Made by a program: the position numbers and the translations under genes | Shown: positions 1 through 64,000 of the stretch, in pieces | Layout: every line of letters starts with the position of its first letter | Position numbering within the stretch: position 1 is the stretch's first letter | From: a virus | Taxonomy: Duplodnaviria > Caudoviricetes | Virus record (IMG/VR): IMGVR_UViG_3300020049_016424 | Coordinates: 96,001 to 160,000 of that record | Length of the DNA stretch: 64,000 nucleotides | Strand: one strand, 5' to 3' | The notes under the pieces: generated by a model | Database searches by the model: none | What the model saw: only the letters and a program-made list of their open reading frames with translations | Told to the model about the DNA's origin: nothing

Positions 1-38
1 TGCGTGGCACGCCACGGCCCCACAAAGGCGTGCTTCAT
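1..38 (-). CDS. MKH/YDxFGR-family small protein, copy 4 (5' end only, runs off window edge)
   Basis: Reverse complement of 1-38 reads MKHAFVGPWRAT, nearly identical to the N-terminus of 35..352; its ATG overlaps that gene's stop (ATGA). Confidence 0.75.
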   Translation of the reverse strand, partial: MKHAFVGPWRAT

Positions 39-352
39 GGTCGGGCCATGGCGTAGGCGCGCAGACGTTCGTGGATGTCCGGGCAGCGAACTCCCCCGAA
101 CCACCGCGTAACACGCATCCCTGCGGCACTGAACGTGTAACGCGGGCGTCCGCGCCGACGCAACAAGCCTCCAGGTAACAGGGTTGTCCGCGTCTTGTCT
201 CGCGAGGCTACAAGTGTGTTCAAACTGACGCATGCCCGGCCAAACTCATCGTATTCCCATTCTCGGACCTCAAGTAGCCCATGCGAGAGGAGGCGCACGT
301 CTTCGTGTGGGTATGTGCTGCCCTGCCAAGGCCCGACAAATGCATGTTTCAT
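35..352 (-). CDS. MKH/YDxFGR-family small hypothetical protein, copy 3
   Basis: 105 aa, AAGGAGG SD upstream; MKHAFVGPW...WEYDEFGRACV. Confidence 0.8.
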   Translation of the reverse strand: MKHAFVGPWQGSTYPHEDVRLLSHGLLEVREWEYDEFGRACVSLNTLVASRDKTRTTLLPGGLLRRRGRPRYTFSAAGMRVTRWFGGVRCPDIHERLRAYAMARP

Positions 353-367
353 GGTCGATGCCTCCTT

Positions 368-685
368 TCAGCCCGGCCGCAACCGATGGCGCCTAGCCCG
401 CGCAGGCACCGATCGACAAAACACCCCGTTGAAGACGATCAGCTCCTCACCATAGACACCTGCCTGCGCAAAAGCAGGGAGAGCCTTCAAGCCGCCTGGA
501 AGGCTGAAAGACGTCGAGGCTGCGCGCAAGCCGTCGTAGGGCATGATGACCCGCGTTCCACGCCCAAACGCGTCGTAGGCCCGGCAACGCGATTCCGTCC
601 AGTGGTTGTGGGTTTGCCGGTACTGCCAATGCCCGTGCGGGTACACAACACACTGCCACGGTGTGCGCAAGAATATGTGCTTCAT
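368..685 (-). CDS. MKH/YDxFGR-family small hypothetical protein, copy 2
   Basis: Start re-assigned to MKHIFLRTPW at 685 (ATGA overlap with 682..990); contains RAYDAFGRGT. Confidence 0.75.
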   Translation of the reverse strand: MKHIFLRTPWQCVVYPHGHWQYRQTHNHWTESRCRAYDAFGRGTRVIMPYDGLRAASTSFSLPGGLKALPAFAQAGVYGEELIVFNGVFCRSVPARARRHRLRPG

Positions 686-990
686 GGCGCTTTTTCCTGT
701 GCACGGATGCGGCGTGTGAGACGCGCTGCTGGCCCTTGGTTCAGTTCGTCGCCAAACCACACTACCAGGGGCCACCGGATGCCGGCGTCAGCGTACGCGG
801 GCGCGTATTCGAGGGGGCCCGAAGTGCCGACGCTTTTACGCAAAATCCCGCGACGTATTGGGGCTACGCAACTACGTCCGAATTCGTCATATGCAATGAT
901 CCGGCCCTCCCACCATCCGGAAGAGGTCTGGCGAAACTGCCCGTTCTTCAGCGCGCTCAGTCGCCACGCTCCAACACTTGTGTGCTTCAT
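682..990 (-). CDS. MKH/YDxFGR-family small hypothetical protein, copy 1
   Basis: 102 aa, AAGGAGG SD; MKHTSVGAW...IAYDEFGRSCV. Confidence 0.8.
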   Translation of the reverse strand: MKHTSVGAWRLSALKNGQFRQTSSGWWEGRIIAYDEFGRSCVAPIRRGILRKSVGTSGPLEYAPAYADAGIRWPLVVWFGDELNQGPAARLTRRIRAQEKAP

Positions 991-1001
991 GTGCCTCCTT
1001 G

Positions 1002-4000
1002 TTATACGACGAATGCGTCCTCCTTCAACATCGTGAGGAGCTCTTGCTCTTCTACGACGCCCTCATCGATCTCTTGCCACAGGTGCTCGAGCCGGCCTGC
1101 GTTCTGCTGCAGATACTTCTCGAGCGGCATGAGCTCGCCGTAGGACGGTCCGACTTCCATGTCCATCTTGAACGGCACTGGGAGCCAGGGGTACTTCTCT
1201 TTGACCCGCGTTTCTCCGTAGTAGGCGAGCCAGGGCTGCAGGCTCTTGAGCAGGCGTTTGGGCCACTGCAGCACCAGCGAGTCGTGCACCGTCAGCAAGA
1301 GCCGCACGCCGTAGGTGTGCAGCGGACGGTGGATGCCCCATTCGGGCCAGGTCTGGTCACTTCGAATGATTTCATCGATCTCGACCAGGCGGTCGATGAC
1401 GATGTCGCTCGAGGTGCTCTGGATCTTGAAGTTGCCGGCCTGGCGCTGGGCGCGGCTGCGATGCCGCGACACCTTTACGAGCGGGAATCGCCGACGACGC
1501 CCGAAGAACGTCTCGACGTACTGATCTCGCGCAACGAGGAAGTGCGTCTCTTCGATGTACTCTTTGATGGCAGGGAACATCCGGAAGAGCAGGTCGATGA
1601 CATCCTGCGCCTCTTTCACGTCCTTGCCGATCGTCTCTGCGATCTTGTTCGCACCCGCACCGTAGAGGATGCCGAAGACGGTGCGCTTGATCTGGGTGCG
1701 AAGGGTGTCGAGCAGCTTCCGGTAGGCCGGGTCGGGGAGGAGGTCCTCTCGTCCGCGGTTCTCGAAGTCCTCGTACGGGTGCCCGAAGACCGTCGACGCG
1801 AAGAACGAGTGCATGTCGAGGCCGTTGTTGAGCGCCTCGATCAGCTTCGGGTCACGGGCATAGGCCGTGAATACCCGCACCTCGGCGCCTTTGTAGTCGG
1901 CGTTGACGACGACGAACTCGTCGGGGTCGTCTGAGATGAACAGCTTCTTGATCGAGAAGCCGCCGAGCTTGCTCGGGGTGTTCTGCAGGTTCTGGTCGGA
2001 GCTCGAAAGGCGTCCGGTGCCCGTACCGTTGATGTGGAACGAGGTGTGGAGTTTGCCGTCGCGCTTCGAGAGCACGCGCGTATTCACGAGGAACGTGTCG
2101 CGGGCCTTCAGCGCCTTCTTGTACAAGAAGAGCTGCTCGAGGAAATAGCTCTCCTTGCGCAGCACCTTCGTCGGCTTGCCTCGTTCGTCCCGCGCCGTGC
2201 CGTCGTCGTACACGATGTAGGGCATGAGCGCCTTCGCAGCGGTGCTCTCGGCGCCCTTCTTCGTCAGCTCCCGGCACTCGACCGGCGCCATTTGCGTGCC
2301 GTCCGGGTGGGTCCAGCGCGCATGGTAAAGCAGCCAGGCGAGGTGTGCGCCGCTGTTGATGTTGAAGGGAGCGCCGTTGACGTAGTGCGTCGGAGCCATC
2401 TTCACGAGCTCGGTCTTGGTGCGCTCGATGACCTCGGTGAGGCCCTTCTCGAGGACCTCGGCGTACTCGAGATCGATGCGCATCCCGTAGTACTCCATGC
2501 GTCCAAGGGCGCGGGAGGCGGGGATGCCGTGACTCTGCATGAGTTTGCGCGTGTTCGAGGCGAGCCCCTTGGCGCGGACCATGCGCCGGGCGTCGACCTC
2601 TCGGATGCGCTCGGTGCGGAGCAGCGTGGCGACCGACGCGTCCTCGGCCTCTCTGCGGAGCCGCTCGCCCTGCAGGAGGGTGAGCTGCCGTGTCACGTCG
2701 CCGTCGACCGCGCCATAGATCTGAAGCTCGCGCAGGGGCACCTTCTCGAACCCGGCGTCGGTCGTGAAGTCGCGTTCCTTCTTCGTCCGCGGGTCTTTGG
2801 GCTCCTCGGGGGCCTTGGCCAGCCGGGCAGGCTTCGCAGGCCGCGTCGACATCAGCAGGGGCTTCGGCGCTGGCTGGTAGGCCTCCCAGGCGCCCAGCGC
2901 CGCGTCATAGGCTTGCAAGGCCTGCGCGTACGCTGCGTCCGTTTCCTCGGTAGCCTCGCGCGCAGGCAGTTTCTTCGGCTTCTCTGGGCGCTTGCCCCGT
3001 TTGGGCAACGCCTCCCAGCCGGCAAGCGCGTCTCGGTACGTCGCCACTGTTGCCGCGTGCGCCGCGACCTGCTCTTCGTAGCGCGCCATCTCCTCGTCCC
3101 ACGCGGCCTTCTCGACCTCGAAGGCCTGCAGCGCCGCGAGGTGCACCTGCAGCGCCTCGAGATACGCCGTATGCTCGAACGCCGGCATGGCACTGAGGGT
3201 GTCGAGCTTGTCCGAAAGCAGGGCGTACTCGGACTCGTCGACGGTCTCGAGGATGTCGAAGAGCTTGTCCTCGTACCCGCAGAAATGCGGCAGCCACACC
3301 GCAGTGAGGGCCTTGAGTCCGTAGTTGCCCTTCTTGTCCTCGTCGAGGAGGTGCTCGCCGACGAGGGTGCACCAACGCACGTTACGCACCGGCATGCCGT
3401 AGCGGAGTTCGATGAACTTGAGATCGAACTTCGCGTTGTGCAGCGTCTTGGGCTTCGGGGACGCGAGCAGCTCCCGAATCTTGACCTCGAGCTCGGGAAG
3501 ACGGTCAAGATACTCGGGGGGCGCGTGGGGGTGGTCGAAGAGAATGGTTGCCGACTGGTGCTTGTCCCAAGCGAAGCAGAACGCGATGATCTTCGAGTCC
3601 GGCTTCTCCGCGCGCAGCGTTGTCGTCTCGGTGTCGATGCTCAGCAGCTGCGCGTCCTTCGCGTCGCCACCGTAGTCGAGGATCTCTTGGACGACTTCGA
3701 GAGCCTCATCCATGTCGACAGGCGTGCGGTAGAGCTTCGTGAGCTCCTCGAGCGACGTCGTGAGCCCGTGCCCACGCTCGAGCCGTTCGTAGCCGTTGAT
3801 GAGGTCCTGCTTGAACGTCTCGTAGAGTCCTTGCGCGGCCGTCAGCGCCTTCTCGGAGAAGGTGACGAGCACGGGGGCGGAGAGCCCCGTCGCCTCGGGC
3901 TCGAGCACCCGGCCGCGCACGTCCGTGTGCTTCGACAAGATGCCGAGCTGCTTGAGCGCGGTGGCGCCGAACGCGACGATCAGCCGCGGCGTCACTTCTT

Positions 4001-4349
4001 CTACGACTTCCTTCAGCCGGGGCGCACAGGCGCGCAGGCAGGCGGCCGTGGGCTTTTCGTCGGGGTTCGCCGGAGCGCATTGCACAGCAGGCGCGATGCG
4101 GCGCGTGTACTTCTGGAAGGCCCGGTGAGCCTTGAAGATCTCGAAGAACGTCGTGCTCATCACGCTGGCGGTGGCGCCGGCGCTGCCGAAGTCCGCGGTG
4201 ACGATGTCAGAAGCCTCAGGCTGCGTGAACACCATCAAGATGTCCGCGTGAAGCGTGTCTTTTCGAACAGGGAGGGAGACCCGCGTGCGTCCGCACTCGA
4301 GGCGCGGACAGGCGGCACACTTTGGGGGTTTCTGCATAGGGAGGTTCAT
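1002..4349 (-). CDS. polA: Family A DNA polymerase with N-terminal uracil-DNA-glycosylase-like domain and 3'-5' exonuclease
   Basis: ExoI IDTET, ExoII HNAKFD, ExoIII YGAVD; TGRLSSSDQNLQN, motif A ADYKGAEVR, motif B KRTVFGILYG, motif C TVHDS; N-terminal CxxC...CAP...C...PRLIVAFGATA resembles family-4 UDG. Confidence 0.95.
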   Translation of the reverse strand: MNLPMQKPPKCAACPRLECGRTRVSLPVRKDTLHADILMVFTQPEASDIVTADFGSAGATASVMSTTFFEIFKAHRAFQKYTRRIAPAVQCAPANPDEKPTAACLRACAPRLKEVVEEVTPRLIVAFGATALKQLGILSKHTDVRGRVLEPEATGLSAPVLVTFSEKALTAAQGLYETFKQDLINGYERLERGHGLTTSLEELTKLYRTPVDMDEALEVVQEILDYGGDAKDAQLLSIDTETTTLRAEKPDSKIIAFCFAWDKHQSATILFDHPHAPPEYLDRLPELEVKIRELLASPKPKTLHNAKFDLKFIELRYGMPVRNVRWCTLVGEHLLDEDKKGNYGLKALTAVWLPHFCGYEDKLFDILETVDESEYALLSDKLDTLSAMPAFEHTAYLEALQVHLAALQAFEVEKAAWDEEMARYEEQVAAHAATVATYRDALAGWEALPKRGKRPEKPKKLPAREATEETDAAYAQALQAYDAALGAWEAYQPAPKPLLMSTRPAKPARLAKAPEEPKDPRTKKERDFTTDAGFEKVPLRELQIYGAVDGDVTRQLTLLQGERLRREAEDASVATLLRTERIREVDARRMVRAKGLASNTRKLMQSHGIPASRALGRMEYYGMRIDLEYAEVLEKGLTEVIERTKTELVKMAPTHYVNGAPFNINSGAHLAWLLYHARWTHPDGTQMAPVECRELTKKGAESTAAKALMPYIVYDDGTARDERGKPTKVLRKESYFLEQLFLYKKALKARDTFLVNTRVLSKRDGKLHTSFHINGTGTGRLSSSDQNLQNTPSKLGGFSIKKLFISDDPDEFVVVNADYKGAEVRVFTAYARDPKLIEALNNGLDMHSFFASTVFGHPYEDFENRGREDLLPDPAYRKLLDTLRTQIKRTVFGILYGAGANKIAETIGKDVKEAQDVIDLLFRMFPAIKEYIEETHFLVARDQYVETFFGRRRRFPLVKVSRHRSRAQRQAGNFKIQSTSSDIVIDRLVEIDEIIRSDQTWPEWGIHRPLHTYGVRLLLTVHDSLVLQWPKRLLKSLQPWLAYYGETRVKEKYPWLPVPFKMDMEVGPSYGELMPLEKYLQQNAGRLEHLWQEIDEGVVEEQELLTMLKEDAFVV

Positions 4350-4361
4350 AGAGAAAGGGGG

Positions 4362-5174
4362 TTAGTTATCCAGGCCTTCTACCACAACTTTGGGCTCTCT
4401 TGGGACGCGCTCGGGGATCACAGCGACGTCACACAGTTGCTTGTAGTCGCAGAACTGGCAGGCCTTTTTGGAGGGTTTGGGTTCGTACTCACGCAGACCT
4501 TCTGCGCGGTCTTTGAGTACCTTCAGCAGCCGCGGCTTGTATAGCTCCTTGATGCGGTTCGCGGGGTATGGCGGAGTCCACTCTACCTTCTCGAACGCTA
4601 CGTAGTGCAGCGCCACCTGCACAGACCGCAGGTTGGGGATGTGCGCCTGCGCGAGCACCGCGTACGTCTCGAGCTGCAGCGCGTAGTAGTCGGGCGGCCG
4701 GAGCCTCCCGCTCTTGTGGTCGATGATGAGAACTCTCCCTCCACCGAGGACGAACGTGAGATCGAGAGCGCCGCGGAAGAGCGCGGCAGGGTCGTCGTAG
4801 CCGCAAGGTTTGTAGTCGTGGCCGATCGCCCACTGTTGTTCGAGCAGCATCTGCTCGACGGGCTGCTTGTCTTTGAAGCCATCGATACGGTTCAGGAATG
4901 CGATGATGGGCGGCAAGAGCTTACGCACCGACCGCTCTTCGGTCGTGGTGAGGCTCGGAAACTCCACGATAGACTCTTCGAGGGCTTGCAGTGGCGGCGT
5001 CCCCGCGAGAGCCTTCTCGAGCACTCGGTGCCCTACCGTGCCTACCTTGGCCGCAGAGCCTTCGTGACGGGGCTGTTTGTCGACGTAACGGTACTTGAAC
5101 GCCCGGGGGCATCGCCCTGCGAGATCGCTCTTGCTGTGAGACCAAGGCGCATGGTTGTTGTAGTGGTCAGCCAT
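4362..5174 (-). CDS. PD-(D/E)XK (RecB/Cas4-like) exonuclease with probable Fe-S cysteines
   Basis: WSHS..CPR..Y, G..GH..LE, GALD...IIDHKSG, QL..YA, C-terminal CxxCxxxxxC; start set at MADHY. Confidence 0.85.
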   Translation of the reverse strand: MADHYNNHAPWSHSKSDLAGRCPRAFKYRYVDKQPRHEGSAAKVGTVGHRVLEKALAGTPPLQALEESIVEFPSLTTTEERSVRKLLPPIIAFLNRIDGFKDKQPVEQMLLEQQWAIGHDYKPCGYDDPAALFRGALDLTFVLGGGRVLIIDHKSGRLRPPDYYALQLETYAVLAQAHIPNLRSVQVALHYVAFEKVEWTPPYPANRIKELYKPRLLKVLKDRAEGLREYEPKPSKKACQFCDYKQLCDVAVIPERVPREPKVVVEGLDN

Positions 5175-5202
5175 AGCCACACAGTCTATAGGGCTTTGGG
5201 CT

Positions 5203-5247
5203 AAAAAGAAAGCCCCATGCACCCCTTTTTAGGGGGTACACAGGGCG
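5203..5247 (-). terminator. Probable intrinsic terminator after the SSB-like gene
   Basis: Minus-strand GC hairpin (gccctgtgtacccc...ggggtgcatggggc) followed by tttcttttt. Confidence 0.55.
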
Positions 5248-5272
5248 TTCCTCGCTGCAGGCTATCTGCGGC

Positions 5273-6220
5273 TCAGAGCGTGCCCTCGAGATCGCCGTTG
5301 CCGTCCTTGCCGCTGCCGGCTCCGATGGCGTGGGTGGCCCCGTAGGCCTCACGTCGCGCGACGGCCAGGTCGTACTTCGCCTTCACCAGGGCGCCCAGCG
5401 CCGCGGCTCCCGCGAAGGATCCTCCCGAGACCTTCACGCCGGTGGGCTTGACCTTCGGAACGAAGTACTCCTGCCCGTTCGAGTTCTTGTCCTTGTCGAC
5501 GGAGAGCTCCAGCACCGTCGCCCAGGTCGCAGGCGCCTGGTAGAACCGCTGGAAGGTCTTGCCGGTCTTCGCGGCGGTCTTGGCGAAGTTGAACGAGTAC
5601 ACCCCCGAGAAGTCCTCGAGCACCGCCGTGATGCCCCAGCCGCTCGAGCACTCGCTCTTCGCACCGTCGTCCCAGCGCGAGTACGGGCAGGCCTGGCACT
5701 CGCCGTACTTGCTGCCGTACTTGCCGTCGTTCGAGCTGCACTCCGGCGTCTCGCTGTTGGCGACGAAACGCGTACGCTTGCGGTGCTGGTGCAGCACGAT
5801 CAAACGCAGGGTGTTCCCGAGCGTCTTGCCCTGGCTCGAGTAGTACATACCCGGCTTGCAGTCGTCCGGCACCTTGTCGGCCTTCGTCATGGCCTGGCGG
5901 ATGTTGGCGGCAGGGACCGATGCGCCGCGGCTCGACTCGAGACCCTCGATGTGGGTCGCCGCGTAGGTCTGCATCTCGAGCAGGTGATCCTTGAGATCGG
6001 GGTACTGCTCGGCGGCGACCGCGAGGGCCTCGCCGGCAGCCATGATGCGTGTCTCGAAGGCCGATGCGTCGAACTGCACGTTGGGGCGTGCGAGGCTCGT
6101 ACCGGGGGCGGCCCCCGTGGGTGCGAGCTCGAGGCTCTCCGACTCGACGAGTTCCGGAGTGCTGATCTCGATGTCCGCGTCTTCGGACGGCGCAGGGGTC
6201 TTGGTGTTCTTCGTGCTCAT
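5273..6220 (-). CDS. Putative phage ssDNA-binding/annealing protein with Cys cluster
   Basis: CSSNDG..G..CQACPYSRW..C motif typical of phage replication-module SSB-like proteins; lies beside nuclease and polymerase. Confidence 0.5.
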   Translation of the reverse strand: MSTKNTKTPAPSEDADIEISTPELVESESLELAPTGAAPGTSLARPNVQFDASAFETRIMAAGEALAVAAEQYPDLKDHLLEMQTYAATHIEGLESSRGASVPAANIRQAMTKADKVPDDCKPGMYYSSQGKTLGNTLRLIVLHQHRKRTRFVANSETPECSSNDGKYGSKYGECQACPYSRWDDGAKSECSSGWGITAVLEDFSGVYSFNFAKTAAKTGKTFQRFYQAPATWATVLELSVDKDKNSNGQEYFVPKVKPTGVKVSGGSFAGAAALGALVKAKYDLAVARREAYGATHAIGAGSGKDGNGDLEGTL

Positions 6221-6293
6221 AGGCGTCTCTCACAGGGTAGGTAGAACTTGCAGGAGGGCTCCGGAGGCCCCATGCCCCCGTGGCCCATTCGGG

Positions 6294-7499
6294 TCACTTC
6301 TTGGGCTTCTTGGGGGCCTTCGGGGCCTTGGCTGCCTTCTCCTTCTTCGGCTTCTCGGCCTTGGGAGCCTTGGCTGCCTTCTCCTTCTTCGGTTTCTCGG
6401 CCTTGGGAGCCTTGGAGGCCTTCGCGGGCTTCTCGGCCTTGGGCGGCTTCGGAGCCTTGGGGGCCTCCGTGGGCTTCTCGGCCTTGGGCGGCTTCGGAGC
6501 CTTGGCCTTCTTCGGCTTCGAGGCCTTCTTGGCCGCCTTCTCGGCCTTCGCCGCGGCCTTGGCCTCCGCCTCGGCCAGCGCCTGCTCGGCCGCAGAGGCC
6601 TCCTTGACGGTGACGTAGGTCTGGCTGATCGAGAGCTTCTCGAAGGTGAGTTCGCCGTTCATGACCTTGAAGGCCGCCGCGAGCGCGTTGTAGAAGTCGC
6701 GCTCCTTCGCCGTCTTGGCCGTGTGCGCACGCACGTAGACGTGGGGCACGAAGCCCGCCAGCGTCTGCCGCGACGGCTTGCCCGTGTTCGCGTACTCGCG
6801 CTTCTTGCCCTTGGCCTTCACGTCGGCCTTGAGCGCCTTGCGCGCCTCCTTCTTGCTGCCGCCCGCCGCCTGGACCTGCGCGCTGAACGCCTTGAAGGCC
6901 GCCGCCTGGGCATCGTCGTCGAGGGTGACGAACTGCACGAGGTCGTGCGTGTAGAGCTCGCCCGCCCGCCACGCGTCGTGGATCTCGGGGATGAGCTTCT
7001 GGAAGCTCAGCAGCTCGGCGACACGCGGCTGTTGGATGCGCAGGACGCTCGCGATCTCGTACTGATCTTGGTACTGCGACCGCTTCACGGCTTCGAGGTA
7101 GTACTCGTACGGCGTGAGCTTCTGTCGGTGCGTGTTCGAGATCACCGCGGTGTCGCGGAGCTCGCCGGCGTCGCCCGCGGTCTCGTTGATGCTCAGCTTG
7201 CCGTTCGAGACGATCTCCTCGAACGCGGCGACCTCGTCGGGGTCCGTGCTGTTGCGCAACAGCTCGAGCGCGGTGTAGCGATGCATCCCGTCGACGACGA
7301 GCCACACCTCCTCGCCCATGCCGTCGTCGCCCGGACGCACCGTGAAGACGCACTTGATCTCTTCGAGCAGGCCGCGACTCTTGCCGGCGACCTTCTGCAG
7401 CATGCTCGCCTTCAGCTCCTGGACGAACTCCGGGTTGATGGCGCGGTGGTTCGTCGCGTACTCGCAGACGATCGACTTGTAGGGAACCTTCTTCGACAT
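6294..7499 (-). CDS. ParB/Srx-like protein with HTH and histone H1-like K/A/P tail
   Basis: LVVDGMHRYTAL (ParB box), N..R..L.P.E, QYEIASVLRIQQPRVAELL HTH, C-terminal KAPKPPKAEKP repeats. Confidence 0.8.
   Translation of the reverse strand: MSKKVPYKSIVCEYATNHRAINPEFVQELKASMLQKVAGKSRGLLEEIKCVFTVRPGDDGMGEEVWLVVDGMHRYTALELLRNSTDPDEVAAFEEIVSNGKLSINETAGDAGELRDTAVISNTHRQKLTPYEYYLEAVKRSQYQDQYEIASVLRIQQPRVAELLSFQKLIPEIHDAWRAGELYTHDLVQFVTLDDDAQAAAFKAFSAQVQAAGGSKKEARKALKADVKAKGKKREYANTGKPSRQTLAGFVPHVYVRAHTAKTAKERDFYNALAAAFKVMNGELTFEKLSISQTYVTVKEASAAEQALAEAEAKAAAKAEKAAKKASKPKKAKAPKPPKAEKPTEAPKAPKPPKAEKPAKASKAPKAEKPKKEKAAKAPKAEKPKKEKAAKAPKAPKKPKK
6297..6560 (-). repeat. Coding tandem repeats (KAPKAEKPKKEKAA / KAPKPPKAEKP)
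   Basis: Repeated ttctcggccttggg units in the DNA. Confidence 0.85.
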
Positions 7500-7521
7500 A
7501 GAACTCACTCAGAGGTAGGGG

Positions 7522-7842
7522 TTACGCGGCCGATGCCGCACGAAAATGGAGAGACTTGAGGAACGACAGAATGGCGTGCAGATGTTGCTTGTAGTCGGGG
7601 TGATCTTTCATCAGTTGCCGCAGCAGCTTCTCGAGGTTCCGGAGCTCGTCCCGAAACCCCTCCGCGAAGGAGGGGGCTGCGAGAATGCCCGAGAGGAGAA
7701 CCAGCGCCTTCGACAAGACGCGCGCGGCAGGGTGACGGGCGTTGCGAAGGAGGACACTCCCTAGCAGCACAGCGGTTTGAGCAAGGATCTGGGTGGCAGG
7801 ATGCCCCCAGGCGGCACGTAGCTGATCTCTCGTAGGACGCAT
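7522..7842 (-). CDS. Hypothetical protein, possibly membrane-associated
   Basis: ORF in operon with hydrophobic segments. Confidence 0.5.
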   Translation of the reverse strand: MRPTRDQLRAAWGHPATQILAQTAVLLGSVLLRNARHPAARVLSKALVLLSGILAAPSFAEGFRDELRNLEKLLRQLMKDHPDYKQHLHAILSFLKSLHFRAASAA

Positions 7843-7869
7843 GTTCCCTCTCACGAGGGCCCAGGGCCC

Positions 7870-8040
7870 TCAGGAGTTCTCGGCGACGTCCCGCTTCGGG
7901 AGGCGTCGCACACCGGTAGGTTCCACCCCGTCGGTGCTGTGCGCGTCGGTCACGTCTCCATGGCGCGGGCAGTACGGGGCGCCATCGCGGACCTCCATGG
8001 GAGAGTCACAACGAGGGCAGCTGACGGCGTACTTGTCCAT
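7870..8040 (-). CDS. Small zinc-ribbon protein (56 aa, absent from ORF track)
   Basis: MDKYAVSCPRCDSPMEVRDGAPYCPRHG...: CxxC...CxxH. Confidence 0.65.
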   Translation of the reverse strand: MDKYAVSCPRCDSPMEVRDGAPYCPRHGDVTDAHSTDGVEPTGVRRLPKRDVAENS

Positions 8041-8141
8041 AGGAGACCTACTTGAGGAGAGGAGCGTTGAATGAGGCTTTGAGGGGAGCTTTGAGGGTAG
8101 CGGAGGGACAGGGGCGAGGGAAGGGGCGTAGGCCCCCTACC

Positions 8142-8504
8142 TCACTCCTTGGTCGGCGCGTCGGGCGCCGCGGCGGCCTCACGCGGGCCGCGCGTCTTCG
8201 GCTCCTTCAGCTCGAAGACGCGCTCCTGCAGGAGGTCGTTGATGAGCCGGTGGATGCCGTCGTCGTTCTTCGTGTGCACGGTCGGGAGGATGAACGTCTG
8301 GCCTCGGTACGAGATCACGAGGTCGGGTGCGCCCGCCCCGAGATCTTCGAAGCCCTTCTTGACGCTCGCCGCGGTGCGCGTCTTGAACTCCTGCTGGTCG
8401 ATGAACGTCTGCGCCTCGGCGAGAGGCAGCCGGACCGCGTAGTCCTTCTTCTTGCGCGAGCAGTGCATGGAGACGGAGACTTCGATCTTCGAGTTGTCGG
8501 TCAT
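8142..8504 (-). CDS. Hypothetical protein
   Basis: 120 aa, genome-typical GC3 codon usage. Confidence 0.7.
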   Translation of the reverse strand: MTDNSKIEVSVSMHCSRKKKDYAVRLPLAEAQTFIDQQEFKTRTAASVKKGFEDLGAGAPDLVISYRGQTFILPTVHTKNDDGIHRLINDLLQERVFELKEPKTRGPREAAAAPDAPTKE

Positions 8505-8540
8505 GTCGTGACTTCTTTGCGTGTGAGGGGGGGTTCATGG

Positions 8541-8631
8541 ATTCAAGGAAGAAAGCGAGAGAGCGAGCAACCCGCGCGCTGAGTGGGTACGACGGGAAGA
8601 GGGACCCGCCCTCCCGCTTTCTTCCTTGAAT
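8541..8631 (-). other. Intergenic 27-bp RNA stem-loop (processing site or structured RNA)
   Basis: 17-bp perfect inverted repeat (8541-8557 / 8615-8631) extended by 10 bp with 3 G-U pairs on the minus strand only. Confidence 0.65.
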
Positions 8632-8638
8632 GATGCGA

Positions 8639-8971
8639 CTATTCGAGAAGTTTGTAGATGCTGTCGGCGAACTGTTTCAGTGAAGCACGGCCGAGTTCGA
8701 GCTGCAAGAGGCGCTCGCGCCCGTGGAAATCGCGCAGCAAGATCGTGGCGACTTCCTTCGGGGCATGCTCAGGGTCGTCGCTCCAGGCGACGACGAGCCG
8801 TGCGTTCGGGTGCAGAGTCGTGGCGTTCTTCCACACGCGAGCGAGCAGGTAGAGCTCCTGCTGGTGCAGGGGCACCGGAGTCGTGATCGCTTCCCGGATG
8901 TGCGCGGGGAGCTTCGACAGGTCTGCGCGCTGCGGCGAGGGCTTCTGGTATTTGTGTGGAAGTTCGGGCAT
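8639..8971 (-). CDS. Hypothetical protein
   Basis: 110 aa ORF in operon. Confidence 0.65.
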   Translation of the reverse strand: MPELPHKYQKPSPQRADLSKLPAHIREAITTPVPLHQQELYLLARVWKNATTLHPNARLVVAWSDDPEHAPKEVATILLRDFHGRERLLQLELGRASLKQFADSIYKLLE

Positions 8972-8976
8972 GGGAC

Positions 8977-9264
8977 TCAGTTCGGGTCAGGACGGTCGTC
9001 ACCGCACAGCGCCCGGAGCCACCGCCAGGGGCTCATGGCCAGGTACCCGCGCACCGTGTGCACCGGCACGCGGGTACTCACCTCGAGCAGCACCATGCCG
9101 TTCGCAGGGTCCTGGCGGATGCGCCGCGAGCCTGTGCTCGTGGGCATGACGAAACTACCGTCGCGGTCTTCGTAGGCGCGAGGCACGCGCCGTGCTGCAG
9201 CTGCGAAGGTGTCCCAGTGGGTCATGGGCTCAGTGTCGTTGATGCGGAAACGGTGCGCAAGCAT
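8977..9264 (-). CDS. Hypothetical protein
   Basis: Fills operon gap; start set at MLAHRF. Confidence 0.45.
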   Translation of the reverse strand: MLAHRFRINDTEPMTHWDTFAAAARRVPRAYEDRDGSFVMPTSTGSRRIRQDPANGMVLLEVSTRVPVHTVRGYLAMSPWRWLRALCGDDRPDPN

Positions 9265-9278
9265 AAGGTTCGATCGGG

Positions 9279-9896
9279 TCAGTTGAGAGAGTGCTTTTCG
9301 GGGGTTTCGTTCGGGGTCACGGAGTAGGCCCCCGGCATGGTCTCCGCGGTGCTCACGAAGTCCTCGAGCTCGGCCTCGGCAACGCCGGGGAACGCGCCGC
9401 ACTCGACGAGCGTCTCGATGGCGCAGACGGCGCCCTGGTAGGCCCCCGTGACGACGTGCTTGGGGAGGGCAACCTCGCCTGTGGCATCGTACTGCGCGTC
9501 CGTGAGCGCGAGCACGAGCGTCTGCATGATCAACGTGTGCACCTCACGCAAGCGCCCCTGCCCTTCGACGAGGGAGATCGTGGCCGCGTCCGGGTCGCAG
9601 CAGCCGAGGTACTCGAGGTCGTCCTGTGTGGGCAGCGCGGCCTCACGTTTCACCGTGAAGCCCCCTCCGAGTGCGACGACCTGTGGCAGCTTCAGAATCG
9701 GCTCGTCGGGCGAGAGCGTTCGATCGGCGGCTTCTGCGATCTCGAGGCGCCCGAGCAGCTGCACGAGGCGCGCAGGAGAGGCTGCTGCGAAGAATGCGGC
9801 ACGAGCTTCCGGGGAGACGTGAGGGTTCGTCTGCCACGTCTCCGGGTCTCCCAGAGCCAACAACGCGTTTTTCAGATCCTCGAACAGGTTGCTCAT
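9279..9896 (-). CDS. Hypothetical protein
   Basis: Start MSNLFED overlaps upstream stop (ATGA). Confidence 0.65.
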   Translation of the reverse strand: MSNLFEDLKNALLALGDPETWQTNPHVSPEARAAFFAAASPARLVQLLGRLEIAEAADRTLSPDEPILKLPQVVALGGGFTVKREAALPTQDDLEYLGCCDPDAATISLVEGQGRLREVHTLIMQTLVLALTDAQYDATGEVALPKHVVTGAYQGAVCAIETLVECGAFPGVAEAELEDFVSTAETMPGAYSVTPNETPEKHSLN

Positions 9897-10768
9897 CGCT
9901 TCTTGCCTCGGCAGTCGCTCCAGTAGGGGCACCAGTCGAGCGTGCACCACCAGTTGTCCGGCATGGTCAGCGGGAACCGCCCCGCGGCCACGTCCCGCGC
10001 CACGTTCGCGACGATGTCGATCGCGTGGGCGCGGTCCTCGAGCGTGCGCTTCGCGCTCATGCGGAAGTAGCGTGAGCCCATCGTCTTGGTCGGCTTGACG
10101 AGCTGGTCGATGCGGACGTCGGGCACGTCCTCGAACTCGGCGTAGATCGAGAGCTGCAGGCTGTTGTCGGCCTCGGCCTGCCCGCCCTTCTTGCGCTTCG
10201 TCTTGAAGTCGATGACGCGCCCCGGCTCGGTGAGATCGATGACGCCCATGAACGGCACCGGCTCGCTGCCATCCTTGGGGTCGAGCATCTTGCGCACGAC
10301 CTTCTCGACGCCGGTCGGGTACACACCCGGCATGCGCTCTTTGGTGTCGTGGTCGATGTACGTTCCCGTGGCGCCCTTGTAGTAGGTGCGCACGAGGTCG
10401 ATGCCGACGTCCTTGATCTTGCCGACGCTGACGTCGTCCTCGGCGATCACCACATCGGTCTTGAACTGCTCTTCGTGCGCAGCGGCGTAGTGGTCCTCGA
10501 CGAACTCGAGGGGCGGCGCCTTCGCCGTGAACATGATGAACTCGTTGAGCTTCTCCGCAGCCTTGTGCACTGCGGAGCCCTGCGCCATATAGCTATTTTT
10601 CGGCACGGGCTTTTCCATGAGGTAGCGGAACTCGTAGGCTTTTCCGCACTTCATGAACTGCGTCACCTGGGACACTGAGAGGTAGCCGCGGGGCAGCCGG
10701 TCCCTGTAGGTGTCCGCGGTCTTTTCGAGGCCGAGGATGCCGTCTTCGTTGTCGATGTCTTCGAGCAT
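9893..10768 (-). CDS. PD-(D/E)XK nuclease superfamily protein (second copy)
   Basis: LSVSQV..F..CGKAY, GSAVH, GVIDL...VIDFKT, QL.IY, C-terminal WC..WCPYW..C. Confidence 0.85.
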   Translation of the reverse strand: MLEDIDNEDGILGLEKTADTYRDRLPRGYLSVSQVTQFMKCGKAYEFRYLMEKPVPKNSYMAQGSAVHKAAEKLNEFIMFTAKAPPLEFVEDHYAAAHEEQFKTDVVIAEDDVSVGKIKDVGIDLVRTYYKGATGTYIDHDTKERMPGVYPTGVEKVVRKMLDPKDGSEPVPFMGVIDLTEPGRVIDFKTKRKKGGQAEADNSLQLSIYAEFEDVPDVRIDQLVKPTKTMGSRYFRMSAKRTLEDRAHAIDIVANVARDVAAGRFPLTMPDNWWCTLDWCPYWSDCRGKKR

Positions 10769-10792
10769 GTCTCTCTCAGGCGTGGAGGAAAA

Positions 10793-11266
10793 TCATGCAG
10801 CGCCACGCGGCCGCCGTGCCACGTTCTGCGCCCCATGACTCTGGTCTTTGAGCTTTGCGAGGTGCTCTGCCTCGAGCTTTTGGCTCTCTACGAGGATCTC
10901 TGCGAGCTCTTCCGTGATGGAGCGCTCGGGAGGCTTCATGTTCTCTCCGATGACGTCGATGCTTTCATCCTCGGGGCCATAGAGGTTGGGCACCGGGGTG
11001 GCGCGCGGTGCTGGTGCCGCGGTAGTTGCGGGCTGCGGGGGGTGAGGAGCCTCTTCTACCGTGAGAGCCTCTTCTTTTCGGGACACACGATGCACAGGGA
11101 CCTCCGGGGGAACGAGCTCGGCAGTGATTTCGAGGTGCATGCCCGTGAACACCTGCTCCATCGCGGTGACGGCGTCTTCGTGCGACACACGAAACCCGCG
11201 ACGGTCGAGTCCTTCGATCAGGAATGCGAGTAGTTCTTCTTTCTTGATGCGTACGACGATCTCCAT
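10793..11266 (-). CDS. Hypothetical protein
   Basis: Start set at MEIVVR. Confidence 0.6.
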   Translation of the reverse strand: MEIVVRIKKEELLAFLIEGLDRRGFRVSHEDAVTAMEQVFTGMHLEITAELVPPEVPVHRVSRKEEALTVEEAPHPPQPATTAAPAPRATPVPNLYGPEDESIDVIGENMKPPERSITEELAEILVESQKLEAEHLAKLKDQSHGAQNVARRPRGAA

Positions 11267-11279
11267 AGGGTGCCTCGGG

Positions 11280-13178
11280 TCAGGGGATAGGAACGAGCTT
11301 AGCCACGATTCGTAGAACAGAGCCGTCGCAGGTGCACGGCGCCTTGGCATTGGGCCGGATTTGTGCGTGCTTTTCGCACGCAGTCCCTGCTTCGCCGCGC
11401 TCTCCGGTAATCATGGCTTCGATATCGATTTTCTGGTCAAGAGCCGCGGCCTTGTCGAAGTCGGTGGTGTCGAGGGCAAGTAAGCGGAATACTGTGGTTT
11501 TCTTGTCCTGACCGATGCGATAGTTTCGGGCCTTGCTTTGTAGGTACTGCTCAAGGCTCCAGGGGAGCGAGAAGTATACCATGTAATTCGCGGCGTTGAG
11601 CGTCACACCGATGCCGGAAGCGACCTGGCCCAAATAAACTCGAATCGCAGGATCTGTGTTGAATTGGTGCATCGCACCCTCGAAGGCTTCCGTGGACATT
11701 CCGCCCTGGACGCGTACGAAGGGTACCCCGGCCTTCTTGAGGTGCGCTGCGATCAGGTCGAGCTCTGCGATGTACCGCGTCCAGACGATGACTTTGTTCT
11801 TGGCGTCTTCGAGGAGATCTTCGAGCAGGTCTGCGAACGTGTCGAGGCGCGCATTCTTCTCGAAGATCTCCTTCTCGAGCGTCGGCTGGTGCACGAACTC
11901 GCAGCGTCGCGTGAACGGGCGCACCTTCGCCTCGACGCATGCAACGAGATTCTTGCATCCGTTGCAGAACCCTGGGTTGTCGAACGTGCGGTGCACGAAC
12001 CCGCTCGTGATCTGCTCGAGCTTGTTGAGCTGCGTGATGGGCTCGGTCGCGAGCACATACGCGTCCTTGAGCGTAGGCCCGCTCGCCTGGGACAGCTGGC
12101 CATCGAGCAGGGCGTGGCGAACGCTCTCACCTACTTCGTCGCCCTTGTTCTCGATGATCGCGTTGTACAGGGCACGCTGCGGCCCGTAGACCGCGAAGGG
12201 CACGTCGATGATGCGCTGCTCGGGCAAGTCGAGGCACTCCTCCTGCGTCTTGCGCAGGCACACCTCTCCGACACGGTCGTTGAGATCGTCGAGGTTCTTG
12301 AAGCCGAGCACCGTCTTGGGCTTGCCTTGTCGCAGCTCTTCCGGCGGGAACGTCACGTAGGCCTTCTTGTAGTCGAGCCACGACTCCGCCGCAAAGTAGT
12401 TGCCGAGGAATCGCAGCTGCGCATAGAGGTTCAACGGAGAGCCGAGCGAGGGCGTGCCCGAGAGTAGTACGCGCCCCGCGGCGCGCTCACTGAGCATGAG
12501 CGCTGCCTTCGTACGGATGCTGTGGATGGCCTTGATGCGGTGCGACTCGTCCGCCACGATCCTGCGGTACTTCACGCGCAGCAGCGCCGGAGCGAGACGC
12601 ACCGCCGTCTCGTAGGTGACGATGGTCGCTGCAGGGGCACGCTCCTGAATCTGCGTGAGCAGCGCCTCTTTCTGCTTCGGCGTGCCCGAGAGCACCACGG
12701 TGTCCGTAATGCCTCCGTGCGTGACGAACTCACGCGCCCACGTCCGCAGCACGACCCGCGGGCACAGAATGAGCATGGGGTCGAGCGTTGCGCGGTACAG
12801 GTCGACCGTGATCTTGCACTTCCCGAGCCCGGGATCATAGAAGAGGCCTGCGCGAGGGTGCTTGAGCAGCCACTCGAGGCCGGCGCGCTGGTGGGCGAAG
12901 GGCTCTGTGATGAACGTGAAGCCCTCGGGGAGCTTCGGAGGGTGCCGGAGCTCCTGGAGCAGCGCGAGCGCGGCGGGGCTCGCCGTGAGCCCCTTCACGA
13001 CCTTCTTGAGGTCGGAGACGACCTTGTCGTGCACCGGTGCGAACGCAGGGAAGAACCACCGACCGTGGCCCTTGATGAAGGTGGCGCCGTAGACCTCGGT
13101 GACACGCGGAGGAATCAGCCCCTCGAGATAGAACACGGAGGTGTGGTTCAGCTGGGTGGTATGGAGGACCGCGGACAT
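11280..13178 (-). CDS. SNF2-family (SF2) helicase
   Basis: DPGLGKC (Walker A), ADESH, LSGTP, GIGVTLNAA, QSKARNYRIGQ; Cys-rich insert. Confidence 0.9.
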   Translation of the reverse strand: MSAVLHTTQLNHTSVFYLEGLIPPRVTEVYGATFIKGHGRWFFPAFAPVHDKVVSDLKKVVKGLTASPAALALLQELRHPPKLPEGFTFITEPFAHQRAGLEWLLKHPRAGLFYDPGLGKCKITVDLYRATLDPMLILCPRVVLRTWAREFVTHGGITDTVVLSGTPKQKEALLTQIQERAPAATIVTYETAVRLAPALLRVKYRRIVADESHRIKAIHSIRTKAALMLSERAAGRVLLSGTPSLGSPLNLYAQLRFLGNYFAAESWLDYKKAYVTFPPEELRQGKPKTVLGFKNLDDLNDRVGEVCLRKTQEECLDLPEQRIIDVPFAVYGPQRALYNAIIENKGDEVGESVRHALLDGQLSQASGPTLKDAYVLATEPITQLNKLEQITSGFVHRTFDNPGFCNGCKNLVACVEAKVRPFTRRCEFVHQPTLEKEIFEKNARLDTFADLLEDLLEDAKNKVIVWTRYIAELDLIAAHLKKAGVPFVRVQGGMSTEAFEGAMHQFNTDPAIRVYLGQVASGIGVTLNAANYMVYFSLPWSLEQYLQSKARNYRIGQDKKTTVFRLLALDTTDFDKAAALDQKIDIEAMITGERGEAGTACEKHAQIRPNAKAPCTCDGSVLRIVAKLVPIP

Positions 13179-13267
13179 CAGGGTTCTTTCCGGGAACGAG
13201 AACGGAAACGGTCGAGAGAGTGTAACTTCCTGGCGGCAGTCTGGGGGAGACTTTTCCGCGGTACGTG

Positions 13268-13276
13268 TGCTAGTCT
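13268..13276 (+). promoter_or_regulatory. Extended -10 promoter (TGcTAGTCT), leaderless portal mRNA
   Basis: 6 nt upstream of ATG 13283, no SD; same geometry recurs at other + strand genes. Confidence 0.6.
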
Positions 13277-13282
13277 GCCGCC

Positions 13283-15013
13283 ATGTCCTCGGATTTCAGC
13301 ATCGGCGATTACGCACGGCACGGGGCGGCGCACCCGAACCCCACGTACGACTTCCTGTCGGGCTTCGCGCCGCGGAAGATCAAGGACTTGTTTCGCTGGA
13401 GCGAGTACCTCTACGCGAACGCCCCCGCGATCTTCGCGGCGCTCCAGAAGTTGAGCGCATACCCGGTGACCGAGGTGAAGGTCGCGGCGGAAGGCGCAGC
13501 GCGAAAGGACGTCTGGGAGGACCTCCTCACCGACACCCTCGACGTGCGCAACCATGCGATTCTGACGAACCTCGACCGACGGCTGTATGGCAACTCGTTC
13601 ACATCGATCTACAAGCCGTTCGTACGCACGCTGTGCTGCAATCACCAGGACTGCAAGAAGCTGACGGGCATCACGCACGTCAAGTACACGTTCCAGCTCA
13701 AGACGATGAAGTTCAAATACACGTGCGCGGCGTGTAAGCGAGCGACCGTCGGCGACATCCGCGACCTGAAGAGCGTCGACCGCACGAAGATCTCGCTCAT
13801 CCGCTGGGCCCCTGCGCTCATCGACATCAACTACAACCCGATCACGGGGCGTAGCGAGTACTACTACACGATTCCGTCGGACATCCGGACCAAGGTGGAA
13901 AAGGGCGACCCCCACCTGATGGCCACGATTCCGCTCGAGTTCCTGAAGGCGATTCAAGCGAAGAAGACCTTCAAGTTCTCGCCAGATCAGATCTTCCACA
14001 TGAAGATGCCGGCGCCGGCGGGCATCGACGCGCAGTGGGGTCTGCCGCCCCTCGTGTCGACCATCAAGCTCTTCTTCTATGCTGCAGTGCTCCGCAAGGC
14101 GAACGAAGCGATCGCGCTCGACCACATCGTGCCATTCCGCGTGCTGCACCCCGCGCCGATCTCAGGCAACGCGGACCCGGCGGAGCGCCTGAACATGGCG
14201 AACTGGCAGGCGCAGCTCGAGTCCAACATCAAGCAGTGGCGCCGTGACCCCCTGCACATCATGTTCGCGCCCGCGGCGCTTGGCGTGACGATGATGGGCG
14301 GGCAGGGCCGCTCGCTGCTCACGCTCGGCGAAGTGAAGGACGCCGAAGACGCGATCATCGCGGCGCTCGGCGTACCCCGCGAGTTCCTCTACGGAGGGCT
14401 CACGGTGACGGGCAGCGCCATCACCCTGCGCATGCTCGAGAACCAGCTCGAGAGTGACGCCAAGCAGCTCAACGACCAGCTGGCGTGGATCATCCGGCAG
14501 CTCTCCGTGTTCCTCGAGATGCCGAAGGTGAAGGCGCGCTTCGTGCCCTTCAAGCTCGTCGACGACACCGAGCAGAAGATGGCGCTCCTGAACCTCCAGC
14601 AGGTGACGGGCGGCGCGATCTCGAACAGCCGACTCATGGAGGGCTACTCGGATCTCGACCTCGACGATGAGCGCAAGAAGAAGGAAGAGGAGGCTCTCGC
14701 ACAGGCGAAGAGCGACGCCGATCTTCAGCAGAAGATGCAGCGGCTGCAGACCAGCGCGAGCGCGCAGGCCGAGCAGAGCGCGCAGATGGGCGCGGGACTC
14801 GGGTACAACCCGACTGCGGTCATCCAGCAAGCCGACCAGTACGTGCAGCAGTTCACGCAGATGGACCCAGGTACTCGGCAGTCCCAGATGGACCAGCTGT
14901 CCCAGACCGACCCCGTGATGTACGCGGTTGTGAAGGACCGTATGGAAGCCAACGCGCAGTCCATGAAACACCAGGCGGTCACACAGGCGCGCGCAGGTGG
15001 CGCGCCTATCTGA
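13283..15013 (+). CDS. Portal protein (with Zn-ribbon insertion)
   Basis: 576 aa; YGNSF, FHMK, WGLPPL, IIAALGVPREFLYGG pattern typical of phage portals; first gene of the + strand virion module. Confidence 0.7.
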   Translation: MSSDFSIGDYARHGAAHPNPTYDFLSGFAPRKIKDLFRWSEYLYANAPAIFAALQKLSAYPVTEVKVAAEGAARKDVWEDLLTDTLDVRNHAILTNLDRRLYGNSFTSIYKPFVRTLCCNHQDCKKLTGITHVKYTFQLKTMKFKYTCAACKRATVGDIRDLKSVDRTKISLIRWAPALIDINYNPITGRSEYYYTIPSDIRTKVEKGDPHLMATIPLEFLKAIQAKKTFKFSPDQIFHMKMPAPAGIDAQWGLPPLVSTIKLFFYAAVLRKANEAIALDHIVPFRVLHPAPISGNADPAERLNMANWQAQLESNIKQWRRDPLHIMFAPAALGVTMMGGQGRSLLTLGEVKDAEDAIIAALGVPREFLYGGLTVTGSAITLRMLENQLESDAKQLNDQLAWIIRQLSVFLEMPKVKARFVPFKLVDDTEQKMALLNLQQVTGGAISNSRLMEGYSDLDLDDERKKKEEEALAQAKSDADLQQKMQRLQTSASAQAEQSAQMGAGLGYNPTAVIQQADQYVQQFTQMDPGTRQSQMDQLSQTDPVMYAVVKDRMEANAQSMKHQAVTQARAGGAPI

Positions 15014-15044
15014 GCCGTTCCCCGTATTCCTCTAGAGGCAGGCC

Positions 15045-15752
15045 ATGTTCAGCAAAGCCATCGAAGACGCGCAGAAGGTCCCTGCAGGGGCCCCTGGCGC
15101 CGCGCCCGCAGATCCGTTCGATCTCTTCGCGACCTCCGTGAAGCCTGAGATCCCCGACACGTTGGTCGACACGTCGCCCGCGCCCGGCACCATCCCAGGG
15201 TCTCCCCGCATCCAGCTCGACTACTACGCGCGCCGCTTCTTCATCGGACGCGAGCTCGTCGCCATCGACGAGAACCAAAAGATCTACGAGCCCGTCGACG
15301 AGACTCCGGAGCTCAAGGAGGTCATGGATCTGTGCTTGCAAGGCAAAGCCATGATCCTCAAACGCCTCGAAAGCATCGGACAGTCCGGGTCCGTGTGCAT
15401 CTGGATGGAGTGGGGCGTGTACAAGACGCCTGTTGCCACGACGCCCGCCGAGCGGGGGTACATGACGCTGAGCGAGCTCAAATCCCCGCACGTGCACACG
15501 CCGGAGTTCGAGGGGGCGCAGAAGCCCCAGAAGTCGCAGGAACCCCTCCCGTCGGACCCGGAAGCCGTCAGCGCCTTCCCTCCCGAAGATGCGCCGGAGG
15601 AGCTCGAGGAAGAGGCAGAAGAAGATCGAAGCGCAGGCGCGGACGAAGAGGACTGGGATGCACCCGATCCCGACGCGCCGACGGGAACCCCTGACCCGGA
15701 CGCCGAGGTCATCGACGAACCGGCGAAAACGCCCAAGACCTCTCCGAGCTAA
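15045..15752 (+). CDS. Acidic hypothetical protein
   Basis: 235 aa with D/E/P-rich C-terminus. Confidence 0.75.
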   Translation: MFSKAIEDAQKVPAGAPGAAPADPFDLFATSVKPEIPDTLVDTSPAPGTIPGSPRIQLDYYARRFFIGRELVAIDENQKIYEPVDETPELKEVMDLCLQGKAMILKRLESIGQSGSVCIWMEWGVYKTPVATTPAERGYMTLSELKSPHVHTPEFEGAQKPQKSQEPLPSDPEAVSAFPPEDAPEELEEEAEEDRSAGADEEDWDAPDPDAPTGTPDPDAEVIDEPAKTPKTSPS

Positions 15753-15884
15753 AGCCGAGGGCGCTCGATGTCTCACGACCCCGGCATCGGCTATCCGCAC
15801 GCGCATGCGCGTGTCGTATTAGCCGAGCGGGATCGTGTCGATATCCACGTGCTCGTCTCCTGGTTTTTGGTGGACAGACATCGC

Positions 15885-16457
15885 TCACCCCGTGATGGGG
15901 GTCGCGATGGGCGGCGCCGCGAGGCGTGCCTCGAGCTCTTCTTTGAGATGGGTGCGCGGCGGGTGCGCCGCGCCGTGCTGCTTGCGAGGCCGCATCCGCT
16001 TGCGCGGCTTCGAGTCCCGGAAACACGGCTCGCACAGCTTGCGCGGCACGTAGCTCTTCGTGCGCATGTGACTGCGCAGCGCCTGTCCGGCGGTGACGCA
16101 CTCGAGGCCTCCGCAGCACGTGCACACGTACGTCTCGACGACGGTCGCGGCCTCGAGCTGCCCGAGGATCATCGGGTCGTTCACGTTGAAGTACCGCGTC
16201 GGCATGACCTCGCGGAAGCACCCACAGAGGGTGCCCGGGGGCCGTTCGCTGCCGCAGACGAAGCAATCGTGCTTCGACAGGTCGTCCTGTCGGAACGCGC
16301 TGCTCCAGAGCTCGCCGTGTGCACGCAGGGCCTCGACGGTCACCTGGACTCCGGCGTAGCTGAGCTCGACGCGGAGGCGCTCTTCCTGTCCGAGGAAGAA
16401 TGCCGCGACGCAGCGACGTGCGAAGGTCAGAGAGTCGTAGGTTGCAGGAATGCTCAT
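15885..16457 (-). CDS. Cys-rich hypothetical protein (putative early gene)
   Basis: Several CxxC/CxC motifs; AGGAG SD; GGTAAAAG motif upstream. Confidence 0.65.
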   Translation of the reverse strand: MSIPATYDSLTFARRCVAAFFLGQEERLRVELSYAGVQVTVEALRAHGELWSSAFRQDDLSKHDCFVCGSERPPGTLCGCFREVMPTRYFNVNDPMILGQLEAATVVETYVCTCCGGLECVTAGQALRSHMRTKSYVPRKLCEPCFRDSKPRKRMRPRKQHGAAHPPRTHLKEELEARLAAPPIATPITG

Positions 16458-16495
16458 GCTGGGTCTCCTGGTATCTTGATTGGGGAGTACGCTCT

Positions 16496-16521
16496 CTTTT
16501 ACCCTGCGAAGTGCCGTTTTT
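16496..16521 (-). promoter_or_regulatory. Putative phage-RNAP promoter AAAAC-N12-GGTAAAAG
   Basis: Motif repeated upstream of six minus-strand genes. Confidence 0.6.
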
Positions 16522-16573
16522 CGGACGCGGCAATCGCCTTGTTTTCAGGGGGTATGAGAGGGTAGACTGGGCC

Positions 16574-19500
16574 ATGGCCTCGGACCGTACCCCTCCTGTC
16601 TCCGCCGCTCCCGCCGGCCTGCGCCCTGTCGTTATCAGTGCCCGTGAGAAGCGAGAGCTTCTGCGCGAGAAGACGCTCGAGGGGCTGCAGAGCCTGTTTC
16701 CGATCTTGGGGCGGTCGCACGACCTGCACCTGATCTCGGCGGCGGTGAAGCCCACGACGTATTCGAGCAATGAACAGAAGCGTGCGATCCTCGAAGGCCG
16801 CACGCTGTCCGAGCCCATCGTCGGTCGTCTGGTGCTCAAGGACAAGGCGGGCGCAGTCGTCGACACGAAGGACAAGCACATCCTCGCGCACCTGCCGTAC
16901 TTCACCGAGCGCCACACGATGATCGTCGGGGGCAACGAGTACGAGGTACCGAACCAGCTCCGGCTCAAGCCCGGCGTCTACACCCGCGAGCGCGGCAACG
17001 GCGAGTACGAGGCTGCGTTCAACCTGAGCAAGGGCGAGAACTTCCGACTGTCGATGGACCCCGAGACCGGCAAGATGAGTGCGGAGTTCGCTACGACGAC
17101 CGCGCCGCTATACCCCCTTCTGCGCGCGCTCGGTGTGCAGGACACGACCGTGCGGCAGCACTGGGGCGCAGATCTCCTCGACGCGAACAAGAAGAGCGCA
17201 GGCAAGGAAGAAGCGGTGCTGAACAAGCTCGTCGCGCGCTTCCGCAAGCCGAAGGACGCGATGCCGTCGACGCTCGAAGGCAAGCGCGCGTTCGTGCAGA
17301 ACTACTTCGACGGCACGCGCATGAGCACGCAGGTGACCGAGCGGACGCTGGGCAAGGGCTACGATCGCGTGACTCCGGACGCGCTGTTGCGCGCCTCGCA
17401 GAAGCTGCTCGAGGTGCATCGCGGTGAGGCGGAGGAAGATGACCGCGACTCGCTCGAGTTCAAGACCATCCACAGCGTCGAGGACTTCTTCAAGGAGCGC
17501 CTCGAGAAAGACGCGAAGTACTCCGTCAACAACAAGCTCATCCACAAGATGAACCAGAGCAAGACGAAGCAGATCAAGGGCTTCATGCCGAACGCGGCGT
17601 ACACGCGGCCGTTGACGTCGTTCCTCACGAGCAGCGCGATCTCTGCGATCCCCACGCAGTTCAACCCGATCGAGCTCATCGATCACGCCGCAAAAGTCAC
17701 CTCACTCGGCGAGGGCGGCATCACGGCCGACCGCGCGATCCCGTTCGAGGCCCGCAAGGTGCACGGCACGCACTACGGCGTGCTCGACATCGTGCGCACG
17801 CCCGAGTCGGGGCATGCTGGCATCGACCTACGCGCTGCGATGGGCGCCTACCGCGACTCGGCGGGCGAACTCTACGCACACATGAAGGACACCCGCACGG
17901 GCAAGCACGCGCCGGTGCGTGTGACGACGCTCGCACGGAGCTCTGTCGGCTTTGCAGGACAGGGCGAGTCGAGCGCGAAGATGGACGCGCTCAAAGGCTC
18001 GAACGCAGTGTCGCTCGACCGCAAGAAGGTCGACTACGTCCTCGCCGATCACACGCACCAGTTCTCGCCCGCGACGGCGCTCGTCCCGTTCCTTGATGGG
18101 ATGCAGATGAACCGTGCCATCATGGGCAGCAAGTTCCAGACGCAGGCGCTGCCGCTGCTCGAGCGCGAAGTGCCGTTCATTCAGGCCCAGGCGCCCCGCG
18201 CTGGACACAGCATGGAGCGTGAGGTTGCGCGGCTCACCGTGCCCACCTCGTCTGTGCACGGCACCGTCGAGAAGATCGACGCGGACTACATCTACATCCG
18301 GCCGCATGCGGAGAAGCACGCTGCCGTCTCTGACGACCTCATCGAAGCGCCTGCGCGAGAGACAACTCCTGAAGAGACGCTCTGGGCCAAGCAGGCGGCT
18401 TACGAGGACTACGACCTCGACGAAGAAGACGGCCTCGACGATCTCGCAATCACGCCTCCGGAGCATCTCTCGGACGCGAAGATCGCGTCTTCGGACACGG
18501 GGCTCATCAAGCTCCCGTACGACACGCACTTCCCCCTCGCGGCGAAGACGTACTTGCACAATGACGTCACGGCGAAGGTGGGAGACACGGTTACGCCGGG
18601 GCAGACGCTCGCCGAGAGCAACTTCACCCGCAACGGCACGATGGCGCTCGGTAAGAACCTGTCGGTCGCGTACCTCGCCTACTACGGAAAAAACAGCAAC
18701 GACGCGGTCGTGATTTCGGAGGCGGCCGCGAAGAAGCTGACGAGCGAGCACATGTACAAGGAGGTCCTGCGCAAGGGACCTGACACGCTCCAGGGCAAGG
18801 CGAAGTACATGGCGTATTTCGGCATGCGCTTCACGAAGGCGCAGCTCGACAAGCTCGACGACAACGGTGTGGCGAAGCCGGGGGCGCACTTCAGCCCTGG
18901 CGACCCTATCGTGCTCGCGCTCGAGAAAGCGACGCCCTCTCCCGAGGCCGCAATGCTCGGGCACCTGCACAAGAGCCTCGTGAAGCCCTACCGTGACGCA
19001 GCGGTGATGTGGGAGCACCACACGGACGGGGAGGCGATCGATGCGGTGAACGCCGCGCGGCAGGTCGTCGTCACGGTGCGCACGCACGAGGCCATGAAGA
19101 TCGGCGACAAGCTCGCGAACCGCTTCGGCGGCAAGGGCGTCGTGTCCGAGATCATCCCGCAGCACAAGATGGTGCAGGACGAAGCCGGCAAGCCGATCGA
19201 CGTGCTCTTCACGAGCGCGGGCATCATCTCGCGCATCAACCCCGCGCAGGTCGTCGAAGGTGCCCTGGGCAAGGTGGTCGAGAAGACAGGCAAGCCGCTC
19301 GTCATCCCGCAGTTCCAGGACCACAGCAACGTCGAGTACGCAAAGAAGCTGCTGAAGGAACACGGCATCTCCGACAAGGAGACGGTCTATGACCCGGTCT
19401 CGGGGCGCAGCATCCCGAAGGTGTTCGTCGGACGCAGCTACATCCTCAAGCTCTTCAAGAGCGGCGAGACGAACTACGCAGCACGCGGCGTCACGAGCTA

Positions 19501-21154
19501 CGACGTGAACCTGCAGCCGACCAAGGGCGGCGACGAAGGTGCGAAAGGCCTTGGCAAGATGGAGATCAACACGCTGCTCGCGCACAACGCGCGCAACGTG
19601 CTCAAGGACGTGCTCACCGTGAAGTCCGAGAAGTCGGACGAGTACTGGCGTGCGCTCGAGTTCGGGCTGCCGCCGCCGGCGCCGAAGACGCCGTTCGTCA
19701 CGCAGAAGTTCAACGCAATGCTCACCGGCGCCGGCATCAACGTCGACAAGCGCGGCAGCATCGTCGGTATCCATGCGCTGACCGATGCGCACGTGAAGGG
19801 GCTCTCGAGCGGCGCGCTCACGCTGCCGGAGCTCGAGAAGAGCAAGAGCTTCATGGTCACGTCGAAGAACCTGAAGCCCGAGACCGGCGGCCTGTTCGAC
19901 CCCGTGCGTACCGGCGGGCTGTCGGGCACGCGATGGTCGCACATCGAGCTGCCCGAGGCTTCGGTGAGCCCCGTGTTCGAGGAGCCCGTACGGCGCCTCC
20001 TCGGCCTCACCAAGGCGAGCCTCGAGAAGGAGCTGATGGACAAGGGCGGCGACGCCCTCAAGAAGAAGCTCAACCGCCTCGACCTCGACAAGCTCGAGAC
20101 CGAGCTCGAGGACAAGACGCGCACGGCACGCGCCTCGGCGCTCGACGACGTCGTCAAGCAGCTGAAGTACGTCCGCGCGCTGAAGTCGCACGGCGTGAAG
20201 GCCGGCGACGCGTATTTCCCGACGCTCGTGCCGGTCATCCCGCCCATCATGCGGCCGATCCTGCCGAGCCAGCGCTCGGGAGAGCTTCAGATCTCAGATG
20301 CGAACTACCTCTACCGCGACGTGGCGCTGGCCGCAGCGGGCCTGAAGGCCGCGAAGGAGACCGAGCTCCCCGAGCTCATCGGCTCCGCACGCAAGCACCT
20401 CTACGACGCCCACGCAGCGCTCGCAGGCACCCGCGAGCCCACATCACCGCAGCTTCAAGGCCGCGGCGTGAAGGGCTTCGTCACGCAGGTGACCGGCGCA
20501 GGCAGCCCGAAGAGCGGCTTCCTCTTCAAGAAGATCTTGAAGCGGCAGCAAGACCTATCGGGCCGCGCCACCGCGACGCCCGACAACACCCTCGACATGG
20601 ACCAGATCGGGGTGCCCGAGGACATGCTCTGGAAGACGTACGACAAGTTCGTCATGAAGGGCCTCATCGGGCAGGGCTACGCCGCGACCCGCGCACAGGA
20701 GATGGTGCAGGAGCGCCACCCTGCCGCGAAGGTCGTCTTCGACCGAGAGCTAAAAGAACGGCCGGTGTTCGTGAATCGAGCACCGTCGCTCCATAAGCAC
20801 AACTTCGTGGCCGCCTTCCCTGTAGCGGTTTCTGGGACCTCATTCCGCGTGAACCCCTTCATCGAGAAGGGCATGAACCTCGACTTCGACGGCGACGCCA
20901 TGCAGCTGCATGTGCCGGTATCCCCGAAGGCCGTCGAGGAGGCCAAGAACCTCACGCTGAGTAAGCTCCTGTTCACCGACAAGGCCCGGGGCGATCTCAT
21001 CATCTTCCCACAGCACGAAGCCATCATCGGCGCCTACCTTGCTACTTCGGGCGCCGCGAAGGGCGCTTCGAAGAAGTTCAAGGACAAGGCAGCCGCGATG
21101 GCCGCGTACAAGCGGGGCGAGATCACCCTCGAGACTCCCATCGAGATCGGCTGA
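16574..21154 (+). CDS. Phage multi-subunit RNA polymerase: beta fused to N-terminal half of beta'
   Basis: Beta motifs TPESGHAG, NRAIMGSKFQTQALPL, LGKNL, GDKLANRFGGKGVVS, SRINPAQ, GKMEINTL; beta' motifs GGLFD, HIEL, VPVIPP..RP, SGRA, NRAPSLHK, catalytic NLDFDGD; start set at MASDR (TAGACT 5 nt upstream). Confidence 0.95.
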   Translation: MASDRTPPVSAAPAGLRPVVISAREKRELLREKTLEGLQSLFPILGRSHDLHLISAAVKPTTYSSNEQKRAILEGRTLSEPIVGRLVLKDKAGAVVDTKDKHILAHLPYFTERHTMIVGGNEYEVPNQLRLKPGVYTRERGNGEYEAAFNLSKGENFRLSMDPETGKMSAEFATTTAPLYPLLRALGVQDTTVRQHWGADLLDANKKSAGKEEAVLNKLVARFRKPKDAMPSTLEGKRAFVQNYFDGTRMSTQVTERTLGKGYDRVTPDALLRASQKLLEVHRGEAEEDDRDSLEFKTIHSVEDFFKERLEKDAKYSVNNKLIHKMNQSKTKQIKGFMPNAAYTRPLTSFLTSSAISAIPTQFNPIELIDHAAKVTSLGEGGITADRAIPFEARKVHGTHYGVLDIVRTPESGHAGIDLRAAMGAYRDSAGELYAHMKDTRTGKHAPVRVTTLARSSVGFAGQGESSAKMDALKGSNAVSLDRKKVDYVLADHTHQFSPATALVPFLDGMQMNRAIMGSKFQTQALPLLEREVPFIQAQAPRAGHSMEREVARLTVPTSSVHGTVEKIDADYIYIRPHAEKHAAVSDDLIEAPARETTPEETLWAKQAAYEDYDLDEEDGLDDLAITPPEHLSDAKIASSDTGLIKLPYDTHFPLAAKTYLHNDVTAKVGDTVTPGQTLAESNFTRNGTMALGKNLSVAYLAYYGKNSNDAVVISEAAAKKLTSEHMYKEVLRKGPDTLQGKAKYMAYFGMRFTKAQLDKLDDNGVAKPGAHFSPGDPIVLALEKATPSPEAAMLGHLHKSLVKPYRDAAVMWEHHTDGEAIDAVNAARQVVVTVRTHEAMKIGDKLANRFGGKGVVSEIIPQHKMVQDEAGKPIDVLFTSAGIISRINPAQVVEGALGKVVEKTGKPLVIPQFQDHSNVEYAKKLLKEHGISDKETVYDPVSGRSIPKVFVGRSYILKLFKSGETNYAARGVTSYDVNLQPTKGGDEGAKGLGKMEINTLLAHNARNVLKDVLTVKSEKSDEYWRALEFGLPPPAPKTPFVTQKFNAMLTGAGINVDKRGSIVGIHALTDAHVKGLSSGALTLPELEKSKSFMVTSKNLKPETGGLFDPVRTGGLSGTRWSHIELPEASVSPVFEEPVRRLLGLTKASLEKELMDKGGDALKKKLNRLDLDKLETELEDKTRTARASALDDVVKQLKYVRALKSHGVKAGDAYFPTLVPVIPPIMRPILPSQRSGELQISDANYLYRDVALAAAGLKAAKETELPELIGSARKHLYDAHAALAGTREPTSPQLQGRGVKGFVTQVTGAGSPKSGFLFKKILKRQQDLSGRATATPDNTLDMDQIGVPEDMLWKTYDKFVMKGLIGQGYAATRAQEMVQERHPAAKVVFDRELKERPVFVNRAPSLHKHNFVAAFPVAVSGTSFRVNPFIEKGMNLDFDGDAMQLHVPVSPKAVEEAKNLTLSKLLFTDKARGDLIIFPQHEAIIGAYLATSGAAKGASKKFKDKAAAMAAYKRGEITLETPIEIG

Positions 21155-21155
21155 A

Positions 21156-21812
21156 CTACTTCGCCCATCTCTCGCGCATGCACCCGGGCCACAAGCCTTC
21201 CAGCTCGAGGAACTCCGAGATCGTGCGCTGCACCACCGTGACGATCATGTGTTCGTCTTCGAGGCGCACTGAAAGAGCAAGCGCAGCACGGATGTCCGCA
21301 TGCCTGGTTCGCGGCTGCTCCGCGAGGGCGTTCTGCGTGATGACCTCATCGAAACGATCTCCGCAGGCGTTGTTGAACACACGAAGTGCGGCTACTGTGG
21401 CGCGCCGCTTCTCTTGATCGTGCAGCTTCTGCCGGAATGGTCCGTTGATTCGATACGCTCTCTCGTGATAGATGTTGGGCAGCCCTACGAGGGTTGTCGG
21501 CGTACTCCACCGCTTAGGCGGGTGTGGATGCTCTCCAGGAGCATCGTTGCCGTAGAGCAGCGCTACCTGCTTGTACACACCGCCTTCACCTGCACGGCAC
21601 GCCGCGAGCCCTTCTTGAAGGTAGGTGCACGGCAGTTTGTGGGGTTGGTGCACGTAGAGATGGCACAGCCCTAGTACGGCGTGCACCGCACAAAGAACGG
21701 CGTTCTCCGGGGCGATGTCTGCCGTGAGCCACCAGGCGCCATCCGGAAGCGGGAAGAGAGGGGCCATCTTCGTGACGAAAGTCTGGAACGTTTCTTCGGG
21801 CCATTGGGGCAT
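21156..21812 (-). CDS. Hypothetical protein (putative early gene)
   Basis: Start set at MPQWPE; GGTAAAAG motif upstream. Confidence 0.6.
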   Translation of the reverse strand: MPQWPEETFQTFVTKMAPLFPLPDGAWWLTADIAPENAVLCAVHAVLGLCHLYVHQPHKLPCTYLQEGLAACRAGEGGVYKQVALLYGNDAPGEHPHPPKRWSTPTTLVGLPNIYHERAYRINGPFRQKLHDQEKRRATVAALRVFNNACGDRFDEVITQNALAEQPRTRHADIRAALALSVRLEDEHMIVTVVQRTISEFLELEGLWPGCMRERWAK

Positions 21813-21843
21813 ATTGGTGCGGCTTTCTGTGGGGGTATATCTT

Positions 21844-21870
21844 CTTTTACCCTCAAATGCCGTTGGTTTT
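21844..21870 (-). promoter_or_regulatory. Putative phage-RNAP promoter AAAAC-N14-GGTAAAAG
   Basis: Repeated motif. Confidence 0.6.
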
Positions 21871-22521
21871 GGCAACGTGACGCTTCTTTCCGTGGAGCCC
21901 GCGGTCACGTTCTTCTTCGTATTTTCGTAGCCGTGCTTGTACCCGCTGCTCCTTCCGGATGACGCGTGCCGTGCCTGCGATTTCTTCCGGGTGGGCTACC
22001 CAGCCCGGGGATTGTCTCATCACCGCGGTGACCGTGGTGCGGACTCGGTCTGCAATCATGTGCGTGCGCTGCCGCTTCATCGCACTCAGGACCTTTTGCG
22101 CGGTGTAGCTCGAGTCACGAAGCGCAGGTCGAGCTCTGAGCGACGCATGTCCGAACGTCAGCAGGGCTTCGCGGTTGAAGCCGTCGAGTACGGGCTCGAG
22201 CACCAAGATTGTCGCTGCGAGCGCGTCGATCTCATGCCGATCGCCCTTTGCCGTTCCGCCCAGGTTTGAGATCACCCCCACGTGGTCATCCAGATGCCTG
22301 TCCTTGAGCAGAAAGCGCAGGAGACGATCTGCACTACTGTCAGAGGTCAGATACACGGCCCAGTAGTGCCCAAGCTCGTGCACGAACCCTTCGATAGCCG
22401 CGTGCGGGGAGTTTGTGAACACGCCAAACGCGCCCGTGTCCCCTGTGAGGTAGCAGAGCGCCTTGTCCGCGATCTTTGTGCAGGTCTTCGCAGACCAATA
22501 CCGTGAGGAGGGAGCTTTCAT
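21853..22521 (-). CDS. Zincin-like (HExxH) metallopeptidase-family protein, ImmA/IrrE-like
   Basis: FVHELGHY and downstream HEIDA; start set at MKAPSS. Confidence 0.5.
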   Translation of the reverse strand: MKAPSSRYWSAKTCTKIADKALCYLTGDTGAFGVFTNSPHAAIEGFVHELGHYWAVYLTSDSSADRLLRFLLKDRHLDDHVGVISNLGGTAKGDRHEIDALAATILVLEPVLDGFNREALLTFGHASLRARPALRDSSYTAQKVLSAMKRQRTHMIADRVRTTVTAVMRQSPGWVAHPEEIAGTARVIRKEQRVQARLRKYEEERDRGLHGKKRHVAKTNGI

Positions 22522-22594
22522 ACGTGCTTCTACCGTGCCCTGCCGCCGCTTTCGGAGCCCTTCCCTCGAAAGGCCTCTGTGATACGCTGCGGAG

Positions 22595-23530
22595 GTGCTT
22601 TCCCCCGAACAGCTCCTGAAGCTCGCTGCGCCCATCTTCTCAGCAGAAGCTGCGCCTCTCGCGCAGCGTCTCTTCTCGACGAAGCTCGGTCCCACTGGCG
22701 CGCAAGCGTTGCAGAACCGCTCGCGAGCAGTGACTGACCGGATTACGCAGCAGGGGCTCGCTCGGGCACGCGCACTCGGGGACGCCGCAGGTCCGACTTC
22801 CTCGAAGTGGCTCGCATCCCGCTCGGGGTGGAATGCCCCGACACTCGCGAGTCCGCAGTTCGACTCCCTCTTCGAAGGAGCGCTGAAGGCAGCGGCTGCA
22901 AAGAAGAAGGACGACGACACCGACTACGACGATCTCCGCAGTACCCTGCGGAGTTTCGCGCCGTTCACGGACGATGTAGCTCGCAGGGTCACATCGCATG
23001 CGAAGAAGCGCGGCGCGAAGAGGGCGCTCGAGAAGTTCGGCATGGAGCTCGCCTTCGACACGCCGCAAGAGGTGCAGCGTCACCGTGACGTGCGCGGACT
23101 CGCCCAAGGTGCGGGCGCCCTGGGCGGCGCCTACGCCGGCTTCAAGGCCACGCCCGGCGGCATGGGGCGCAAGCTCCTCGGCGGCGTGATCGGAGGCGGC
23201 CTCGGACACACGGGTGCCGGCATCGCGGTGGACTCCGCCCACGACATCCCGCAGCGTACGCGGGCGCAGTACGACACCACGCAGCAGCGCCTGCATGCAG
23301 CCGGCGGCGTTCCTGCGCTGAAGCTCGCGGACATCGCCGACGATCTCGTCGCAGCCATCGCCGAGGGCGAGGGGCACGAAGTAGGCCCTGGCACCGAGTC
23401 CTTCGCGGAGTCCGAGCTTGCGCAGCGCACGTCGTCCCCGTCCTGGGGCGCGGTGGCGAACGTAGACGGCAGCGGAACGCAGGGCGGAAACATGCAGACC
23501 GGCGCTGGGATGTCCTACGGAGGCGTGTGA
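22595..23530 (+). CDS. Putative inner-head/virion protein with glycine-zipper segment
   Basis: TGaTACGCT 6 nt before GTG; KLAA/KLAD, GAKRALEKFGM, GxxxG segments. Confidence 0.65.
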   Translation: MLSPEQLLKLAAPIFSAEAAPLAQRLFSTKLGPTGAQALQNRSRAVTDRITQQGLARARALGDAAGPTSSKWLASRSGWNAPTLASPQFDSLFEGALKAAAAKKKDDDTDYDDLRSTLRSFAPFTDDVARRVTSHAKKRGAKRALEKFGMELAFDTPQEVQRHRDVRGLAQGAGALGGAYAGFKATPGGMGRKLLGGVIGGGLGHTGAGIAVDSAHDIPQRTRAQYDTTQQRLHAAGGVPALKLADIADDLVAAIAEGEGHEVGPGTESFAESELAQRTSSPSWGAVANVDGSGTQGGNMQTGAGMSYGGV

Positions 23531-25005
23531 TGCCGCTCGAGGGCGCCGAAGCTCTTCGCACCACGCTGCAACCGCACCAGCAACGTGTGGGCGACCGGCT
23601 GTCTGCAGATGACCAGCCGGGGCTCGTAGCCATCCACGGCCTCGGCAGCGGCAAGACCCTCACAAGCATCGGCGCCGCACAGGCGCTCGGGCTGCCTGCG
23701 CACGCTGTCGTGCCTGCCTCGCTCCAGGGCAACTACGAGAAGGAGCTCGACAAGCACCTCACGACGGGGGCAGCGCGGCCTGAAGTGCACTCGCTGCAGC
23801 GCACGACGATGCGCCCCGAGAGCGTCGACCCTGCGGGCGGTTTCCTGATCATGGATGAGGCGCACCGCGTCCGCGACCCTTCGACGAAGAGCTACAGTGC
23901 CGCGAAGCAACTCGGACAACAGGCTGCGAAGCGCCTGTACATGACCGCGAGCCCCACCTACAACCACCCCGTCGATCTCGCGCCCCTCGTGAACCTTGCT
24001 GCAGGGGAGAAGGTCCTGCCGGCGAACAAGCAGGAGTTCGAAGATCGGTACGTGCGCACGCGCCGCATCGACCCTGGATTCTTCGCACGCACCTTTCGCG
24101 GCATCAAACCCGGCGAGGTGCAGGAGCTCACGCGCCAGCAGGAGCTCGAGGACGTCGCGAAGAAGTGGGTCGACTACCACGAAGGCGGCGGAGGTGATTT
24201 CCCCGACCGTATCGATGAGACCATCTCCGTGCCGATGTCGAGCGAGCAGCGCGACGTCTACGACACGGTGCTTGGCAAGGCCCCTGCCTGGATGCAGTAC
24301 AAGGTGAGGCACGGGCTACCCCCTTCGAAGGCCGAAGCTGCCGATCTCAACGCGTTCATGACCGGCGCGCGGCAGGCACAGCTCTCCCCGCACGTGTTCC
24401 AGCAAGGGATGGACCCGCTGCTGGGTGCGACGAAGCAGCACGCCGCATTCGAGCGTCTGCAGAAAGCCATTGCAGAGAACCCGGAGCATCGGGCAGTCGT
24501 CTACTCGAACTACCTGCAAGCGGGCCTCGGGCCCTACCAGGCCCTCCTCGACAAGCACCAGATCCCATACGCGTCGTTCACCGGCGAAATGGGGCGCGGT
24601 GAGCGGGAGCAGGCCGTGCGTGACTACAATCGGGGCAAACTCCGTGCGCTCCTCGTCTCGAGCGCGGGCGGCGAAGGCCTGGACCTGAAGGGGACACGGC
24701 AGCTGCAGTTACTCGAACCTGCTTGGAACGCCGAACGGCTGAATCAGGTGATTGGGCGGGGGATCCGCTATAAGAGCCACGCGCATTTACCCGAAGATCA
24801 GCGCAACGTTCGCGTAGAACAGTATTTGTCTTCCATCCCGCAGGGGCATCTAGGCAAGTTCTTTGGTGTGCAACCCGAGATGACGGCTGACGCGTACCTC
24901 ACGCAGGTAAGTGCAGACAAAGAACGGCTGAATCAGCAGTTACGTCGCATATTGGAACGCGCGCAAGCCCATGCTACTCCTCCCCTAGCGCATGAAAAAA
25001 CATAA
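23527..25005 (+). CDS. SF2 (SNF2-like) helicase between the RNAP genes
   Basis: HGLGSGKT, MDEAH, MTASP, SAGGEGLDLKG, QVIGRGIR. Confidence 0.9.
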   Translation: MMPLEGAEALRTTLQPHQQRVGDRLSADDQPGLVAIHGLGSGKTLTSIGAAQALGLPAHAVVPASLQGNYEKELDKHLTTGAARPEVHSLQRTTMRPESVDPAGGFLIMDEAHRVRDPSTKSYSAAKQLGQQAAKRLYMTASPTYNHPVDLAPLVNLAAGEKVLPANKQEFEDRYVRTRRIDPGFFARTFRGIKPGEVQELTRQQELEDVAKKWVDYHEGGGGDFPDRIDETISVPMSSEQRDVYDTVLGKAPAWMQYKVRHGLPPSKAEAADLNAFMTGARQAQLSPHVFQQGMDPLLGATKQHAAFERLQKAIAENPEHRAVVYSNYLQAGLGPYQALLDKHQIPYASFTGEMGRGEREQAVRDYNRGKLRALLVSSAGGEGLDLKGTRQLQLLEPAWNAERLNQVIGRGIRYKSHAHLPEDQRNVRVEQYLSSIPQGHLGKFFGVQPEMTADAYLTQVSADKERLNQQLRRILERAQAHATPPLAHEKT

Positions 25006-25894
25006 GTACCGCGTACAAGAGTACCGCGCAGAGTATCATGCGCTGTGGAACGCCGTAGCTCGCTGTACAAACCCGCGCAATGCTTCGTACTCTGCATACG
25101 GCGCAAAAGGGGTCCAGGTGTGTGAAGCATGGCGCGGCTCTGAAGGATTCAACGTATTCATCCACGATATGGGGCCCCGTCCTAGTGTTCTACACAGTTT
25201 GGACCGTGTAGATGTGACGGGCGGTTACACGCGCGACAATTGTCGGTGGGCCACCCGATCAGAGCAGGCAAATAACACTAGGAATACCCGAAAAATCACG
25301 CTATTTGAAACAACTAAGACGTTCAAACAGTGGGCGGCAGTGTACGGACTGCGCGATTCGTTAGTGCACACCCGTATCAACAAACTAGGCTGGCCGATAG
25401 AGCGTGCGTTCACCACGCCTGCTGCGAAGGTGGACCAAGCTAAGGGCGCAGACCCTGCAGCAGCCGCCCTTCGACGTGCGATCCAACGCTGCCACAACCC
25501 AAACAACCCACAGTACGCGCGCTATGGCGCTCGCGGAATCGTTGTCTGCACACAATGGCGTGGAAAGCGGGGCCTGTCGCAGTTCAAACAGGATATCGGA
25601 CCCCATCCGGGGCCTGGATATTCGCTGGATCGAATAGATACCAACCAAGGATACGCGCCGGAAAACTGTCGTTGGGCGACACGAACAACACAATTGAATA
25701 ACCGTAGGTGCACTAAAACCCTAACATACGCAGGACGCTGTCTCACGTATGCGCAATGGGCGCGAGATCTGGGCATTGACGAACAGACAGTCCGCTGGCG
25801 CATCAAACAAGGGTGGCCCCTTCCGCGGGTGCTCGCGCCAAGCCCAATACAACGCGCACGCAGGCTCTTGACCGCTGCCGCAGCTACCCAGTAG
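24992..25894 (+). mobile_element. Free-standing homing endonuclease with two tandem HNH units
   Basis: Two copies of RC.NP...Y..YG..G..VC..W...SLDR.D...GY...NCRWAT...NN; visibly lower GC than flanks. Confidence 0.85.
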
Positions 25895-25904
25895 CCTGTT
25901 GCGC

Positions 25905-26556
25905 ATGTTGATCCTCGAAATCCGTGCCGGCGAAGGTGGATCTGACGCCAAGGACCTCGTTCTCGAACAGCAGGAGATGTATCTCCGGCGCTGCGCGTTC
26001 CACGGTCTTTGACTGCGCGCTGCTCGACGCACGCCCCAGCAGCGTGACGCTCCGCATCGCAGGCTCTCGCGCCGCAGACCTGTTCCGAGACGAAACTGGC
26101 AAGCACTGCTGGATGCGTGTGCCTCCGGGCGAGAAGCGCGGTCGTGTTCACACGAGCACCGTCACCGTGGCCGTGCTGCCCGAGGTCTCTGAGCGCACGC
26201 TCTCGATCCCGGAACGTGACCTCGAGATCTCAGTGTGCAGAGGCTCGGGCGCAGGAGGCCAGCACCGTAACAAGACCGAGTCGGCCGTGATGATGAAGCA
26301 CGTGCCTACAGGGATCATCGTGCGTTGTGAGTCCGAGCGCTCTCAGATCCAAAACCGCGCCTCTGCGCTCGAAGTGCTCCGTGCGCGACTCGGCGCCGCG
26401 GCCCGCACAGGCGCGCACCTCGACCGCAACGCAGGGCGTAGGGAGCAGCTCGAAGGGTCGAAGCGCCGAACCGTACGCGTACCCGACGGGCAAGTCGTCG
26501 ACCACCTCACCGGTAGGGTCTGGAAGCTGCGAGACTACCTGAAGGGGACCTGGTAA
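25905..26556 (+). CDS. Class I peptide chain release factor homologue (RF1-like, lacking domain 1) expressed via +1 frameshift at CTT-TGA-C (26007-26013)
   Basis: Frame 0 (25905-26012): MLILEIRAGEGGSDA...MYLRR..HGL*; +1 frame continues DCALL...ETGKH...RVPPGEKRGRVHTSTVTVAVLP...GAGGQHRNKTESAV...ERSQIQNR; joined product about 216 aa. Confidence 0.85.
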
Positions 26557-26572
26557 GATCCGGCCTAGCTCC

Positions 26573-28369
26573 ATGAAGACGCTCGGCCAGCACCTGCTCG
26601 ATGACGCCGTACCCGCCGGCTATCGCCCACAAGGGGCTTGGACGCGCGGGGCGCTCTACAAGCAGATGGTGCGGCTCGCGCAAGACGACCCCGAAACGTA
26701 CACGCAGACCATCGTCCGGGTGAAGAACCTGGGCGATGAGCTCGCGACGCTCGAGGGCATCAGCGTCGGTCTCGACGACATCGCACCGATCCACGCGACG
26801 CGGGATGCCGTGATGAAGCCCGCGATCTCCGCCTTCAACAAGGCGACGACCGACACGCAACGCCGCAAGGTCGTCATGGACACGCAGGCGAAGCTCGTCG
26901 CGCAGACCAAGGACCATCCCGGAACGCTCGGCGCGATGGCGCGTTCAGGCGGCCGCGGTAACCAGGTGCAGCTGATGAAGACGGTGGGCAGCCCCGTGGC
27001 CGCAAACGACGAGCGGGACGTGGCGCAGCCCTGGCTGATCCGCAACTCCTACAGCGAGGGCCTCAAGCCCGCAGACTGGTGGACCGCGAATCGCGAAGCG
27101 CGCATGGCCGCGGTGAAGTCGACCATCGAGGTCACCGAGCCGGGCGACCTCTCGAAGATCATCGTCAACAACACCACCGGCCAAGTCGTCACCACGCACG
27201 ACTGCGGCAGCTACAACGGCCTCGAGTTCCAAACGACGTCGTCTGAGATCTACGACCGATACCTCGCAGGCGCCGCGGGCGGCTTCCCGCACAACACGCT
27301 CATCGACAAACGCGTCGTCGACGAACTCCGCAAGAAGAACATCACGAAGGTCATCGTGCGCTCTCCGATGACGTGCGAGGCTTCGACCGGCGTGTGCCAG
27401 CTCTGCATGGGTCGCGCCGTCACCGGCAAGCTCAACCGCATCGGGGACAACGTCGGCGTGCGCGCTTCGCACGCGATGGGCGAACCCCTCACGCAGCTCG
27501 CGCTCAACGCCAAGCACGGCGTGCGCACAGCGGGCGGCGCCGCGGGCGTCAGCGGTCTCGAGGGCTTCCGGGCGCTGATCGAAAGCCCCGTGACCTTCAA
27601 GGGCAAGGCGGCGCTCGCGCCGGTGAAGGGCACCGTAACGAAGATCGAAGCCGCGCCCCAGGGCGGTACGTTCTTCCACATGGGCGAACACCGCGTGCAC
27701 GCACTACCGGGGCTGCGCGCCGTCGTGAAGGCGGGCGACTCAGTGCATGCCGGGGACGTGCTCTCCGAAGGCACGCCGCGTCCGATGGAGGTCGTGGCGC
27801 TCAAGGGCCTCGGTGCCGGTCGGGACTACCTGGTGAACCAGCTCGGCACGATCTACAGGGACGCAGGCATCGACGTCGATCGCCGGCACCTCGAGATCCT
27901 CGCCAAGAGTACGCTGAATCACATGAAGGTCGACAAGATCGGTCAGAACGACCATGGCGTCGTTCGGGGCGACGTCATCACCTACAACAAGTTCCGGCAG
28001 ATCGTGAAAGACTCGATCGAGGACACGCCGCTTTCAGACGCCGAGGGCGAGTACCTCGCGGCGCCGGTGTTCGAGCACCTTCCAGGCACCCGCATCACTT
28101 CGGGCCTGATGGCCGATCTACGCCGGCGCGGTGTGAAGTCCGTGAAGACCGCCGCGGGCGCTCCGCAGGTGTCGCCCATCATGGCGCCTGCCACGCGTAA
28201 TCCGCTCTTGAACCCCGACTGGATGGCCCGCATGGGGCATCGCCTGCTCAAGCAGACGCTTCTCGACGCGGCGCACCAGGCGCACACGAGCGACATTCAC
28301 GGCGCATCGCCGATTCCCGCCATGATCTATAGCGCCGAGTTCGGCGAAGGTTTCGACGGGCACTACTAA
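26573..28369 (+). CDS. Phage RNA polymerase beta' C-terminal half
   Basis: SGGRGN, SYSEGL, TEPGDLSK (bridge helix), DCG, RSPMTC..GVCQLCMG, GEPLTQLALNAKH (trigger loop), DRRHLEIL. Confidence 0.93.
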   Translation: MKTLGQHLLDDAVPAGYRPQGAWTRGALYKQMVRLAQDDPETYTQTIVRVKNLGDELATLEGISVGLDDIAPIHATRDAVMKPAISAFNKATTDTQRRKVVMDTQAKLVAQTKDHPGTLGAMARSGGRGNQVQLMKTVGSPVAANDERDVAQPWLIRNSYSEGLKPADWWTANREARMAAVKSTIEVTEPGDLSKIIVNNTTGQVVTTHDCGSYNGLEFQTTSSEIYDRYLAGAAGGFPHNTLIDKRVVDELRKKNITKVIVRSPMTCEASTGVCQLCMGRAVTGKLNRIGDNVGVRASHAMGEPLTQLALNAKHGVRTAGGAAGVSGLEGFRALIESPVTFKGKAALAPVKGTVTKIEAAPQGGTFFHMGEHRVHALPGLRAVVKAGDSVHAGDVLSEGTPRPMEVVALKGLGAGRDYLVNQLGTIYRDAGIDVDRRHLEILAKSTLNHMKVDKIGQNDHGVVRGDVITYNKFRQIVKDSIEDTPLSDAEGEYLAAPVFEHLPGTRITSGLMADLRRRGVKSVKTAAGAPQVSPIMAPATRNPLLNPDWMARMGHRLLKQTLLDAAHQAHTSDIHGASPIPAMIYSAEFGEGFDGHY

Positions 28370-28405
28370 TCTCTGTGGGGAGATTCGTGGTAGAAAGGGA
28401 GTAAC

Positions 28406-28912
28406 ATGGACGACTCGACGAAAGAGATGCTTGGCGGCGGTGCCCTTGTCGCAGGGGGTGCCGGCCTAGGCCCTGCGTGGCGCATGCTCAAGGAGCCCGC
28501 GGTAGCTACAGCCCAGGCGGGCGCGGAAGTTGCGCAGAACGCCCACATGCACGCAGCGAACGCGCATGAGGTAGCGTACCGGCAATTTTCCGACGCTGCA
28601 CAGCGCCACCGACAAGGCCTTCCTCCGCTCCCAGGTGCGCCTGGAACCCCTGCAGCTGCAGAAGATTTGGTCCAGGCTGCGCGAGATCGCTATTACCGCG
28701 CAAGTGATTTCGCGGGGTACCGGGCGCGGGATGCAACCGCTGCTAGAGAAGCAGCCGAGAACGCTGCGCGGCGATTCCATACCGGCAGGGGCGCGCTGTA
28801 CGCCCTCGGAGGCACCGCAGCCCTTGGCGGTACCGCCCTCTTGGGCAAGGGCGTTTATGACGCCTACAACGAAGGCAAGACCGCTGCCCTGCGAACCTTC
28901 AGGGTCCGCTGA
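28406..28912 (+). CDS. Small putative virion protein with glycine-rich hydrophobic ends
   Basis: GGGAG SD; C-terminal GKTAALRTF. Confidence 0.65.
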   Translation: MDDSTKEMLGGGALVAGGAGLGPAWRMLKEPAVATAQAGAEVAQNAHMHAANAHEVAYRQFSDAAQRHRQGLPPLPGAPGTPAAAEDLVQAARDRYYRASDFAGYRARDATAAREAAENAARRFHTGRGALYALGGTAALGGTALLGKGVYDAYNEGKTAALRTFRVR

Positions 28913-28931
28913 AGGCCCTCGACGCCCCCTG

Positions 28932-28961
28932 TTGACTCGCCACCCCCTTCCGAGGCATTAT
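28932..28961 (+). promoter_or_regulatory. sigma70-like promoter TTGACT-N18-CATTAT
   Basis: Intergenic, upstream of the head module. Confidence 0.45.
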
Positions 28962-29034
28962 TTCCGTGTCTCGCCTGTCCACCGCCACGTGTGCGGTGCA
29001 ACTGCCCCAAGATCACATCGTGGAGGAAATGCTC

Positions 29035-30219
29035 ATGACTCAGTCGCCGCTCTACAAGCGCGCATTCGTCCGAGGCCTCAACGCCCACCTCATGCAGGTC
29101 GGCGAGGTCGCGTACACGTCGAAGGAAGCGGCGGACTACGCGGCGGACTTCGTCGCGGACAACACCGGCATGCCGGACCCGTACTTCGAGGGAGACAAGG
29201 TCTCGCTCAAGGTCGCGTCCGACCTCTGCATCAGCCTGAGCCGCGCTGCGGACGCCCTGAACGCCCAGACGGGCGGGGCCTCGGCGGAGCTCAGCAAGCA
29301 GGCCGCGGCCATCGACCCCGTCGCGCAGGCGACCGTCGACGCGTCGAACATCATGCACAAGATCGCGTACGAGACCGAAGGTCCGAACTCGGTCGAAGCT
29401 GCGGCTGCGCACAGCTCGCAGGCGGCGCTCGACGCGCACAACCGCCCGGCCGGCTACGCCAACACCGGTGTCGGCAACTACATCGACAAGGGCCGCGGCC
29501 AGGTCGGTGTCGAAGAGCAGGTCCAGCACGGCGCGCCCACCGAGGGCGGAAGCAACTCGCCGATCGAGAACACCTCGAAGATGGGCGGCGTTCTCAAGGC
29601 AGCGGCTGCTGGCGGACGCACGGGCACCGCGCCGAACACCGTCGCGAACGCGGCGGCGCACAGCGACCAGGCTGCGCTCGACAACAAGAACCGCCCCGCG
29701 GGCTACGCCAACACCGGCGTCGGCAAGACCAGCCTGACCGCGTCGGGCTCGGCCGTCCTCGGCGCCGAGACTTCGGTGAAGCCGAAGGACAAGCCGATGA
29801 CCGGCAGCAACAGCGTCAGCGCCCCGAAGACTGCGGCCGAGCGCCACCTCGAGCGTACTGCAGCGCTCCTGATCCAGTTCCTGCCGACCGCGCTCACGGA
29901 CGTGCAGAAAGTCGCGCACATCCGTGCGTGCGCCGCGCTCACCCCTGCGCAGCAAGTCAACTACCTCACGAAGGTCGCCAGCGTCAGCGGCATCGACCAG
30001 GCCACCGTCGCCCAGATCCCGGACGCGTTCTTCTCGGCTGTGAAGACGGCGAGCGAGGGCGAGGACGACTACGAGGTCGCGCAGGCGCTCGAGGCAGCTG
30101 CGGCCGAGCTCGGCAATCGCGCGGAGCACAAGGAAGACGCCGCCGTGCGCAAGCTCACCGAAGAGAAGACTGCCGCGGCCCTCGCGCAGCTCAGCGCCGC
30201 GACTGCTCGCGTCGCCTGA
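29035..30219 (+). CDS. Putative head scaffold/inner-head protein with internal duplication
   Basis: GGAGG SD; two copies of AAAHS.QAALD..NRPAGYANTGVG; many K-x-A motifs. Confidence 0.75.
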   Translation: MTQSPLYKRAFVRGLNAHLMQVGEVAYTSKEAADYAADFVADNTGMPDPYFEGDKVSLKVASDLCISLSRAADALNAQTGGASAELSKQAAAIDPVAQATVDASNIMHKIAYETEGPNSVEAAAAHSSQAALDAHNRPAGYANTGVGNYIDKGRGQVGVEEQVQHGAPTEGGSNSPIENTSKMGGVLKAAAAGGRTGTAPNTVANAAAHSDQAALDNKNRPAGYANTGVGKTSLTASGSAVLGAETSVKPKDKPMTGSNSVSAPKTAAERHLERTAALLIQFLPTALTDVQKVAHIRACAALTPAQQVNYLTKVASVSGIDQATVAQIPDAFFSAVKTASEGEDDYEVAQALEAAAAELGNRAEHKEDAAVRKLTEEKTAAALAQLSAATARVA

Positions 30220-30239
30220 AGTCGCTTCTCGTCTCTGGA

Positions 30240-30279
30240 AGCCTGCTCGCAGATCTTGCGAGCGGGCTTTTCCTTTTTC
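30240..30279 (+). terminator. Intrinsic terminator
   Basis: GCCTGCTCGCA-loop-TGCGAGCGGGC followed by TTTTCCTTTTT. Confidence 0.8.
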
Positions 30280-30327
30280 GGGTAGCATGCTCATGGCACG
30301 CCGCCCTTTTGCCCACGAGATTCCCGC

Positions 30328-33300
30328 ATGACGAAGATCGCTGCCCTTGGCCCGGCCATCGATGCCCTCGAGCAGACGCCGACGAATGCATCGAAGGCTC
30401 AGTTCTTCGAACAGCACGTGACCGACCAGGCCTACCAGGCGTTCGACGCCCGGCATCCCGACCTGACCGAGTCCATCGTCACGTTCAAGATGGTGACGAG
30501 TGATCCCGACGCGGGCACGGCCGTCGGCGCCTTCATCCTCGATCTCGCTGGCGAAGCTGCTTACGTCCCCGTGACGTTCCATGCCGACGAGGTCTCGCCC
30601 CTCGACATCCTCTTCGTCGTGAACAAGGGCACCTTCGTGCCCTTCACGCAGGAGTGGGTCGAGGAGGTGCTGCGCAACAGCAGCCAGGGCCTCGGCGAAG
30701 CCCAGAAGCTGCCGCCGACGGTCGCGACCGACATGGACATCCGCAATCTCGTCGTCCCGCCGACGACGGGTCGCTACTCCTACGCGAGCGCCGTCGAGCG
30801 CGGCACCCCCGAGCAGAAGGTGCTCTGGAAGATCGCGGCAGACTCGACGCACCCGCTCGGTGTGTCGATGTGCAAGCGCGCAGAGGAAGCCTTCGACCCG
30901 GGCATGTGGGAAGGCTTCGTCGCGCAGTTCTCGCAGCTCAACGGCATGACGCCGGGCGTCGCGCTCGATCAGGGCCAGATGGACATGAACATCATGTCCA
31001 AGATGTACAAGAGCTACGTCAAGACCTGGATGATGCCGCAGGAAGCTGCGGCGGCTGGCGTAGGCGGGATGGCTCCGGGCGGGCAGCCTGGCGCGCAACC
31101 GGGCATGGCGCCGGGTGCTGCGCCGCAGCAGCCCCCTGCCCCCGGTCCGAACATGCAGCAGCCGGGAGCTGCAGCCCCCGCACCGATGGCGCCGGGCGCC
31201 GCGCAGGCTGCTCCGGGACAGATGCCCGCGGCTGATCCGATGAAGATGGGCTCTGCCGCGTCACAGGGGCTGTTCGCGCGGCTCGGCGGCAAGGCCGACG
31301 ACCTCGCAGGCGTCGTTGCAGAGAACGCTGCTCTCGGCGGCCTCGGCGGCGCGCTCACCAGCGTCTACGACGACGACTACTCGGACATGGGCAGCCGCGC
31401 ACTCAAGGGCTCGCTCGGCGGAACGCTCGGCGGCACCCTCGGGCGCGCGCTCGGCGGCCGCATGAACACGCGCTACCCGCAGCTCGAAGGCCTCGGTGAT
31501 GAGATCGGGCAGCTCGCGGGGCTCGGCATCGGATCTATCTCCGCGGCACGCCCCGGCAGCATCTCGAACGCGCTGCGTCCGAACAGCGCACCACAGCAAG
31601 ACCCCTACGGGGGCATGTACCGCTACGCGGCTTTCGAAGACCCGAAGCCGATGTTCAAGCACGCGTTCGCCGAGCCGCACGAGCGCCCGCTTCGCCTGCT
31701 CGACTACCTCGAGCGCGCGCCGAACAACGTGAAGACCGCGTTCGCGACCGTGCTGAAGAAGCACGTGCCGCTGCTCAAGCTCGCCGCTCAGATCTATGGC
31801 GACAAGGAGCTCGTCGCCGCGCTCAAGCCGCGCGCGAAGGTTGCGGGGCAGACCCCCGAAGGGGGCCTGAAGATCGTCCGCTCGACCGACGGCGTCCAGG
31901 CCTTCGGGCCTCGTGCTGGCGCGGCGTTCCGCGGCGTCGCGATGCGCGGGTACTACTACGAGGACGACGGCAAGCGCCCTGCGCGCAACCAAGCCGTCAT
32001 CAAGCAGGAGTACCATGACGCGCACGATGCGCGCGAACCGGGCGTGTACCTGCTCTGGGCGTTCGACGGCAAGCGCGTGCCCGCGCTCATCGTGCAGGAT
32101 CCGCTCGACCTCGAGAACAGCGAGCGGCAGTACTCGCCGAAGAACACCTCGCAGGTGAAGCCGGTCATCACGAAGACGCCCGGCACCTTCGCGACGCACC
32201 CCGAGCCCGATTCGAAGGGCAATCTCAACTGCCCGGAGCCGGATGTGGAGCGCTCCCACAAGTCCGAGCGCCTCGTGCTGCTCGGCGACGGGCGCAACTT
32301 CACCGTAGACCAGATCGTCGGCGAACAGATGACTGAGAAGCTGCTCGAGGGCACGCCGCTGTACGGGCGCGTCTGGGGCAACAAGACCGCGAAGGTCGCC
32401 TCAGGGTATGGCGCCTTCATCTGGCAGACGGGCTCGCACTACTACGCCACCAAGCCGGTGACGCTCGCAGAGATCGCGACGTCCGCAGACGGCGTCATCA
32501 CGGGCAAGTTCCGGCACGGCAAGCGTTTCCGCATCGACCCGCGCTCGCCGATGAAGCGGCCCGTGCGCCCGCGCGACTCCGGCTACGTCCTGATCCCTGC
32601 ATCCTGGCGCTGGGTCCCGCTCAAGGATATGCCCTACGAGTCCCGCAACGACTTCATCACGACCCCGTCGCAGGTCATCGACCTCGGCATGAACGCGATG
32701 GGCGCGATGGGCGCGCGCAAGGTGCGCGTAGACAACGCGGGTGCCCGCACGTTCTCGGTGCGCAGCGCGCTGTCCGAGGACAAGGGTCCGCTCGAGAAGA
32801 GCGCCGCCATCAAGTACCTCGCTGATCTCGAGAGCATTTCGGGCGCGGACGCTGAAGCCTGCGTGAAGCTCGCCGAGCTCGAGCGGAGTGTCACGGCGCA
32901 CATCATCCCGAAGCCGCTGCTCTCGAAGTTCGCGGCGCTCGTGAAGCGTGCAGACCCCGCGATGGACCAGGCGCTCGGAGAGACTCTCGGAGGCCTCGAG
33001 CAGCAGGTCGCGCAGCTCCAAAGCCAGCTGCAGGTCCTGCAGACGGTGCAACAGCGCGCGCAAGAAATCGCATCGGGCGGCGGCATGGCCCCGACCGACA
33101 TGCAGCAGACCGACCCCGCCATGCCGGCAGCGGGCGGCACGCCTGCTCCTGCGGCCCCCGCGACGCCGGCCCCCGGAGCGCCCATGGACCCGAACGCGGC
33201 AGCCGGAGCTCCTCCCGCGGCGCCCGCACCTGCGCCCATGGACCCTGCCGCGGCCCAAGCCCCTGCAGACCCGAATGCCCCGCCCGCAGACCCGAACGCG

Positions 33301-33783
33301 GCACCTGCAGACCCGAATGCTGCGCCCATGGATCCTGCGATGCAGGACCCCAACGCGCAGGGCATGCCGCCCCAGCAGCCCCCGCTGCCGATGATGCCCG
33401 AGGAGGGCCCGTCGTCCGACGAGATCGCTCTGCAGATGAACCCCGAGTTTCTCGGGCAAGCGGCCTCGATGAAGGATCAGGGCGTGTTCGACATGTCGGC
33501 CATCACAGATCTTGAGGGCGCAGCGCAGCGCGCGGGCAACAGTCCGTCGCCGCTCGGCGACCACAAAGACAATCTGGTGGCGACAATCGACGATCTTGGT
33601 CGTACACTCTTGCTATTGCAGATTCGTGCGCCCGAACTCGAGGCGCAGCTGGGCTCCGAGGGGTTCAAGACTCTCGAAGAACAGGCACGGAACACCTTCC
33701 TCGGGCTGGGTCAGTTGCAGTCCGAGCTGAAACAAAACAGCACGGCTCTGGTCAATGCACAAGGAACAAACAGCGCTGCGTAA
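30328..33783 (+). CDS. Large putative inner-head protein (1151 aa) with P/A/Q/M low-complexity linkers
   Basis: Head-module location; many K-x-A; glycine-zipper segment; DPNAAP repeats. Confidence 0.75.
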   Translation: MTKIAALGPAIDALEQTPTNASKAQFFEQHVTDQAYQAFDARHPDLTESIVTFKMVTSDPDAGTAVGAFILDLAGEAAYVPVTFHADEVSPLDILFVVNKGTFVPFTQEWVEEVLRNSSQGLGEAQKLPPTVATDMDIRNLVVPPTTGRYSYASAVERGTPEQKVLWKIAADSTHPLGVSMCKRAEEAFDPGMWEGFVAQFSQLNGMTPGVALDQGQMDMNIMSKMYKSYVKTWMMPQEAAAAGVGGMAPGGQPGAQPGMAPGAAPQQPPAPGPNMQQPGAAAPAPMAPGAAQAAPGQMPAADPMKMGSAASQGLFARLGGKADDLAGVVAENAALGGLGGALTSVYDDDYSDMGSRALKGSLGGTLGGTLGRALGGRMNTRYPQLEGLGDEIGQLAGLGIGSISAARPGSISNALRPNSAPQQDPYGGMYRYAAFEDPKPMFKHAFAEPHERPLRLLDYLERAPNNVKTAFATVLKKHVPLLKLAAQIYGDKELVAALKPRAKVAGQTPEGGLKIVRSTDGVQAFGPRAGAAFRGVAMRGYYYEDDGKRPARNQAVIKQEYHDAHDAREPGVYLLWAFDGKRVPALIVQDPLDLENSERQYSPKNTSQVKPVITKTPGTFATHPEPDSKGNLNCPEPDVERSHKSERLVLLGDGRNFTVDQIVGEQMTEKLLEGTPLYGRVWGNKTAKVASGYGAFIWQTGSHYYATKPVTLAEIATSADGVITGKFRHGKRFRIDPRSPMKRPVRPRDSGYVLIPASWRWVPLKDMPYESRNDFITTPSQVIDLGMNAMGAMGARKVRVDNAGARTFSVRSALSEDKGPLEKSAAIKYLADLESISGADAEACVKLAELERSVTAHIIPKPLLSKFAALVKRADPAMDQALGETLGGLEQQVAQLQSQLQVLQTVQQRAQEIASGGGMAPTDMQQTDPAMPAAGGTPAPAAPATPAPGAPMDPNAAAGAPPAAPAPAPMDPAAAQAPADPNAPPADPNAAPADPNAAPMDPAMQDPNAQGMPPQQPPLPMMPEEGPSSDEIALQMNPEFLGQAASMKDQGVFDMSAITDLEGAAQRAGNSPSPLGDHKDNLVATIDDLGRTLLLLQIRAPELEAQLGSEGFKTLEEQARNTFLGLGQLQSELKQNSTALVNAQGTNSAA

Positions 33784-34483
33784 CACCCCGAACCACCGTC
33801 AATGCGCGGTGGTAGGGGATCTGCGCGAGTTGGAGACGCCCGAAGAGCGTGCGCTCGACTACCTTCTGAGCGGCATCCTGGACGGCGAAGTCTCGCAAGA
33901 GACGCTGAGCGCCGTTACTCAGGCGTGGCAGTCCTATCAGGACGTGCGGGTCCGGGCGCTCTTCAACGCGTGCTTGCTCGGCGGCGCTACCCCCGAACAG
34001 CTCGAAGAGGTGTTCCACGTCTCCGTCGAGGAGACCGCGGCGTACACACACCTGTTCTTCGACGTGTCCGTGTTCCAGAACAGCTTCCACGTGTTCGGAT
34101 ACATCGCGGGACTCGCGGAAGAGTCTGAGCGGGCGTTGCTCCAAGAAGGCTACACCAAGGGCTTTCGGGCGCTGCAGTTCCGCTACGCTCCAGCTCCCGA
34201 GGCGCTCTCCCCCGAGACGGTTCTCGGCCAGGTCTTCGAGGCAAACGCGCGCGAGTACATCCGGCAGCAGGCCATCGTCCCTCCGACGAGCAAGGCGGCG
34301 GCAGGGCTGCGCGCGCTCAACAAGCAGGTGCTGGCCGAGGCGCAGGCGCTCGACAAGCTGGGCGCAGGCGCGAAGGCTGCGGCGGCGGCCGAGAAGAACA
34401 ACCTCGAGTTCATCATCCAGACCGGGCCGTCCAACCCGACGCTCGAAGACCTTCTCCGGCACGGCGCCGAGCTCGCGCACTGA
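33755..34483 (+). CDS. Hypothetical protein, head module
   Basis: 242 aa ORF in operon. Confidence 0.7.
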   Translation: MHKEQTALRNTPNHRQCAVVGDLRELETPEERALDYLLSGILDGEVSQETLSAVTQAWQSYQDVRVRALFNACLLGGATPEQLEEVFHVSVEETAAYTHLFFDVSVFQNSFHVFGYIAGLAEESERALLQEGYTKGFRALQFRYAPAPEALSPETVLGQVFEANAREYIRQQAIVPPTSKAAAGLRALNKQVLAEAQALDKLGAGAKAAAAAEKNNLEFIIQTGPSNPTLEDLLRHGAELAH

Positions 34484-34578
34484 CCTAGCCGCCGAGCGAG
34501 AGGCTTCGAAGCCACGAACCTCTTCCAGAGGTGTTGCAGGGACGTGTGCCTTTCTGCGATTTCTGATACCTTCCGTGC

Positions 34579-35364
34579 ATGCCTGTGCTCACAGATCGGG
34601 ACTTTGCGTCCTACGCAGAAAAGGTCGCTCGCGAGCTTGTCGAGCAGAAGACGCCCCTCAAGACCTCCGTGATGAAGATCGCGCAGGAAGAGGACCTGAA
34701 CGCAGAGCAGCTCGCGCGTCTGTGCGAAGCCGCGAACAACGCAGCATTCAGCGCGCACTTCACCGACAAGGGCAAGCAAGGCAGCGACGACCGTCTCGTC
34801 GACTTCGACGTGGTCAGCGCCAAGGAGCTCCTTCAGGGAGAGATGGCGGCGAGCAAGACCGCGAGTGCGCCGCCTATCGTCTCGGACTGGGACGCAGCCT
34901 GGGAGTCGCGTTCACTCGTCACGCCCGAGGTCTTCACCGAGAAGACGGCGTCTCTCGAAGAGCTCGCGGCTGAGGCACAGCGCCCCGGACGCGAGAAGCG
35001 CGCAGCCGAGCGTCGCGAACGCACGTCGTACAAGCTCGCTTCCGAGCTGCGTATCCGCGTCGAAGAGCACAAGCTCGCGCTCACGGGGCATGTCGAAAAG
35101 CTCGCGCACGAGTTCCGCCGGCTCTACGGAACGCCGTACGAGGCCTTCGAAAAGGAAGCCCTCGATGCGTACGGCGTGCAAGCACACGCGCCGCTCAACA
35201 CCCTCCGTGCAGCCCTGCGCAAGCCGGAGTTCGATTTCTACCCGGTGAAGACCGCGTCCTACCCGGACACGAGCACGATGCCGCACCGCACGTTCCAGGC
35301 GTTGCTGACCGAGCTCGACAGCGCGCGGACCACCATGACCCGTCTCGCAGCACTCAAGGAGTGA
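34579..35364 (+). CDS. Putative inner-head protein
   Basis: TGaTACCTT 6 nt before ATG; about 10 K-x-A motifs. Confidence 0.75.
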   Translation: MPVLTDRDFASYAEKVARELVEQKTPLKTSVMKIAQEEDLNAEQLARLCEAANNAAFSAHFTDKGKQGSDDRLVDFDVVSAKELLQGEMAASKTASAPPIVSDWDAAWESRSLVTPEVFTEKTASLEELAAEAQRPGREKRAAERRERTSYKLASELRIRVEEHKLALTGHVEKLAHEFRRLYGTPYEAFEKEALDAYGVQAHAPLNTLRAALRKPEFDFYPVKTASYPDTSTMPHRTFQALLTELDSARTTMTRLAALKE

Positions 35365-35367
35365 TCG

Positions 35368-36228
35368 ATGCCGCTGCTTCCTGGATCGGACAACAAGATC
35401 GTCGGCAAGAACATCGCAGAGCTGCGCTCCGCGGGGCACAAGCCGAAGCAAGCGATCGCCATCGCACTGCGTGAAGCAGGACGCGCGAAGAGCGCCGAGG
35501 ACGTCGTCAGCGACATCGCGCAGGACGCCACCAAGCGTGCGGCGTTCGTCGCGCTGACTCGCGCGCTCACCGGCGAGGAGAAGACGGCGTTCTTCGGGCA
35601 GGCTCTCGGGGGCGCGCTCGCAGGCGGGCTCGGCGGCGCGGGCCTCGGAGCTCTCGGCGCGAAGATGCGCGGCGAAGACGTCGGCCAGGCTGCGCTCAAG
35701 GGCGGCCTCGGCGGCGCGGCGCTCGGCGGCGGGCTCGGCGCGGTTCGCGGCATGGGCGGCCTCCAAGGCGCCGCCTCCGGCATGATGCAGGGTGAGGGGC
35801 ACCTGAAGAACGTGCTGCCGGCTCTCGGCGGCGGCGCCCTCATCGGCGCAGGCCAGGAAGCTGCAGGCGCCCTCCGCGGCGCTCTCTTCGGGTCGACGGC
35901 CGCGCAGGAGACGAAGGAGAAGGAGCTCGGCAAGATCGAGGCGCAGCAGGCGTTCAAGGCGCAGCAGCGCGAGCTGCTCGCTCCGAAGCATCAGCAGGCC
36001 TTCCAGATGGCGATGCAGGACGAGATCGTCTCGCAGGCGCCGCAAGAGATCATCCACTCGAGCTTCGACACCATGCGGCAGTTCGCGCCCAACGTGGCCG
36101 CGGACCCGAACGCGGTGCGCAGCTTCCTGCGTGAATCGGCGACCTACGGGCAGGGCCCGAGCTACGCCACCCTCAAGAACCTCGCGGACGCCGAGTCCGC
36201 TGTGACGCGCGCCGGCGGGGCGCTGTGA
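35368..36228 (+). CDS. Putative inner-head protein with glycine zipper
   Basis: N-terminal G...KQAIAIAL module seen in phage head proteins; EEKTAF; GxxxG repeats. Confidence 0.75.
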   Translation: MPLLPGSDNKIVGKNIAELRSAGHKPKQAIAIALREAGRAKSAEDVVSDIAQDATKRAAFVALTRALTGEEKTAFFGQALGGALAGGLGGAGLGALGAKMRGEDVGQAALKGGLGGAALGGGLGAVRGMGGLQGAASGMMQGEGHLKNVLPALGGGALIGAGQEAAGALRGALFGSTAAQETKEKELGKIEAQQAFKAQQRELLAPKHQQAFQMAMQDEIVSQAPQEIIHSSFDTMRQFAPNVAADPNAVRSFLRESATYGQGPSYATLKNLADAESAVTRAGGAL

Positions 36229-36956
36229 AGGAGTCCTCGATGCTGACCGACGCGCAGCTACTGTCGTCCCCGGTGGTTTCCGGGGTCCTCTCTCATCAGA
36301 CGGCCGGGCTGCACAAGTCGGCGGCCACGCTGCTCGGGGTGCCCCAGGAGGCCGAGCTCGCCGACTTCGTGCGAGCGCTCGGTACGAAGCTCGCGTATCA
36401 GACCCTCATCCAGGGTGCGATCCGCGACGGCATCGACACCTACGCCAGCCTGAAGGGGGTCGCCAGCCCGGGCGCCCTCCCTTTCGCCCGCGCGGGGTCT
36501 AAGACCGCCAGCACCGTCGTGAGTGGGAACGCAGCAGCTCGAGCTGCGCGCCGCGCCGCTGCAGCGCATGCTCCCGCCGAAGCGCTCGCCGCGGCGGCTT
36601 CGCACGTCCCTCCGTCCGCGGTCCAGCCTTCGCACATGCGGCTGCGCACGGACGGCAACATGCAGTTCGTGGCGCCGCATCAGGCCGAGCAGTACCTCTC
36701 GAAGGACCCCTCGCGCATCATCGCCCTGCCGAAGAGCGGCCCTGCGCTGCCTGTGCCTCCGAAGCCTCCCGAGACGGACATCTGGGATCAGACGGGCCCG
36801 GTTCGGCGCAAGCTGCGACGCACCGAGGAACTCGATCTCGGACAGCTCCGAGCGCACCTCCAGTCCCAAGGCTACAACCCCGAGGCGCTCGGGTTCGCGC
36901 CGGTCTCTCCCAAGCTCGCTGCCATGCGCGATGCTCTGCGCGCAGCGCTCCTCTGA
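36225..36956 (+). CDS. Putative inner-head protein
   Basis: KSAA, KLAY, KTAS, KLAA; GTGA overlap with upstream gene. Confidence 0.7.
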   Translation: MKESSMLTDAQLLSSPVVSGVLSHQTAGLHKSAATLLGVPQEAELADFVRALGTKLAYQTLIQGAIRDGIDTYASLKGVASPGALPFARAGSKTASTVVSGNAAARAARRAAAAHAPAEALAAAASHVPPSAVQPSHMRLRTDGNMQFVAPHQAEQYLSKDPSRIIALPKSGPALPVPPKPPETDIWDQTGPVRRKLRRTEELDLGQLRAHLQSQGYNPEALGFAPVSPKLAAMRDALRAALL

Positions 36957-36971
36957 GAAAGAAGCTCTTCC

Positions 36972-39929
36972 GTGGCCAACAAAATCATCACCTTCGACGA
37001 CCACTTCGCTACGGGCGAGCCGACGGTACAGCTCATCAGCACGCCGGGGCGTAATGGACGGATGCTCCGCGAGGCTACGTCGCTGCACAAGACCGCAGCA
37101 GGCAACGATTCGCCCGCGCTCGAATACATCAAGAGCGTGCAGCCGGAAGAGGGCAAGACGACGGTGCTCGTCATCGGCCTCGGAGATCACGAGACGTACG
37201 GCGCGAATCGCAATGGCGACGGATTTCCGAGCGAGCCGGTGCCCGGCAAGATCGCGGCGGACGAGGTGCTGACGAAGCACTACCAGAGCTACGACAACGC
37301 GCACGTCTTCGAGCACCACGTGAACCACGACCCGGCCAAGGCCATTGGCCGGGTGAAGAAGGCGTTCTGGAACCCCCGCATGCGGCGCGTCGAGGTGGTC
37401 GAGGACTTCGACCACAAGAAGGCGCCCCACCTGCTCGAGAAGATCGGTAGCGGGGAATATCCAAGTAAGTCGATGGGATGCGGCAAGGCCGGGACCCAGA
37501 TTCACACGCCGACAGGCCGTGTAGCCATCGAGACCATCGCCGTAGGGGACGAGGTCATCACGCACACGGGTGCGGTGCGGGTCGTCACCGAGCTGCATCG
37601 ACGTGAGTACCGCGGGCTGCTCTACACGATCCACTCCGGCGTGGGTACTTCCACCATGACGCAAGAGCACCCCTACGCGGTGCTTCCCTTTGCCGCCGTC
37701 TGCGCACGCACACCCCACGGTGAGTACAAACGCCGCCCTGTGGCAGAGATCGACACCGCGCATGTGCACTGGACTCCTGCGGAAGACGTACGAGTAGGGG
37801 ACTACCTTCTGACACCGTTCGATACGGCGGTGACGGAGAGCCTGTCTGTCGAGCAATGCCAATTCTTGGGGTACTACGCCGCGGAGGGGAACCTACACTA
37901 TGGCACCAGCCACTCAGTCGTGTTCACGCACCACGTGACAGACACGTTGCGCGAAGAGATGCCCGTCCTAGCGCGCGCACTGGGAGTTCCGAAAGTGAAT
38001 ACCCGTCCGCATGCCGAGTCCGCAGCGGCCATGTACACCGAGGTTCGCAGCAAGGAGCTGGCAGCGCTCTGCAACACGCATGTTGGCCGGCGAGCTCCTG
38101 AGAAGCGGCTGAGCCTGGAGCTCATGCGACAGCCGCGCGAGCAGCAACTCGCGTTCCTCGGCGCCATGATCAACGGAGACGGCGGCACGGACTCCAAAGG
38201 CGATTTTTACATCGCCACCTGCAACCGTAACCTTGCGCACCAGCTTCAAACGGTGGGATTCCGCTGCGGCATCTACTCATGTGTGCACACCATCAACCAC
38301 AAGCCGTCGGTGCTCGTCAAGAAATCGACCGTCGAGTACCGCGTGTGCTTCGCGCGACGGTACTGCGATGTCATCGCACCCTACTGCGCCAAGGTCTCCC
38401 CGCGAATGATGAAGGGGCCCAGCACCGGCCCCCTTCTCGGGGCGGGTTTCGTGATCTCTCGTGTGAAAGAGATCTCACTCGAGCCGTTCGAAGGCCCCGT
38501 CTACAACTTCGAGGTCGAGGGGGACAACTCCTACGTCACGGAGAATCACGCAGTCCACAACTGCAAGATCAAGTACGACACGTGCACGATCTGCGGCAAC
38601 AACGCGCCGACACGCAAGCAGTACTGCGAGCACCTGAAGTACTCGATGGGCAAAGTTCTGCCCGACGGCCGCAAGGTCGCTGCGCTCAACCCCTCCCCAC
38701 GATTCTTCGACTCGTCCTGGGTGTTCCGCCCTGCAGACCGCACGGGCTTCATGTTGAAGAAAGTCGCAGACGCCGTCGAGCTCTGGACTCCGAGCTACGA
38801 GCTCGCCGAGCGCGTCGAAGACCTACGCAGCAAGGCCGCTGCGTTCGGCAAGGCCTCTGCCATCGAAAAAACGATCTCGGGAGACCCGGTCGCGTCGAAT
38901 AGCGGCCTGCCCGGCGGCTCGCTCGGTCTCGTGAAGAAGTACTCAGACACGGCGCCAGAGAAGAAGGTCTCGGGCCCATCTGAGTCTCAAATCAAGGTGA
39001 TGATCGAGTACACGCCGTCTGAAGCGCTCGGCACCGCCGATGCGTGCGGCATGCCGCTCGGCCTCAAGGACTTGATCCAGTTCTTCATGGGCCGCATGGG
39101 CGCAGGCGCGCCGGATGATGCGACGCTCGAGCAAGCCTCGAAGCAGGCCGCCGCGGTGTTCGAGCTCTTCGAGCAGTATCCGCGCTTCTACGACGACGTG
39201 CTCAAGGCGGCAGGCCTCGCGGATGACCTGCGCGTCTCGGAGAAGCTCGCAAACGAACTAGCACCGCAACAGGTGCCAGACGTACGGCTGCGCGACACGC
39301 CGCTGCACCAGTACCGCGGCATCTCGATGCTCGCGCCGCGCGATCAGCGCCCGAACACCGACACGCTCACCTACACATCCCCGCAAGGACAGGCCTACAC
39401 GACGAATCTCGGACGTGCGCGGGAAACCGCGGAGTCGCTCGAGGGCCGCGCCCAGGCTGGAAAGTACCTGCGCGGCGCAGGCTACCTCGGCATGGGCACG
39501 CTCATGGGCGCTGCAGGTCTCGGCAAGCTGATGCTCGGCAAGCGCACCCCCATGAACCGCTTCCTCGGAGGGGGGCTCGCAGGGCTCGGCGTAGCGTCGG
39601 GCCTCAAGGGCATCCACGAAGGGGCCCGTGACGTGCGCATGGGTGACCTCGCAGGACCCAAGGTCATGACCAATGAAGGGGTGCCGATCTCGGCGTATAC
39701 CGAGATGGTTCCGGCCAAGATGGGCTCCTTCGCTCCGGAAATGGCCTACGTCTTGGCGCGGCGGCGCGACGGCGCTTGCGCTACAGTGCCCGAGACGCGT
39801 AAACTCGCGGTGTGCGCTCACATTGCAGAGGCTGAGATCGCAGACAGCGAGAGCCCCGTGCTCGGCCCGACTCTCCAGTTGGAAAAGACAGCGCTCCTCC
39901 TGGAAACCCACATCCTCTCTTGCCTCTGA
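36972..39929 (+). CDS. Prohead maturation protease (intein-containing) with C-terminal extension
   Basis: NRNGDGF, FEHH.N, AIG.V, spliced SMG|CKIKYDTCTICG..CEH, F.DSSWVFRPADRT; upstream of scaffolds and MCP. Confidence 0.75.
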   Translation: MANKIITFDDHFATGEPTVQLISTPGRNGRMLREATSLHKTAAGNDSPALEYIKSVQPEEGKTTVLVIGLGDHETYGANRNGDGFPSEPVPGKIAADEVLTKHYQSYDNAHVFEHHVNHDPAKAIGRVKKAFWNPRMRRVEVVEDFDHKKAPHLLEKIGSGEYPSKSMGCGKAGTQIHTPTGRVAIETIAVGDEVITHTGAVRVVTELHRREYRGLLYTIHSGVGTSTMTQEHPYAVLPFAAVCARTPHGEYKRRPVAEIDTAHVHWTPAEDVRVGDYLLTPFDTAVTESLSVEQCQFLGYYAAEGNLHYGTSHSVVFTHHVTDTLREEMPVLARALGVPKVNTRPHAESAAAMYTEVRSKELAALCNTHVGRRAPEKRLSLELMRQPREQQLAFLGAMINGDGGTDSKGDFYIATCNRNLAHQLQTVGFRCGIYSCVHTINHKPSVLVKKSTVEYRVCFARRYCDVIAPYCAKVSPRMMKGPSTGPLLGAGFVISRVKEISLEPFEGPVYNFEVEGDNSYVTENHAVHNCKIKYDTCTICGNNAPTRKQYCEHLKYSMGKVLPDGRKVAALNPSPRFFDSSWVFRPADRTGFMLKKVADAVELWTPSYELAERVEDLRSKAAAFGKASAIEKTISGDPVASNSGLPGGSLGLVKKYSDTAPEKKVSGPSESQIKVMIEYTPSEALGTADACGMPLGLKDLIQFFMGRMGAGAPDDATLEQASKQAAAVFELFEQYPRFYDDVLKAAGLADDLRVSEKLANELAPQQVPDVRLRDTPLHQYRGISMLAPRDQRPNTDTLTYTSPQGQAYTTNLGRARETAESLEGRAQAGKYLRGAGYLGMGTLMGAAGLGKLMLGKRTPMNRFLGGGLAGLGVASGLKGIHEGARDVRMGDLAGPKVMTNEGVPISAYTEMVPAKMGSFAPEMAYVLARRRDGACATVPETRKLAVCAHIAEAEIADSESPVLGPTLQLEKTALLLETHILSCL
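37479..38561 (+). mobile_element. Intein with LAGLIDADG homing endonuclease (361 aa)
   Basis: Begins CGKAGTQIHT; block B T.EHP; FLGYYAAEG and FLGAMINGDG; VYNFEV...AVHN followed by Cys. Confidence 0.93.
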
Positions 39930-39968
39930 TCCCAAGATCCCCGAAACTCTCTGTGCGGAGAAACAACC

Positions 39969-40556
39969 ATGAGCTCGATCGATCGCCTTTTCGCCCTCCT
40001 GAACGACGATGCCCCGGCAGGCACGGAGAAGACCGCTGCAGCCGCCGCGCCCGTCGCGGCTCCGGCGTCGGTCGATCCGATCCTCGCCACCGTCCAGGCG
40101 CTCACGTCGAAATCGGCGAGTGACGCGGCGGCCTCGGCCCCGGCGGCGCTCCCGTCCCTCGACAAGATGGCCTCCGATCTCGCGGCGGCCGAGACCGACG
40201 CGTTCGTCGCGCAGTCGAAGCTCGCGGGAGCTGCGTTCTGCGACAGCTTCATGGCGCGCCTCAGCGGCTACGACACGCAGATCGGCGCGAAGACGGCGTC
40301 GGCAGTGGCAGTGGCGTCGAACGTCGATCTCGAGAAGATCGCGGCCGCGGCCTACGCCAAGGGCGTCGCCGACTCCGAGAAGCATGCAGCCGACGACTAC
40401 CAGGCTGGCTTCGACGAGACGGTCCAGGAGCTCCACAAGACCGCCGCCGAGATCCACATCGCGGGGCAGCAGTGCGCCGCGCGTGTCCTGTCCGAGATGA
40501 CCAAGGCAGCGTCGGCGTCGGGAGGCGTCCCGACGCGCCCTTTCGTCCGGGTGTGA
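39969..40556 (+). CDS. Putative scaffold/core protein
   Basis: Ala-rich; 9 of 10 Lys are in K-x-A. Confidence 0.75.
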   Translation: MSSIDRLFALLNDDAPAGTEKTAAAAAPVAAPASVDPILATVQALTSKSASDAAASAPAALPSLDKMASDLAAAETDAFVAQSKLAGAAFCDSFMARLSGYDTQIGAKTASAVAVASNVDLEKIAAAAYAKGVADSEKHAADDYQAGFDETVQELHKTAAEIHIAGQQCAARVLSEMTKAASASGGVPTRPFVRV

Positions 40557-41032
40557 AGACAGCGAACCCGTTCGCGGACATCGATCCCGCGGTGCTTCGA
40601 CAGATGTTGGAGGGCAACGAGAAGTCGCTGGCCATGGCCGGTACGGCGCCCGCGGCTCTGTTCTCCCCGCTGGGAGCCATCCGCGGCGCGGGCGCGGCAC
40701 CTGAAGGCGAAGAGGGACAAGGCGCTGTACGCGGGGGTCTCGACTTTCTCGGCGGGGTTGCGGGCGCTGCCGGAGGCTCCGTGCTCGGTTCCCGCGGCGG
40801 TGCCGAACTCGGAAGCCACCTCGGAAGAAGCCGCATGGGTCGCACGGGCGTAGTCCCTGGCATGATCATGGGAAACATCCTCGGCGGAGGTCTTGGCGCG
40901 GGACTTGGGGCGGCTGCGGGCTACCGCGGCACCGACTCGCTGCTCAGCGGCCTCGGCCTCGGCGGCAAGCCGCAGATGGGCCCCTCCGAAGAGGGTTCCG
41001 AAGAGACTCCCCCGAAGTCCCCGCAGGAGTGA
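40553..41032 (+). CDS. Glycine-zipper putative virion protein
   Basis: GTGA overlap start (MKTANPF); extended GxxxG. Confidence 0.65.
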   Translation: MKTANPFADIDPAVLRQMLEGNEKSLAMAGTAPAALFSPLGAIRGAGAAPEGEEGQGAVRGGLDFLGGVAGAAGGSVLGSRGGAELGSHLGRSRMGRTGVVPGMIMGNILGGGLGAGLGAAAGYRGTDSLLSGLGLGGKPQMGPSEEGSEETPPKSPQE

Positions 41033-41035
41033 CCG

Positions 41036-41551
41036 GTGTCCTCGATCATCGACCTCACCAACCAGCTCATCGAATCGGTCCGTGTCTCCACCACAAAGAC
41101 CGCGGCGGCCGTCGAGACGCCTGCTCCTCGCGAGCAGCTCCCGATCGTCACCGCGCTCAAGATGGCGGCCGACGCGCTGCGTCACGATGAGATCTCGGAC
41201 GCGACCCTCTCCGACGTGAAGCTCGCCTTCGAAAAGGCGGCGATGTTCGCGCAGCCGGGCACCGGCGCGCAGTCTCCGAACGCCGGCGGTGGCGTGGGAT
41301 CGGCACAGCCGACTCCGACGCTGCCGGCGCTCAAGACCACGAATCTCGGCGTCACAGCCGGGTCGGGCGGCGCGCCGCTCACCATGAAAGCTGCTTCGGA
41401 AGCGACGCCGCTCGGCGACGCGCTGCGCAAGCTCGCCGCCCAACTTCGAGAAGAAGACGACACGCAGCAGAAAAAAGTTGCGGCAGACGCGGTCTCCATC
41501 TTGAAGGCCGCTACGTCTCTGCGCTATCTTCAGCGAGGAATCGGACAATGA
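41036..41551 (+). CDS. Putative scaffold/core protein
   Basis: 8 of 10 Lys are in K-x-A. Confidence 0.75.
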   Translation: MSSIIDLTNQLIESVRVSTTKTAAAVETPAPREQLPIVTALKMAADALRHDEISDATLSDVKLAFEKAAMFAQPGTGAQSPNAGGGVGSAQPTPTLPALKTTNLGVTAGSGGAPLTMKAASEATPLGDALRKLAAQLREEDDTQQKKVAADAVSILKAATSLRYLQRGIGQ

Positions 41552-41883
41552 CGACCAAGCACGCAGCTCTCGCAGATCTCCTCGACCAGGTGGCCGCGCA
41601 CATCGACGCGACCGAAGGTGCTCGAGCGCGCGAGAAGACCGCGGCACGTCAGGCGAAGGCCTCGGAAGCCGTTTCGGCGTTCGAAGCTGTGAGCGGTGAG
41701 ACGCTCTCGCCGGAACTCCGCTCCAAACTCGCAGGACTCGATGAGGATGTGCTCGCACACCTCACGCGCACCGCAAAGATCACTGGTGGTTCTCCGGACT
41801 CGCTCGGGGGGCCCGCAGACGACAACGACTCAACCACCAAGGTCGCCTACGTGGATCCCATCGTCGCTTTCGCGATGGGCTGA
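41548..41883 (+). CDS. Putative scaffold protein
   Basis: KHAA, KTAA, KLAG, KVAY; directly precedes capsid genes. Confidence 0.7.
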   Translation: MTTKHAALADLLDQVAAHIDATEGARAREKTAARQAKASEAVSAFEAVSGETLSPELRSKLAGLDEDVLAHLTRTAKITGGSPDSLGGPADDNDSTTKVAYVDPIVAFAMG

Positions 41884-41932
41884 ACGTCAGGCACAGCTCC
41901 CCCCGACCCTCTGACTCTGGAGACAAGGAAAC

Positions 41933-42373
41933 ATGACTGCCCTCAACGACAAGTTCGAAGTTCTTCGTGGCTGGCTGCCGGGTGGCGACTCCAACGTCGA
42001 CCAGTCGTTCCCGCCGCGAATCAGCGGTGGCCTCCCGGTCACGCTCCAGCCCGGCCACATCGTCGAGTTCCGCTCGGACGGTACTGTGGACGTGTCGACG
42101 GCGACCGTGGCCATCAAGCCGGTCTACGTCGTCGTCGAAGGCAACAACATCGACAAGGACACCGTCTTCGTCGGTAAGGTCATGTGCCTCCGCGGCAAGC
42201 TGACCATCAAGACCGACAAGCTCGGTGCGGCGCAGTCCTTCCCGGTCGGCGGCGGCCTCACCTTCACCGCGGGCCTCCTCATGGACCTGGCCGGCGGCAC
42301 CCAGCTCGCGGGATTCGTCATCGCGAACAACGTCTCTGTCGACGGAACCATCACCGCCGAGATCGACCTCTGA
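41933..42373 (+). CDS. Putative capsid decoration/cement protein
   Basis: 146 aa beta-rich, immediately upstream of MCP. Confidence 0.6.
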   Translation: MTALNDKFEVLRGWLPGGDSNVDQSFPPRISGGLPVTLQPGHIVEFRSDGTVDVSTATVAIKPVYVVVEGNNIDKDTVFVGKVMCLRGKLTIKTDKLGAAQSFPVGGGLTFTAGLLMDLAGGTQLAGFVIANNVSVDGTITAEIDL

Positions 42374-42421
42374 AGACGGGCCAAGCCTGATCCTTCCCCA
42401 CACACACTGGAGACACCACCC

Positions 42422-43351
42422 ATGCCGTCCGTCCTCAACTACAAGACCGAAACCGAGAAGGTCTCGGCGCAGCAGCTCAACGCCAACTGGGTCCGCAAGA
42501 TCGACGCGGGACAGACCAAGGAGGCCGCGGAAGCGGGCTCTGCGTTCATCCGCACCGAGCTCCGCCAGGAGGCCTCGGTCCGCGAGATCATCACGCCGGT
42601 CACGCTGGCGGACGACGAGCTCGATCGTCGCGACGACACCGACCAGCCGGTCAAGATCGTCGAGAAGGAGCCGAACTCGTCGGCTGTCATCGTGCCGTTC
42701 TACGGCACGGCCGACCGCGGCATCATCCGCGGCCCGCGCTACACGGTGTACTTCGGCAAGGTCGAAAGCACCCGCTGGCGCAAGAGCAAGTTCGAGCTGA
42801 TGACGCAGCAGAACGACATCCGCAAGATCCTCTCCGACAACGCCGTGAAGGACATGGCGAAGCAGGAGGACACGAAGTTCGTCAGCACCCTCGACGCCAT
42901 CTTGGCGGCTGCCCCGACTCAGGTCGTCGGCGCCCCGGCCTGGAACGCGACTGCGTTCAAGCAGGGCCTGCAGAACATGGTCAACCGCAAGGTTCCCATC
43001 GGCAAGATGTACATGACGGACGCGTGCTACCTCAACGCGCTCGACCTTCCGTACGTCGCGATCGGCCAGGCCGCGTCGCGTCAGTACGACGAGGGCCTCT
43101 CGAAGGAGAAGCAGCTCTGGGGCTACCCGGTCGTCTCGACGATCCACAACGACATCGTCACCGGCCACGCGGGATCGACCGATTCGGTCTACATCTTCGC
43201 CCCGGAGACCTGGCTCGGGAACTTCTTCCTGCTCCAGGACGCGACGCTCTACATCGAGCAGAAGGCCGAGATCATCCAGTTCCACGCCTACGAGGCGCTC
43301 GGAATCGGCATCGGCAACACCCGTGGCGTGACCCGCCTCGACATCGCGTGA
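42422..43351 (+). CDS. Major capsid protein (probable HK97 fold)
   Basis: 309 aa; IRTELRQEASVREII, DMAKQEDTKF, LWGYPVVSTI, YEALGIGIGN; synteny protease-scaffold-decoration-MCP. Confidence 0.8.
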   Translation: MPSVLNYKTETEKVSAQQLNANWVRKIDAGQTKEAAEAGSAFIRTELRQEASVREIITPVTLADDELDRRDDTDQPVKIVEKEPNSSAVIVPFYGTADRGIIRGPRYTVYFGKVESTRWRKSKFELMTQQNDIRKILSDNAVKDMAKQEDTKFVSTLDAILAAAPTQVVGAPAWNATAFKQGLQNMVNRKVPIGKMYMTDACYLNALDLPYVAIGQAASRQYDEGLSKEKQLWGYPVVSTIHNDIVTGHAGSTDSVYIFAPETWLGNFFLLQDATLYIEQKAEIIQFHAYEALGIGIGNTRGVTRLDIA

Positions 43352-43356
43352 GCCTG

Positions 43357-43833
43357 ATGTACTGGCTTCGCAACACCACTCCGGGGGTCCTCATGTACCC
43401 CCACCTTCGGGACTCCAGCAATGGAGTGCTCTCGCTGGGCCCTGCAGGTACCCACCTGCAGTGGGTGTGTGTCGCGGAGTCGGTACTCCGGGATGCGCAC
43501 CTTCGGCAGCACCTCGAGCATCGCTCGGTGGTCCCCGACGCGGCCTACGATGCCGAGCGTTCCGAGCGCGATCCCGTAGCAGTGCGAACCGCTTACGAGG
43601 CCGTGTTCGGCGCCATCAGCAACGGCCAGCCGCCCGCAGCCCCGGTCGTCGAGCCGCCTGCGCTGCCCAAGGAACCGGAACCCGTGCCGGAACCCGAAGC
43701 CCCTGCACCCGCCACCGAGCCTGCTGTCTCGGAGGCGCCGTCTCCCGTCGCTGAGGAAGCGCCGGTCGCGAGTGAAGAGGCCCCTGTGTCCGAACCGGAA
43801 CCCGCAGCCCCGACGACGCGCAAGAAGCGCTGA
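43357..43833 (+). CDS. Hypothetical virion protein with P/E/A tail
   Basis: Start set at MYWLRN; follows MCP. Confidence 0.65.
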   Translation: MYWLRNTTPGVLMYPHLRDSSNGVLSLGPAGTHLQWVCVAESVLRDAHLRQHLEHRSVVPDAAYDAERSERDPVAVRTAYEAVFGAISNGQPPAAPVVEPPALPKEPEPVPEPEAPAPATEPAVSEAPSPVAEEAPVASEEAPVSEPEPAAPTTRKKR

Positions 43834-43855
43834 CCTCGAGCTCCCGCCACGAACG

Positions 43856-43885
43856 CAGCCCCTGCCCACCAGCAGGGGCTGTTTT
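43856..43885 (+). terminator. Intrinsic terminator
   Basis: CAGCCCCTGC-loop-GCAGGGGCTG-TTTT. Confidence 0.8.
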
Positions 43886-43913
43886 CGTTCCCCCAGCAGA
43901 GTATGCTGCGGGC

Positions 43914-44489
43914 ATGTCGCAGCGCGTCTCGTGGCTCAAGCCCTTGGGCCCCAACATCATCGCGTTCCGCCTGCAGGTGGGCGACGACGGCCCCACGGGC
44001 CCGTTCCAGGAGCTCCTGACCGTTCTGAACGTGCCGACGAGCCCGCAGTGGGTCGCTGCAGAGAACGTGTTCGCGTACGACGACATCGATGCGCCCTTAC
44101 GCCTCTACCGGCTGCTTTCGGTCGATACCTACGGCAACGCGTACCAAGACCCGGAGCTCGAGCCCTTTGGCCCGAACCTGCCCCCCGTCACGCCTCCGGG
44201 GCAGAACATCGTCCAGCTCGACCAAGACACGGGCGGCACGGACTCACTCCGGTACGTGAAGCCGAATGGCGAGCCGATCTCAGGCGCGGACGTGCGCGTC
44301 TACACGAAGCAGAACTACGACAAGAAGCTGTATTCGCAGGTGCTCGGACTCACCGTCACGAACGCAGACGGGCGCTGGACGACGCCGCTACTCCTTCCGA
44401 CCGGAAACACCTACGTCGTACGGTTCTACATGGCCCCTGTCGAAGAAGTTCCCGGCTGGGGGCCCGACATCGCCGAAGTCGTTCTCTGA
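43914..44489 (+). CDS. Putative virion protein with beta-sandwich (carboxypeptidase-regulatory-like) domain
   Basis: GEPISGADVRVY...TNADGRW...GNTY; TATGCT 6 nt before ATG. Confidence 0.6.
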   Translation: MSQRVSWLKPLGPNIIAFRLQVGDDGPTGPFQELLTVLNVPTSPQWVAAENVFAYDDIDAPLRLYRLLSVDTYGNAYQDPELEPFGPNLPPVTPPGQNIVQLDQDTGGTDSLRYVKPNGEPISGADVRVYTKQNYDKKLYSQVLGLTVTNADGRWTTPLLLPTGNTYVVRFYMAPVEEVPGWGPDIAEVVL

Positions 44490-44567
44490 GATCGTACGGT
44501 TTACAGCACGCAGCCCTCCGCGTAGACTGCGTGTGATTCCCCTCTCTCCTCCCAGGAGTCTCGACCC

Positions 44568-45041
44568 ATGCAGAGCATCACGGCCTACAACATCCGCGCC
44601 ACCCCGACCGCCGTGCTGGGCCTCGGCGTGGTCAACGCAGGCTCGTCCAAGGCTGGCCTCATCCCGGCCGCCATCTTCGACATCGACGCTCTCGCGTATC
44701 GCGATCGCGCGGCGCGCATCGGCATCGTGATCCTCGACGCCAGCGGCGTCGGTGCTCCGACGGGCTACAACTCGGTCACCGGCGTCGAAGCGCTCACCGC
44801 GAGCGACCGCGCGGTCGTCGCATCGACCTCGGGCGCCGACTACGCGCTCACGCTCATGGCAGCGAGCGCGGTCCCGGCGGGGACGATCGTGTACTTCTAC
44901 TTCGCGTCCGGCGCGAACACGGTCACGATCACGCGCGCGGGCGCGGACACCATCGACGGCGGCACCACGCTCGCGCTCGCCACCGGCACTCCCGTGCGGC
45001 GCCTGCAGAGCAACGGCCTCACCGCCTGGGTCTCGGTCTGA
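44568..45041 (+). CDS. Putative virion structural (fibre/appendage) protein
   Basis: C-terminal NTVTITRAGADTIDG...SNG..W resembles phage fibre modules. Confidence 0.55.
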   Translation: MQSITAYNIRATPTAVLGLGVVNAGSSKAGLIPAAIFDIDALAYRDRAARIGIVILDASGVGAPTGYNSVTGVEALTASDRAVVASTSGADYALTLMAASAVPAGTIVYFYFASGANTVTITRAGADTIDGGTTLALATGTPVRRLQSNGLTAWVSV

Positions 45042-45081
45042 GCCACGCGCCCGTCTTCGTCCTCGAGCGCTAGGAGCCTTC

Positions 45082-45561
45082 GTGCCCGTCGTCGGAACAC
45101 CCGCAGTCCCGTCTGCAGTCACCGTCGATCAGGTACGGAGGTTCATGCGCGACTACCCGAACCGCAACATCCTGCTCGACGACGTCGAGTTCACCCAGGA
45201 AGACGTGGAACAGGCGGTCATTTTCGTCACGAGCGCCTACAACGCGATGACGCCGATCTCGAGCATCGACCCCGAGGGCTGGCCTGCGTACCTGCGGTAC
45301 CTACAGCTTCTCGGCATCGCGTGGTACCTCATCAAGAGCGCCACGTTCCTACAGCTGCGCAACCAGGCGACCTACCAGGACGGGGACATCGCGCCTGTCG
45401 GCGTCGATGACAAGTTCAGCCAGTACATGAACCTGTGGCAAGCGCTCAAGGCCGAATGGGACGAAGCGGTGAAGGCCGCCAAGATCCAGATGAACCTTGA
45501 GAGTGGCTATGGATCTCTCGCATCGGGATACCGCAATGTCGCTCGATACCGATATTACTAG
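45082..45561 (+). CDS. Putative head-tail adaptor (neck) protein
   Basis: AGGAG SD, GTG start; VDQVRRFMRD...; position after MCP. Confidence 0.55.
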   Translation: MPVVGTPAVPSAVTVDQVRRFMRDYPNRNILLDDVEFTQEDVEQAVIFVTSAYNAMTPISSIDPEGWPAYLRYLQLLGIAWYLIKSATFLQLRNQATYQDGDIAPVGVDDKFSQYMNLWQALKAEWDEAVKAAKIQMNLESGYGSLASGYRNVARYRYY

Positions 45562-46015
45562 GACGGTACCCGAGTACACCGGCATCACCGAGCTCGGCTC
45601 GGACAATGCATTCCGGGGGCTGCCCGGCGGCCAGGCACGCCGGGTCAGCGCGATCGACCAGGCCTTCGCGAGCAACGAAGCCATTGACCCAGGCTCATCC
45701 ATGCCGGAGTCTTCAAACGTGAACATCGAAAAGCGCGCTGCACGCTCTCCCGCACATCGCGCAGGTGCCGCCGCTGCGCGCGCACGCTTCGGTGTCAAAC
45801 TCGCAGCCGGCATCGGGGGCATCAGCAGCCCTGTCGCGCCGACGACCTCGACCACGACCTACAAGGCCCCCAAGCCCGTGCAGTCCGTCGACCCTCGCAC
45901 GGACAAGCCGCCTGGCCAGAGTCTCACGCAGGGCGTGCAGACCATGAGCTACGGCGCGGACGTGGGCGACTCCTACACCTCCTTCAGCCGCCGACTCCAA
46001 GGAAGCCCCGTATGA
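45536..46015 (+). CDS. Hypothetical virion protein
   Basis: EKRAA, GAAAARARFGVKLAA. Confidence 0.6.
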   Translation: MSLDTDITRTVPEYTGITELGSDNAFRGLPGGQARRVSAIDQAFASNEAIDPGSSMPESSNVNIEKRAARSPAHRAGAAAARARFGVKLAAGIGGISSPVAPTTSTTTYKAPKPVQSVDPRTDKPPGQSLTQGVQTMSYGADVGDSYTSFSRRLQGSPV

Positions 46016-46392
46016 CCTCGATGTACAAGCAGGCAGGCATGGACGCCGCCCTCGACCTCTACGGCCTCTCCGAGCAGGAGAAGGCCGCCTTCGTGCAGGC
46101 GCTTCCGGCGCTCGCGACCGCCGCTCGAGCGGGCTACACCGCGGTCAAGGCCTCTCCGGCGCTCGCCACGGCGGGCCGCGCGCTCGGCATCGCAGGGCGA
46201 CAGGGCGTGAAGGCGCTCGGCGCAGGTGCACAGGCGATGAAGCCTGGGCTGCAGCAAGCGGGGCAAGCACTGAAGCCCGCGATGGGCGCCATGAAGGGCT
46301 TCGGACAGAAGGCGATCGGCGCGCTCAACTCGCCCATGGGCCAAGCTGCGGGAACCGCGGCCATGATCGCTCCCGCACTCACCGGCGCCTGA
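46012..46392 (+). CDS. Small Gly/Ala-rich putative virion cargo protein
   Basis: KQAGMDAALDLYGLSEQEKAAF. Confidence 0.7.
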   Translation: MTSMYKQAGMDAALDLYGLSEQEKAAFVQALPALATAARAGYTAVKASPALATAGRALGIAGRQGVKALGAGAQAMKPGLQQAGQALKPAMGAMKGFGQKAIGALNSPMGQAAGTAAMIAPALTGA

Positions 46393-46401
46393 GGAGGACT
46401 G

Positions 46402-47301
46402 TTGATGACCACGGCACGCCAACAGGGACAGCACGCAGCGCTCTACGCGCTGAAACTCGCGAACACCGCGGAAGACGTCTTCGGTGCTGCGTGGAACGCG
46501 GCGAAGTCGCGCCGTAGCGCCGTGCCGAACGCGGCCGCGGCGGGGCCGAAGATGCCGTGGCAGAGCCGTGTGGCCCCGGGTCTCGCAGCCGCGAAGGAGA
46601 TGGCGCCTGCCGTGCTCGGACTCGGCGCAACGGGCGCGATTCTGACCAACCTCGCGCGCAATCCGAAGGACAAGGACGCTCCCAGCCCCTTGCGCGGGGC
46701 AGGCCTCGGCGCAGGGCTAGGCGGCTATCTTACGATGCCCGCGGGCCTGGGCGCGTATATCCGCGAAAACAAGTATCGGAACACCCTGCACCAGGCGCAG
46801 ACTCAACCTTTCGATACGCCCGGGATGAAGAAGGATTTCCGCACCTGGCTCGACGAAACTGGCAACGCCCAACCCGACAAGAACCTTCACGACATCCTGT
46901 CGCAGGATGGTCCGCTCTCCGCACAGGAACAGCGGCTCTACAACGCAGGCGTGCGGTTCCACCAGGCCGGTGGGGCGTCTCGAGGGGCTACGACCTCCCC
47001 GGAAGCGCAGCAGGCTGCTGCGTTCGTCGAAGAGCTCAAGACGCGCACGGGCAAAGACGGGCGCCGTCTCGCTGCGATCTTGCACCCAGACCAGCTACGC
47101 ACGACTGCGGCCCCGCGCGAAGTGCTCGAAGAAGCGTATCGACAGCTCACCGCCCGCGGCCCTGCGCTCACCGCGGCGAGCTCCGACCCGATCGTCGATC
47201 AAATCGGGAAAATCATGGCTTCGCGCCGCGCGCTGATTCCCGATGCCCTGAAACAGTGGCGGCCGCTTTCGCCGGACACTCTGCGTAAGATCGTTGGATG
47301 A
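46402..47301 (+). CDS. Putative virion membrane-type protein with degenerate J-domain-like HPD motif
   Basis: GQHAALYALKLA; hydrophobic GxxxG segments; RRLAAILHPD...LEEAYRQL. Confidence 0.6.
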   Translation: MMTTARQQGQHAALYALKLANTAEDVFGAAWNAAKSRRSAVPNAAAAGPKMPWQSRVAPGLAAAKEMAPAVLGLGATGAILTNLARNPKDKDAPSPLRGAGLGAGLGGYLTMPAGLGAYIRENKYRNTLHQAQTQPFDTPGMKKDFRTWLDETGNAQPDKNLHDILSQDGPLSAQEQRLYNAGVRFHQAGGASRGATTSPEAQQAAAFVEELKTRTGKDGRRLAAILHPDQLRTTAAPREVLEEAYRQLTARGPALTAASSDPIVDQIGKIMASRRALIPDALKQWRPLSPDTLRKIVG

Positions 47302-48185
47302 TGTCCCCGCGGTCCTATCCTGTGACGCGAGGCACCCCTGCTGTTCCGGGGCGCACACAGACGCGTGATACGGACCCTGTCGAAGACGCACGCAGCGCCT
47401 TCTTTGAGAACACGCGCATGCTCGAAGTCATCGACAACCCCGAACCCACCTACGAGAACTCCCCGAGCAAGATCTCAGGCTGTCTCGAGGCCCTGCGCGC
47501 GTTCGGCTTTCGGGGGCAGCTCAAGTCCGCAGCGCGCAAGCTCCACGGCCGGGTGACGTTCCGCGGCCTTGAAATCTCGATCGAGAACCGCAAGGGGTCG
47601 AAGCGGCACTGGTACGACCCTCACGCGGACAAGCACGGCACGACTACGATGCTCTACCCCTACGGATACATCCGTAAGACGGTGGGCATGGATGGAGATC
47701 ACGTCGATGTCTTTGTGGGACCGAACGAAAGTGCAACTCACGTCTACGTCGTCCTCACGAACAAAGCTCCCGAGTTCGACAAGGCCGATGAAGAAAAGTG
47801 CTTCCTCGGCTTCGACAGCGAAGCCGACGCGCGCAAGGCCTTCTCCGCGCACTACGACAACCCCAAGTTCTTCCGGTCGCTCCGGGCACTCACCTTCGAG
47901 AAGTTCAAGGAGAACGCCCTAGCCACGGGGGAGGGCGAACGGAAGAAAGTCGCGTTCACCGACGACGGGCTGCAGCCGACCATCGAAGGCTTCTCCGAGC
48001 CGACGCCTGTCACGGACGACACGAAGGACCGCGGGCTGCCGACGCCAGGTCTCACGCGCTGGATCATCGGAGAGCCGCTCGACAAGCAGGATCGCATCGA
48101 TCGCAGTTTCAACGCGCTCGAGATCCCACAAGGTAACGCGAGCACGCCTGAGCCCTCCACCGAGGCCGGCAACCTCGGACCCTGA
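47298..48185 (+). CDS. Inorganic pyrophosphatase-like (InPase) domain protein
   Basis: GLEISIENRKGS.R...YGYIRKTVGMDGDHVDVFVG...DEEKCFLGF. Confidence 0.75.
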   Translation: MMSPRSYPVTRGTPAVPGRTQTRDTDPVEDARSAFFENTRMLEVIDNPEPTYENSPSKISGCLEALRAFGFRGQLKSAARKLHGRVTFRGLEISIENRKGSKRHWYDPHADKHGTTTMLYPYGYIRKTVGMDGDHVDVFVGPNESATHVYVVLTNKAPEFDKADEEKCFLGFDSEADARKAFSAHYDNPKFFRSLRALTFEKFKENALATGEGERKKVAFTDDGLQPTIEGFSEPTPVTDDTKDRGLPTPGLTRWIIGEPLDKQDRIDRSFNALEIPQGNASTPEPSTEAGNLGP

Positions 48186-48223
48186 ACTTCTTCCCTCGAG
48201 AAAAAGAGTGGTAGGGTAGAGAC

Positions 48224-49051
48224 ATGCCTGCGCCGTCGCTCACCATTACCCGCACCACGCCCATCTACCACACGCTCTCGGTGGGCGGGGTGTTCGTGCA
48301 GTGGCACGTGAACGACCCGGAGACCGACTACACATTCCGCGTCGAGCGCTCGGAGAGCTACGAAGGTCCCTTCGAAATCCTCGTGTCCGCTACCACGGAC
48401 TTCCACGCATTCGACCCCCATGAGATCTCGTCGACGCTCGAGGAAGAAGCTCGCAACTTCTTGTCCCTGCAGCGCAAGAACTACTACCGCGTGACAGCAA
48501 CCGCGCCGGGCAAGGCTACGTTCTCCGACACCAAGATCCTTGGCGACGAGCTCGCGCGGCGGCAGTGGCTCTTGAAGCGCAAGATCCTTCGGGACATCAC
48601 GATCGGCTTCAAGTTCAACAGCATCCCCTTCGCCATCTTGAAGCGGAAGCATGCAGGAACGCGCTGCACGGCGTGCTTCGACCCGATCAGCAAGTCCATC
48701 CTGGATAGCCGCTGCAAGACCTGCCTCGGCACGGGCTACATCACCGGCTACTACGCGCCGGTCTACGTCTCTGCCCGCAAGGGTGTGACCAACGTCACGA
48801 CCACGCTCGCGCCGCAGGGAAAAACCGAAGTGAACCAGGTGGAGCTCACGGTCCTCGACTACCCCGCGGTCGAAGTCGACGACATCATCGTCGAGGTCCG
48901 GCAGGGACGCCGATACCTGGTCAAGCACGTCGCGCGCACCGAGCTCCGCGGCGTCCCCGTTCATCAGCGTCTCGTCATGAGCGAGCTTGCGCGGGACAGC
49001 GTCGAGTACAAGATCGTGCTCCAACCGCGAACCTCCCCGGCGCTCTACTGA
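48224..49051 (+). CDS. Putative neck/head-closure protein with Zn finger
   Basis: CTAC...CKTCLGTG; FN3-like N-terminus; TGgTAGGGT 6 nt before ATG. Confidence 0.55.
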   Translation: MPAPSLTITRTTPIYHTLSVGGVFVQWHVNDPETDYTFRVERSESYEGPFEILVSATTDFHAFDPHEISSTLEEEARNFLSLQRKNYYRVTATAPGKATFSDTKILGDELARRQWLLKRKILRDITIGFKFNSIPFAILKRKHAGTRCTACFDPISKSILDSRCKTCLGTGYITGYYAPVYVSARKGVTNVTTTLAPQGKTEVNQVELTVLDYPAVEVDDIIVEVRQGRRYLVKHVARTELRGVPVHQRLVMSELARDSVEYKIVLQPRTSPALY

Positions 49052-49069
49052 CCGTGCTAGCCTGCTCCC

Positions 49070-50077
49070 GTGCCCGCGTATCCGCCCACACGCCCGCACG
49101 GGCCGCAGAACCCGACGAGAATCGCAGCTGCGTCGCCACTCGCGGTGACAGGCATTCTGCTCGAGACCCTGCGAGAGCGGTTCCGTCAGGACCAGAACCT
49201 GCTGTGGTTCTGGGATCCGGACCCTTCCGTCGGCACGATCCTCATCGAAACGTCGTACAACGACGCCGTCGAGCAGCGCAACGCGAGCATCGCCATCTAC
49301 GTCACCCGGCTCAACACGACGCCGCAGCAGCTCCTCGTCGGCGACCGCACCGATGTGAATCTCCCGGACCACAAGGAGTTCTTCACAGGGCTGATGACCT
49401 CGAGCTACAGCGTCGACTGCGTCGCCAACGACCAGGGTGCGAGCGTGCAGCTCGCTGACATCGTGCAGCACTTCTTCATCGCCAGCCGTCAGATCTTGAC
49501 GGGGATGTTCGGGCTGCAGAACATGACGCACGCGTCGATGGGGCAGTCCGCGCCGTTCGAGCAGGAGCAGGGCAAGTTCAGCACGCCCGTGTCCTTCGAG
49601 GTCAGCTACCACACGCAGTGGTCGACCGTAAAGATCCGGCCCCTGCTGCAGAGCGTGGGGGTTCGCGTCATCGACAGCCGCACGGGAATGGACGCGGCAG
49701 AGGCCTTCGCTGACAGCGCCGCACAGTCCTACGGCCGGACCTGGCCGATCGACCCGCCCGAACCGCTGTCCGGACCCTACTCGAGCGCTCCGTATGTGCC
49801 GCCCCCTGAAGCGCCTGTTCCCGGAGCTGTCACGTTCCCGGCGAGCGCTTTTTTCCTGCCGAATCAGCGACTTTTAGGCGTGCGCGACACCGTCAACCGC
49901 GTCTTCTCCACGCAGATTCCCTTCATCCATACCGACACGATCTCAGAAATCGTGTATCGTAACGGCATCCGGGTAGACCCCTCGGCCTACACGGTCACCT
50001 CTCCGCAGACGGTCGAGTTCGCCATTCCACCCGAACCCGACGATCTGCTCCTTCTCGATGGCTACGTGGCCCGCTGA
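49070..50077 (+). CDS. Putative tail completion/terminator protein
   Basis: Directly upstream of sheath; TGcTAGCCT 6 nt before GTG. Confidence 0.5.
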   Translation: MPAYPPTRPHGPQNPTRIAAASPLAVTGILLETLRERFRQDQNLLWFWDPDPSVGTILIETSYNDAVEQRNASIAIYVTRLNTTPQQLLVGDRTDVNLPDHKEFFTGLMTSSYSVDCVANDQGASVQLADIVQHFFIASRQILTGMFGLQNMTHASMGQSAPFEQEQGKFSTPVSFEVSYHTQWSTVKIRPLLQSVGVRVIDSRTGMDAAEAFADSAAQSYGRTWPIDPPEPLSGPYSSAPYVPPPEAPVPGAVTFPASAFFLPNQRLLGVRDTVNRVFSTQIPFIHTDTISEIVYRNGIRVDPSAYTVTSPQTVEFAIPPEPDDLLLLDGYVAR

Positions 50078-50101
50078 GCGCCCCACTTCGGAGACCGAAC
50101 G

Positions 50102-52819
50102 ATGACCCGACCGATTACTGTCGTCTTCCAAGAGCAGGCTCAGCTGACCCCCACGGTCAGCGACCCCGATCTTGATACCCTCGTCTTCGGCGCGGCGTAC
50201 CAGATCCTCGACTACCTCGACGACAAGGAAGACATTCAGGTTGCCGACTACGGCACCCTCAATGCCGACAACCCCTACACGCCCCCGGTCGCCTCGACGC
50301 CGGCCATCGTGCTCGCGGCGCCTCCGGGCATCACGGCGGGGGCTTGGGTCGCTCCGACCAGCATCGGCGTCATCTTCGACGATCTGCGCGCCATCCTCGT
50401 CAGCCGCACCGATGGCGCGGTCACGAACAACGACAACCTGCTCACGTCGGCAGGCGCTACGTTCGTCACCACGGGCGTCGCTGCGGGCGACACGCTCATC
50501 ATCGCGAATCCTCCGGGGCCTGCAACGCCGAACCTCGTGCTCACCGTTCGCGAGGTGGTCAGCGAGACCACGCTCCGCGTGACCACGAACTTCCTCGCCA
50601 CGGTCGGTTCGCTCGCATTCCGCGTCGAGCGCACGGTCCAGGACACCACGATCGCCACGAGCTTCGTCGTTCCGCCGGTGTTCCGTGCGAGCAACGAGAT
50701 CACGATCCTCGGCGGCGTCACCGTCACCATCGGCGGCATCCAGCGCGTCGTGTCCTACGCGAAGGTCTACGTGCAGTACCTGGCGTACCGCATGGACCTG
50801 CAGGAAGTCGACTCGGTCATCTCGGACGACGAGATCCGCACGAAGGTCGGCAAGATCGACGCACGCAACCCGCTCGCGGCGCACCTCTGGGTCGCGCGCC
50901 AGAACGCGGGCAGCGCCCCGATCTACTTCTACGGACTCTCCTCGAACGACCTCGCCGGTTACACCGACGCGAAGGATGTCATCTCGAGCAATAAGCGCGT
51001 CTACGCAGAGATCGTCACGATCCCGGACGTCGCTGTCGTCGCCATGCTCAAGACGGACAACGTCACGCTCGCCGACCCGGTCACGGCGCTCGCCGACGGG
51101 ATCCCGCAGAAGTTCCGCGCTGTCATCGGTTCGGAAGAGCTGCCAGTCACCACGCTCCTCGTCGACGAGACGGTCACGGGCACGACCGAGCAGCGCTCGG
51201 GCGCTATCCCGCCCGGCGTGCGCACCATCACGCTCGGCGCAGGCGTCAACCTGCTCACGTCGAACGTGCGCCCGGGTGACCAGCTCATCCTCACCGCGAG
51301 CGAGGGCGTCCTCGACGGCACCTACACGATCGCGCACATCAACTCGGCGTCCGTCCTCGAGACCGACACGGCGTTCCCCGCCACGGTCGGCGCTGCGGAA
51401 GGCGCGAACATCCGCGTCTACCGCCCGTCGCTCGGCACGAACCCCATCGCCGAGATCGAAGCTCGCGCGTCGTACACCACGGCCGCGGTCACCTACCGGT
51501 CGCGCGTCGCGGGCATCACCCCCGGCGCTCGCACCATCGCACTCGTGCAGAGCGGCTCGACCCCGAACGGCATCCATTCGGTCATCGAGGTCGCAGGCGT
51601 TTCGACGGTCATCAACGGCGACTTCGCTTCGGGCCTCGTCACCGCGACGGGCATCGTCAACGCGCTCACCACGGGCGCGGGCGTCACCACGCCGTTCGTC
51701 GGCTCGGTGAACCTCTCGGCCACCACGTCATCGGGCGCCACGGTGCAGGCAGCATTCGCTGCGACTGCGCTCAGCACGGGCACGCCGGGCCTCGACTCGA
51801 TCACCAGCACGGCAGCCCTCGACGCGGTCTTCATCCGCATCTTCGACTCGACCGCGACGTTCCTCACGGACGGCGTGCAGGCGGGCGACGTCATCGAGAT
51901 CCCGAGCAACCCGAACGGCGTGTTCGGAAGCACCTACAAGAGCTTCGTCGTGAACGAGGTTCTGTCGGAGCAGCGCATCGAGATCGCGAACATCGCGACG
52001 GGCGTGTACGTGAACAACACGGGCACGGTCGAGAACGAGCTCCCCCATCTCGACAATCGCCTCGGCACGGGCACGCTCGTGACGCAGGGCTCGATCCGCT
52101 ACCGCGTCCAGCGCGTCCTGAACAAGGAGCGCCAGGTCGAGTACCTCCAGTCGATCTCGCAGAGCTTGCGCTCGCAGCGCGCCGTCATGGCATGGCCGGA
52201 TCTCGTCGATGTCGCCGACCTCGTCGACGGCAGCCTCCCGCGCAACGCGGACGGCTCAGCGGCGCTCGCGGCTTCGCAGGCGGGCACGTACCTCGCGGCG
52301 GCCATCGGCGGTCTCTGCGCCGGACTGCCGAACCATCAGGGCCTCTCTCGCATCAGCATCGCGGGCGTCCGGAAGCTCTACCACTCGAGCGGGTACTTCA
52401 CCGAAGCGCAGCTCTCTGCGCTCTCGGATGCGGGCTGGTTCGTCTTCGTGCAAGACACGCCGGAGTCGCTGCCCTTCTGCATCCACCAGCTCACGACGGA
52501 CCCCTCGTCGCTGCAGACCGGTGAGTTCTCGATGGTGCGCAACTTCGACTTCCTCTCGAAGTTCTTCACCGCGATCCTCGACCCGTTCATCGGCGTCTGG
52601 AACGTGAACGAAGAGACCCTCGGCTTCATGCGCCAGGCGGTCAACTCGGGCATCGACCAGCTCAAGCTGCGCAAGGTGGCCCGCATCGGAGCTCCGCTCA
52701 TCGACGCGCTCATCACCTCGCTCGACGTGAGCGACGCCTCGCCCGCCCGTGTCGAGCTCTACATGACGGTCAACCGCCCGGTGCCGTTGAACGTCATCGG
52801 TCTGCACCTGGTGGGCTGA
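50102..52819 (+). CDS. Contractile tail sheath protein with inserted repeated beta domains
   Basis: 905 aa; C-terminal HQLTT...SMVRNFDF...IGVWNV...PVPLNVI sheath-like; three T(F/L)...V..GD.(L/I) repeats. Confidence 0.75.
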   Translation: MTRPITVVFQEQAQLTPTVSDPDLDTLVFGAAYQILDYLDDKEDIQVADYGTLNADNPYTPPVASTPAIVLAAPPGITAGAWVAPTSIGVIFDDLRAILVSRTDGAVTNNDNLLTSAGATFVTTGVAAGDTLIIANPPGPATPNLVLTVREVVSETTLRVTTNFLATVGSLAFRVERTVQDTTIATSFVVPPVFRASNEITILGGVTVTIGGIQRVVSYAKVYVQYLAYRMDLQEVDSVISDDEIRTKVGKIDARNPLAAHLWVARQNAGSAPIYFYGLSSNDLAGYTDAKDVISSNKRVYAEIVTIPDVAVVAMLKTDNVTLADPVTALADGIPQKFRAVIGSEELPVTTLLVDETVTGTTEQRSGAIPPGVRTITLGAGVNLLTSNVRPGDQLILTASEGVLDGTYTIAHINSASVLETDTAFPATVGAAEGANIRVYRPSLGTNPIAEIEARASYTTAAVTYRSRVAGITPGARTIALVQSGSTPNGIHSVIEVAGVSTVINGDFASGLVTATGIVNALTTGAGVTTPFVGSVNLSATTSSGATVQAAFAATALSTGTPGLDSITSTAALDAVFIRIFDSTATFLTDGVQAGDVIEIPSNPNGVFGSTYKSFVVNEVLSEQRIEIANIATGVYVNNTGTVENELPHLDNRLGTGTLVTQGSIRYRVQRVLNKERQVEYLQSISQSLRSQRAVMAWPDLVDVADLVDGSLPRNADGSAALAASQAGTYLAAAIGGLCAGLPNHQGLSRISIAGVRKLYHSSGYFTEAQLSALSDAGWFVFVQDTPESLPFCIHQLTTDPSSLQTGEFSMVRNFDFLSKFFTAILDPFIGVWNVNEETLGFMRQAVNSGIDQLKLRKVARIGAPLIDALITSLDVSDASPARVELYMTVNRPVPLNVIGLHLVG

Positions 52820-53808
52820 TGCCGGACGGCGGGCGCACCGACGGAGAGAAGACGGCGTTCATCGCTGGCGGGCTCGCAGCCCTCCGGCGGTTCTCGCCGC
52901 AAGCTCTCGGTATGGTGCGCCAGGGCGTGACCACGGGCGCGCGCATGGGGCGCCGCGCGCTGTCAGGCGTCGGAGGCGTGCCCCAGCTGAAGTCGGAGAT
53001 GCTGAACCAGGCCCGCATGGGCGGCGGCATCGGCGCGCTCGCGGGTGGCGCTCTCGGGGCGCTCAGCGCCGAAGAGGGGCATCGCGGCGAAGGTGCGCTC
53101 AAGGGAGCCCTCGGAGGCGCGGCGAGCGGCGCGCTCGGCGGCGCTCTGAGCGGTGCCGTATTCACCGGAGCTCGAGGACTGCGGCACCACGCTCTCACGG
53201 CGCTGGCGCCCGGGGCGGACATGGGTGCACGCCGCGCAGCAGCGACCGAGGCGCTGAACCGAGGCTGGCTTCGCGGCATGCCCGACATGGCCTTCGGAGG
53301 GCCTGCGGGTCGCGGAGGGGCTGCATTCGAAACGCTTGCAGCTCCCGCTACTGTGGCCGCGGACATGTACCTCGGCCACAAGCTCATGGGCGCGCTCCCC
53401 GAGACCCTCGGCGGCGCTCCTGCAGAACCCCCAGGCCCCGCGAAGGTCGCGGCCGAAGAGACGGACGGCCCGCTGTCCTTCTCGGCGCGGCTGCACCCTG
53501 CGGCGCTTGCGGCGCCTCTCGGAGCGCTTGCGGGGCGGGTGGGCGCCGAGGAGCTCCTCGAACGCCACGCCGACCCGCGCATCGCCATGGGCGGTGACTG
53601 GGCGCGCCGGATGCCCGCCAAGGGCCACCTGCGCAAGCGGATCTTGCCGGGCCTCGCCAGCATCGTCGCAGGCGGCCTGACCTACGGCGGGCTCAACGCC
53701 CTGTCGCCAGAGCCCGAGTCGCCGGAGCAGAAGGCGCTCAAGGAAATCGACCTCGACACGCTCAAAGCCGTCCTGCCGAAGCAGGGCGCTCCGGGAGGTC
53801 CTGTATGA
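52819..53808 (+). CDS. Glycine-zipper putative virion protein
   Basis: EKTAF, KVAA, long GxxxG arrays. Confidence 0.7.
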   Translation: MPDGGRTDGEKTAFIAGGLAALRRFSPQALGMVRQGVTTGARMGRRALSGVGGVPQLKSEMLNQARMGGGIGALAGGALGALSAEEGHRGEGALKGALGGAASGALGGALSGAVFTGARGLRHHALTALAPGADMGARRAAATEALNRGWLRGMPDMAFGGPAGRGGAAFETLAAPATVAADMYLGHKLMGALPETLGGAPAEPPGPAKVAAEETDGPLSFSARLHPAALAAPLGALAGRVGAEELLERHADPRIAMGGDWARRMPAKGHLRKRILPGLASIVAGGLTYGGLNALSPEPESPEQKALKEIDLDTLKAVLPKQGAPGGPV

Positions 53809-54137
53809 CGGCTCTAGGAACGTGGGAGCTCCTTGATCACGACGTAGTGACTAGCGGCGGCACCATACTGCTCTTTGAGCAGTTGTTGGGACCAGAAGCA
53901 GCCGTAGTCGTCTCTACCTTGGTCCTCGCCGGGTGTCCAGACCTGGATACCTTGCCCGGGCGCATGGCTGCCGGCGGAACTTTGCGGGTGCACTTTCCTG
54001 CGACAGATAGCCACGTAGAGATTCCGCCGGGCACGAAATGTCTTTTCCACGAAAAGGAGGCTGCGGCAGACTCGCGGCTCCGGCTCGTCTGGTTGCGCCC
54101 CCGTGCGCGATCTTTTCCCCCTCCATCCCGAGTCTGA
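53805..54137 (+). CDS. Hypothetical protein
   Basis: ATGA overlap; lower GC. Confidence 0.4.
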   Translation: MTALGTWELLDHDVVTSGGTILLFEQLLGPEAAVVVSTLVLAGCPDLDTLPGRMAAGGTLRVHFPATDSHVEIPPGTKCLFHEKEAAADSRLRLVWLRPRARSFPPPSRV

Positions 54138-54161
54138 TACACTTTTCCCGGAGATCTCACC

Positions 54162-54914
54162 ATGCCGATCGGAATCACGAAGGGCCTCACCACCTGGCGT
54201 TTTCAGGACGCCTACGTCGAACGTATCGGCGACAACTCGGCGTACACGGCCGCGCATCCGGACGACACCCTGGTGCTCGCCGGTCCTCCGCGCGCCGACA
54301 TCGCACGCGCCGACGACGTGGCTGCGACGAGCGTGAGCTCGCTGCTGGCCATCGGCATGTTGCAGGCGTTCCAGATCTCGCAGCAGAAGCCGACGACTCC
54401 GGTCATGGCGATCGGCTCGGGCCGCAGCTTCTTCGTCTCCGGCAAGGCGCAGGGCTCGGGCTCGCTCCAGCGTCTGTTCATGAACGGCCGCAACCTGCTC
54501 CGCGTCCTCTACCACAACGCGAAGACGGTCAACGTCCGCTGGGACAACTTCGACGACATCGCGGCGAAGAGCGTCAACTCGGGCTTCCTCACGAACCTCG
54601 ATTCCGAGCTCTACCTCGTGCCGTTCGGTCTCGCGTCGCTGTTCCGCAGCAAGATGCACGACTCGCTCGGCGGCTTCTACGCCGAGCTCACGATGATCAA
54701 CAGCTACCAGATCGGCTACAACGCCGGTGCGACGATGATCGCGGAGTCGGTCAGCTTCATGTTCGACCGCCTCATGCCGTTCACCGCCGACGACGTCGCG
54801 CAGGGCAACGTCCCGCGCGCCACGGTCGACGCGGCACTCGGCCTCATCGACCCGACCAACGACAACGTCGCCACCGAGAACATGGCGAACGGCGCGGTCA
54901 CCAGCACCGTCTGA
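54162..54914 (+). CDS. Tail tube protein (putative)
   Basis: AIGMLQAFQISQQK...IGSGRSFF...GGFYAE...INSY...ESVSFMFDR; near sheath; GGAG SD. Confidence 0.65.
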   Translation: MPIGITKGLTTWRFQDAYVERIGDNSAYTAAHPDDTLVLAGPPRADIARADDVAATSVSSLLAIGMLQAFQISQQKPTTPVMAIGSGRSFFVSGKAQGSGSLQRLFMNGRNLLRVLYHNAKTVNVRWDNFDDIAAKSVNSGFLTNLDSELYLVPFGLASLFRSKMHDSLGGFYAELTMINSYQIGYNAGATMIAESVSFMFDRLMPFTADDVAQGNVPRATVDAALGLIDPTNDNVATENMANGAVTSTV

Positions 54915-54933
54915 CCGGGGCTCGAACCTAAAG

Positions 54934-54962
54934 AAAAGGGGCTCCTCACGGGGCCTCTTTTC
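54934..54962. terminator. Bidirectional intrinsic terminator
   Basis: AAAAGGGGCTCC-tcac-GGGGCCTCTTTTT between convergent genes. Confidence 0.75.
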
Positions 54963-54972
54963 GTTTAGCCCT

Positions 54973-55149
54973 TCACCGGCGCTTCTGTCCCCGCGCCGGC
55001 TCGGCCATCGGCAACGTGGGGCCGTATGCCGGCGCGACGTACGCGTGGCAGCGCTGGCACTGGGGGATCGCGGGCAAGACGCCCATCCAGATCTTGGGTG
55101 TGGTGACGGCGCCGCCGCAGCGGCCGCAGGTTCCGTGAACGTATTGCAT
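54973..55149 (-). CDS. Small zinc-finger protein
   Basis: CGRC...CQRC. Confidence 0.55.
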   Translation of the reverse strand: MQYVHGTCGRCGGAVTTPKIWMGVLPAIPQCQRCHAYVAPAYGPTLPMAEPARGQKRR

Positions 55150-55160
55150 GGTGGTTTCTT

Positions 55161-55430
55161 TCAGGGGGTGGAAGGAGAAAGAGGGCGACGGCAAGCCGCG
55201 AGGTCCTCACGCAACAGGCGATTCTCCATGAGGAGCACCTGCTGGCGGCGAATGAGCTCCCGGGTGACACGCTGCTCGAGCACGTCGGCGCGCTCGTGAA
55301 GACGGCGTGCCTTGTGCCCCGCGTGGATCGAAAGCGCGATGCTGACGGCGAGGCCGAGGTAAATGGCTCCGACAATCCAGTTCGCCCGACGGCGACGCGC
55401 GGGGTCGGTGTCTGCATGTTCTTCTGTCAT
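55161..55430 (-). CDS. Small single-TM coiled-coil protein
   Basis: GGAGG SD; hydrophobic helix; GGTAAAAG motif upstream. Confidence 0.6.
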   Translation of the reverse strand: MTEEHADTDPARRRRANWIVGAIYLGLAVSIALSIHAGHKARRLHERADVLEQRVTRELIRRQQVLLMENRLLREDLAACRRPLSPSTP

Positions 55431-55453
55431 AGTTCCTCCAGAGAAGACCCCTT

Positions 55454-55482
55454 CTTTTACCCGCATCGGCTAGACTTTTCGC
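55454..55482. promoter_or_regulatory. Overlapping divergent promoters (minus GGTAAAAG type; plus TAGACT leaderless)
   Basis: CTTTTACC 55454-55461; TAGACT 55471-55476, 6 nt before ATG 55483. Confidence 0.55.
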
Positions 55483-56955
55483 ATGCCTGACCATACCCCG
55501 ACGACAGCGACCACGACCCAAGGCCGGACGAAGTTCGGCGGCATGGGCCAGGTCTACGGCCCTCCCGAGTTCGGAACCATCAGCGCCGTGGCGCCGAATA
55601 CGTATACGTACTCGGTGCGCACGATGTCTGGCCGTGCACTGCCGGGCGTGCCCCGCAAACGCATGTCGCCGTCCGACCTCGCGCTGCTCCCGGTCGGAAC
55701 CACGGTCATCGTGCGGTACGACATCGGCATGCCGTACATCGACGGCGTGCTCGATCAGCCGGCGACGCTCTCGACGACGCCAGGCATCCCCGCCACGGAG
55801 TCTGCGCCGCCTTTGAACCCTGCGGACACCTACGATCTCGGCAACCACCGCGCGCCACACGAACCGAACGACCTGCTCGGAGGCGACCACCTGCTCGGAA
55901 ACATGTCAGGTGTGCGGGTCGGCGCCCTAGCGGGCGGCGTAGCGCTGCTCCGAGCTTCTGGTGGCGCTCAGATCCGAGCACACGCCCTGAACGACCTCAT
56001 CGAGATGGTGAGCCGGAACTACCGCCACATCACCGACATGGGCTTCTTCGAGGTCAAGAACGACGGCGGCCGCGTCAGCATGAAGTTCCGGGGCGCGTCC
56101 GACCAGACGAACGAGGCGGGCGCCGACGAAGAGCACTGGACCATTCGCATGGACCTCGGCGCCGCAGGAGATCTCTTCAACTTCGAGCTCACGACGCCCC
56201 AGGGTGCAACGCTCTTCAAGCTCCACGTCGACAGCAACGGCCGCTGCGAGCTCTTCGGCCTGGACGGTGTGATCATCCAGTCCGGCGCGCAGAACGGCGA
56301 AGAAGCCGTCAGCGAAGCAGGCGGAGACACGCGGGATACCGTCCAGGGCAACCGCACCGAAACGACGAAGGGGAGCTCCACCGAGGAAGTCTCGGGGGAC
56401 CTCACGAGCTCCGTTGACGGCGTGCGTAGCGTCACGACCAGCAGCGACGTCGTCACCGTCACCGGGCGCGATCTCGGAGTCACCGTCGCCCGAAATGTCA
56501 GCGCTGTCGTCGGAGGCGACCCCACGTCCCCCACCACGCCGGCCGTTCGCGCAGAGGTGCGCGGCGGCGACGTCGAGCTCTCGCTCGGACAACCCACGAC
56601 ACCGAACCCTGGCATCAAGATCAACACGCAGAAGGGCGGCCTGAAGTTCGACTCACGCCTGGGAGGCAACGTCGAGCTCACCTCTTCGCTCGGGACCATG
56701 AAGGGAACCTTCCGCAAGGTCATCATCAACACGGCTGCGCCCGACAGCGTGATCATCGGCGGCAGCACTCTCGCCAGCCATCTCGCGAAGTTCGAAGAGC
56801 TCGAGCAGATGCTAGGCGTTCTCCTCCGTCTGCTCGACTCGCACGTGCACCCGCACCCCACGGCGCCCACGGGCCCGGTCGTCGTTCCCTTCTCGTCCAC
56901 GATCAAGCCGCTCATCGCGCGCATCAAGAGTCTGCGCGCCGGCGTCGGCGGATAG
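55483..56955 (+). CDS. Baseplate central spike (gp5/gpV-like)
   Basis: N-terminal OB-like domain, V.G beta-helix repeats, C-terminal SHVHPHPTAPTGP (HxH apex motif). Confidence 0.7.
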   Translation: MPDHTPTTATTTQGRTKFGGMGQVYGPPEFGTISAVAPNTYTYSVRTMSGRALPGVPRKRMSPSDLALLPVGTTVIVRYDIGMPYIDGVLDQPATLSTTPGIPATESAPPLNPADTYDLGNHRAPHEPNDLLGGDHLLGNMSGVRVGALAGGVALLRASGGAQIRAHALNDLIEMVSRNYRHITDMGFFEVKNDGGRVSMKFRGASDQTNEAGADEEHWTIRMDLGAAGDLFNFELTTPQGATLFKLHVDSNGRCELFGLDGVIIQSGAQNGEEAVSEAGGDTRDTVQGNRTETTKGSSTEEVSGDLTSSVDGVRSVTTSSDVVTVTGRDLGVTVARNVSAVVGGDPTSPTTPAVRAEVRGGDVELSLGQPTTPNPGIKINTQKGGLKFDSRLGGNVELTSSLGTMKGTFRKVIINTAAPDSVIIGGSTLASHLAKFEELEQMLGVLLRLLDSHVHPHPTAPTGPVVVPFSSTIKPLIARIKSLRAGVGG

Positions 56956-56969
56956 CGCTCTCACACCTA

Positions 56970-56992
56970 GAAAAAAGGCATGGCCTTCTTTC
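56970..56992. terminator. Short bidirectional terminator
   Basis: AAAAAAGGC-atg-GCCTTCTTT between convergent genes. Confidence 0.5.
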
Positions 56993-57011
56993 TGAGGACG
57001 CGAAACATGCG

Positions 57012-57338
57012 TCAGAGCGAGACGCCCTGGAGCTGTTCCGCGAGCGTCTTCGGAGGCGCCACACGCCGACGCTCGATCTTCGGCGGCTTCTTCGACGGCG
57101 GCTTCTTCGACGGCGGCGTCTTCGGGAGCGGCGCCGAAGCGCCCTCCGTGTCGGTGGCCGGAGAGGCGTCCGTCTCCGGAGCCGCGACGTCGACACGCCG
57201 GTTCTTCTTGCGACGTACCGGCGCGATCTCGGCCGAGGTCTTCGCAGCGCGTCGTGCACGGAAGACCGTGACCCCGTATTCGACGCTGCGGAGAACTGCG
57301 TAGCCGCCGAGTGCGGCACCTGCGATGATGGGAAACAT
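57012..57338 (-). CDS. Small protein with N-terminal TM and K/P-rich tail
   Basis: 108 aa; GGTAAAAG motif upstream (57385-57392). Confidence 0.6.
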   Translation of the reverse strand: MFPIIAGAALGGYAVLRSVEYGVTVFRARRAAKTSAEIAPVRRKKNRRVDVAAPETDASPATDTEGASAPLPKTPPSKKPPSKKPPKIERRRVAPPKTLAEQLQGVSL

Positions 57339-57569
57339 GGAGACCTGCTTTCGATGGTGGGGAAACTAATACCCTGGATACATCCTTTTACCGTAAACCC
57401 CCTTGTTTTTAGGACGAACCATGTGGCAAACGCCTCCCATCCTGAAGCTACTCCTGCACCTACAGCACCACGCAGCAAAGCTGCAACAAACCCGGGTTGA
57501 AGCAGAGCTCGAGGCTTTGGCCTCTCTGCTAGACTCCACGGAACCTCTCTCGAGCGAGCCTACTCCTCC

Positions 57570-59174
57570 ATGTGGCACAGCTTCGAACCCGCTGCCTTCT
57601 TTCCCGCGCCCTTCCAGCGCGCCACCCAGGCCTTCCGTGCTGCTACGGAGCTCACGACCAAGGCGCTGACCGTCACCGAACGCGCACTGCGCACGGTTCA
57701 GCGTCTGTCGCAAACACGGCCACCCTCTGTCGCCGAGGGGCTGCTGCGCCGTGCGCTCGATGAAGTCGACCAACTCGTAGGCGGCCTGACATCGAACACG
57801 CAGATGCACATGATCATCGTGCCTGTGCGGAAGCGCCGTGCAGGAAGCGGAGACCTGCCCGAGCTCGAGGTGAACCCAGGCACGCCGGCGTACACCTACG
57901 TGCAGGGAGCGCAGGCCGCGACGGGGGGCACGCAGGTCTTCTTCCGCACGCTGCTCGAGTCGGTGCAGGACCCCGGTGACCTCTCGAAGCCGGACTTCCC
58001 GTCCACCTACGCCACCGCCGGCGTATGCCTCATCGCGGGCGCCGAGACACTCTCCGATCTGCAGGTGCCGTTCCGACTCATCCAAGGGCTCTTCGCCAGC
58101 AACCTCCGGATGCCGGTCTCCGGCGCGATCCTCCCTGTCGTCGAGGGTTTGCGCGTGCGCACGGTAGCGACACGCTCAGGTACCCGGGCCATGATCACGT
58201 GGACCCCCGTTCCGCCCGTCACGAATACGCCGTTCTTCGCAGGGGACACCCTGCTCGCCAAAGAGGTCTTCATCATCCGCATCAACGCGAGCCTCACTAC
58301 GGGCTGGCGTTCATGGTCAGATCTCTTCACGCACGAGCCTTCGAGCTCCGCGACCGATCTGCCGCGCAAAGCTGGCGCCGAAGTCGTCGCCCGCATCCGC
58401 AACCACGGCTTCGTCACGAGCTACACGGACATGGCGCACACGCTCGATCCGAAGGACACGTACTACTACACCGCGTGCGTGCGCTACACCATCAACGGCG
58501 AAGTCCAGCCGATGGGTGCACTGTCGAACACGGCGCGGGTCACGCGCGTGAACCCCAGCCCGTCGACGCGCGAGGCCACGCCTCCGGACTGGTATGCGAC
58601 GCCGACGTTTGCGAAGCTCTTCCCGCCGCTCGAGCAAGCGCTGAACGCGGTGCGCTTGGCCGTGTCGCGGGCCGGGGCGCGCACCACCATCAACACCGGC
58701 ACCTCGCAGATGGTCGATGCCACGTTGCGCCAGCTGCAGCGCACGATCGCACAGTACGAAGCCACCGCCGCCGAGGTCACCGAGATCGCAGACAACCTGC
58801 AGGCGCTCACGGACGCGCCGCCGACGGGCATCCACGCGACCGTGATCAGTAAGAGCTCCGGCGGGGTGAACGGCTGGATGAGCGAACTGTCGAAGCGCCT
58901 CTCGGACACCACGGACCCGTCGCTGCCTTCGTACTCCCCGTCGTCGATGACTCTCGGCGTCGTCATCCTGGCGGGAGCTCCGACGATCTCCGGCCTCCGC
59001 GACGTGATTCGGCTCCTGCAGCTGTTTTTCGGCCGCAGCCAGGGCAACCCGCTCAAGACCATCGTCGACTCGTTCGAAGACGGCCCGTCTCCGGGTACGC
59101 CGACGACTACTGCGACCGCGCCCGTTCTAGGGTACGATGCGGCTATGCGTCCCACCCGGACGCCGCAGTGCTGA
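57570..59174 (+). CDS. Putative baseplate/tail structural protein with FN3-like region
   Basis: 534 aa; TYYYT, PPDW motif; tail module context. Confidence 0.55.
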   Translation: MWHSFEPAAFFPAPFQRATQAFRAATELTTKALTVTERALRTVQRLSQTRPPSVAEGLLRRALDEVDQLVGGLTSNTQMHMIIVPVRKRRAGSGDLPELEVNPGTPAYTYVQGAQAATGGTQVFFRTLLESVQDPGDLSKPDFPSTYATAGVCLIAGAETLSDLQVPFRLIQGLFASNLRMPVSGAILPVVEGLRVRTVATRSGTRAMITWTPVPPVTNTPFFAGDTLLAKEVFIIRINASLTTGWRSWSDLFTHEPSSSATDLPRKAGAEVVARIRNHGFVTSYTDMAHTLDPKDTYYYTACVRYTINGEVQPMGALSNTARVTRVNPSPSTREATPPDWYATPTFAKLFPPLEQALNAVRLAVSRAGARTTINTGTSQMVDATLRQLQRTIAQYEATAAEVTEIADNLQALTDAPPTGIHATVISKSSGGVNGWMSELSKRLSDTTDPSLPSYSPSSMTLGVVILAGAPTISGLRDVIRLLQLFFGRSQGNPLKTIVDSFEDGPSPGTPTTTATAPVLGYDAAMRPTRTPQC

Positions 59175-59182
59175 GGAGCAAC

Positions 59183-59515
59183 ATGACACAAGAACGGGCA
59201 TGGGGGCGCGTAGACGCGTTGAGGCGGTTCGGGCTTGGGAAGCCCGAGGCTGACTCGCTCTTCACGTCGTTCCCCATGCCTGGAGCGCGTCAGGTGGGAC
59301 AGCGGGCCGCCGAAGCGGCGGGCGCTGCAGGCGCTGCGGGCGCTGCGGGCCCGGGATTCGGCGCCCGTGCGGTCAACGCAGCCACGCGGCGGCTCACCCC
59401 CGGCAAGGGCGCGCTGCTCGGGCTCCTGGCGGGTGGCGCGCTCCTCGGTGCCCGGAAGTCGGAGCCGACGTACACCCTCAACCCCTCCTCGGGATACGCC
59501 CCGATCTACCCGTGA
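59183..59515 (+). CDS. Small Gly-rich putative virion cargo protein
   Basis: GAGGAG SD; GRVDALRRFGL; C-terminal hydrophobic helix. Confidence 0.65.
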   Translation: MTQERAWGRVDALRRFGLGKPEADSLFTSFPMPGARQVGQRAAEAAGAAGAAGAAGPGFGARAVNAATRRLTPGKGALLGLLAGGALLGARKSEPTYTLNPSSGYAPIYP

Positions 59516-59552
59516 CCCTCCGCCACCCCCTCTCACCCCTCGCAGGTTGCTG

Positions 59553-59936
59553 ATGCCCACGCTCACCGTCAAAACCACCATCACCTACGGGGACCCGGTC
59601 GCCACGGGCGTGACTCCGTGGTCGCAGCCGTTCTCGTTCTCGCTGACCTACACCGAAGAGTCGGTGAAGACGGTGCAGATCGCAGCGAGCACCGTGGACT
59701 TCCCGATCCCGCTCGACACGGTCTCGCTGCCGAAGTTCCTCTTCGTGCGCGCGATCGAAACGGGCGTCACCGTGAAGCTCGTCAGCGGCGCCGAGCAGTC
59801 GGCCACCGCCATGGCCCCACTCGATGGCTGGGTCATGGTCGCCGCGAGCGCGGGCCAGGCCATCAACTCGCTCCTCGTCTCCACTCCCGCGTTCCCGACC
59901 ACGGGAGCTCGAGTTCAGGTACTCGCCTTCGAGTGA
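59553..59936 (+). CDS. Small beta-rich structural protein
   Basis: Start set at MPTLTV. Confidence 0.6.
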   Translation: MPTLTVKTTITYGDPVATGVTPWSQPFSFSLTYTEESVKTVQIAASTVDFPIPLDTVSLPKFLFVRAIETGVTVKLVSGAEQSATAMAPLDGWVMVAASAGQAINSLLVSTPAFPTTGARVQVLAFE

Positions 59937-59944
59937 GGTAGTTC

Positions 59945-60343
59945 GTGGAAGAGATCCTCCGCACGATGCTCAGTGGAGGCCCCTTCGGCCTACTCGCGGG
60001 GGTGTTCTGGTACATGTACCGTTCTGAGAAGGACGAGTTCAAGGCGTACCGGGAAAAGACCGAGTCGACGCTGCAGCAGCTCTACACGTCGACGCACGCG
60101 GAGCACGCGCGTCTGCGCGCGGACTATGACCGCGACGAAGACCGGATGCGGGAGCTCCATGCGGCCGAACTCCGAGAGCATCGGGAGCAGATGAGCGACC
60201 TGCGAAACGCGCACGCTGCGCGTGAGCAACAGTCGATGGCTACCGTAGAGTACTTCGCCAAGGCCGCTGTCGAAGCGGTCGAAGAGCTCGGCAAGATCGC
60301 GGAAGCACTCCGGAGGGCGTATGACAGTTCACGTCGTCGATGA
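59945..60343 (+). CDS. Single-TM coiled-coil protein, possible holin-like
   Basis: N-terminal GPFGLLAGVFWY TM followed by coiled coil. Confidence 0.4.
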   Translation: MEEILRTMLSGGPFGLLAGVFWYMYRSEKDEFKAYREKTESTLQQLYTSTHAEHARLRADYDRDEDRMRELHAAELREHREQMSDLRNAHAAREQQSMATVEYFAKAAVEAVEELGKIAEALRRAYDSSRRR

Positions 60344-60689
60344 GAGCATTGCGGACGGCCAATACCAGGCCCTGCAGCTGCGCACGAACGCGAAGATCGC
60401 GCGCTACCAGGCGCGTCTCGAGCTCGCCAAACGCGGGCTGCGGGACACGCTGATCGCAGTGCGCGCCGAGAGCCCGCTCGAGGGCGCAGAGCCGTTGCCC
60501 GCGCTCTCGATGCCGCCGCCGCTGCCGATGCTCGACCGGACACGCACCTCGCGCAAGCCGGCGGTGCCTCCGGCTCTGACCGAGGCCACCGCAAAGTCGT
60601 CCGGCTGGGTGGCCAAGATCTCTTCCGAGACCGGACTTCCCGCCGTCATCCCCATCTCCGAGGAACGCCTCGGGCGCCGCAAGGGCTAG
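60321..60689 (+). CDS. Hypothetical protein
   Basis: 122 aa ORF in operon. Confidence 0.5.
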   Translation: MTVHVVDESIADGQYQALQLRTNAKIARYQARLELAKRGLRDTLIAVRAESPLEGAEPLPALSMPPPLPMLDRTRTSRKPAVPPALTEATAKSSGWVAKISSETGLPAVIPISEERLGRRKG

Positions 60690-60976
60690 GCTTTCTTCCC
60701 GCCTGAAAGCCCCGTGGTGCCTGCCATCGAGATCTGACGGCCCGCCTTCTCAGCGGGACGACGCAGGGCAGCGCCATGTCCAGCGGTATTTCGCTTCGAG
60801 CCGGGATAGCTTGGAATGATGGTGCTGAGGGGCTTGGCCCGCGCGAGCTGCCGGACGAAAGGGCCGACCGCCTGGCACTGGGGGCACGCGTCAGGCACGC
60901 CTTCCGCACCGACGACGAGCTCTTCGAAGGTGGTCTTGCAGCCTTGGCATTCGAAATCGAAGTAGCGGTAGCTCAT
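60686..60976 (-). CDS. FmdB-family zinc-ribbon protein
   Basis: YFDFECQGCKTTFEEL...CPQC. Confidence 0.75.
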   Translation of the reverse strand: MSYRYFDFECQGCKTTFEELVVGAEGVPDACPQCQAVGPFVRQLARAKPLSTIIPSYPGSKRNTAGHGAALRRPAEKAGRQISMAGTTGLSGGKKA

Positions 60977-60978
60977 GA

Positions 60979-61341
60979 TTACCTGCTCCGGGTACGGTAC
61001 TGCCGGGCGATGCCGGGGGGTTTGCTGAAGGGGTCGTCCGGCGGCTCGAAGCTACCGTCGTATTCGCTGCGCAGCGCCTGGTACTTGTCGCTCAGGTCTG
61101 CGAGTAGCTCGGCAGCGTCATTCGCGTCGTAGAGCGACAGGTGCCCGCTAATGCGGGTCTTGCCGTCTGCGAGGAGTTGCGCCGTGCCTACCCGCATCGA
61201 GTAGTAGGGCGCACCTCCGCGCGGGTTCGCGCGACTCGAGACCTGCGCCATGACGCGGCGAAGCACCCGGGTTTCGATCACCGCCCAGCTCATCGGGGGG
61301 CGATCTTCGGGATCGGGGTCGAGAGGCCCGTCGTGTGTCAT
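60979..61341 (-). CDS. Hypothetical protein
   Basis: Start set at MTHDG; minus-strand TGtTATACT upstream. Confidence 0.55.
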   Translation of the reverse strand: MTHDGPLDPDPEDRPPMSWAVIETRVLRRVMAQVSSRANPRGGAPYYSMRVGTAQLLADGKTRISGHLSLYDANDAAELLADLSDKYQALRSEYDGSFEPPDDPFSKPPGIARQYRTRSR

Positions 61342-61398
61342 CGGAGGGTCCAGGAAAGAGGAGTAGATGGGGTGAGGTGCGTGCAGTATAACAGAGAC

Positions 61399-61614
61399 AT
61401 GGATTGGCGCGGAGCAGGCAAACAAGCCGCCCTGAGCAAGCTCGGGTTCGCATCGACACACCCCCTGATGAAGGGTGTGAAGGTGTCCCCGGACGCGAAG
61501 GGCGAGACGTCTGCCGAAGAGCCCGCCCCGGCGCCTGTTGCCCGGGTGTGGCCACCTCCGCCCCACGCCACGAGCGGTACGTTGCTCAACCCCAAGGTTG
61601 CAGCTCAGACCTAA
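61399..61614 (+). CDS. Small putative virion cargo protein
   Basis: MDWRGAGKQAALSKLGF...KVAA carries both shared motifs. Confidence 0.55.
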   Translation: MDWRGAGKQAALSKLGFASTHPLMKGVKVSPDAKGETSAEEPAPAPVARVWPPPPHATSGTLLNPKVAAQT

Positions 61615-61636
61615 AAAAGAGGGACGCCTCTTTTTC
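61613..61636. terminator. Bidirectional intrinsic terminator
   Basis: AAAAAGAGG-gacg-CCTCTTTTT. Confidence 0.75.
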
Positions 61637-61641
61637 GCAAG

Positions 61642-61923
61642 TCACGAACTGTTCTTCGTGGGCTCGGTCAGCGGGGGCGGGATGCGAAACACGCCGTGTG
61701 CTTCGGCGTAGTTGCTGAGCAGACGCTGCACTTCCGGGGTCAGGTCGTCGAGCAGCGTCTTCATGTCGACCGCGCTGCACTCGCCGGGGACGAGGGCACG
61801 GACGATGAGACAGAGACCGGAGTCCGGCACGTCGGACTCGTTGAGCACGAACTTCATGTGCGCGACGGTGTTGCCCGCGCGGCGGGCGCTGTCCACACGC
61901 ACGGTGGGCTTGAAGCGGATCAT
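61642..61923 (-). CDS. Hypothetical protein
   Basis: 93 aa, typical codon usage. Confidence 0.6.
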   Translation of the reverse strand: MIRFKPTVRVDSARRAGNTVAHMKFVLNESDVPDSGLCLIVRALVPGECSAVDMKTLLDDLTPEVQRLLSNYAEAHGVFRIPPPLTEPTKNSS

Positions 61924-62180
61924 GGAACACTCTCTTTCTTTGGTGGGAGGAGAACTACGTGCTCTCCGCGGAGCTCAGGACCGCGGTCCTGAGATCAACG
62001 CAAAGCACTAGGGGCGAATCTCGAGCGCTACGTAGAGCCCGAGCGCAAGCTGTCCGAGGACGAGGAGAACCACCGCACCGAAGGTCTCGTCCATACATAG
62101 AAACGTGCAGGCCGCCCCTGTGGTGGAGGTATGCACGATACGGAGTCCTGCGCGAAAATCTTCGAGACGCTGCCGCGGGG

Positions 62181-62462
62181 TCACGGCTCCTCCTTCTCTT
62201 CGGAAGGCACCGTCGCGGGCCCTGGGGGAATCGTGATCGCCGCGAGGACGAACCAGAAGGCAGCTGCGCCCCACGCGGCTGCCTTCGCACGGTCGGCCGC
62301 GAAGCCGCACGCAAGGAGCGTTGCAGCGTACCGAATCACGTAGATTCGGAACTCCGCCCAAGACCCGCCCTGCCACACGCGCCGGAGCGCGTAGGCCCCG
62401 GGAAACAGCAGCAAGAAGGCAAGCACCGTGAGGCGGTACTCCCACTCTTCGGACAGCGTCAC
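62181..62462 (-). CDS. Small multi-TM membrane protein
   Basis: Three hydrophobic segments; GTGA overlap. Confidence 0.55.
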   Translation of the reverse strand: MTLSEEWEYRLTVLAFLLLFPGAYALRRVWQGGSWAEFRIYVIRYAATLLACGFAADRAKAAAWGAAAFWFVLAAITIPPGPATVPSEEKEEP

Positions 62463-62659
62463 GGCCCCGCGCCCTTCAGCCGGGGCCAGACGTACGCGCC
62501 CGGGATGTGAATCCGGCCGGCGTACCCCTGCGCAGTGGGCGAGAGACGGAGAGACTCCCAGGCCTCGAGCTCCGTTGCGAACGGTCCTCGAGATCGCGTT
62601 TCGGTCGAGCCGGCCCAGAACTCGAGGTCCTGGGCCGGCTTCCCCGCGTCGCTCATCAC
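62459..62659 (-). CDS. Hypothetical protein
   Basis: Translationally coupled ORF. Confidence 0.5.
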   Translation of the reverse strand: MMSDAGKPAQDLEFWAGSTETRSRGPFATELEAWESLRLSPTAQGYAGRIHIPGAYVWPRLKGAGP

Positions 62660-63000
62660 TTCGTCGCCTCGGGCGTCATGAGATCGCAGATGTCGGCCTC
62701 GGACAGGACGACGTGCCGCGTACGCGCACCGGCGAGCGCCTTCGCGGTGTCGAAGACGCGGCCGTTCGCGTGGCGCTTGACGAGCTCGGTGCTCCCGTCG
62801 GGCGCGTAGTAGAGGATCGTCGCGCGAGTGCCCGACGGCGTGAACGCGAGGATCGACGTATCGACCGGCACGTTCTCGAGGTTGAGCGCCTGCTGCGTGA
62901 CCGCCCGCATGCCGGGCACGCCGAAGGTGGCGGGCACCGGGTAGCGGAGCACGAAGAAGTGCGCCGCATGCATGTAGGTCTTGTAGTTCTTCTTGGCCAT
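62656..63000 (-). CDS. Hypothetical protein
   Basis: 114 aa, typical codon usage. Confidence 0.65.
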   Translation of the reverse strand: MAKKNYKTYMHAAHFFVLRYPVPATFGVPGMRAVTQQALNLENVPVDTSILAFTPSGTRATILYYAPDGSTELVKRHANGRVFDTAKALAGARTRHVVLSEADICDLMTPEATK

Positions 63001-63064
63001 GATGCTTGTCTTTCTTGGAACGAATCGTTGAGGTGAAGCGTTGAATGGGGCGTTGAAGGCGCGC

Positions 63065-63643
63065 TCAGAGGAGCGCTTCGAGGAGCTTCACCGCGCGGGC
63101 GACGTCGTCCTTCGACGAGATCGTCAGCGCGAGAGGCTCCGCGAGTACGGAAGCCAAGATGGTGCACCGCACGGCCGTGACGACCGGCTTGCGGGGCGCC
63201 GGCACCTGCGGCGCGAGCTCGGACGTCTCGAGCGCGGCCGTGGTGTGCGCCGGGAGTTTCGTGGTGGCACGGAACTGCGCGCGGGCGCCTTCGATTGCGG
63301 CAGTGATCTGCAGCCCGATCTTGCCCGAGCGGTCATTCGGGATGGCGCGGCTCTCCGGGGAGAGGATGCCGTGCTTGCGGCGCGCGTTACCGATGTCGTT
63401 TCCCGAGCGCCCGAAGGCAATACAGAGCCCCCACCAGGAGCAACCCAGGCTATCCGCGAGGCGCATGAAAAAGCGCGTGTCCTTGCGAGACCAGGAGTGG
63501 CCCTTCGGCAGGGCGTCGATGCGGGCGACGACCTCCGGCGTGAGCTCGGCGAACGCGCGGTCCGTGGTGAGGGCGCGGTCGGTGTGCGGGAGTGCCTGCT
63601 GCTTCGAGCTGGCGGGGGTGTTGTTGAGAACGGTGATTTTCAT
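63065..63643 (-). CDS. Hypothetical, possible HTH DNA-binding protein (putative early gene)
   Basis: WSRKD...GCSWWGLCIAFGRS..; GGTAGAAG motif upstream (63691-63698). Confidence 0.55.
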   Translation of the reverse strand: MKITVLNNTPASSKQQALPHTDRALTTDRAFAELTPEVVARIDALPKGHSWSRKDTRFFMRLADSLGCSWWGLCIAFGRSGNDIGNARRKHGILSPESRAIPNDRSGKIGLQITAAIEGARAQFRATTKLPAHTTAALETSELAPQVPAPRKPVVTAVRCTILASVLAEPLALTISSKDDVARAVKLLEALL

Positions 63644-63722
63644 GAGTATGGTCTTTCTGCTCGAGGGGATTAGAGATTCCTCGGCAAGACCTTCTACCCT
63701 CAAAACCAGGCGTTTTCGGGCA

Positions 63723-64000
63723 CTACAGCTTGCGAATCCAGGTCGCGTGGCTGAGATCTATGCCGTAGTACACCGGAGGCTCTTGTGCGGAGAACCGCGC
63801 TTCGAACTCCGCGTACGGAAACGGGGACAAGGCAGGCGTCCACCTCGGCACCGCCTGGTCGACCGTGAACACGTGCGCGGTGTGTGCCAGCGGGAAGAAC
63901 TGCTCGAACACGGACGCTCCCCCGATGATCGAGATATCCGGAGATCTCGTCGAGTTCGCAAACGACATCGCTTCCTCGATGTCCCGACAGCACACGAGCG
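63723..64000 (-). CDS. Dihydrofolate reductase (3' part; 5' end beyond window)
   Basis: IIGGASVFEQFFPLAHTAHVFTVD matches the DHFR IGG..(Y/F)..L..AD....T.(V/I) motif. Confidence 0.65.
   Translation of the reverse strand, partial: LVCCRDIEEAMSFANSTRSPDISIIGGASVFEQFFPLAHTAHVFTVDQAVPRWTPALSPFPYAEFEARFSAQEPPVYYGIDLSHATWIRKL

Follow-up and report, generated by a model that had tools for sequence, protein, structure and literature searches.

A strand-specific two-block motif with G at -7 ahead of minus-strand genes of an uncultured phage: a candidate promoter class for a phage-encoded sigma factor

A short two-block sequence recurs ahead of minus-strand genes in the 182,833-bp (~183 kb) genome of an uncultured phage (source record IMGVR_UViG_3300020049_016424). 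What is its function, and what reads it? The window examined is a stretch of 64,000 nucleotides, positions 96,001 to 160,000 of that record, and positions given here are those of the window unless the genome is named. The motif, called class A, is TCCGAAAA-N14-GGTARAAG. It precedes minus-strand (non-structural) genes and its spacing is strict. The original prediction was that such sites are promoters for a phage RNA polymerase (RNAP) or a phage sigma factor, driving small early genes interleaved in the late module. All six cores that it listed were found in place, as was a copy that it called weaker (4376), and one further copy was located at 11053. Genes were called with a home-made gene caller, and gaps remain in the annotation. 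The candidate class A sites of the window are:

16487-16525, minus strand, class A promoter: TCCGAAAA at 16518-16525, a 14-nt spacer, GGTAAAAG at 16496-16503 and an initiation region; PWM score 34.5
21835-21873, minus strand, class A promoter: GCCAAAAC-N-GGTAAAAG; GAAAG stands ahead of the ATG
22518-22556, minus strand, class A promoter: TCCGAAAG-N14-GGTAGAAG
55445-55483, minus strand, class A promoter: TGCGAAAA-N14-GGTAAAAG; it takes up the whole of a 52-nt divergent gap
57376-57414, minus strand, class A promoter: TCCTAAAA-N14-GGTAAAAG
63682-63720, minus strand, class A promoter: CCCGAAAA-N14-GGTAGAAG; it stands at the head of the minus-strand cluster that runs from 63643 down to ~60686
11044-11082, minus strand, class A-type site: TCCCGAAAA-N-GGTAGAAG, core at 11053, inside a called ORF; PWM score 28.2
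4367-4405, minus strand, weak class A-type site: TCCCAAGA-N14-GGTAGAAG; upstream block degenerate, score below the PWM cut-off

Six genes were found directly behind these candidate promoters. Each is an orphan with no PHROG match:

15885-16457, minus strand, 190 aa, behind the 16496 site
21156-21812, minus strand, 218 aa, behind the 21844 site
21853-22521, minus strand, 222 aa, behind the 22527 site
55161-55430, minus strand, 89 aa, behind the 55454 site
57012-57338, minus strand, 108 aa, behind the 57385 site
63065-63643, minus strand, 192 aa, first gene behind the 63691 site

The distance from core to start codon is 38 nt (16496), 31 nt (21844), 5 nt (22527), 23 nt (55454), 46 nt (57385) and 47 nt (63691). 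Throughout the genome the distance is 5-58 nt, and GGAG or GAAAG usually precedes the ATG. The transcript from the 22527 site is probably leaderless because only 5 nt separate its core from the ATG. When ten proteins encoded behind class A sites were compared with PHROG, eight had no match and two exonucleases alone were matched. The 11053 site has no start codon nearby; it may act from within the ORF as a promoter of the exonuclease gene (9893-10768). The longest polA-UDG ORF starts 26 nt downstream of the 4376 core. Positions 1-13 kb, which hold part of the replication cluster, are without good class A copies; this part seems to use TAnnnT-type promoters. Thus, class A does not cover every minus-strand gene. 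Nor does it serve only small genes scattered through the late module, as had been suggested, since it also heads long minus-strand clusters elsewhere in the genome. In one of these are genes for a sigma and an AAA+ ATPase, together with arrays of micro-genes. Intrinsic terminators around the small minus-strand units were not above chance (8 found, 6.8 expected). No tRNA genes were found in the window, and a tRNA-Asp call elsewhere in the genome is probably false, as it lies antisense inside a 2818-aa gene.

The recurrence of the core exceeds chance, as was first supposed. Read on the plus strand as CTTYTACC, it occurs eight times in the window, always on that strand (0.92 expected), and none of 100 shuffles reached eight. 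Genome-wide there are 23 forward copies and one reverse copy, compared with 8/6 for a reversed-word control. The form GGTANAAG occurs 26 times on the minus strand and once on the plus strand (5.75 expected, both strands together). A genome-wide check of strand and position bias had been proposed. For the two blocks at fixed spacing, C..AA-N16-GGTA.AAG, the minus strand has 16 copies and the plus strand has none, whereas 0.06 would be expected and no simulation out of 100 gave more than 2. Good copies are intergenic and have the same orientation as the adjacent minus-strand gene, and 11-12 of the 14 divergent gaps in the genome carry a site. Four to six core-only matches without the upstream block are present in the genome. 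Those that could be placed fall within coding regions, and these matches seem to be chance occurrences.

The fuller form of the motif is tCCGAAAA-N14-GGTARAAGa, followed by ~6-8 nt to the proposed start site. Read on the minus strand, the window copies have [T]CC[G]AAAA at -22 to -15, the 14-nt spacer and GGTARAAG(A). The distance between the blocks is identical in all 19 PWM sites of the genome, all of them on the minus strand. If the -35 is CCGAAA and the -10 is TA[A/G]AAG, 17 bp separate them, the spacing of sigma-70 promoters. T-12 and A-11 are retained; both are invariant in 16 of 16 sites when these positions are freed. GG stands at -14/-13, and the G at -14 recalls the extended -10 element TGn of sigma-70/sigma-A promoters. 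When each core position was freed in turn, GGTA.AAG with its final G was still present in 16/16 sites. What differs from sigma-70/sigma-A promoters is the -35, with the consensus tCCgAAAA rather than a TTGACA-like block, and position -7, where the T of TAnnnT is replaced by G at every one of the 16 sites. The missing final T had already been pointed out. The element keeps the sigma-70 geometry, namely the 17-bp spacer, T-12 and A-11. Judged by its sequence, it is therefore better regarded as a promoter of sigma type in a variant form, having G at -7, than as a sigma-independent phage-RNAP promoter.

A megablast search of 10 kb against INPHARED phages gave no match, so relatives were gathered through the RNAP protein. 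The site at 16496 lies in the divergent gap adjoining the RNAP gene, and its ortholog upstream of that gene is kept in five IMG/VR relatives (L020-L024) with RNAPs that are 47-62% identical. There it reads TCCTAATTA or TCTAAAG, the same spacer and GGTA[A/C/T]AAG. Variants of the -35 block are CCGAAAA, CCTAATT, CTAAAG and CCATAA. A relative with 36% GC has TCaAAAAA-N14-GGTATAAGTATtATGTAG. In Salmonella phage Arash (53% GC), GGTANAAG occurs 38 times on the minus strand and twice on the plus strand (control 17/14). The Arash class A element is GGTATAAG. Thirty of the GGTANAAG sites, which precede genes annotated as 'c', share the consensus tcca.aa-N13-tGGTATAAGtAAagTGTAaa. Position -7 is G in 30 of 40 GGTATAAN sites in Arash. 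The core with G at -7 is kept in phages of 36%, 53%, 54-58% and 65% GC. Conservation does not extend to the whole family, as Vibrio phage D69 possesses a related RNAP but shows no enrichment of the exact core.

The phage possesses its own RNAP, of bacterial type and in one set (rpoB/rpoC NCBIfam E-values of 1e-91 and 1e-57):

16574-21154, plus strand, RNAP beta-beta'N fusion, 1526 aa, presumed to be the catalytic core that reads the motif
26573-28369, plus strand, RNAP beta'C subunit, 598 aa

A second set, as in phiKZ, was considered and rejected: PF00562 was found at one locus only, and Pfam searches of ten other large proteins gave no second RNAP. Two proteins of the sigma-70 family are encoded. 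Sigma-V (genome 43275-43958, plus strand, 227 aa) lies among virion genes and is the ortholog of Arash Gp10 (33% identity, E 3e-40). Its profile matches SigA/RpoD regions 2.2-3.0 (E 1e-8), and in its predicted structure the entire protein can be aligned with sigma factors. The equivalents of Q437/T440, which contact -12, are kept as Q/S, and the melting aromatics are altered (Y430 to H, W433 to N and W434 to Q). The second factor, sigma-N (genome 15668-16438), has Pfam region 2 and region 4 matches above the cut-off, clearer than those of sigma-V, and possesses the canonical YxxWW melting residues. A possible third sigma between the RNAP genes was discarded, as there is only a weak Sigma70_r4 match (25721-25813) in an ORF resembling an HNH/AP2-type homing endonuclease. 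Sigma-V is strongly conserved (E 1e-46 in Arash and 1e-42 in G001) and more than 100 sigma-V clusters were found in metagenomes; six of the contigs that carry it are 170-190 kb long. Sigma-N is poorly conserved in the same two phages (E ~1e-6, region 2 only), and Arash gp196, the second sigma there, has no region 4 Pfam match. By these comparisons, the conservation of sigma-V parallels that of the motif core and sigma-N is barely conserved.

The plus-strand virion, RNAP and sigma-V genes have predicted promoters of another class, class B, which are leaderless and of the form TGnTAnnnT. This is the genuinely sigma-A-like class of the phage. The predicted promoter of the RNAP beta-beta'N gene itself belongs to it, with TAGACT, 5 nt and then the ATG.

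Our favored reading, to which we assign a probability of roughly 0.55, is that class A sites are read by a phage holoenzyme, likeliest with sigma-V, which is probably delivered by the virion so that these promoters act early. The phage would have two transcription classes, one of them served by class A promoters. Its reader would be a phage-encoded sigma on the phage's own RNAP (beta-beta'N and beta'C), with sigma-V as the likeliest factor. The holoenzyme would be packaged and injected with the DNA. The minus-strand non-structural genes would be transcribed first. Among these are the orphan genes, the AAA+ ATPase, the second sigma and the micro-gene arrays, and replication genes may belong to them as well. 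Class B would follow, read by sigma-N or host sigma-A. That transcription starts at class A sites, and which sigma and core read them, we infer from sequence. Conservation of the motif across such different hosts argues for a phage-encoded reader and against a host sigma. The proposed phage RNAP or phage sigma promoters are supported by position, strand, strict spacing, conservation across phages and the presence of both RNAP and sigma genes.

Packaging is suggested by analogy with Arash. Its virion preparations contain the polymerase and Gp10 by mass spectrometry, with 3516 spectra for Gp206, 1210 for Gp216 and 467 for Gp10 (PMC10585845). Per residue of annotated length, those figures become ~2.3, ~2.0 and ~2.0, which is roughly equimolar. 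The second sigma, gp196, is absent from the portions of the virion table examined (PMC10585845). The Arash authors caution that abundant enzymes may contaminate virion preparations, and a ribonucleotide reductase (RNR) and a kinase were also detected (PMC10585845). These Arash proteins, together with the location of the sigma-V and RNAP genes among virion genes with class B promoters, suggest that the holoenzyme is probably packaged in this phage as well. Probable virion delivery would in turn make class A early, a timing that we infer from the Arash virion proteome. A broader proposal is put forward tentatively, as possible but somewhat doubtful. A widespread clade of ~150-190-kb phages, including Arash, may package a whole bacterial-type holoenzyme composed of beta-beta'N, beta'C and a divergent sigma-70-family factor. 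Infection would be launched from promoters with a -10 ending in G, not T, and the core would afterwards be redirected by a second sigma to late promoters that are leaderless and of the form TGnTAnnnT. If true, no earlier virion RNAP would have contained a sigma, and the sigma would be a natural one in which the specificity of the -7 pocket is altered.

The strongest alternative, although an unlikely one, is that sigma-N, an RpoH-like factor, reads class A on the host or phage core. Class A would then be a 'middle' class, used after sigma-N is made, as with SPO1 gp28 and phiEco32 gp36. The bona fide region 2 and region 4 matches of sigma-N fit this, and its best NCBIfam matches are sigma-32 (RpoH) families. 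The sigma-32 consensus is CTTGAAA-N13-14-CCCCATNT; its -35 (TTGAAA) resembles CCGAAA, and it shares with TCCGAAAA-N14-GGTAAAAG a bipartite geometry, an upstream block ending in GAAA and an 8-9-nt downstream block ~14 nt later. However, the class A downstream block, GGTARAAG, is unrelated to CCCCATNT, and neither phage sigma is an RpoH by profile, because the scores are far under the RpoH cut-offs (84 bits against 315). The sigma-N gene itself lies in a minus-strand cluster headed by a class A site (genome 20138-20146), so that, were sigma-N the reader, its own expression would have to begin by some other route. Arash and G001 have almost the same motif core but a poorly conserved sigma-N, and the YxxWW residues fit TAnnnT (class B) better.

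It is improbable that the motif is read by a host sigma, primary or alternative, whose consensus is unusual and that the phage mimics host signals. The geometry is sigma-70-like, and TATAAG in Arash differs from TATAAT at one position only. Yet the same core with G at -7 appears across phages of widely different GC content, one of which infects Salmonella, and we know of no Salmonella sigma consensus that it matches. A scan for the canonical sigma-70 consensus found no promoter in 11 kb of the window (13-24 kb), and the separate TGnTAnnnT class already fits host sigma-A. In addition, T-7 is essential for primary sigmas (PMC7598289). Most improbable is a non-promoter role as a repeated phage-protein binding site (repressor/operator, replication or packaging signal) or mobile mini-element: operators can be conserved bipartite sites, but class A is asymmetric and not palindromic, has -35/-10 spacing, is co-oriented with the downstream gene at a promoter-like distance from the Shine-Dalgarno sequence and ATG, is almost confined to gaps needing a promoter and has been kept by relatives at the starts of orthologous genes.

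Phage-specific promoters read by phage polymerases or phage sigmas are of an already known kind. The early promoters of phiKZ and AR9/PBS2 have a conserved AT-rich element near -10 and are read by a packaged multisubunit RNAP (PMC7598289). As in those phages, class A is a phage-specific element upstream of proposed early operons, was found bioinformatically and belongs to a phage with RNAP genes that would be expressed with virion genes. The proposed temporal logic, with the virion enzyme acting first, is also alike, a virion RNAP being suggested here by homology with Arash. The phiKZ/AR9 enzymes are extremely diverged, with split beta/beta' subunits in two sets per genome, no sigma-70-family factor and single-block promoters. 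In contrast, this phage has one bacterial-like set, two sigma-70-family proteins and a two-block promoter with a 17-bp spacer, and the sequences are unrelated. According to reviews, jumbo phages that encode an RNAP have no sigma factor, and those that encode a sigma factor have no RNAP (PMC7598289, PMC7824862). The combination of a bacterial-like RNAP, two sigmas and a G-7 promoter, and the motif itself, were not found described in the literature. Searches on the motif string, Arash transcriptomics and sigma-containing virion RNAPs gave nothing relevant, and the Arash paper offers no analysis of promoters (PMC10585845).

SPO1 gp28 and gp33/34, T4 gp55 and phiEco32 gp36 are phage sigmas that each give a phage-specific consensus and a temporal class, as proposed here. 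Those of SPO1, T4 and phiEco32 are synthesised once infection has begun and work with the host core. This phage has its own core, an ortholog of its candidate sigma is found in virion preparations, and the consensus sequences differ. The N4 virion RNAP is single-subunit and recognises a DNA hairpin. An injected polymerase with a small set of phage-specific early promoters would be common to both phages (injection is proposed here), but the class A motif contains no hairpin. The motif is a reliable guide to transcription units and gene starts in a large, mostly unannotated phage clade, and its presence in a cultured Salmonella phage makes the model directly testable. Arash grows on Salmonella Typhimurium ATCC 14028, and the two are a common pair in the laboratory. 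If the model holds, it would provide a sigma and promoter that form a compact orthogonal pair, a natural experiment on the reading of -7 by sigma region 2 and a new infection strategy between the injected polymerases of N4 and phiKZ and the sigma cascades of SPO1 and T4.

The word CTTYTACC has eight copies in the window, every one on the plus strand, against 0.92 expected. The original prediction had described this motif accurately, although its list of window copies, otherwise correct, missed the one at 11053. Across the whole genome (182,833 bp, an IMG/VR record rated 100% complete by CheckV, of which the window is bases 96001-160000 with 64.7% GC), there are 23 forward copies and 1 reverse copy, and the reversed-word control gives 8 and 6. 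Read on the minus strand, the sites consist of [t]CC[g]AAAA at -22 to -15, 14 unconserved bases, and GGTA[A/G]AAG[A]. This candidate promoter, here called class A, can be read as a -35 element (CCGAAA), a 17-bp spacer and a -10 element (TA[A/G]AAG) with G at -7. A two-block PWM finds 19 sites in the genome, all on the minus strand and all with identical spacing. The fixed-spacing expression C..AA-N16-GGTA.AAG has 16 minus-strand matches and none on the plus strand; first-order Markov simulations predict 0.06 for both strands together. When each core position is freed singly, the same base returns in 16 of 16 sites, and this holds for the final G too. A few genomic copies of the core lack the upstream block; they are probably chance matches, and those placed fall in coding sequence.

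With genes called by a codon-usage model, 14 intergenic gaps are divergent (minus/plus), and 11-12 of them contain a site; the remaining sites are mostly in minus/minus gaps. Downstream of the core, the first start codon of a long minus-strand ORF follows at a distance of 5-58 nt, usually preceded by GGAG or GAAAG. At site 22527, the ATG starts 5 nt past the core; with initiation 6-7 nt downstream of the -10 block, the transcript would be leaderless. The class A-driven genes in the window had no match in a PHROG search and are orphans. Outside the window, the motif heads long minus-strand clusters, and one of these, behind site 20138-20146, includes a sigma gene. At the same place (genome 20030-20146, minus strand, at the L009/L010 junction between two genome stretches), about 108 nt without a start codon separate site 20138 from the first gene; this stretch may represent a long leader or encode a small RNA. 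The motif is real, and its earlier interpretation is largely right but in need of refinement.

The features relevant to transcription, and others identified alongside them, are as follows.

Window 1002-4235, minus strand: family-A DNA polymerase with fused UDG domain
Window 16574-21154, plus strand: RNAP fusion, 1526 aa, beta domains followed by N-terminal beta' domains
Window 23530-25005, plus strand: SNF2-family helicase (the second), 491 aa, encoded on the RNAP strand between the two subunit genes
Window 24992-25894, plus strand: HNH/AP2-like homing-endonuclease ORF between the two RNAP genes
Window 26573-28369, plus strand: separate beta' C-terminal part, 598 aa
Window 36972-39929, plus strand: 985-aa protein of the virion module with Hint and LAGLIDADG matches
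Window 13283, 16574, 22595, 43914 and 55483, with many further genome sites, plus strand: class B examples
L010 (a genome stretch) 14837-14929, minus strand: tRNA-Asp call, 93 nt (ARAGORN), antisense within a 2818-aa plus-strand gene
Genome 15668-16438, minus strand: sigma-N, 256 aa, regions 2 and 4 above Pfam cut-offs
Genome 43275-43958 (L011:5275-5958), plus strand: sigma-V, 227 aa, divergent sigma-70-family protein

The whole genome has only one RNAP set. SNF2 helicases are present in the window, and the one at 23530-25005 could act as a RapA-like partner for the RNAP; in Arash, a distantly related cultured Salmonella phage, helicase gp217 directly follows the beta' gene. A weak sigma region-4 match in the homing-endonuclease ORF was rejected as spurious. 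The gene at 36972-39929 appears to contain an intein, given its Hint and LAGLIDADG matches, and the tRNA-Asp call is probably a false positive.

Plus-strand genes carry another signal, class B. This is a TAnnnT hexamer, often after TGn, located 5-7 nt before the start codon without a Shine-Dalgarno sequence. By a simple filter it precedes 17 of 72 genes on the plus strand versus 4 of 82 on the minus strand. Plus-strand genes with this signal include those for the RNAP fusion, terminase, a portal-like protein, several large virion proteins and sigma-V. The arrangement suggests leaderless transcription from extended -10 promoters of a sigma-A-like type. With class A on minus-strand genes and class B upstream of plus-strand genes, the two strands appear to use two different signals. 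The rule is not absolute, since the minus-strand exonuclease gene 4362-5174 has TATAGACT 9 nt ahead of its ATG (minus-strand view of window 5175-5272), a class B-like leaderless promoter.

The RNAP fusion as query matches six IMG/VR loci (39-62% identity), Arash (36%) and three Vibrio phages (33%). Both elements are retained in the gap ahead of the RNAP gene in five IMG/VR relatives (54-58% GC). There the opposite strand shows TCCTAATTA or TCTAAAG, followed by the same spacer and GGTA[A/C/T]AAG, and the RNAP strand has a box reading TATAAT, TATACT or TAGACT that precedes the ATG by 6-10 nt. In Arash (53% GC), GGTANAAG occurs 38 times on the minus strand versus 2 on the plus strand (control 17/14), and 30 GGTATAAG sites give the consensus tcca.aa-N13-tGGTATAAGtAAagTGTAaa. 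These sites lie 20-45 nt before the SD and ATG of annotated complementary-strand genes, among them gp203c, gp202c, gp211c, gp214c and gp197c. One of the two plus-strand GGTANAAG copies (OQ632216.1, 11588-11595) is found 4 nt ahead of gp9, whose next gene downstream is the sigma gene gp10; it could represent autoregulation of the virion sigma, or chance. In a 36%-GC relative of 147 kb, the sites read TCaAAAAA-N14-GGTATAAGTATtATGTAG. In Vibrio phage D69 (OZ195729.1), whose RNAP fusion is related (33% identity), GGTATAAG is neither enriched nor strand-biased (3/6 versus control 7/4), so its promoter signal, if any, differs. Conservation of class A is thus broad without being universal. A host-sigma promoter is very unlikely because the signal is kept across genomes of 36-65% GC, one infecting Salmonella, and the comparison points to a conserved phage-encoded reader. 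The probability that class A is a promoter class read by phage-encoded machinery is put at about 0.85.

Two sigma-70-family proteins, sigma-N and sigma-V, are encoded. The top scores of sigma-N are to RpoH models, yet far under their thresholds. The sigma-V gene sits in the virion module, two genes downstream of an M23 cell-wall hydrolase, a layout exactly as in Arash gp8-gp9-gp10, and its product shares 33% identity with its ortholog, Arash Gp10 (E 3e-40). Relatives form more than 100 metagenomic clusters (50-86% identity), six on contigs of 170-190 kb, and their profile matches regions 2.2-3.0 of SigA/RpoD (E ~1e-8). Equivalents of E. coli Q437 and T440 (-12 contacts) are kept as Q and S, and the region 2.3 melting aromatics Y430, W433 and W434 are replaced by H, N and Q. 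Sigma factors can be aligned with the AlphaFold model (pLDDT 78) along its entire length, its C-terminal domain of four helices among the aligned parts. Conservation of sigma-V is strong in Arash (E 1e-46) and the 36%-GC relative (E 1e-42), where sigma-N is barely recognisable (E ~1e-6). Conservation of the class A core is paralleled by that of sigma-V.

In the Arash study (PMC10585845), purified-particle mass spectrometry detected RNAP 'beta' Gp206 most (3516 spectra), with 1210 for Gp216 and 467 for sigma Gp10. Per residue this is 2.3, 2.0 and 2.0 (annotated lengths 1525, 606 and 234 aa), roughly equimolar. The authors caution that abundant enzymes may have been carried over into the preparations. 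The second sigma, gp196, is absent from the examined parts of the virion table. The authors carried out neither promoter nor transcription work. The RNAP and sigma-V genes run in the direction of the virion genes and share class B promoters with them, which fits packaged proteins.

From this we infer the sigma reading the motif, the core used and the timing. A packaged holoenzyme (beta-beta'N, beta'C and sigma-V) would enter with the DNA and start transcription from the minus-strand class A promoters, with sigma-N among the products. Expression of RNAP, sigma-V and virion proteins from class B promoters would follow, and the reader there would be either sigma-N, on a phage or host core, or the sigma-A of the host. 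The scheme is logically consistent on two counts. Were the packaged sigma to read class B, structural genes would be the first transcribed, an order that hardly makes sense; and sigma-N cannot be the first to read class A, given that its own gene sits behind a class A site. This full scheme of early transcription by virion sigma-V has even or slightly better odds, and the system lends itself to direct testing in the cultured relative.

A literature search found no published description of the class A motif. According to reviews (PMC7598289, PMC7824862), jumbo phages that encode RNAP have no sigma, those with sigma have no RNAP, and the early promoters of vRNAPs consist of one AT-rich block near -10. 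The proposed system has the logic of phiKZ, AR9 and N4, namely an injected enzyme and a phage-specific early signal, and the sigma-dependent promoter chemistry of SPO1 gp28 and T4 gp55. Neither family fits: the system combines one bacterial-like core and two sigmas with a bipartite promoter whose two elements are 17 bp apart and whose position -7 is G.

Follow-up and report, generated by a model that had tools for sequence, protein, structure and literature searches.

We analysed a window of 64,000 nucleotides of phage DNA, corresponding to bases 96001–160000 of a 182.8-kb viral record (65% GC). The window encodes a multisubunit-type RNA polymerase (RNAP) in two genes that share their strand with the portal and head genes. 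The gene order is common to Salmonella phage Arash and runs from helicases through portal, beta/beta'-N, beta'-C and the head module to the capsid protein. A preliminary description of this DNA had the RNAP genes co-oriented with, and embedded among, portal and head genes, and both the order, as in Arash, and the strand bear this out. The main features of the region are as follows.

13283–15013, + strand: portal protein (tblastn, 35% identity to Arash gp204)
16563–16568, + strand: TAGACT, a −10-like hexamer located 5 nt upstream of the RNAP start codon, in a leaderless geometry common to the portal gene and several other genes
16574–21154, + strand: fused RNAP beta and beta'-N gene, 1526 aa (Pfam domains; start as in P0002)
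26573–28369, + strand: RNAP beta'-C subunit, a separate gene (Pfam Rpb1_5)
42422–43351, + strand: major capsid protein, with one K-E-A-A at residue 33 (tblastn, 38% identity to Arash gp226)

The larger polymerase gene lies in a long open frame (16400–21154, + strand), the likely true start of which is the ATG at 16574, the same start as in the database representative P0002 (1526 aa). The encoded chain matches the Pfam families Rpb2_3, Rpb2_6 (E = 4e-43), Rpb1_1 and Rpb1_2 (E = 2e-20), and it carries GDKLANRFGGKG and, near its end at residues 1493–1499, NLDFDGD, as found in the catalytic core of multisubunit RNAP beta/beta' enzymes. Because Rpb2 and Rpb1 domains are joined in one product and the chain ends just past NLDFDGD, we assign the gene (16574–21154) as a beta/beta'-N fusion. 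This differs from the phiKZ/AR9-type split, in which beta and beta' are each divided into an N and a C gene; here, beta and beta'-N form a single chain of 1526 aa. The chain is 36% identical to Arash gp206. A nucleotide search of a phage collection with the RNAP gene gave no match, relatives being visible at the protein level only, and a single-protein scan of viral contigs returned six loci, with the capsid gene in just one of the six.

A TAGACT-type −10-like hexamer stands 5–6 nt upstream of both the portal ATG and the RNAP ATG, with no Shine–Dalgarno sequence. Elements of the same type occupy the −13 position before the start codons of six further genes, against a chance expectation of ~0.3 for this fixed position among 119 genes. 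The leaderless promoter geometry that the RNAP gene had been suggested to share with head-region genes is thus present before the portal gene too. From sequence, this geometry fits co-expression of these genes as leaderless late messages, a timing that we infer.

A Lys-x-Ala motif in the head module and a protease of the gp21 fold

For the 119 genes, called by third-position GC, we scanned all 400 a-x-b patterns, taking as the head module the nine proteins encoded at 28966–41551. K-x-A tops the 400 patterns in the head module (73 observed against 30 expected, z = 7.8), whereas outside the module it is not within the top eight. The extended form K-x-A-[AS] occurs 43 times in the 3951 aa of the head module and 28 times in 31064 aa elsewhere, making it ~12 times denser in the module; the commonest residue two positions before its Lys is Leu. 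Scanning ten of the head-module proteins with Pfam and PHROG yielded no usable names. The features that carry or concern the motif are listed below.

28966–36956, + strand: head-module proteins dense in K-x-A-[AS] (8 in 28966–30219, 6 in 30328–33783, 5 in 34579–35364 and 3 in 36225–36956)
36972–39929, + strand: prohead protease of the gp21/assemblin fold, with a helical C-terminal region (assigned by fold match)
39969–41551, + strand: two small head proteins, scaffold- or internal-protein-like, with 8 and 5 K-x-A-[AS] (motif count)

The same clustering is seen in relatives. Arash (53% GC) concentrates K-x-A-[AS] in its head module (7 in gp220, 6 in gp223 and 5 in gp225), Vibrio phage D69 (44% GC) has 10 sites in one 269-aa head-module protein, and G004, a 146-kb relative with 35% GC, likewise clusters the motif in the head module. 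The neighbouring tail genes of D69 and G004 contain almost none. Since the clustering recurs in very distant relatives of 35–53% GC, base composition cannot explain the pattern and, by these counts, the head module has a genuine K-x-A code that is not due to chance.

The product of 36972–39929 is, according to the structural model of an orthologue, a prohead protease of the T4 gp21 fold. Its identification came from a fold search only: Pfam S77, S78 and Clp models had no match in the genome (S77/S78 at E up to 1), and the sequence of the orthologue, Arash gp222, matched nothing in Pfam or the PDB. The gene product comprises 985 aa, including a Hint/LAGLIDADG intein (~37479–38561) placed right after a conserved S-M-G. 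Its N-terminal 169 residues show 47–86% identity among the 120 homologues listed, most of which lack the intein. For P0124, an orthologue that lacks the intein, an AlphaFold model (mean pLDDT 80, built from a 39-sequence alignment), compared over residues 1–225, matches T4 gp21 (5jbl_B) with Z = 12.6 and an rmsd of 3.1 Å over 147 of 164 residues; herpesvirus proteases (VZV, PRV and HSV) follow at Z = 5.6–6.2. In the sequence alignment, all 39 orthologues share H115 and S166 (in S-M-G, adjoining the intein), candidates for a catalytic His/Ser pair, as well as D174. The protease domain has conserved K-x-A sites on both sides, in a low-confidence segment before it and in a helix after it. A second candidate, the 242-aa product of 33755–34483, was rejected as the protease, its ESM Atlas model being of low confidence and not protease-like. 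This protein is the orthologue of Arash gp219, which is absent from the Arash virion list.

Proteases of this fold recognize P3-x-P1 motifs, L/I-x-E in T4 and V/L/I-x-A↓S in herpesviruses (the arrow marks the cut). The corresponding motifs are A-x-E for the SPN3US protease and S-x-E for that of phiKZ (PMC5694885). K-x-A-[AS] shares this geometry, so a cut after the Ala is the natural guess; by analogy, the protease probably cuts K-x-A-[AS] after its Ala.

The systems of T4 gp21, phiKZ gp175 and SPN3US gp245 resemble the one described here in several respects: a protease of the same fold is encoded in the head module, the motif is repeated in scaffold or internal proteins, sites lie at propeptide boundaries and around the protease domain, and small acidic peptides are products, predicted ones in our case. 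The window phage differs from all three in that the motif is K-x-A-[AS] and not x-x-Glu, there is no Pfam S77 match, the protease contains an intein and a long helical C-terminal region, and one predicted substrate site is in an internal loop of a conserved enzyme domain and not in a terminal propeptide. Herpesvirus assemblin, with a distantly related fold (Z ~6), is alike in the predicted Ala at P1, Ser/Ala at P1' and a determinant at P3, but P3 is Lys here and the scissile bond is a predicted one.

The hypervariable loop of the polymerase beta subunit

The head-module motif occurs three times within one loop of the polymerase, as follows.

18305–18499, + strand: loop of 65 aa, hypervariable and acidic, that separates two strands in the sandwich-barrel region of beta
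18314–18325, + strand: site 1, K-H-A-A in EKHAA (18311–18325), 3 residues past IRP, a position kept in nearly all homologues
18389–18400, + strand: site 2, K-Q-A-A in AKQAA (18386–18400), internal to the loop (read from the sequence)
18479–18490, + strand: site 3, K-I-A-S in AKIAS (18476–18490), 7 residues before GLIKLPYD

The loop is flanked by IDADYIYIRP (nt 18275–18304) and GLIKLPYD (nt 18500–18523), and contains 19 Asp/Glu against 4 Lys/Arg, giving a net charge of −15. At the phage's own composition, K-x-A-[AS] is expected 0.0008 times per residue, or ~0.05 times in 65 residues, and three are seen. The acidic loop of roughly 65 aa with EKHAA, AKQAA and AKIAS that had been described earlier is thereby confirmed. 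Cellular beta subunits, aligned over the loop region, have only ~16 residues at this position. An AlphaFold model of residues 500–1110 of the long frame (48-sequence alignment, pTM 0.70) answers the question of exposure raised in the preliminary description: mean pLDDT per 10-residue block is 37–50 across the loop and 83–94 in the adjoining blocks, and in the model the loop is exposed and disordered, emerging between the two strands. The idea that the loop marks a site at which beta is split at the gene level in other phage RNAPs was tested on the YerA41 match and dropped, as that beta is unsplit there.

We aligned 120 homologous beta/beta'-N fusions (47–100% identity), which come from uncultured phages on contigs of up to ~207 kb. 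The flanking strands are nearly invariant, while the loop between them ranges from ~10 to more than 300 residues and for the most part defies alignment. A strict motif occurs at least once in 106 of the 120 homologues, and near variants (KTSA, KTGA or KLGA, for example) take its place in the remaining 14; the loop is thus variable with K-x-A retained, the outcome that the preliminary description had named as the one to look for. The density of K-x-A-[AS] is 0.0189 per residue in the loop versus 0.0005 in the rest of the same 120 proteins, a ~38-fold enrichment. Minimal loops, of the type R-P-D-G-P-K-T-A-A-P-A, have a single motif 3 residues past IRP. Loops of at least 40 aa (n = 52) carry strict motifs at both ends in 28 cases, and most of the remainder hold K-x-A at position 3 with another following residue; the position of the last site, site 3 in the window phage, is kept in most of these loops. 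The loop motif has properties expected of a prohead-protease substrate, in that it is the motif enriched in the head proteins, is retained in evolution across the 120 homologues and is exposed in the model.

Several of the longer loops contain recognizable domains. The loop of P0012 includes an InPase domain (PF18823, E = 3e-22), that of P0086 has a weak match to GNAT, and other inserts comprise a module with a G-H-S-x-G signature (hydrolase-like) and a P-loop-like module. Within the loops of P0086, P0082 and P0027, the motifs separate domains from one another. The window phage's own loop has no effector or enzyme domain and in this respect is not polyvalent-like cargo.

The loop could be an ordinary, retained lineage-specific insertion, like i4 and i9 of Escherichia coli beta, with K-T-A-A representing a duplicated structural turn. 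Cellular RNAPs tolerate large surface inserts, the motif of the minimal loops follows directly on the conserved strand, and an insertion with a short target duplication would leave functionless flanking repeats. Such an origin does not readily account for a four-residue pattern that four genomes also use as the dominant code of their unrelated head proteins, that is kept at both ends and between the domains across homologues of 47–81% identity with otherwise unalignable loops, and that the rest of the polymerase has at only 0.0005 per residue. We regard a retained insertion of this kind as unlikely.

The acidity of the loop invites another explanation, already put forward in the preliminary description, in which the loop would silence the polymerase as a mimic of nucleic acid, and the enzyme would become active only after the protease has excised the loop in the mature head. 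A net charge of −15 in 65 residues would suit this role, and loops of 31–100 aa in relatives are also acidic (−0.13 per residue). On the other hand, the loop is no longer than 30 residues in 54 of the 120 homologues, where its net charge is about zero and there is nothing to excise, others carry enzymes, and such a loop is missing from the polymerases of Arash, D69 and G004. As the content of the loop is not conserved, an autoinhibitory or DNA-mimic role is unsupported, and we consider it very improbable.

The polymerases of the same three relatives have a short loop without the motif, which indicates that loop processing, where it occurs, is a derived trait of the window's clade. The beta chains of Arash and D69 begin with M-P-K-[KS]-A-S, an N-terminal motif that is missing from 119 of the 120 loop-bearing homologues. 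Such complementarity is consistent with a requirement for one tag or more, and would be expected if K-x-A-[AS] served as a docking or capsid-targeting signal that recruits the polymerase, with cutting of the loop absent, partial or limited to a single site. T4 capsid-targeting sequence (CTS) peptides similarly end in the protease motif (PMC5694885). The pattern hints that the polymerase needs one tag somewhere. The RNAP of G004 is contrary to this, as K-x-A-[AS] occurs nowhere in its chain, in neither the loop nor the N-terminal form; given that G004 uses the same head code, a polymerase of this type does not require processing. Moreover, the N-terminal form is found in two genomes only, and release accounts better than docking for the several sites that bracket separate domains. 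Recruitment as the main function of the motif is, in our judgement, somewhat less probable than a retained insertion.

Proposed packaging and processing of the polymerase

Evidence for packaging comes from Arash. Virion mass spectrometry detected gp206, the orthologue of the beta/beta'-N chain, more than any other protein (3516 spectra, 100% coverage), and it also recovered gp216, the beta' protein (1210 spectra) (PMC10585845). The Arash virion list contains 116 proteins, including ribonucleotide reductases, and its authors note a possible carry-over of abundant non-structural proteins (PMC10585845), which makes these data good but not clean evidence of packaging. Arash and D69 have in common with the window phage their synteny and the clustering of K-x-A-[AS] in the head module, and differ from it in an RNAP of 33–36% identity with a short motif-free loop and an M-P-K-x-A-S N terminus (Arash, PMC10585845).

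The virion RNAPs of phiKZ-like phages (201phi2-1; PMC5694885) are likewise multisubunit beta/beta' enzymes encoded among head genes. They are packaged and ejected, and offer a precedent for a polymerase subunit processed by the protease: the virion RNAP beta of 201phi2-1 has an N-terminal propeptide trimmed by the prohead protease at TFE-275, while its SPN3US counterpart is unprocessed (PMC5694885). Those enzymes consist of four or five split subunits and lose an N-terminal propeptide, in contrast to the two genes and the two or three predicted in-loop cuts of the window phage. Judging from the orthologue and the gene setting, it is plausible that the window-phage RNAP is packaged in the head, and the sequence pattern suggests that, after packaging, the head-maturation protease probably cuts its Lys-x-Ala-bounded loop. 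The earlier proposal of a virion-packaged, protease-matured RNAP is thus plausible in both its parts, given the presence of Arash gp206 in virions, the gp21-fold protease and the retained motif, and both parts continue to be put forward by inference.

We propose that late expression yields the two-gene polymerase along with the portal and head proteins, and that the enzyme is packaged into the prohead. There, the gp21-fold protease would recognize K-x-A followed by Ala or Ser and cut after the Ala. Beta would be nicked at the three loop sites, leaving an N-terminal piece of ~583 aa and a beta-C/beta'-N piece of ~888 aa that would stay assembled, and two acidic peptides of 25 and 30 residues, with charges of −4 and −10, would be released. 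The loop would thus act as a disposable slot, occupied in the window phage by an acidic propeptide, possibly with a capsid-targeting or charge-balancing role like that of the T4 acidic internal peptides. In relatives, the enzyme domains of the loop (InPase, GNAT and G-H-S-x-G hydrolase-like) would be freed as co-injected cargo. A packaged RNAP with a cargo or propeptide loop that is actually cut by the protease is our best explanation, with a probability of roughly 0.55.

Further points tell against it. The single K-T-A-A of the minimal loops could be a structural turn, and a nick inside a conserved beta domain might harm the enzyme. In addition, Arash and D69, the sole relatives with virion mass spectrometry or isolates, have the short motif-free loop, and the coverage of gp206 is 100%.

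Processing of packaged proteins by a prohead protease is well known. What is new here is the Lys/Ala code for the gp21 fold, the predicted cuts in a loop of a conserved polymerase domain and the use of that loop for diverse inserts. In the literature that we searched, we found no earlier account of a prohead code of the K-x-A type or of a phage RNAP from which a loop is excised, which does not prove that none exists. If the sites are cut, gp21-fold proteases gain a new specificity, with Lys at P3 and Ala at P1, and an essential enzyme is nicked inside a conserved domain during virion maturation. Because the Lys/Ala specificity can be read from sequence, maturation products would become predictable across the whole clade of uncultured phages.

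The loop as a candidate slot for cargo

One of the domains found in the loops of relatives is encoded separately in the window.

47298–48185, + strand: stand-alone InPase protein in the virion module, its domain directly preceded by K-S-A-A (Pfam PF18823, E = 4e-32)

The InPase of the window is 29–35% identical to the RNAP-loop inserts of P0012, P0093, P0101, P0102 and P0107. That the same domain is a separate gene with a K-S-A-A here, and lies within the loop in relatives, leads us to regard the loop as a slot that accommodates cleavable cargo or propeptides. In earlier work, InPase domains were associated with polyvalent proteins that are packaged, and were suggested to remove pyrophosphate in aid of early transcription (PMC5512222).

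A broader, more tentative reading, to which we give somewhat less than even odds, extends to a large clade of uncultured phages (~150–200 kb), in which the beta loop would serve generally as a slot for cargo, and a gp21-fold protease with a hitherto undescribed Lys/Ala specificity would free this cargo. The cargo would consist of peptides and of InPase, GNAT, hydrolase-like and kinase-like modules placed between K-x-A↓[AS] sites and carried into the capsid by the polymerase, and the outcome would be a nicked yet active polymerase together with free effectors for injection. Polyvalent proteins have several domains, are packaged and injected, and are believed to be cleaved into units; they typically contain InPase and GNAT domains, which also occur in the loops of relatives (Iyer et al. 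2017, PMC5512222). They differ in that the carrier here is an essential polymerase subunit, with predicted processing by the prohead protease and not by an embedded MPTase. If the sites are cut, embedding in the loop of a packaged enzyme would be a new route for loading cargo into capsids. Such loading is relevant to the delivery of early-acting proteins by phages, and would lend itself naturally to the design of phage heads loaded with foreign proteins.

A further motif had been noted near the end of the beta'-C subunit, VKTAA. It is present, at residue 525, but is unconserved: in an alignment with four orthologues, the relatives have VKITM or VKVTM. We rejected it as a conserved site, and from this comparison its occurrence in the window phage is probably due to chance.

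K-x-A-[AS] sites in further proteins

K-x-A-[AS], the motif that is dense in the head module and proposed as the prohead-protease cleavage code, also recurs in the following proteins.

genome 80553-81800, (+) strand, outside the window: protein of 415 aa, encoded well away from the head module
L008 (G004, a relative with 35% GC), +6732: 348-aa ORF in the 10-kb flank ahead of the RNAP match
window 47298-48185: stand-alone InPase in the virion module (PF18823, E 4e-32)

The 415-aa protein contains six K-x-A-[AS] sites against 0.34 expected and is probably a further packaged, processed protein. In G004, the RNAP of which lacks the motif altogether, the 348-aa flanking ORF carries six sites. The InPase product has K-S-A-A four residues upstream of the matched domain and K-V-A-F ~10 residues past its end. 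It looks like a packaged pro-enzyme.

Two distant orthologues of the beta/beta'-N polymerase share the N-terminus M-P-K-[KS]-A-S-[ED]-L, which places a K-x-A-S motif at residue 3 in both.

L002 (Salmonella phage Arash), 19902-19920: N-terminus of gp206
L010 (Vibrio phage D69), 15004-15025: N-terminus of the polymerase

This N-terminal motif was not found at the N-termini of the loop-bearing clade.

Shared loop peptides and inteins

A peptide of ~20 aa, R-M-E-R-R-Q-T-G-T-E-T-P-E-E-R-A-E-Y with variants, recurs in polymerase loops that are otherwise unlike one another (homologues P0004, P0005, P0007, P0008, P0010, P0021, P0028, P0075 and P0076), as if the module had been shuffled between loops. 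Many beta/beta'-N homologues are longer by 300-600 aa (P0009, P0013, P0015, P0029, P0048, P0098, P0106 and P0110). Because LAGLIDADG or intein Pfam domains are present in some of these, the polymerase gene is also an intein host in the clade.

window 37479-38561: Hint/LAGLIDADG intein inside the prohead protease gene (36972-39929)

The protease intein follows immediately after a conserved S-M-G. Among the matches listed, about one-quarter of protease orthologues carry an insert at this position (lengths around 950-1170 aa), and the remainder are intein-free, at around 600-650 aa.

A promoter-like element and a fused DNA polymerase

Eight genes have an extended -10-like element, (G)TG-n-TAG(A/T/C)CT, at a fixed 5-7 nt upstream of the start codon, and these genes have no Shine-Dalgarno sequence.

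window 13271-13276 and 16563-16568: element
window, position -13 upstream of starts 49070 and 55483: element
outside the window: element at four further genes

These elements form a candidate class of leaderless late promoters, and the phage polymerase may be the enzyme that reads them.

window 1002-4349, (-) strand: family A DNA polymerase (Pfam UDG at the N-terminus, E 9e-10)

In this DNA polymerase, an N-terminal uracil-DNA-glycosylase-superfamily domain is fused to exonuclease and polymerase domains.

Follow-up and report, generated by a model that had tools for sequence, protein, structure and literature searches.

A conserved prfB-type CUU-stop +1 frameshift signal in genes for short RF1-type release factors of phages and Myxococcota

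Programmed +1 frameshifting at CUU-UGA is treated as a hallmark of prfB. A 64,000-nucleotide stretch of DNA (hereafter the window), contained in a 182,833-bp IMG/VR virus record from a phage of ~183 kb, carries the sequence CTT TGA C at the point where two reading frames of a release factor gene meet, and this raises the question of whether the split is a recoding signal at a new position or a broken gene, and what such a signal would control. The initial annotation had proposed that an ATG at 25905 opens 35 codons leading up to CTT TGA C, that the +1 frame resumes at GAC and supplies the rest of the factor including GGQ, that the N-terminus given by the ORF track is false, and that the protein lacks domain 1 and the site falls inside domain 2. 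The letters of the window agree with the first of these statements, and the domain matches and alignments described below uphold the others. The coordinates of the gene and its surroundings are collected in Table 1.

Table 1. Features of the split release factor gene and of the surrounding transcription module, in window coordinates.
Feature	Positions	Strand	Description
Segment 1, release factor gene	25905..26009	+	Codons 1-35, zero frame, beginning with ATG and closing with CTT, the slippery Leu codon
Conserved island	25988..26013	+	25/26 nt identical to L190; flanks heavily diverged
Shift site CTT TGA C	26007..26013	+	CTT 26007-26009, TGA 26010-26012, C 26013
Segment 2, +1 frame	26011..26556	+	GAC 26011, 181 codons, then TAA 26554-26556
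Codon-recognition loop WMRVPPG	26113..26130	+	From alignment to T. thermophilus RF1 and the family alignment
GGQ catalytic motif	26254..26262	+	Inside the family signature GGQHRNKTES
ORF-track false N-terminus	25924..26010	+	GTG 25924 and 29 codons, +1 frame across segment 1
Beta + beta'-N fusion	16400-21154		One 1584-aa protein, Rpb2 domains then Rpb1 N-terminal domains
SNF2 helicase	23527-25005		Transcription module
Double-HNH endonuclease	24992..25894	+	phrog_3377, phrog_374; lower G+C
Beta'-C piece	26573-28369		598-aa Rpb1 domain-5 piece

The zero-frame peptide read from ATG 25905 is MLILEIRAGEGGSDAKDLVLEQQEMYLRRCAFHGL, which starts with MLILEIRAGEGG and ends in ...CAFHGL, and it makes up two elements of domain 2, strand 2-8 and helix 13-32, EIRAGEGG included. 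Segment 2 completes this domain and adds the GGQ-bearing domain 3 as well as domain 4. The ORF track had instead called a 210-aa protein from GTG 25924, whose N-terminus is false because its first 29 residues are out of frame. One +1 step at CTT-T yields a joined product of 216 aa (24 kDa), here named P0001, with the predicted junction peptide CAFHGL-DCALLDARPSSVTLR (...CAFHGL-DCALLDAR...).

P0001 was then compared with known families of release factors. It matches the Pfam domains PCRF (PF03462, 9e-17, model positions 102-194) and RF-1 (PF00472, 1e-27) and contains GGQ. Among the NCBIfam models it scores 180 bits with prfA, 153 with prfB, 79 with prfH, and 46 with ArfB, every one under the respective cut-off; the prfA match begins at position 106 of 347 and stands at 180 bits versus a cut-off of 400, so that P0001 does not reach the full-length RF1 equivalog. 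Against the RF1 chains of the PDB, residues 3-214 align to T. maritima RF1 89-311 (E 3e-38) without interruption at the junction. Because of this alignment range, domain 1 is absent and the site lies within domain 2, where the frame break sits between helix alpha-5 and the next strand. The AlphaFold2 model of the joined protein has a mean pLDDT of 93.4, with 97 across the junction and 96-98 over residues 1-40, and it superposes best on ribosome-bound RF1 (TM 0.85, rmsd 2.8 A), followed by RF2 (0.78) and PrfH (0.65). P0001 does not have the architecture of ArfB or ICT1, a GGQ domain alone with a basic tail, since only residues 96-131 match ArfB and domains 2 and 4 are present. As read from these domain matches and the predicted fold, the gene is that of a 216-aa class-I release factor of the RF1 type without domain 1.

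Relatives were found in three sets, namely, viral contigs (497 relatives, 106 loci taken), one genome per prokaryotic species (more than 557 relatives, 80 loci taken), and protein clusters (3,530 at E <1e-10). For 140 non-redundant loci from phages and bacterial chromosomes, a script compared the frame encoding EIRAxEGG with the frame encoding GGQ. A +1 shift was required in 113 of them, and in all 113 the codon preceding the stop is CTT. That stop, hereafter the gate stop, lies exactly 31 codons past the E of EIRAxEGG in 107 loci and 41-45 codons past it in 6; it is TGA in 85 loci, TAG in 25 (22 %), and TAA in 3 (3 %), and it is followed by C in 87. Furthermore, a Shine-Dalgarno (SD)-like run with a 3-nt spacer to CTT is present in 74 of the 113 loci (GGAGG in 56, GGAG in 18), the upstream codons being CGG at -3 in 83 and AGG at -2 in 56. 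These homologues share just 40-60 % protein identity and come from many unrelated assemblies. The conservation of a CTT-stop site at this position, which the initial annotation had listed among its checks, is thereby established. The window gene belongs to this short-factor family both by its features (an (I/V)xEIRAxEGG start, CTT and a stop at 31 codons, GGQHRNKTES, and a length of ~215 aa) and by its place inside the family on the tree. The heptamer CTTTGAC itself occurs twice in the window versus 5.3 copies expected; what goes beyond chance is its placement at the frame junction of a release factor gene and its conservation in relatives, not the heptamer. Because the same break is conserved across homologues, the split is neither an error nor a pseudogene, and the comparison identifies it as a genuine prfB-type CUU-stop +1 recoding signal at a non-prfB position.

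Downstream of the gate stop's T, CCTC is enriched at bases +3 to +6 (C in 87, C in 49 or G in 34, T in 79, and C in 80 of 113 loci). This tetranucleotide is complementary to the upstream GGAGG and may merely mirror Asp-Leu codons.

The remaining loci solve the same stretch of the protein in other ways. Homologues are continuous in 12 of the 140 loci, some of which are ordinary full-length RF1 genes, and at the position of the site they read Phe and then one of Asp, Glu, Asn, and Ser; the fact that CTT TGA C contains TTT GAC in its +1 frame suggests how the site may have originated. About 15 of the 140 loci have an in-frame stop without a change of frame (among them L015, L018-L022, L026, L052, L058, L063, L105, L153, L157, and L170). 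This stop is mostly TGA, often then followed by CTG, and is found at the usual codon or ~10 codons downstream, and these genes may be gated by readthrough. An alternative genetic code was sought in their 4-6 kb flanks, where ORF density with TGA or TAG taken as sense was not above that of +1 controls. In the locus L095, CTT TAG stands at the usual codon with the C-terminal part in the +2 frame, an arrangement for which a second shift site or an indel may be responsible.

The window's own lineage offers a closer comparison. A family of Logan contigs from several runs (L190-L193) carries a gene 72-76 % identical to the window's in amino acids, and a JGI protein that is 98 % identical (P0004) likewise spans the same shift site. 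Between the window and L190, dS is 1.27 (Nei-Gojobori) and dN/dS is 0.20 overall, 0.17 in segment 2, and 0.44 in segment 1. The last seven codons before the stop contain no synonymous change, versus a pS of 0.61 over the entire gene, and they fall in the conserved island of Table 1. The comparisons with L190 and P0004 thus show purifying selection on both frames and a constraint on the nucleotides of the site.

One element of the prfB cassette is missing from the window. The initial annotation had noted that no internal SD is evident, and this is correct for the window, in which TTC CAC GGT precedes CTT without any SD-like run, yet in 74 of the 113 +1 loci GGAGG or GGAG stands at the spacing known from prfB. 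SD-less members, the window included, number 14 of 113 (12 %), and several of them have a His codon at -2. An RNA structure replacing the SD was looked for by folding 25970-26080 and 26010-26080, and in neither case did the fold exceed its shuffles in stability (z 0.48 and 0.61); in L190 there is a downstream hairpin (z -2.0), which has no counterpart in the window. Because the SD stimulator is missing, the shift in the window copy is probably inefficient and its rate low.

The residues that read the stop codon are also unusual in the window copy. With numbering as in T. thermophilus RF1, Met (26113-26115) occupies the position of Gln181 and PPG (26122-26130) that of the PxT tripeptide (184-186), with Gly in place of Thr186, while H193 and T194 are retained; the recognition loop is thus RF1 in length and reads PPG, as first described. 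The PxT/Gln181/Thr194 set of RF1 is therefore incomplete in this copy, whereas in most relatives Q is retained and the tripeptide is PPT or PPN. The switch loop is four residues shorter, REQLEGSKRR in the window versus RKxQVGSGMRGDKxR in the family. Both P0004 and L190 have Asn at the Thr186 position, and of the four amino acid differences between the window and P0004, three (G/N, E/D, and H/Q; 26122-26151) affect the recognition loop, which hints at a fast evolution of the decoding residues. Across the family, T, N, S, or G is found at 186 and H or Q at 193, a variation beyond that of the solved RF1 sequences aligned. M181, G186, and the short switch loop suggest that codon reading is changed or relaxed in the window copy, whose codon preference is unpredictable because Q181 and T186 are lost and whose activity may differ from that of the rest of the family. 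In RF1, PxT, Q181, and T194 exclude G at the second position. Most members of the family have all three and should, by their residues, read UAA and UAG. The proposal that the factor backs up UGA termination is only partly supported by these data: the protein is of the RF1 type (prfA above prfB in score, with PxT, Q181, and T194 kept in most relatives), and for this reason UGA back-up is not its expected activity.

The choice of the gate stop was compared with that of the gene's own stop. UAA is the codon read by both host factors. The gene ends in TAA in 63 of the 113 +1 loci, and the gate is TAA in just 3. Where the locus has a G+C of 0.6 or more, the gene itself ends in TAA in 26 of 61 cases, versus about 10 % of flanking ORFs. 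The window gene has TAA as its own stop, which the initial annotation had set against the TGA of most + strand virion genes; among 143 GC3-selected ORFs of the whole 182,833-bp phage, the last codon is TGA in 107 (75 %), TAG in 19, and TAA in 17. Rare TAA gates and frequent TAA own stops fit selection acting on a competition between termination and slippage. The tree implies about 19-21 switches of the gate between TGA and TAG, and at least 8 of these changes are forced by well-supported branches. The gate codon showed no association with the tripeptide (PPT with 53 TGA and 14 TAG gates, PPN with 20 and 3), with H or Q at 193 (Fisher p 0.63), or with the G+C of the locus (Mann-Whitney p 0.34). 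The device had been proposed to be specific to UGA and RF2, and this part of the proposal fails, given the 25 CTT TAG and 3 CTT TAA relatives and the frequent switching. Because the gate flips so often, a sensor dedicated to RF2 is unlikely to be its conserved purpose.

We infer that the cassette is, quite probably, a programmed +1 frameshift that ties synthesis of the factor to slow termination at the UGA gate, the factor serving as a gated supplement to the termination machinery during infection. After segment 1 has been translated, tRNA-Leu would sit on CUU in the P site, and the A site would hold UGA-C, which is a weak stop. Prompt recognition of UGA by a release factor would free the 35-residue peptide and no factor would be made. 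If the A site stayed empty, the P-site tRNA-Leu could re-pair from CUU to UUU, GAC would be read, and the full factor would be produced. Synthesis would in this way vary inversely with how fast the gate codon ends translation, a speed that for UGA would be set by host RF2, and slow reading of this codon would raise the yield of full factor. In prfB, termination and +1 slippage compete in the same manner, an SD-anti-SD contact 3 bases upstream favours slippage, and shifting falls when any element of the cassette is altered (PMC12421855). The product would be expected to work without domain 1, which is reported to be needed only for RF3 and not for recognising the codon or releasing the peptide (PMC1586002). 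Because the factor is of the RF1 type yet the gate is usually UGA (75 %), the loop would not be a simple prfB-like autoregulation. Granted the frameshift, we lean, by a modest degree of confidence, toward a gate that senses whichever host factor reads it rather than toward a self-regulating factor that reads all stops.

The variation of the recognition loop allows a broader reading, which we consider possible but rather improbable. The family would consist of stop-gated release factors of relaxed or omnipotent specificity, and every member would be kept behind a kinetic gate opened by unread stops in the A site because a promiscuous release factor is dangerous. The window lineage, with M181, G186, a short switch loop, and no SD, would be the most derived and possibly act on codons or stalled complexes left unserved by host RF1 and RF2. 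Unlikely, in our judgment, though the foremost rival of the gate that senses host factors, is the related scheme in which such a relaxed or omnipotent factor reads its own gate, as RF2 does in prfB, and caps its own level because it is toxic in excess. The use of all three stops as gates, which flip between close relatives without any co-varying tripeptide or residue 193, would be in keeping with this scheme, as would a recognition loop that varies (T/N/S/G at 186, H/Q at 193) unlike that of solved RF1 sequences and a window lineage without both Q181 and T186. Moreover, toxicity is reported for excess RF2 and for omnipotent RF2 variants (PMC12421855; PMC7530605). However, most TGA-gated members retain the full RF1 set of PxT, Q181, and T194, which argues against their reading UGA.

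It is improbable that the site merely fixes a low yield and carries no regulatory information. The absence of the SD from the window and 14 of 113 members in all, together with an interchangeable gate codon, is what such constitutive attenuation would allow, but the same effect could be had at lower cost from a weak start or promoter, and CTT in 113 of 113 loci, the exact SD spacing, the C after the stop, and the near-exclusion of TAA argue for selection on a kinetic competition. A pseudogene or a one-base assembly error in the window phage is very improbable: a single-base frame break is just what an indel gives, and the window has no SD, but the same CTT-stop at the same codon recurs in 113 independent sequences of 40-60 % identity from many assemblies, relatives of 98 % and 76 % identity from other samples keep the break, and dN/dS is about 0.2 on either side of it. 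Hardly credible is the production of two proteins, a 35-aa peptide and an internally initiated C-terminal part, separate or assembled non-covalently, since the starts that gene callers find for the latter lack conservation and belong to the overlap that is read out of frame, this scheme gives no role to the exact 31-codon spacing or to a slippery CTT with an SD, and in the AlphaFold2 model the domain 2/4 sheet includes the N-terminal strand and helix as integral parts.

The distribution of the family was next considered. Its proteins in the databases are all called as C-terminal fragments of 160-230 aa and, where named, are labelled "peptide chain release factor 1". The factor had been taken for a phage protein only; this does not hold, as the short factor also occurs in Myxococcota chromosomes in a non-phage context, for example, in Minicystis rosea, where its neighbours are cellular, and phage and bacterial sequences are intermixed on the tree. 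We also asked whether it is a core myxobacterial gene and rejected this idea, as just 2 of 151 sampled genomes of the phylum carry the short factor and the remaining nine hits near E 1e-45 in those genomes are full-length RF1; its bacterial distribution is thus sporadic. Minicystis, Archangium, and Nannocystis, whose cultured carriers of the chromosomal homologue include M. rosea DSM 24000, A. gephyra, and N. exedens DSM 71, have ordinary RF1 and RF2 in addition to the short factor. The prfB genes of Nannocystis, Archangium, and Minicystis (L195, L196, and L197) are continuous from model position 9-12 to 352, with no frameshift. A megablast search with window positions 25000-28400 gave no match among deposited phages.

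In the window phage, the gene lies in the transcription module (Table 1). The multisubunit RNA polymerase is split there, and the helicase, HNH, and release factor genes sit between its pieces. The neighbourhood in L190 comprises the SNF2 helicase, the release factor, and the C-terminal piece of RNAP beta', with no HNH gene, and the stop of the helicase overlaps the start of the release factor (ATGA). The HNH gene of the window looks like a homing-endonuclease insertion between helicase and release factor and, because L190 has the ATGA overlap and no HNH gene, this insertion would have removed a translational coupling. Elsewhere in the window, a 985-aa ORF (36972-39929) with Hint and LAGLIDADG matches is probably an intein-bearing gene. 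Many relatives have the short-factor gene inside tRNA arrays, and the window phage has one tRNA gene, for tRNA-Asp. Suppressor tRNAs were considered as partners of the factor and rejected in view of this single tRNA-Asp and of the ordinary anticodons in the relatives' arrays, the exception being one CUA tRNA in L105. A phage tmRNA adjoins the short release factor gene in two cases (L032, 2557-2908; L057, 1106-1464).

The prfB cassette is here found to gate a different, shortened factor of the RF1 type, in thousands of phage and myxobacterial genes. It would offer a second, independent natural system in which to study how termination kinetics control frameshifting, with amber and ochre versions included, and it means that in high-GC lineages whose prfB has lost its shift, ribosomes are still asked to perform one. 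It also points to phages adjusting termination capacity during infection. Gene models can be corrected in many genomes, as current annotation truncates short-factor genes as "peptide chain release factor 1". New here are the SD-less sub-lineage with altered decoding residues, the differing choice of stop codon at the gate and at the end of the gene, the large number of gate flips, the finding that carriers have a continuous prfB, and the sporadic bacterial distribution. The GeneTack clusters list RF2 alone, the literature on phage release factors mentions no frameshift, and our literature searches found no published description of a short frameshift-gated RF1-like family.

Comparison with known systems places the gene between several of them. 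It shares with bacterial prfB the CUU, the in-frame stop, the following C, and a class-I release factor as product (PMC12421855; PMC3711429). The SD with its 3-nt spacer is matched in 74 of 113 relatives and not in the window, and the prfB site lies at codon ~26 in domain 1 of a gene that encodes RF2, whereas that of the window lies at codon 35, in domain 2 of an RF1-type protein without domain 1. Furthermore, a survey from 2025 that covered over 12,000 genomes reported no TAG gate among 8,164 prfB motifs, in contrast to TAG in 22 % and TAA in 3 % of short-factor members, and no programmed frameshift in prfA (PMC12421855). With canonical RF1 (PrfA), P0001 shares the PCRF and RF-1 domains, GGQ, the length of the recognition loop, and the best match in sequence and fold, and it differs in M181, G186, a switch loop four residues shorter, and a score of 180 bits, far under the prfA cut-off of 400; because domain 1 is absent, it would make no contact with RF3 or the L11 stalk. 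To PrfH, in whose genes we know of no frameshift, the match is weak (TIGR03072, 79 versus a cut-off of 167 bits; fold TM 0.65 versus 0.85 for RF1). PrfH (RF-H) resembles P0001 in its ~200 aa, its lack of domain 1, and its GGQ, but it pairs with RtcB2 (PMC1586002), whereas the window gene has no RtcB neighbour and is flanked by an SNF2 helicase, HNH, and an RNAP beta' piece. The nearest conceptual parallel is the eRF1-type factor of Mimivirus and Megavirus, a viral class-I release factor that needs frameshift and readthrough at internal stops (PMC3521657), just as some relatives of the window gene have an in-frame stop instead of, or besides, the shift. That factor belongs to the eukaryotic/archaeal eRF1 family of giant viruses of amoebae and is unrelated in sequence and independent in origin. 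The gene described here carries a known recoding cassette, that of prfB, in a new setting.
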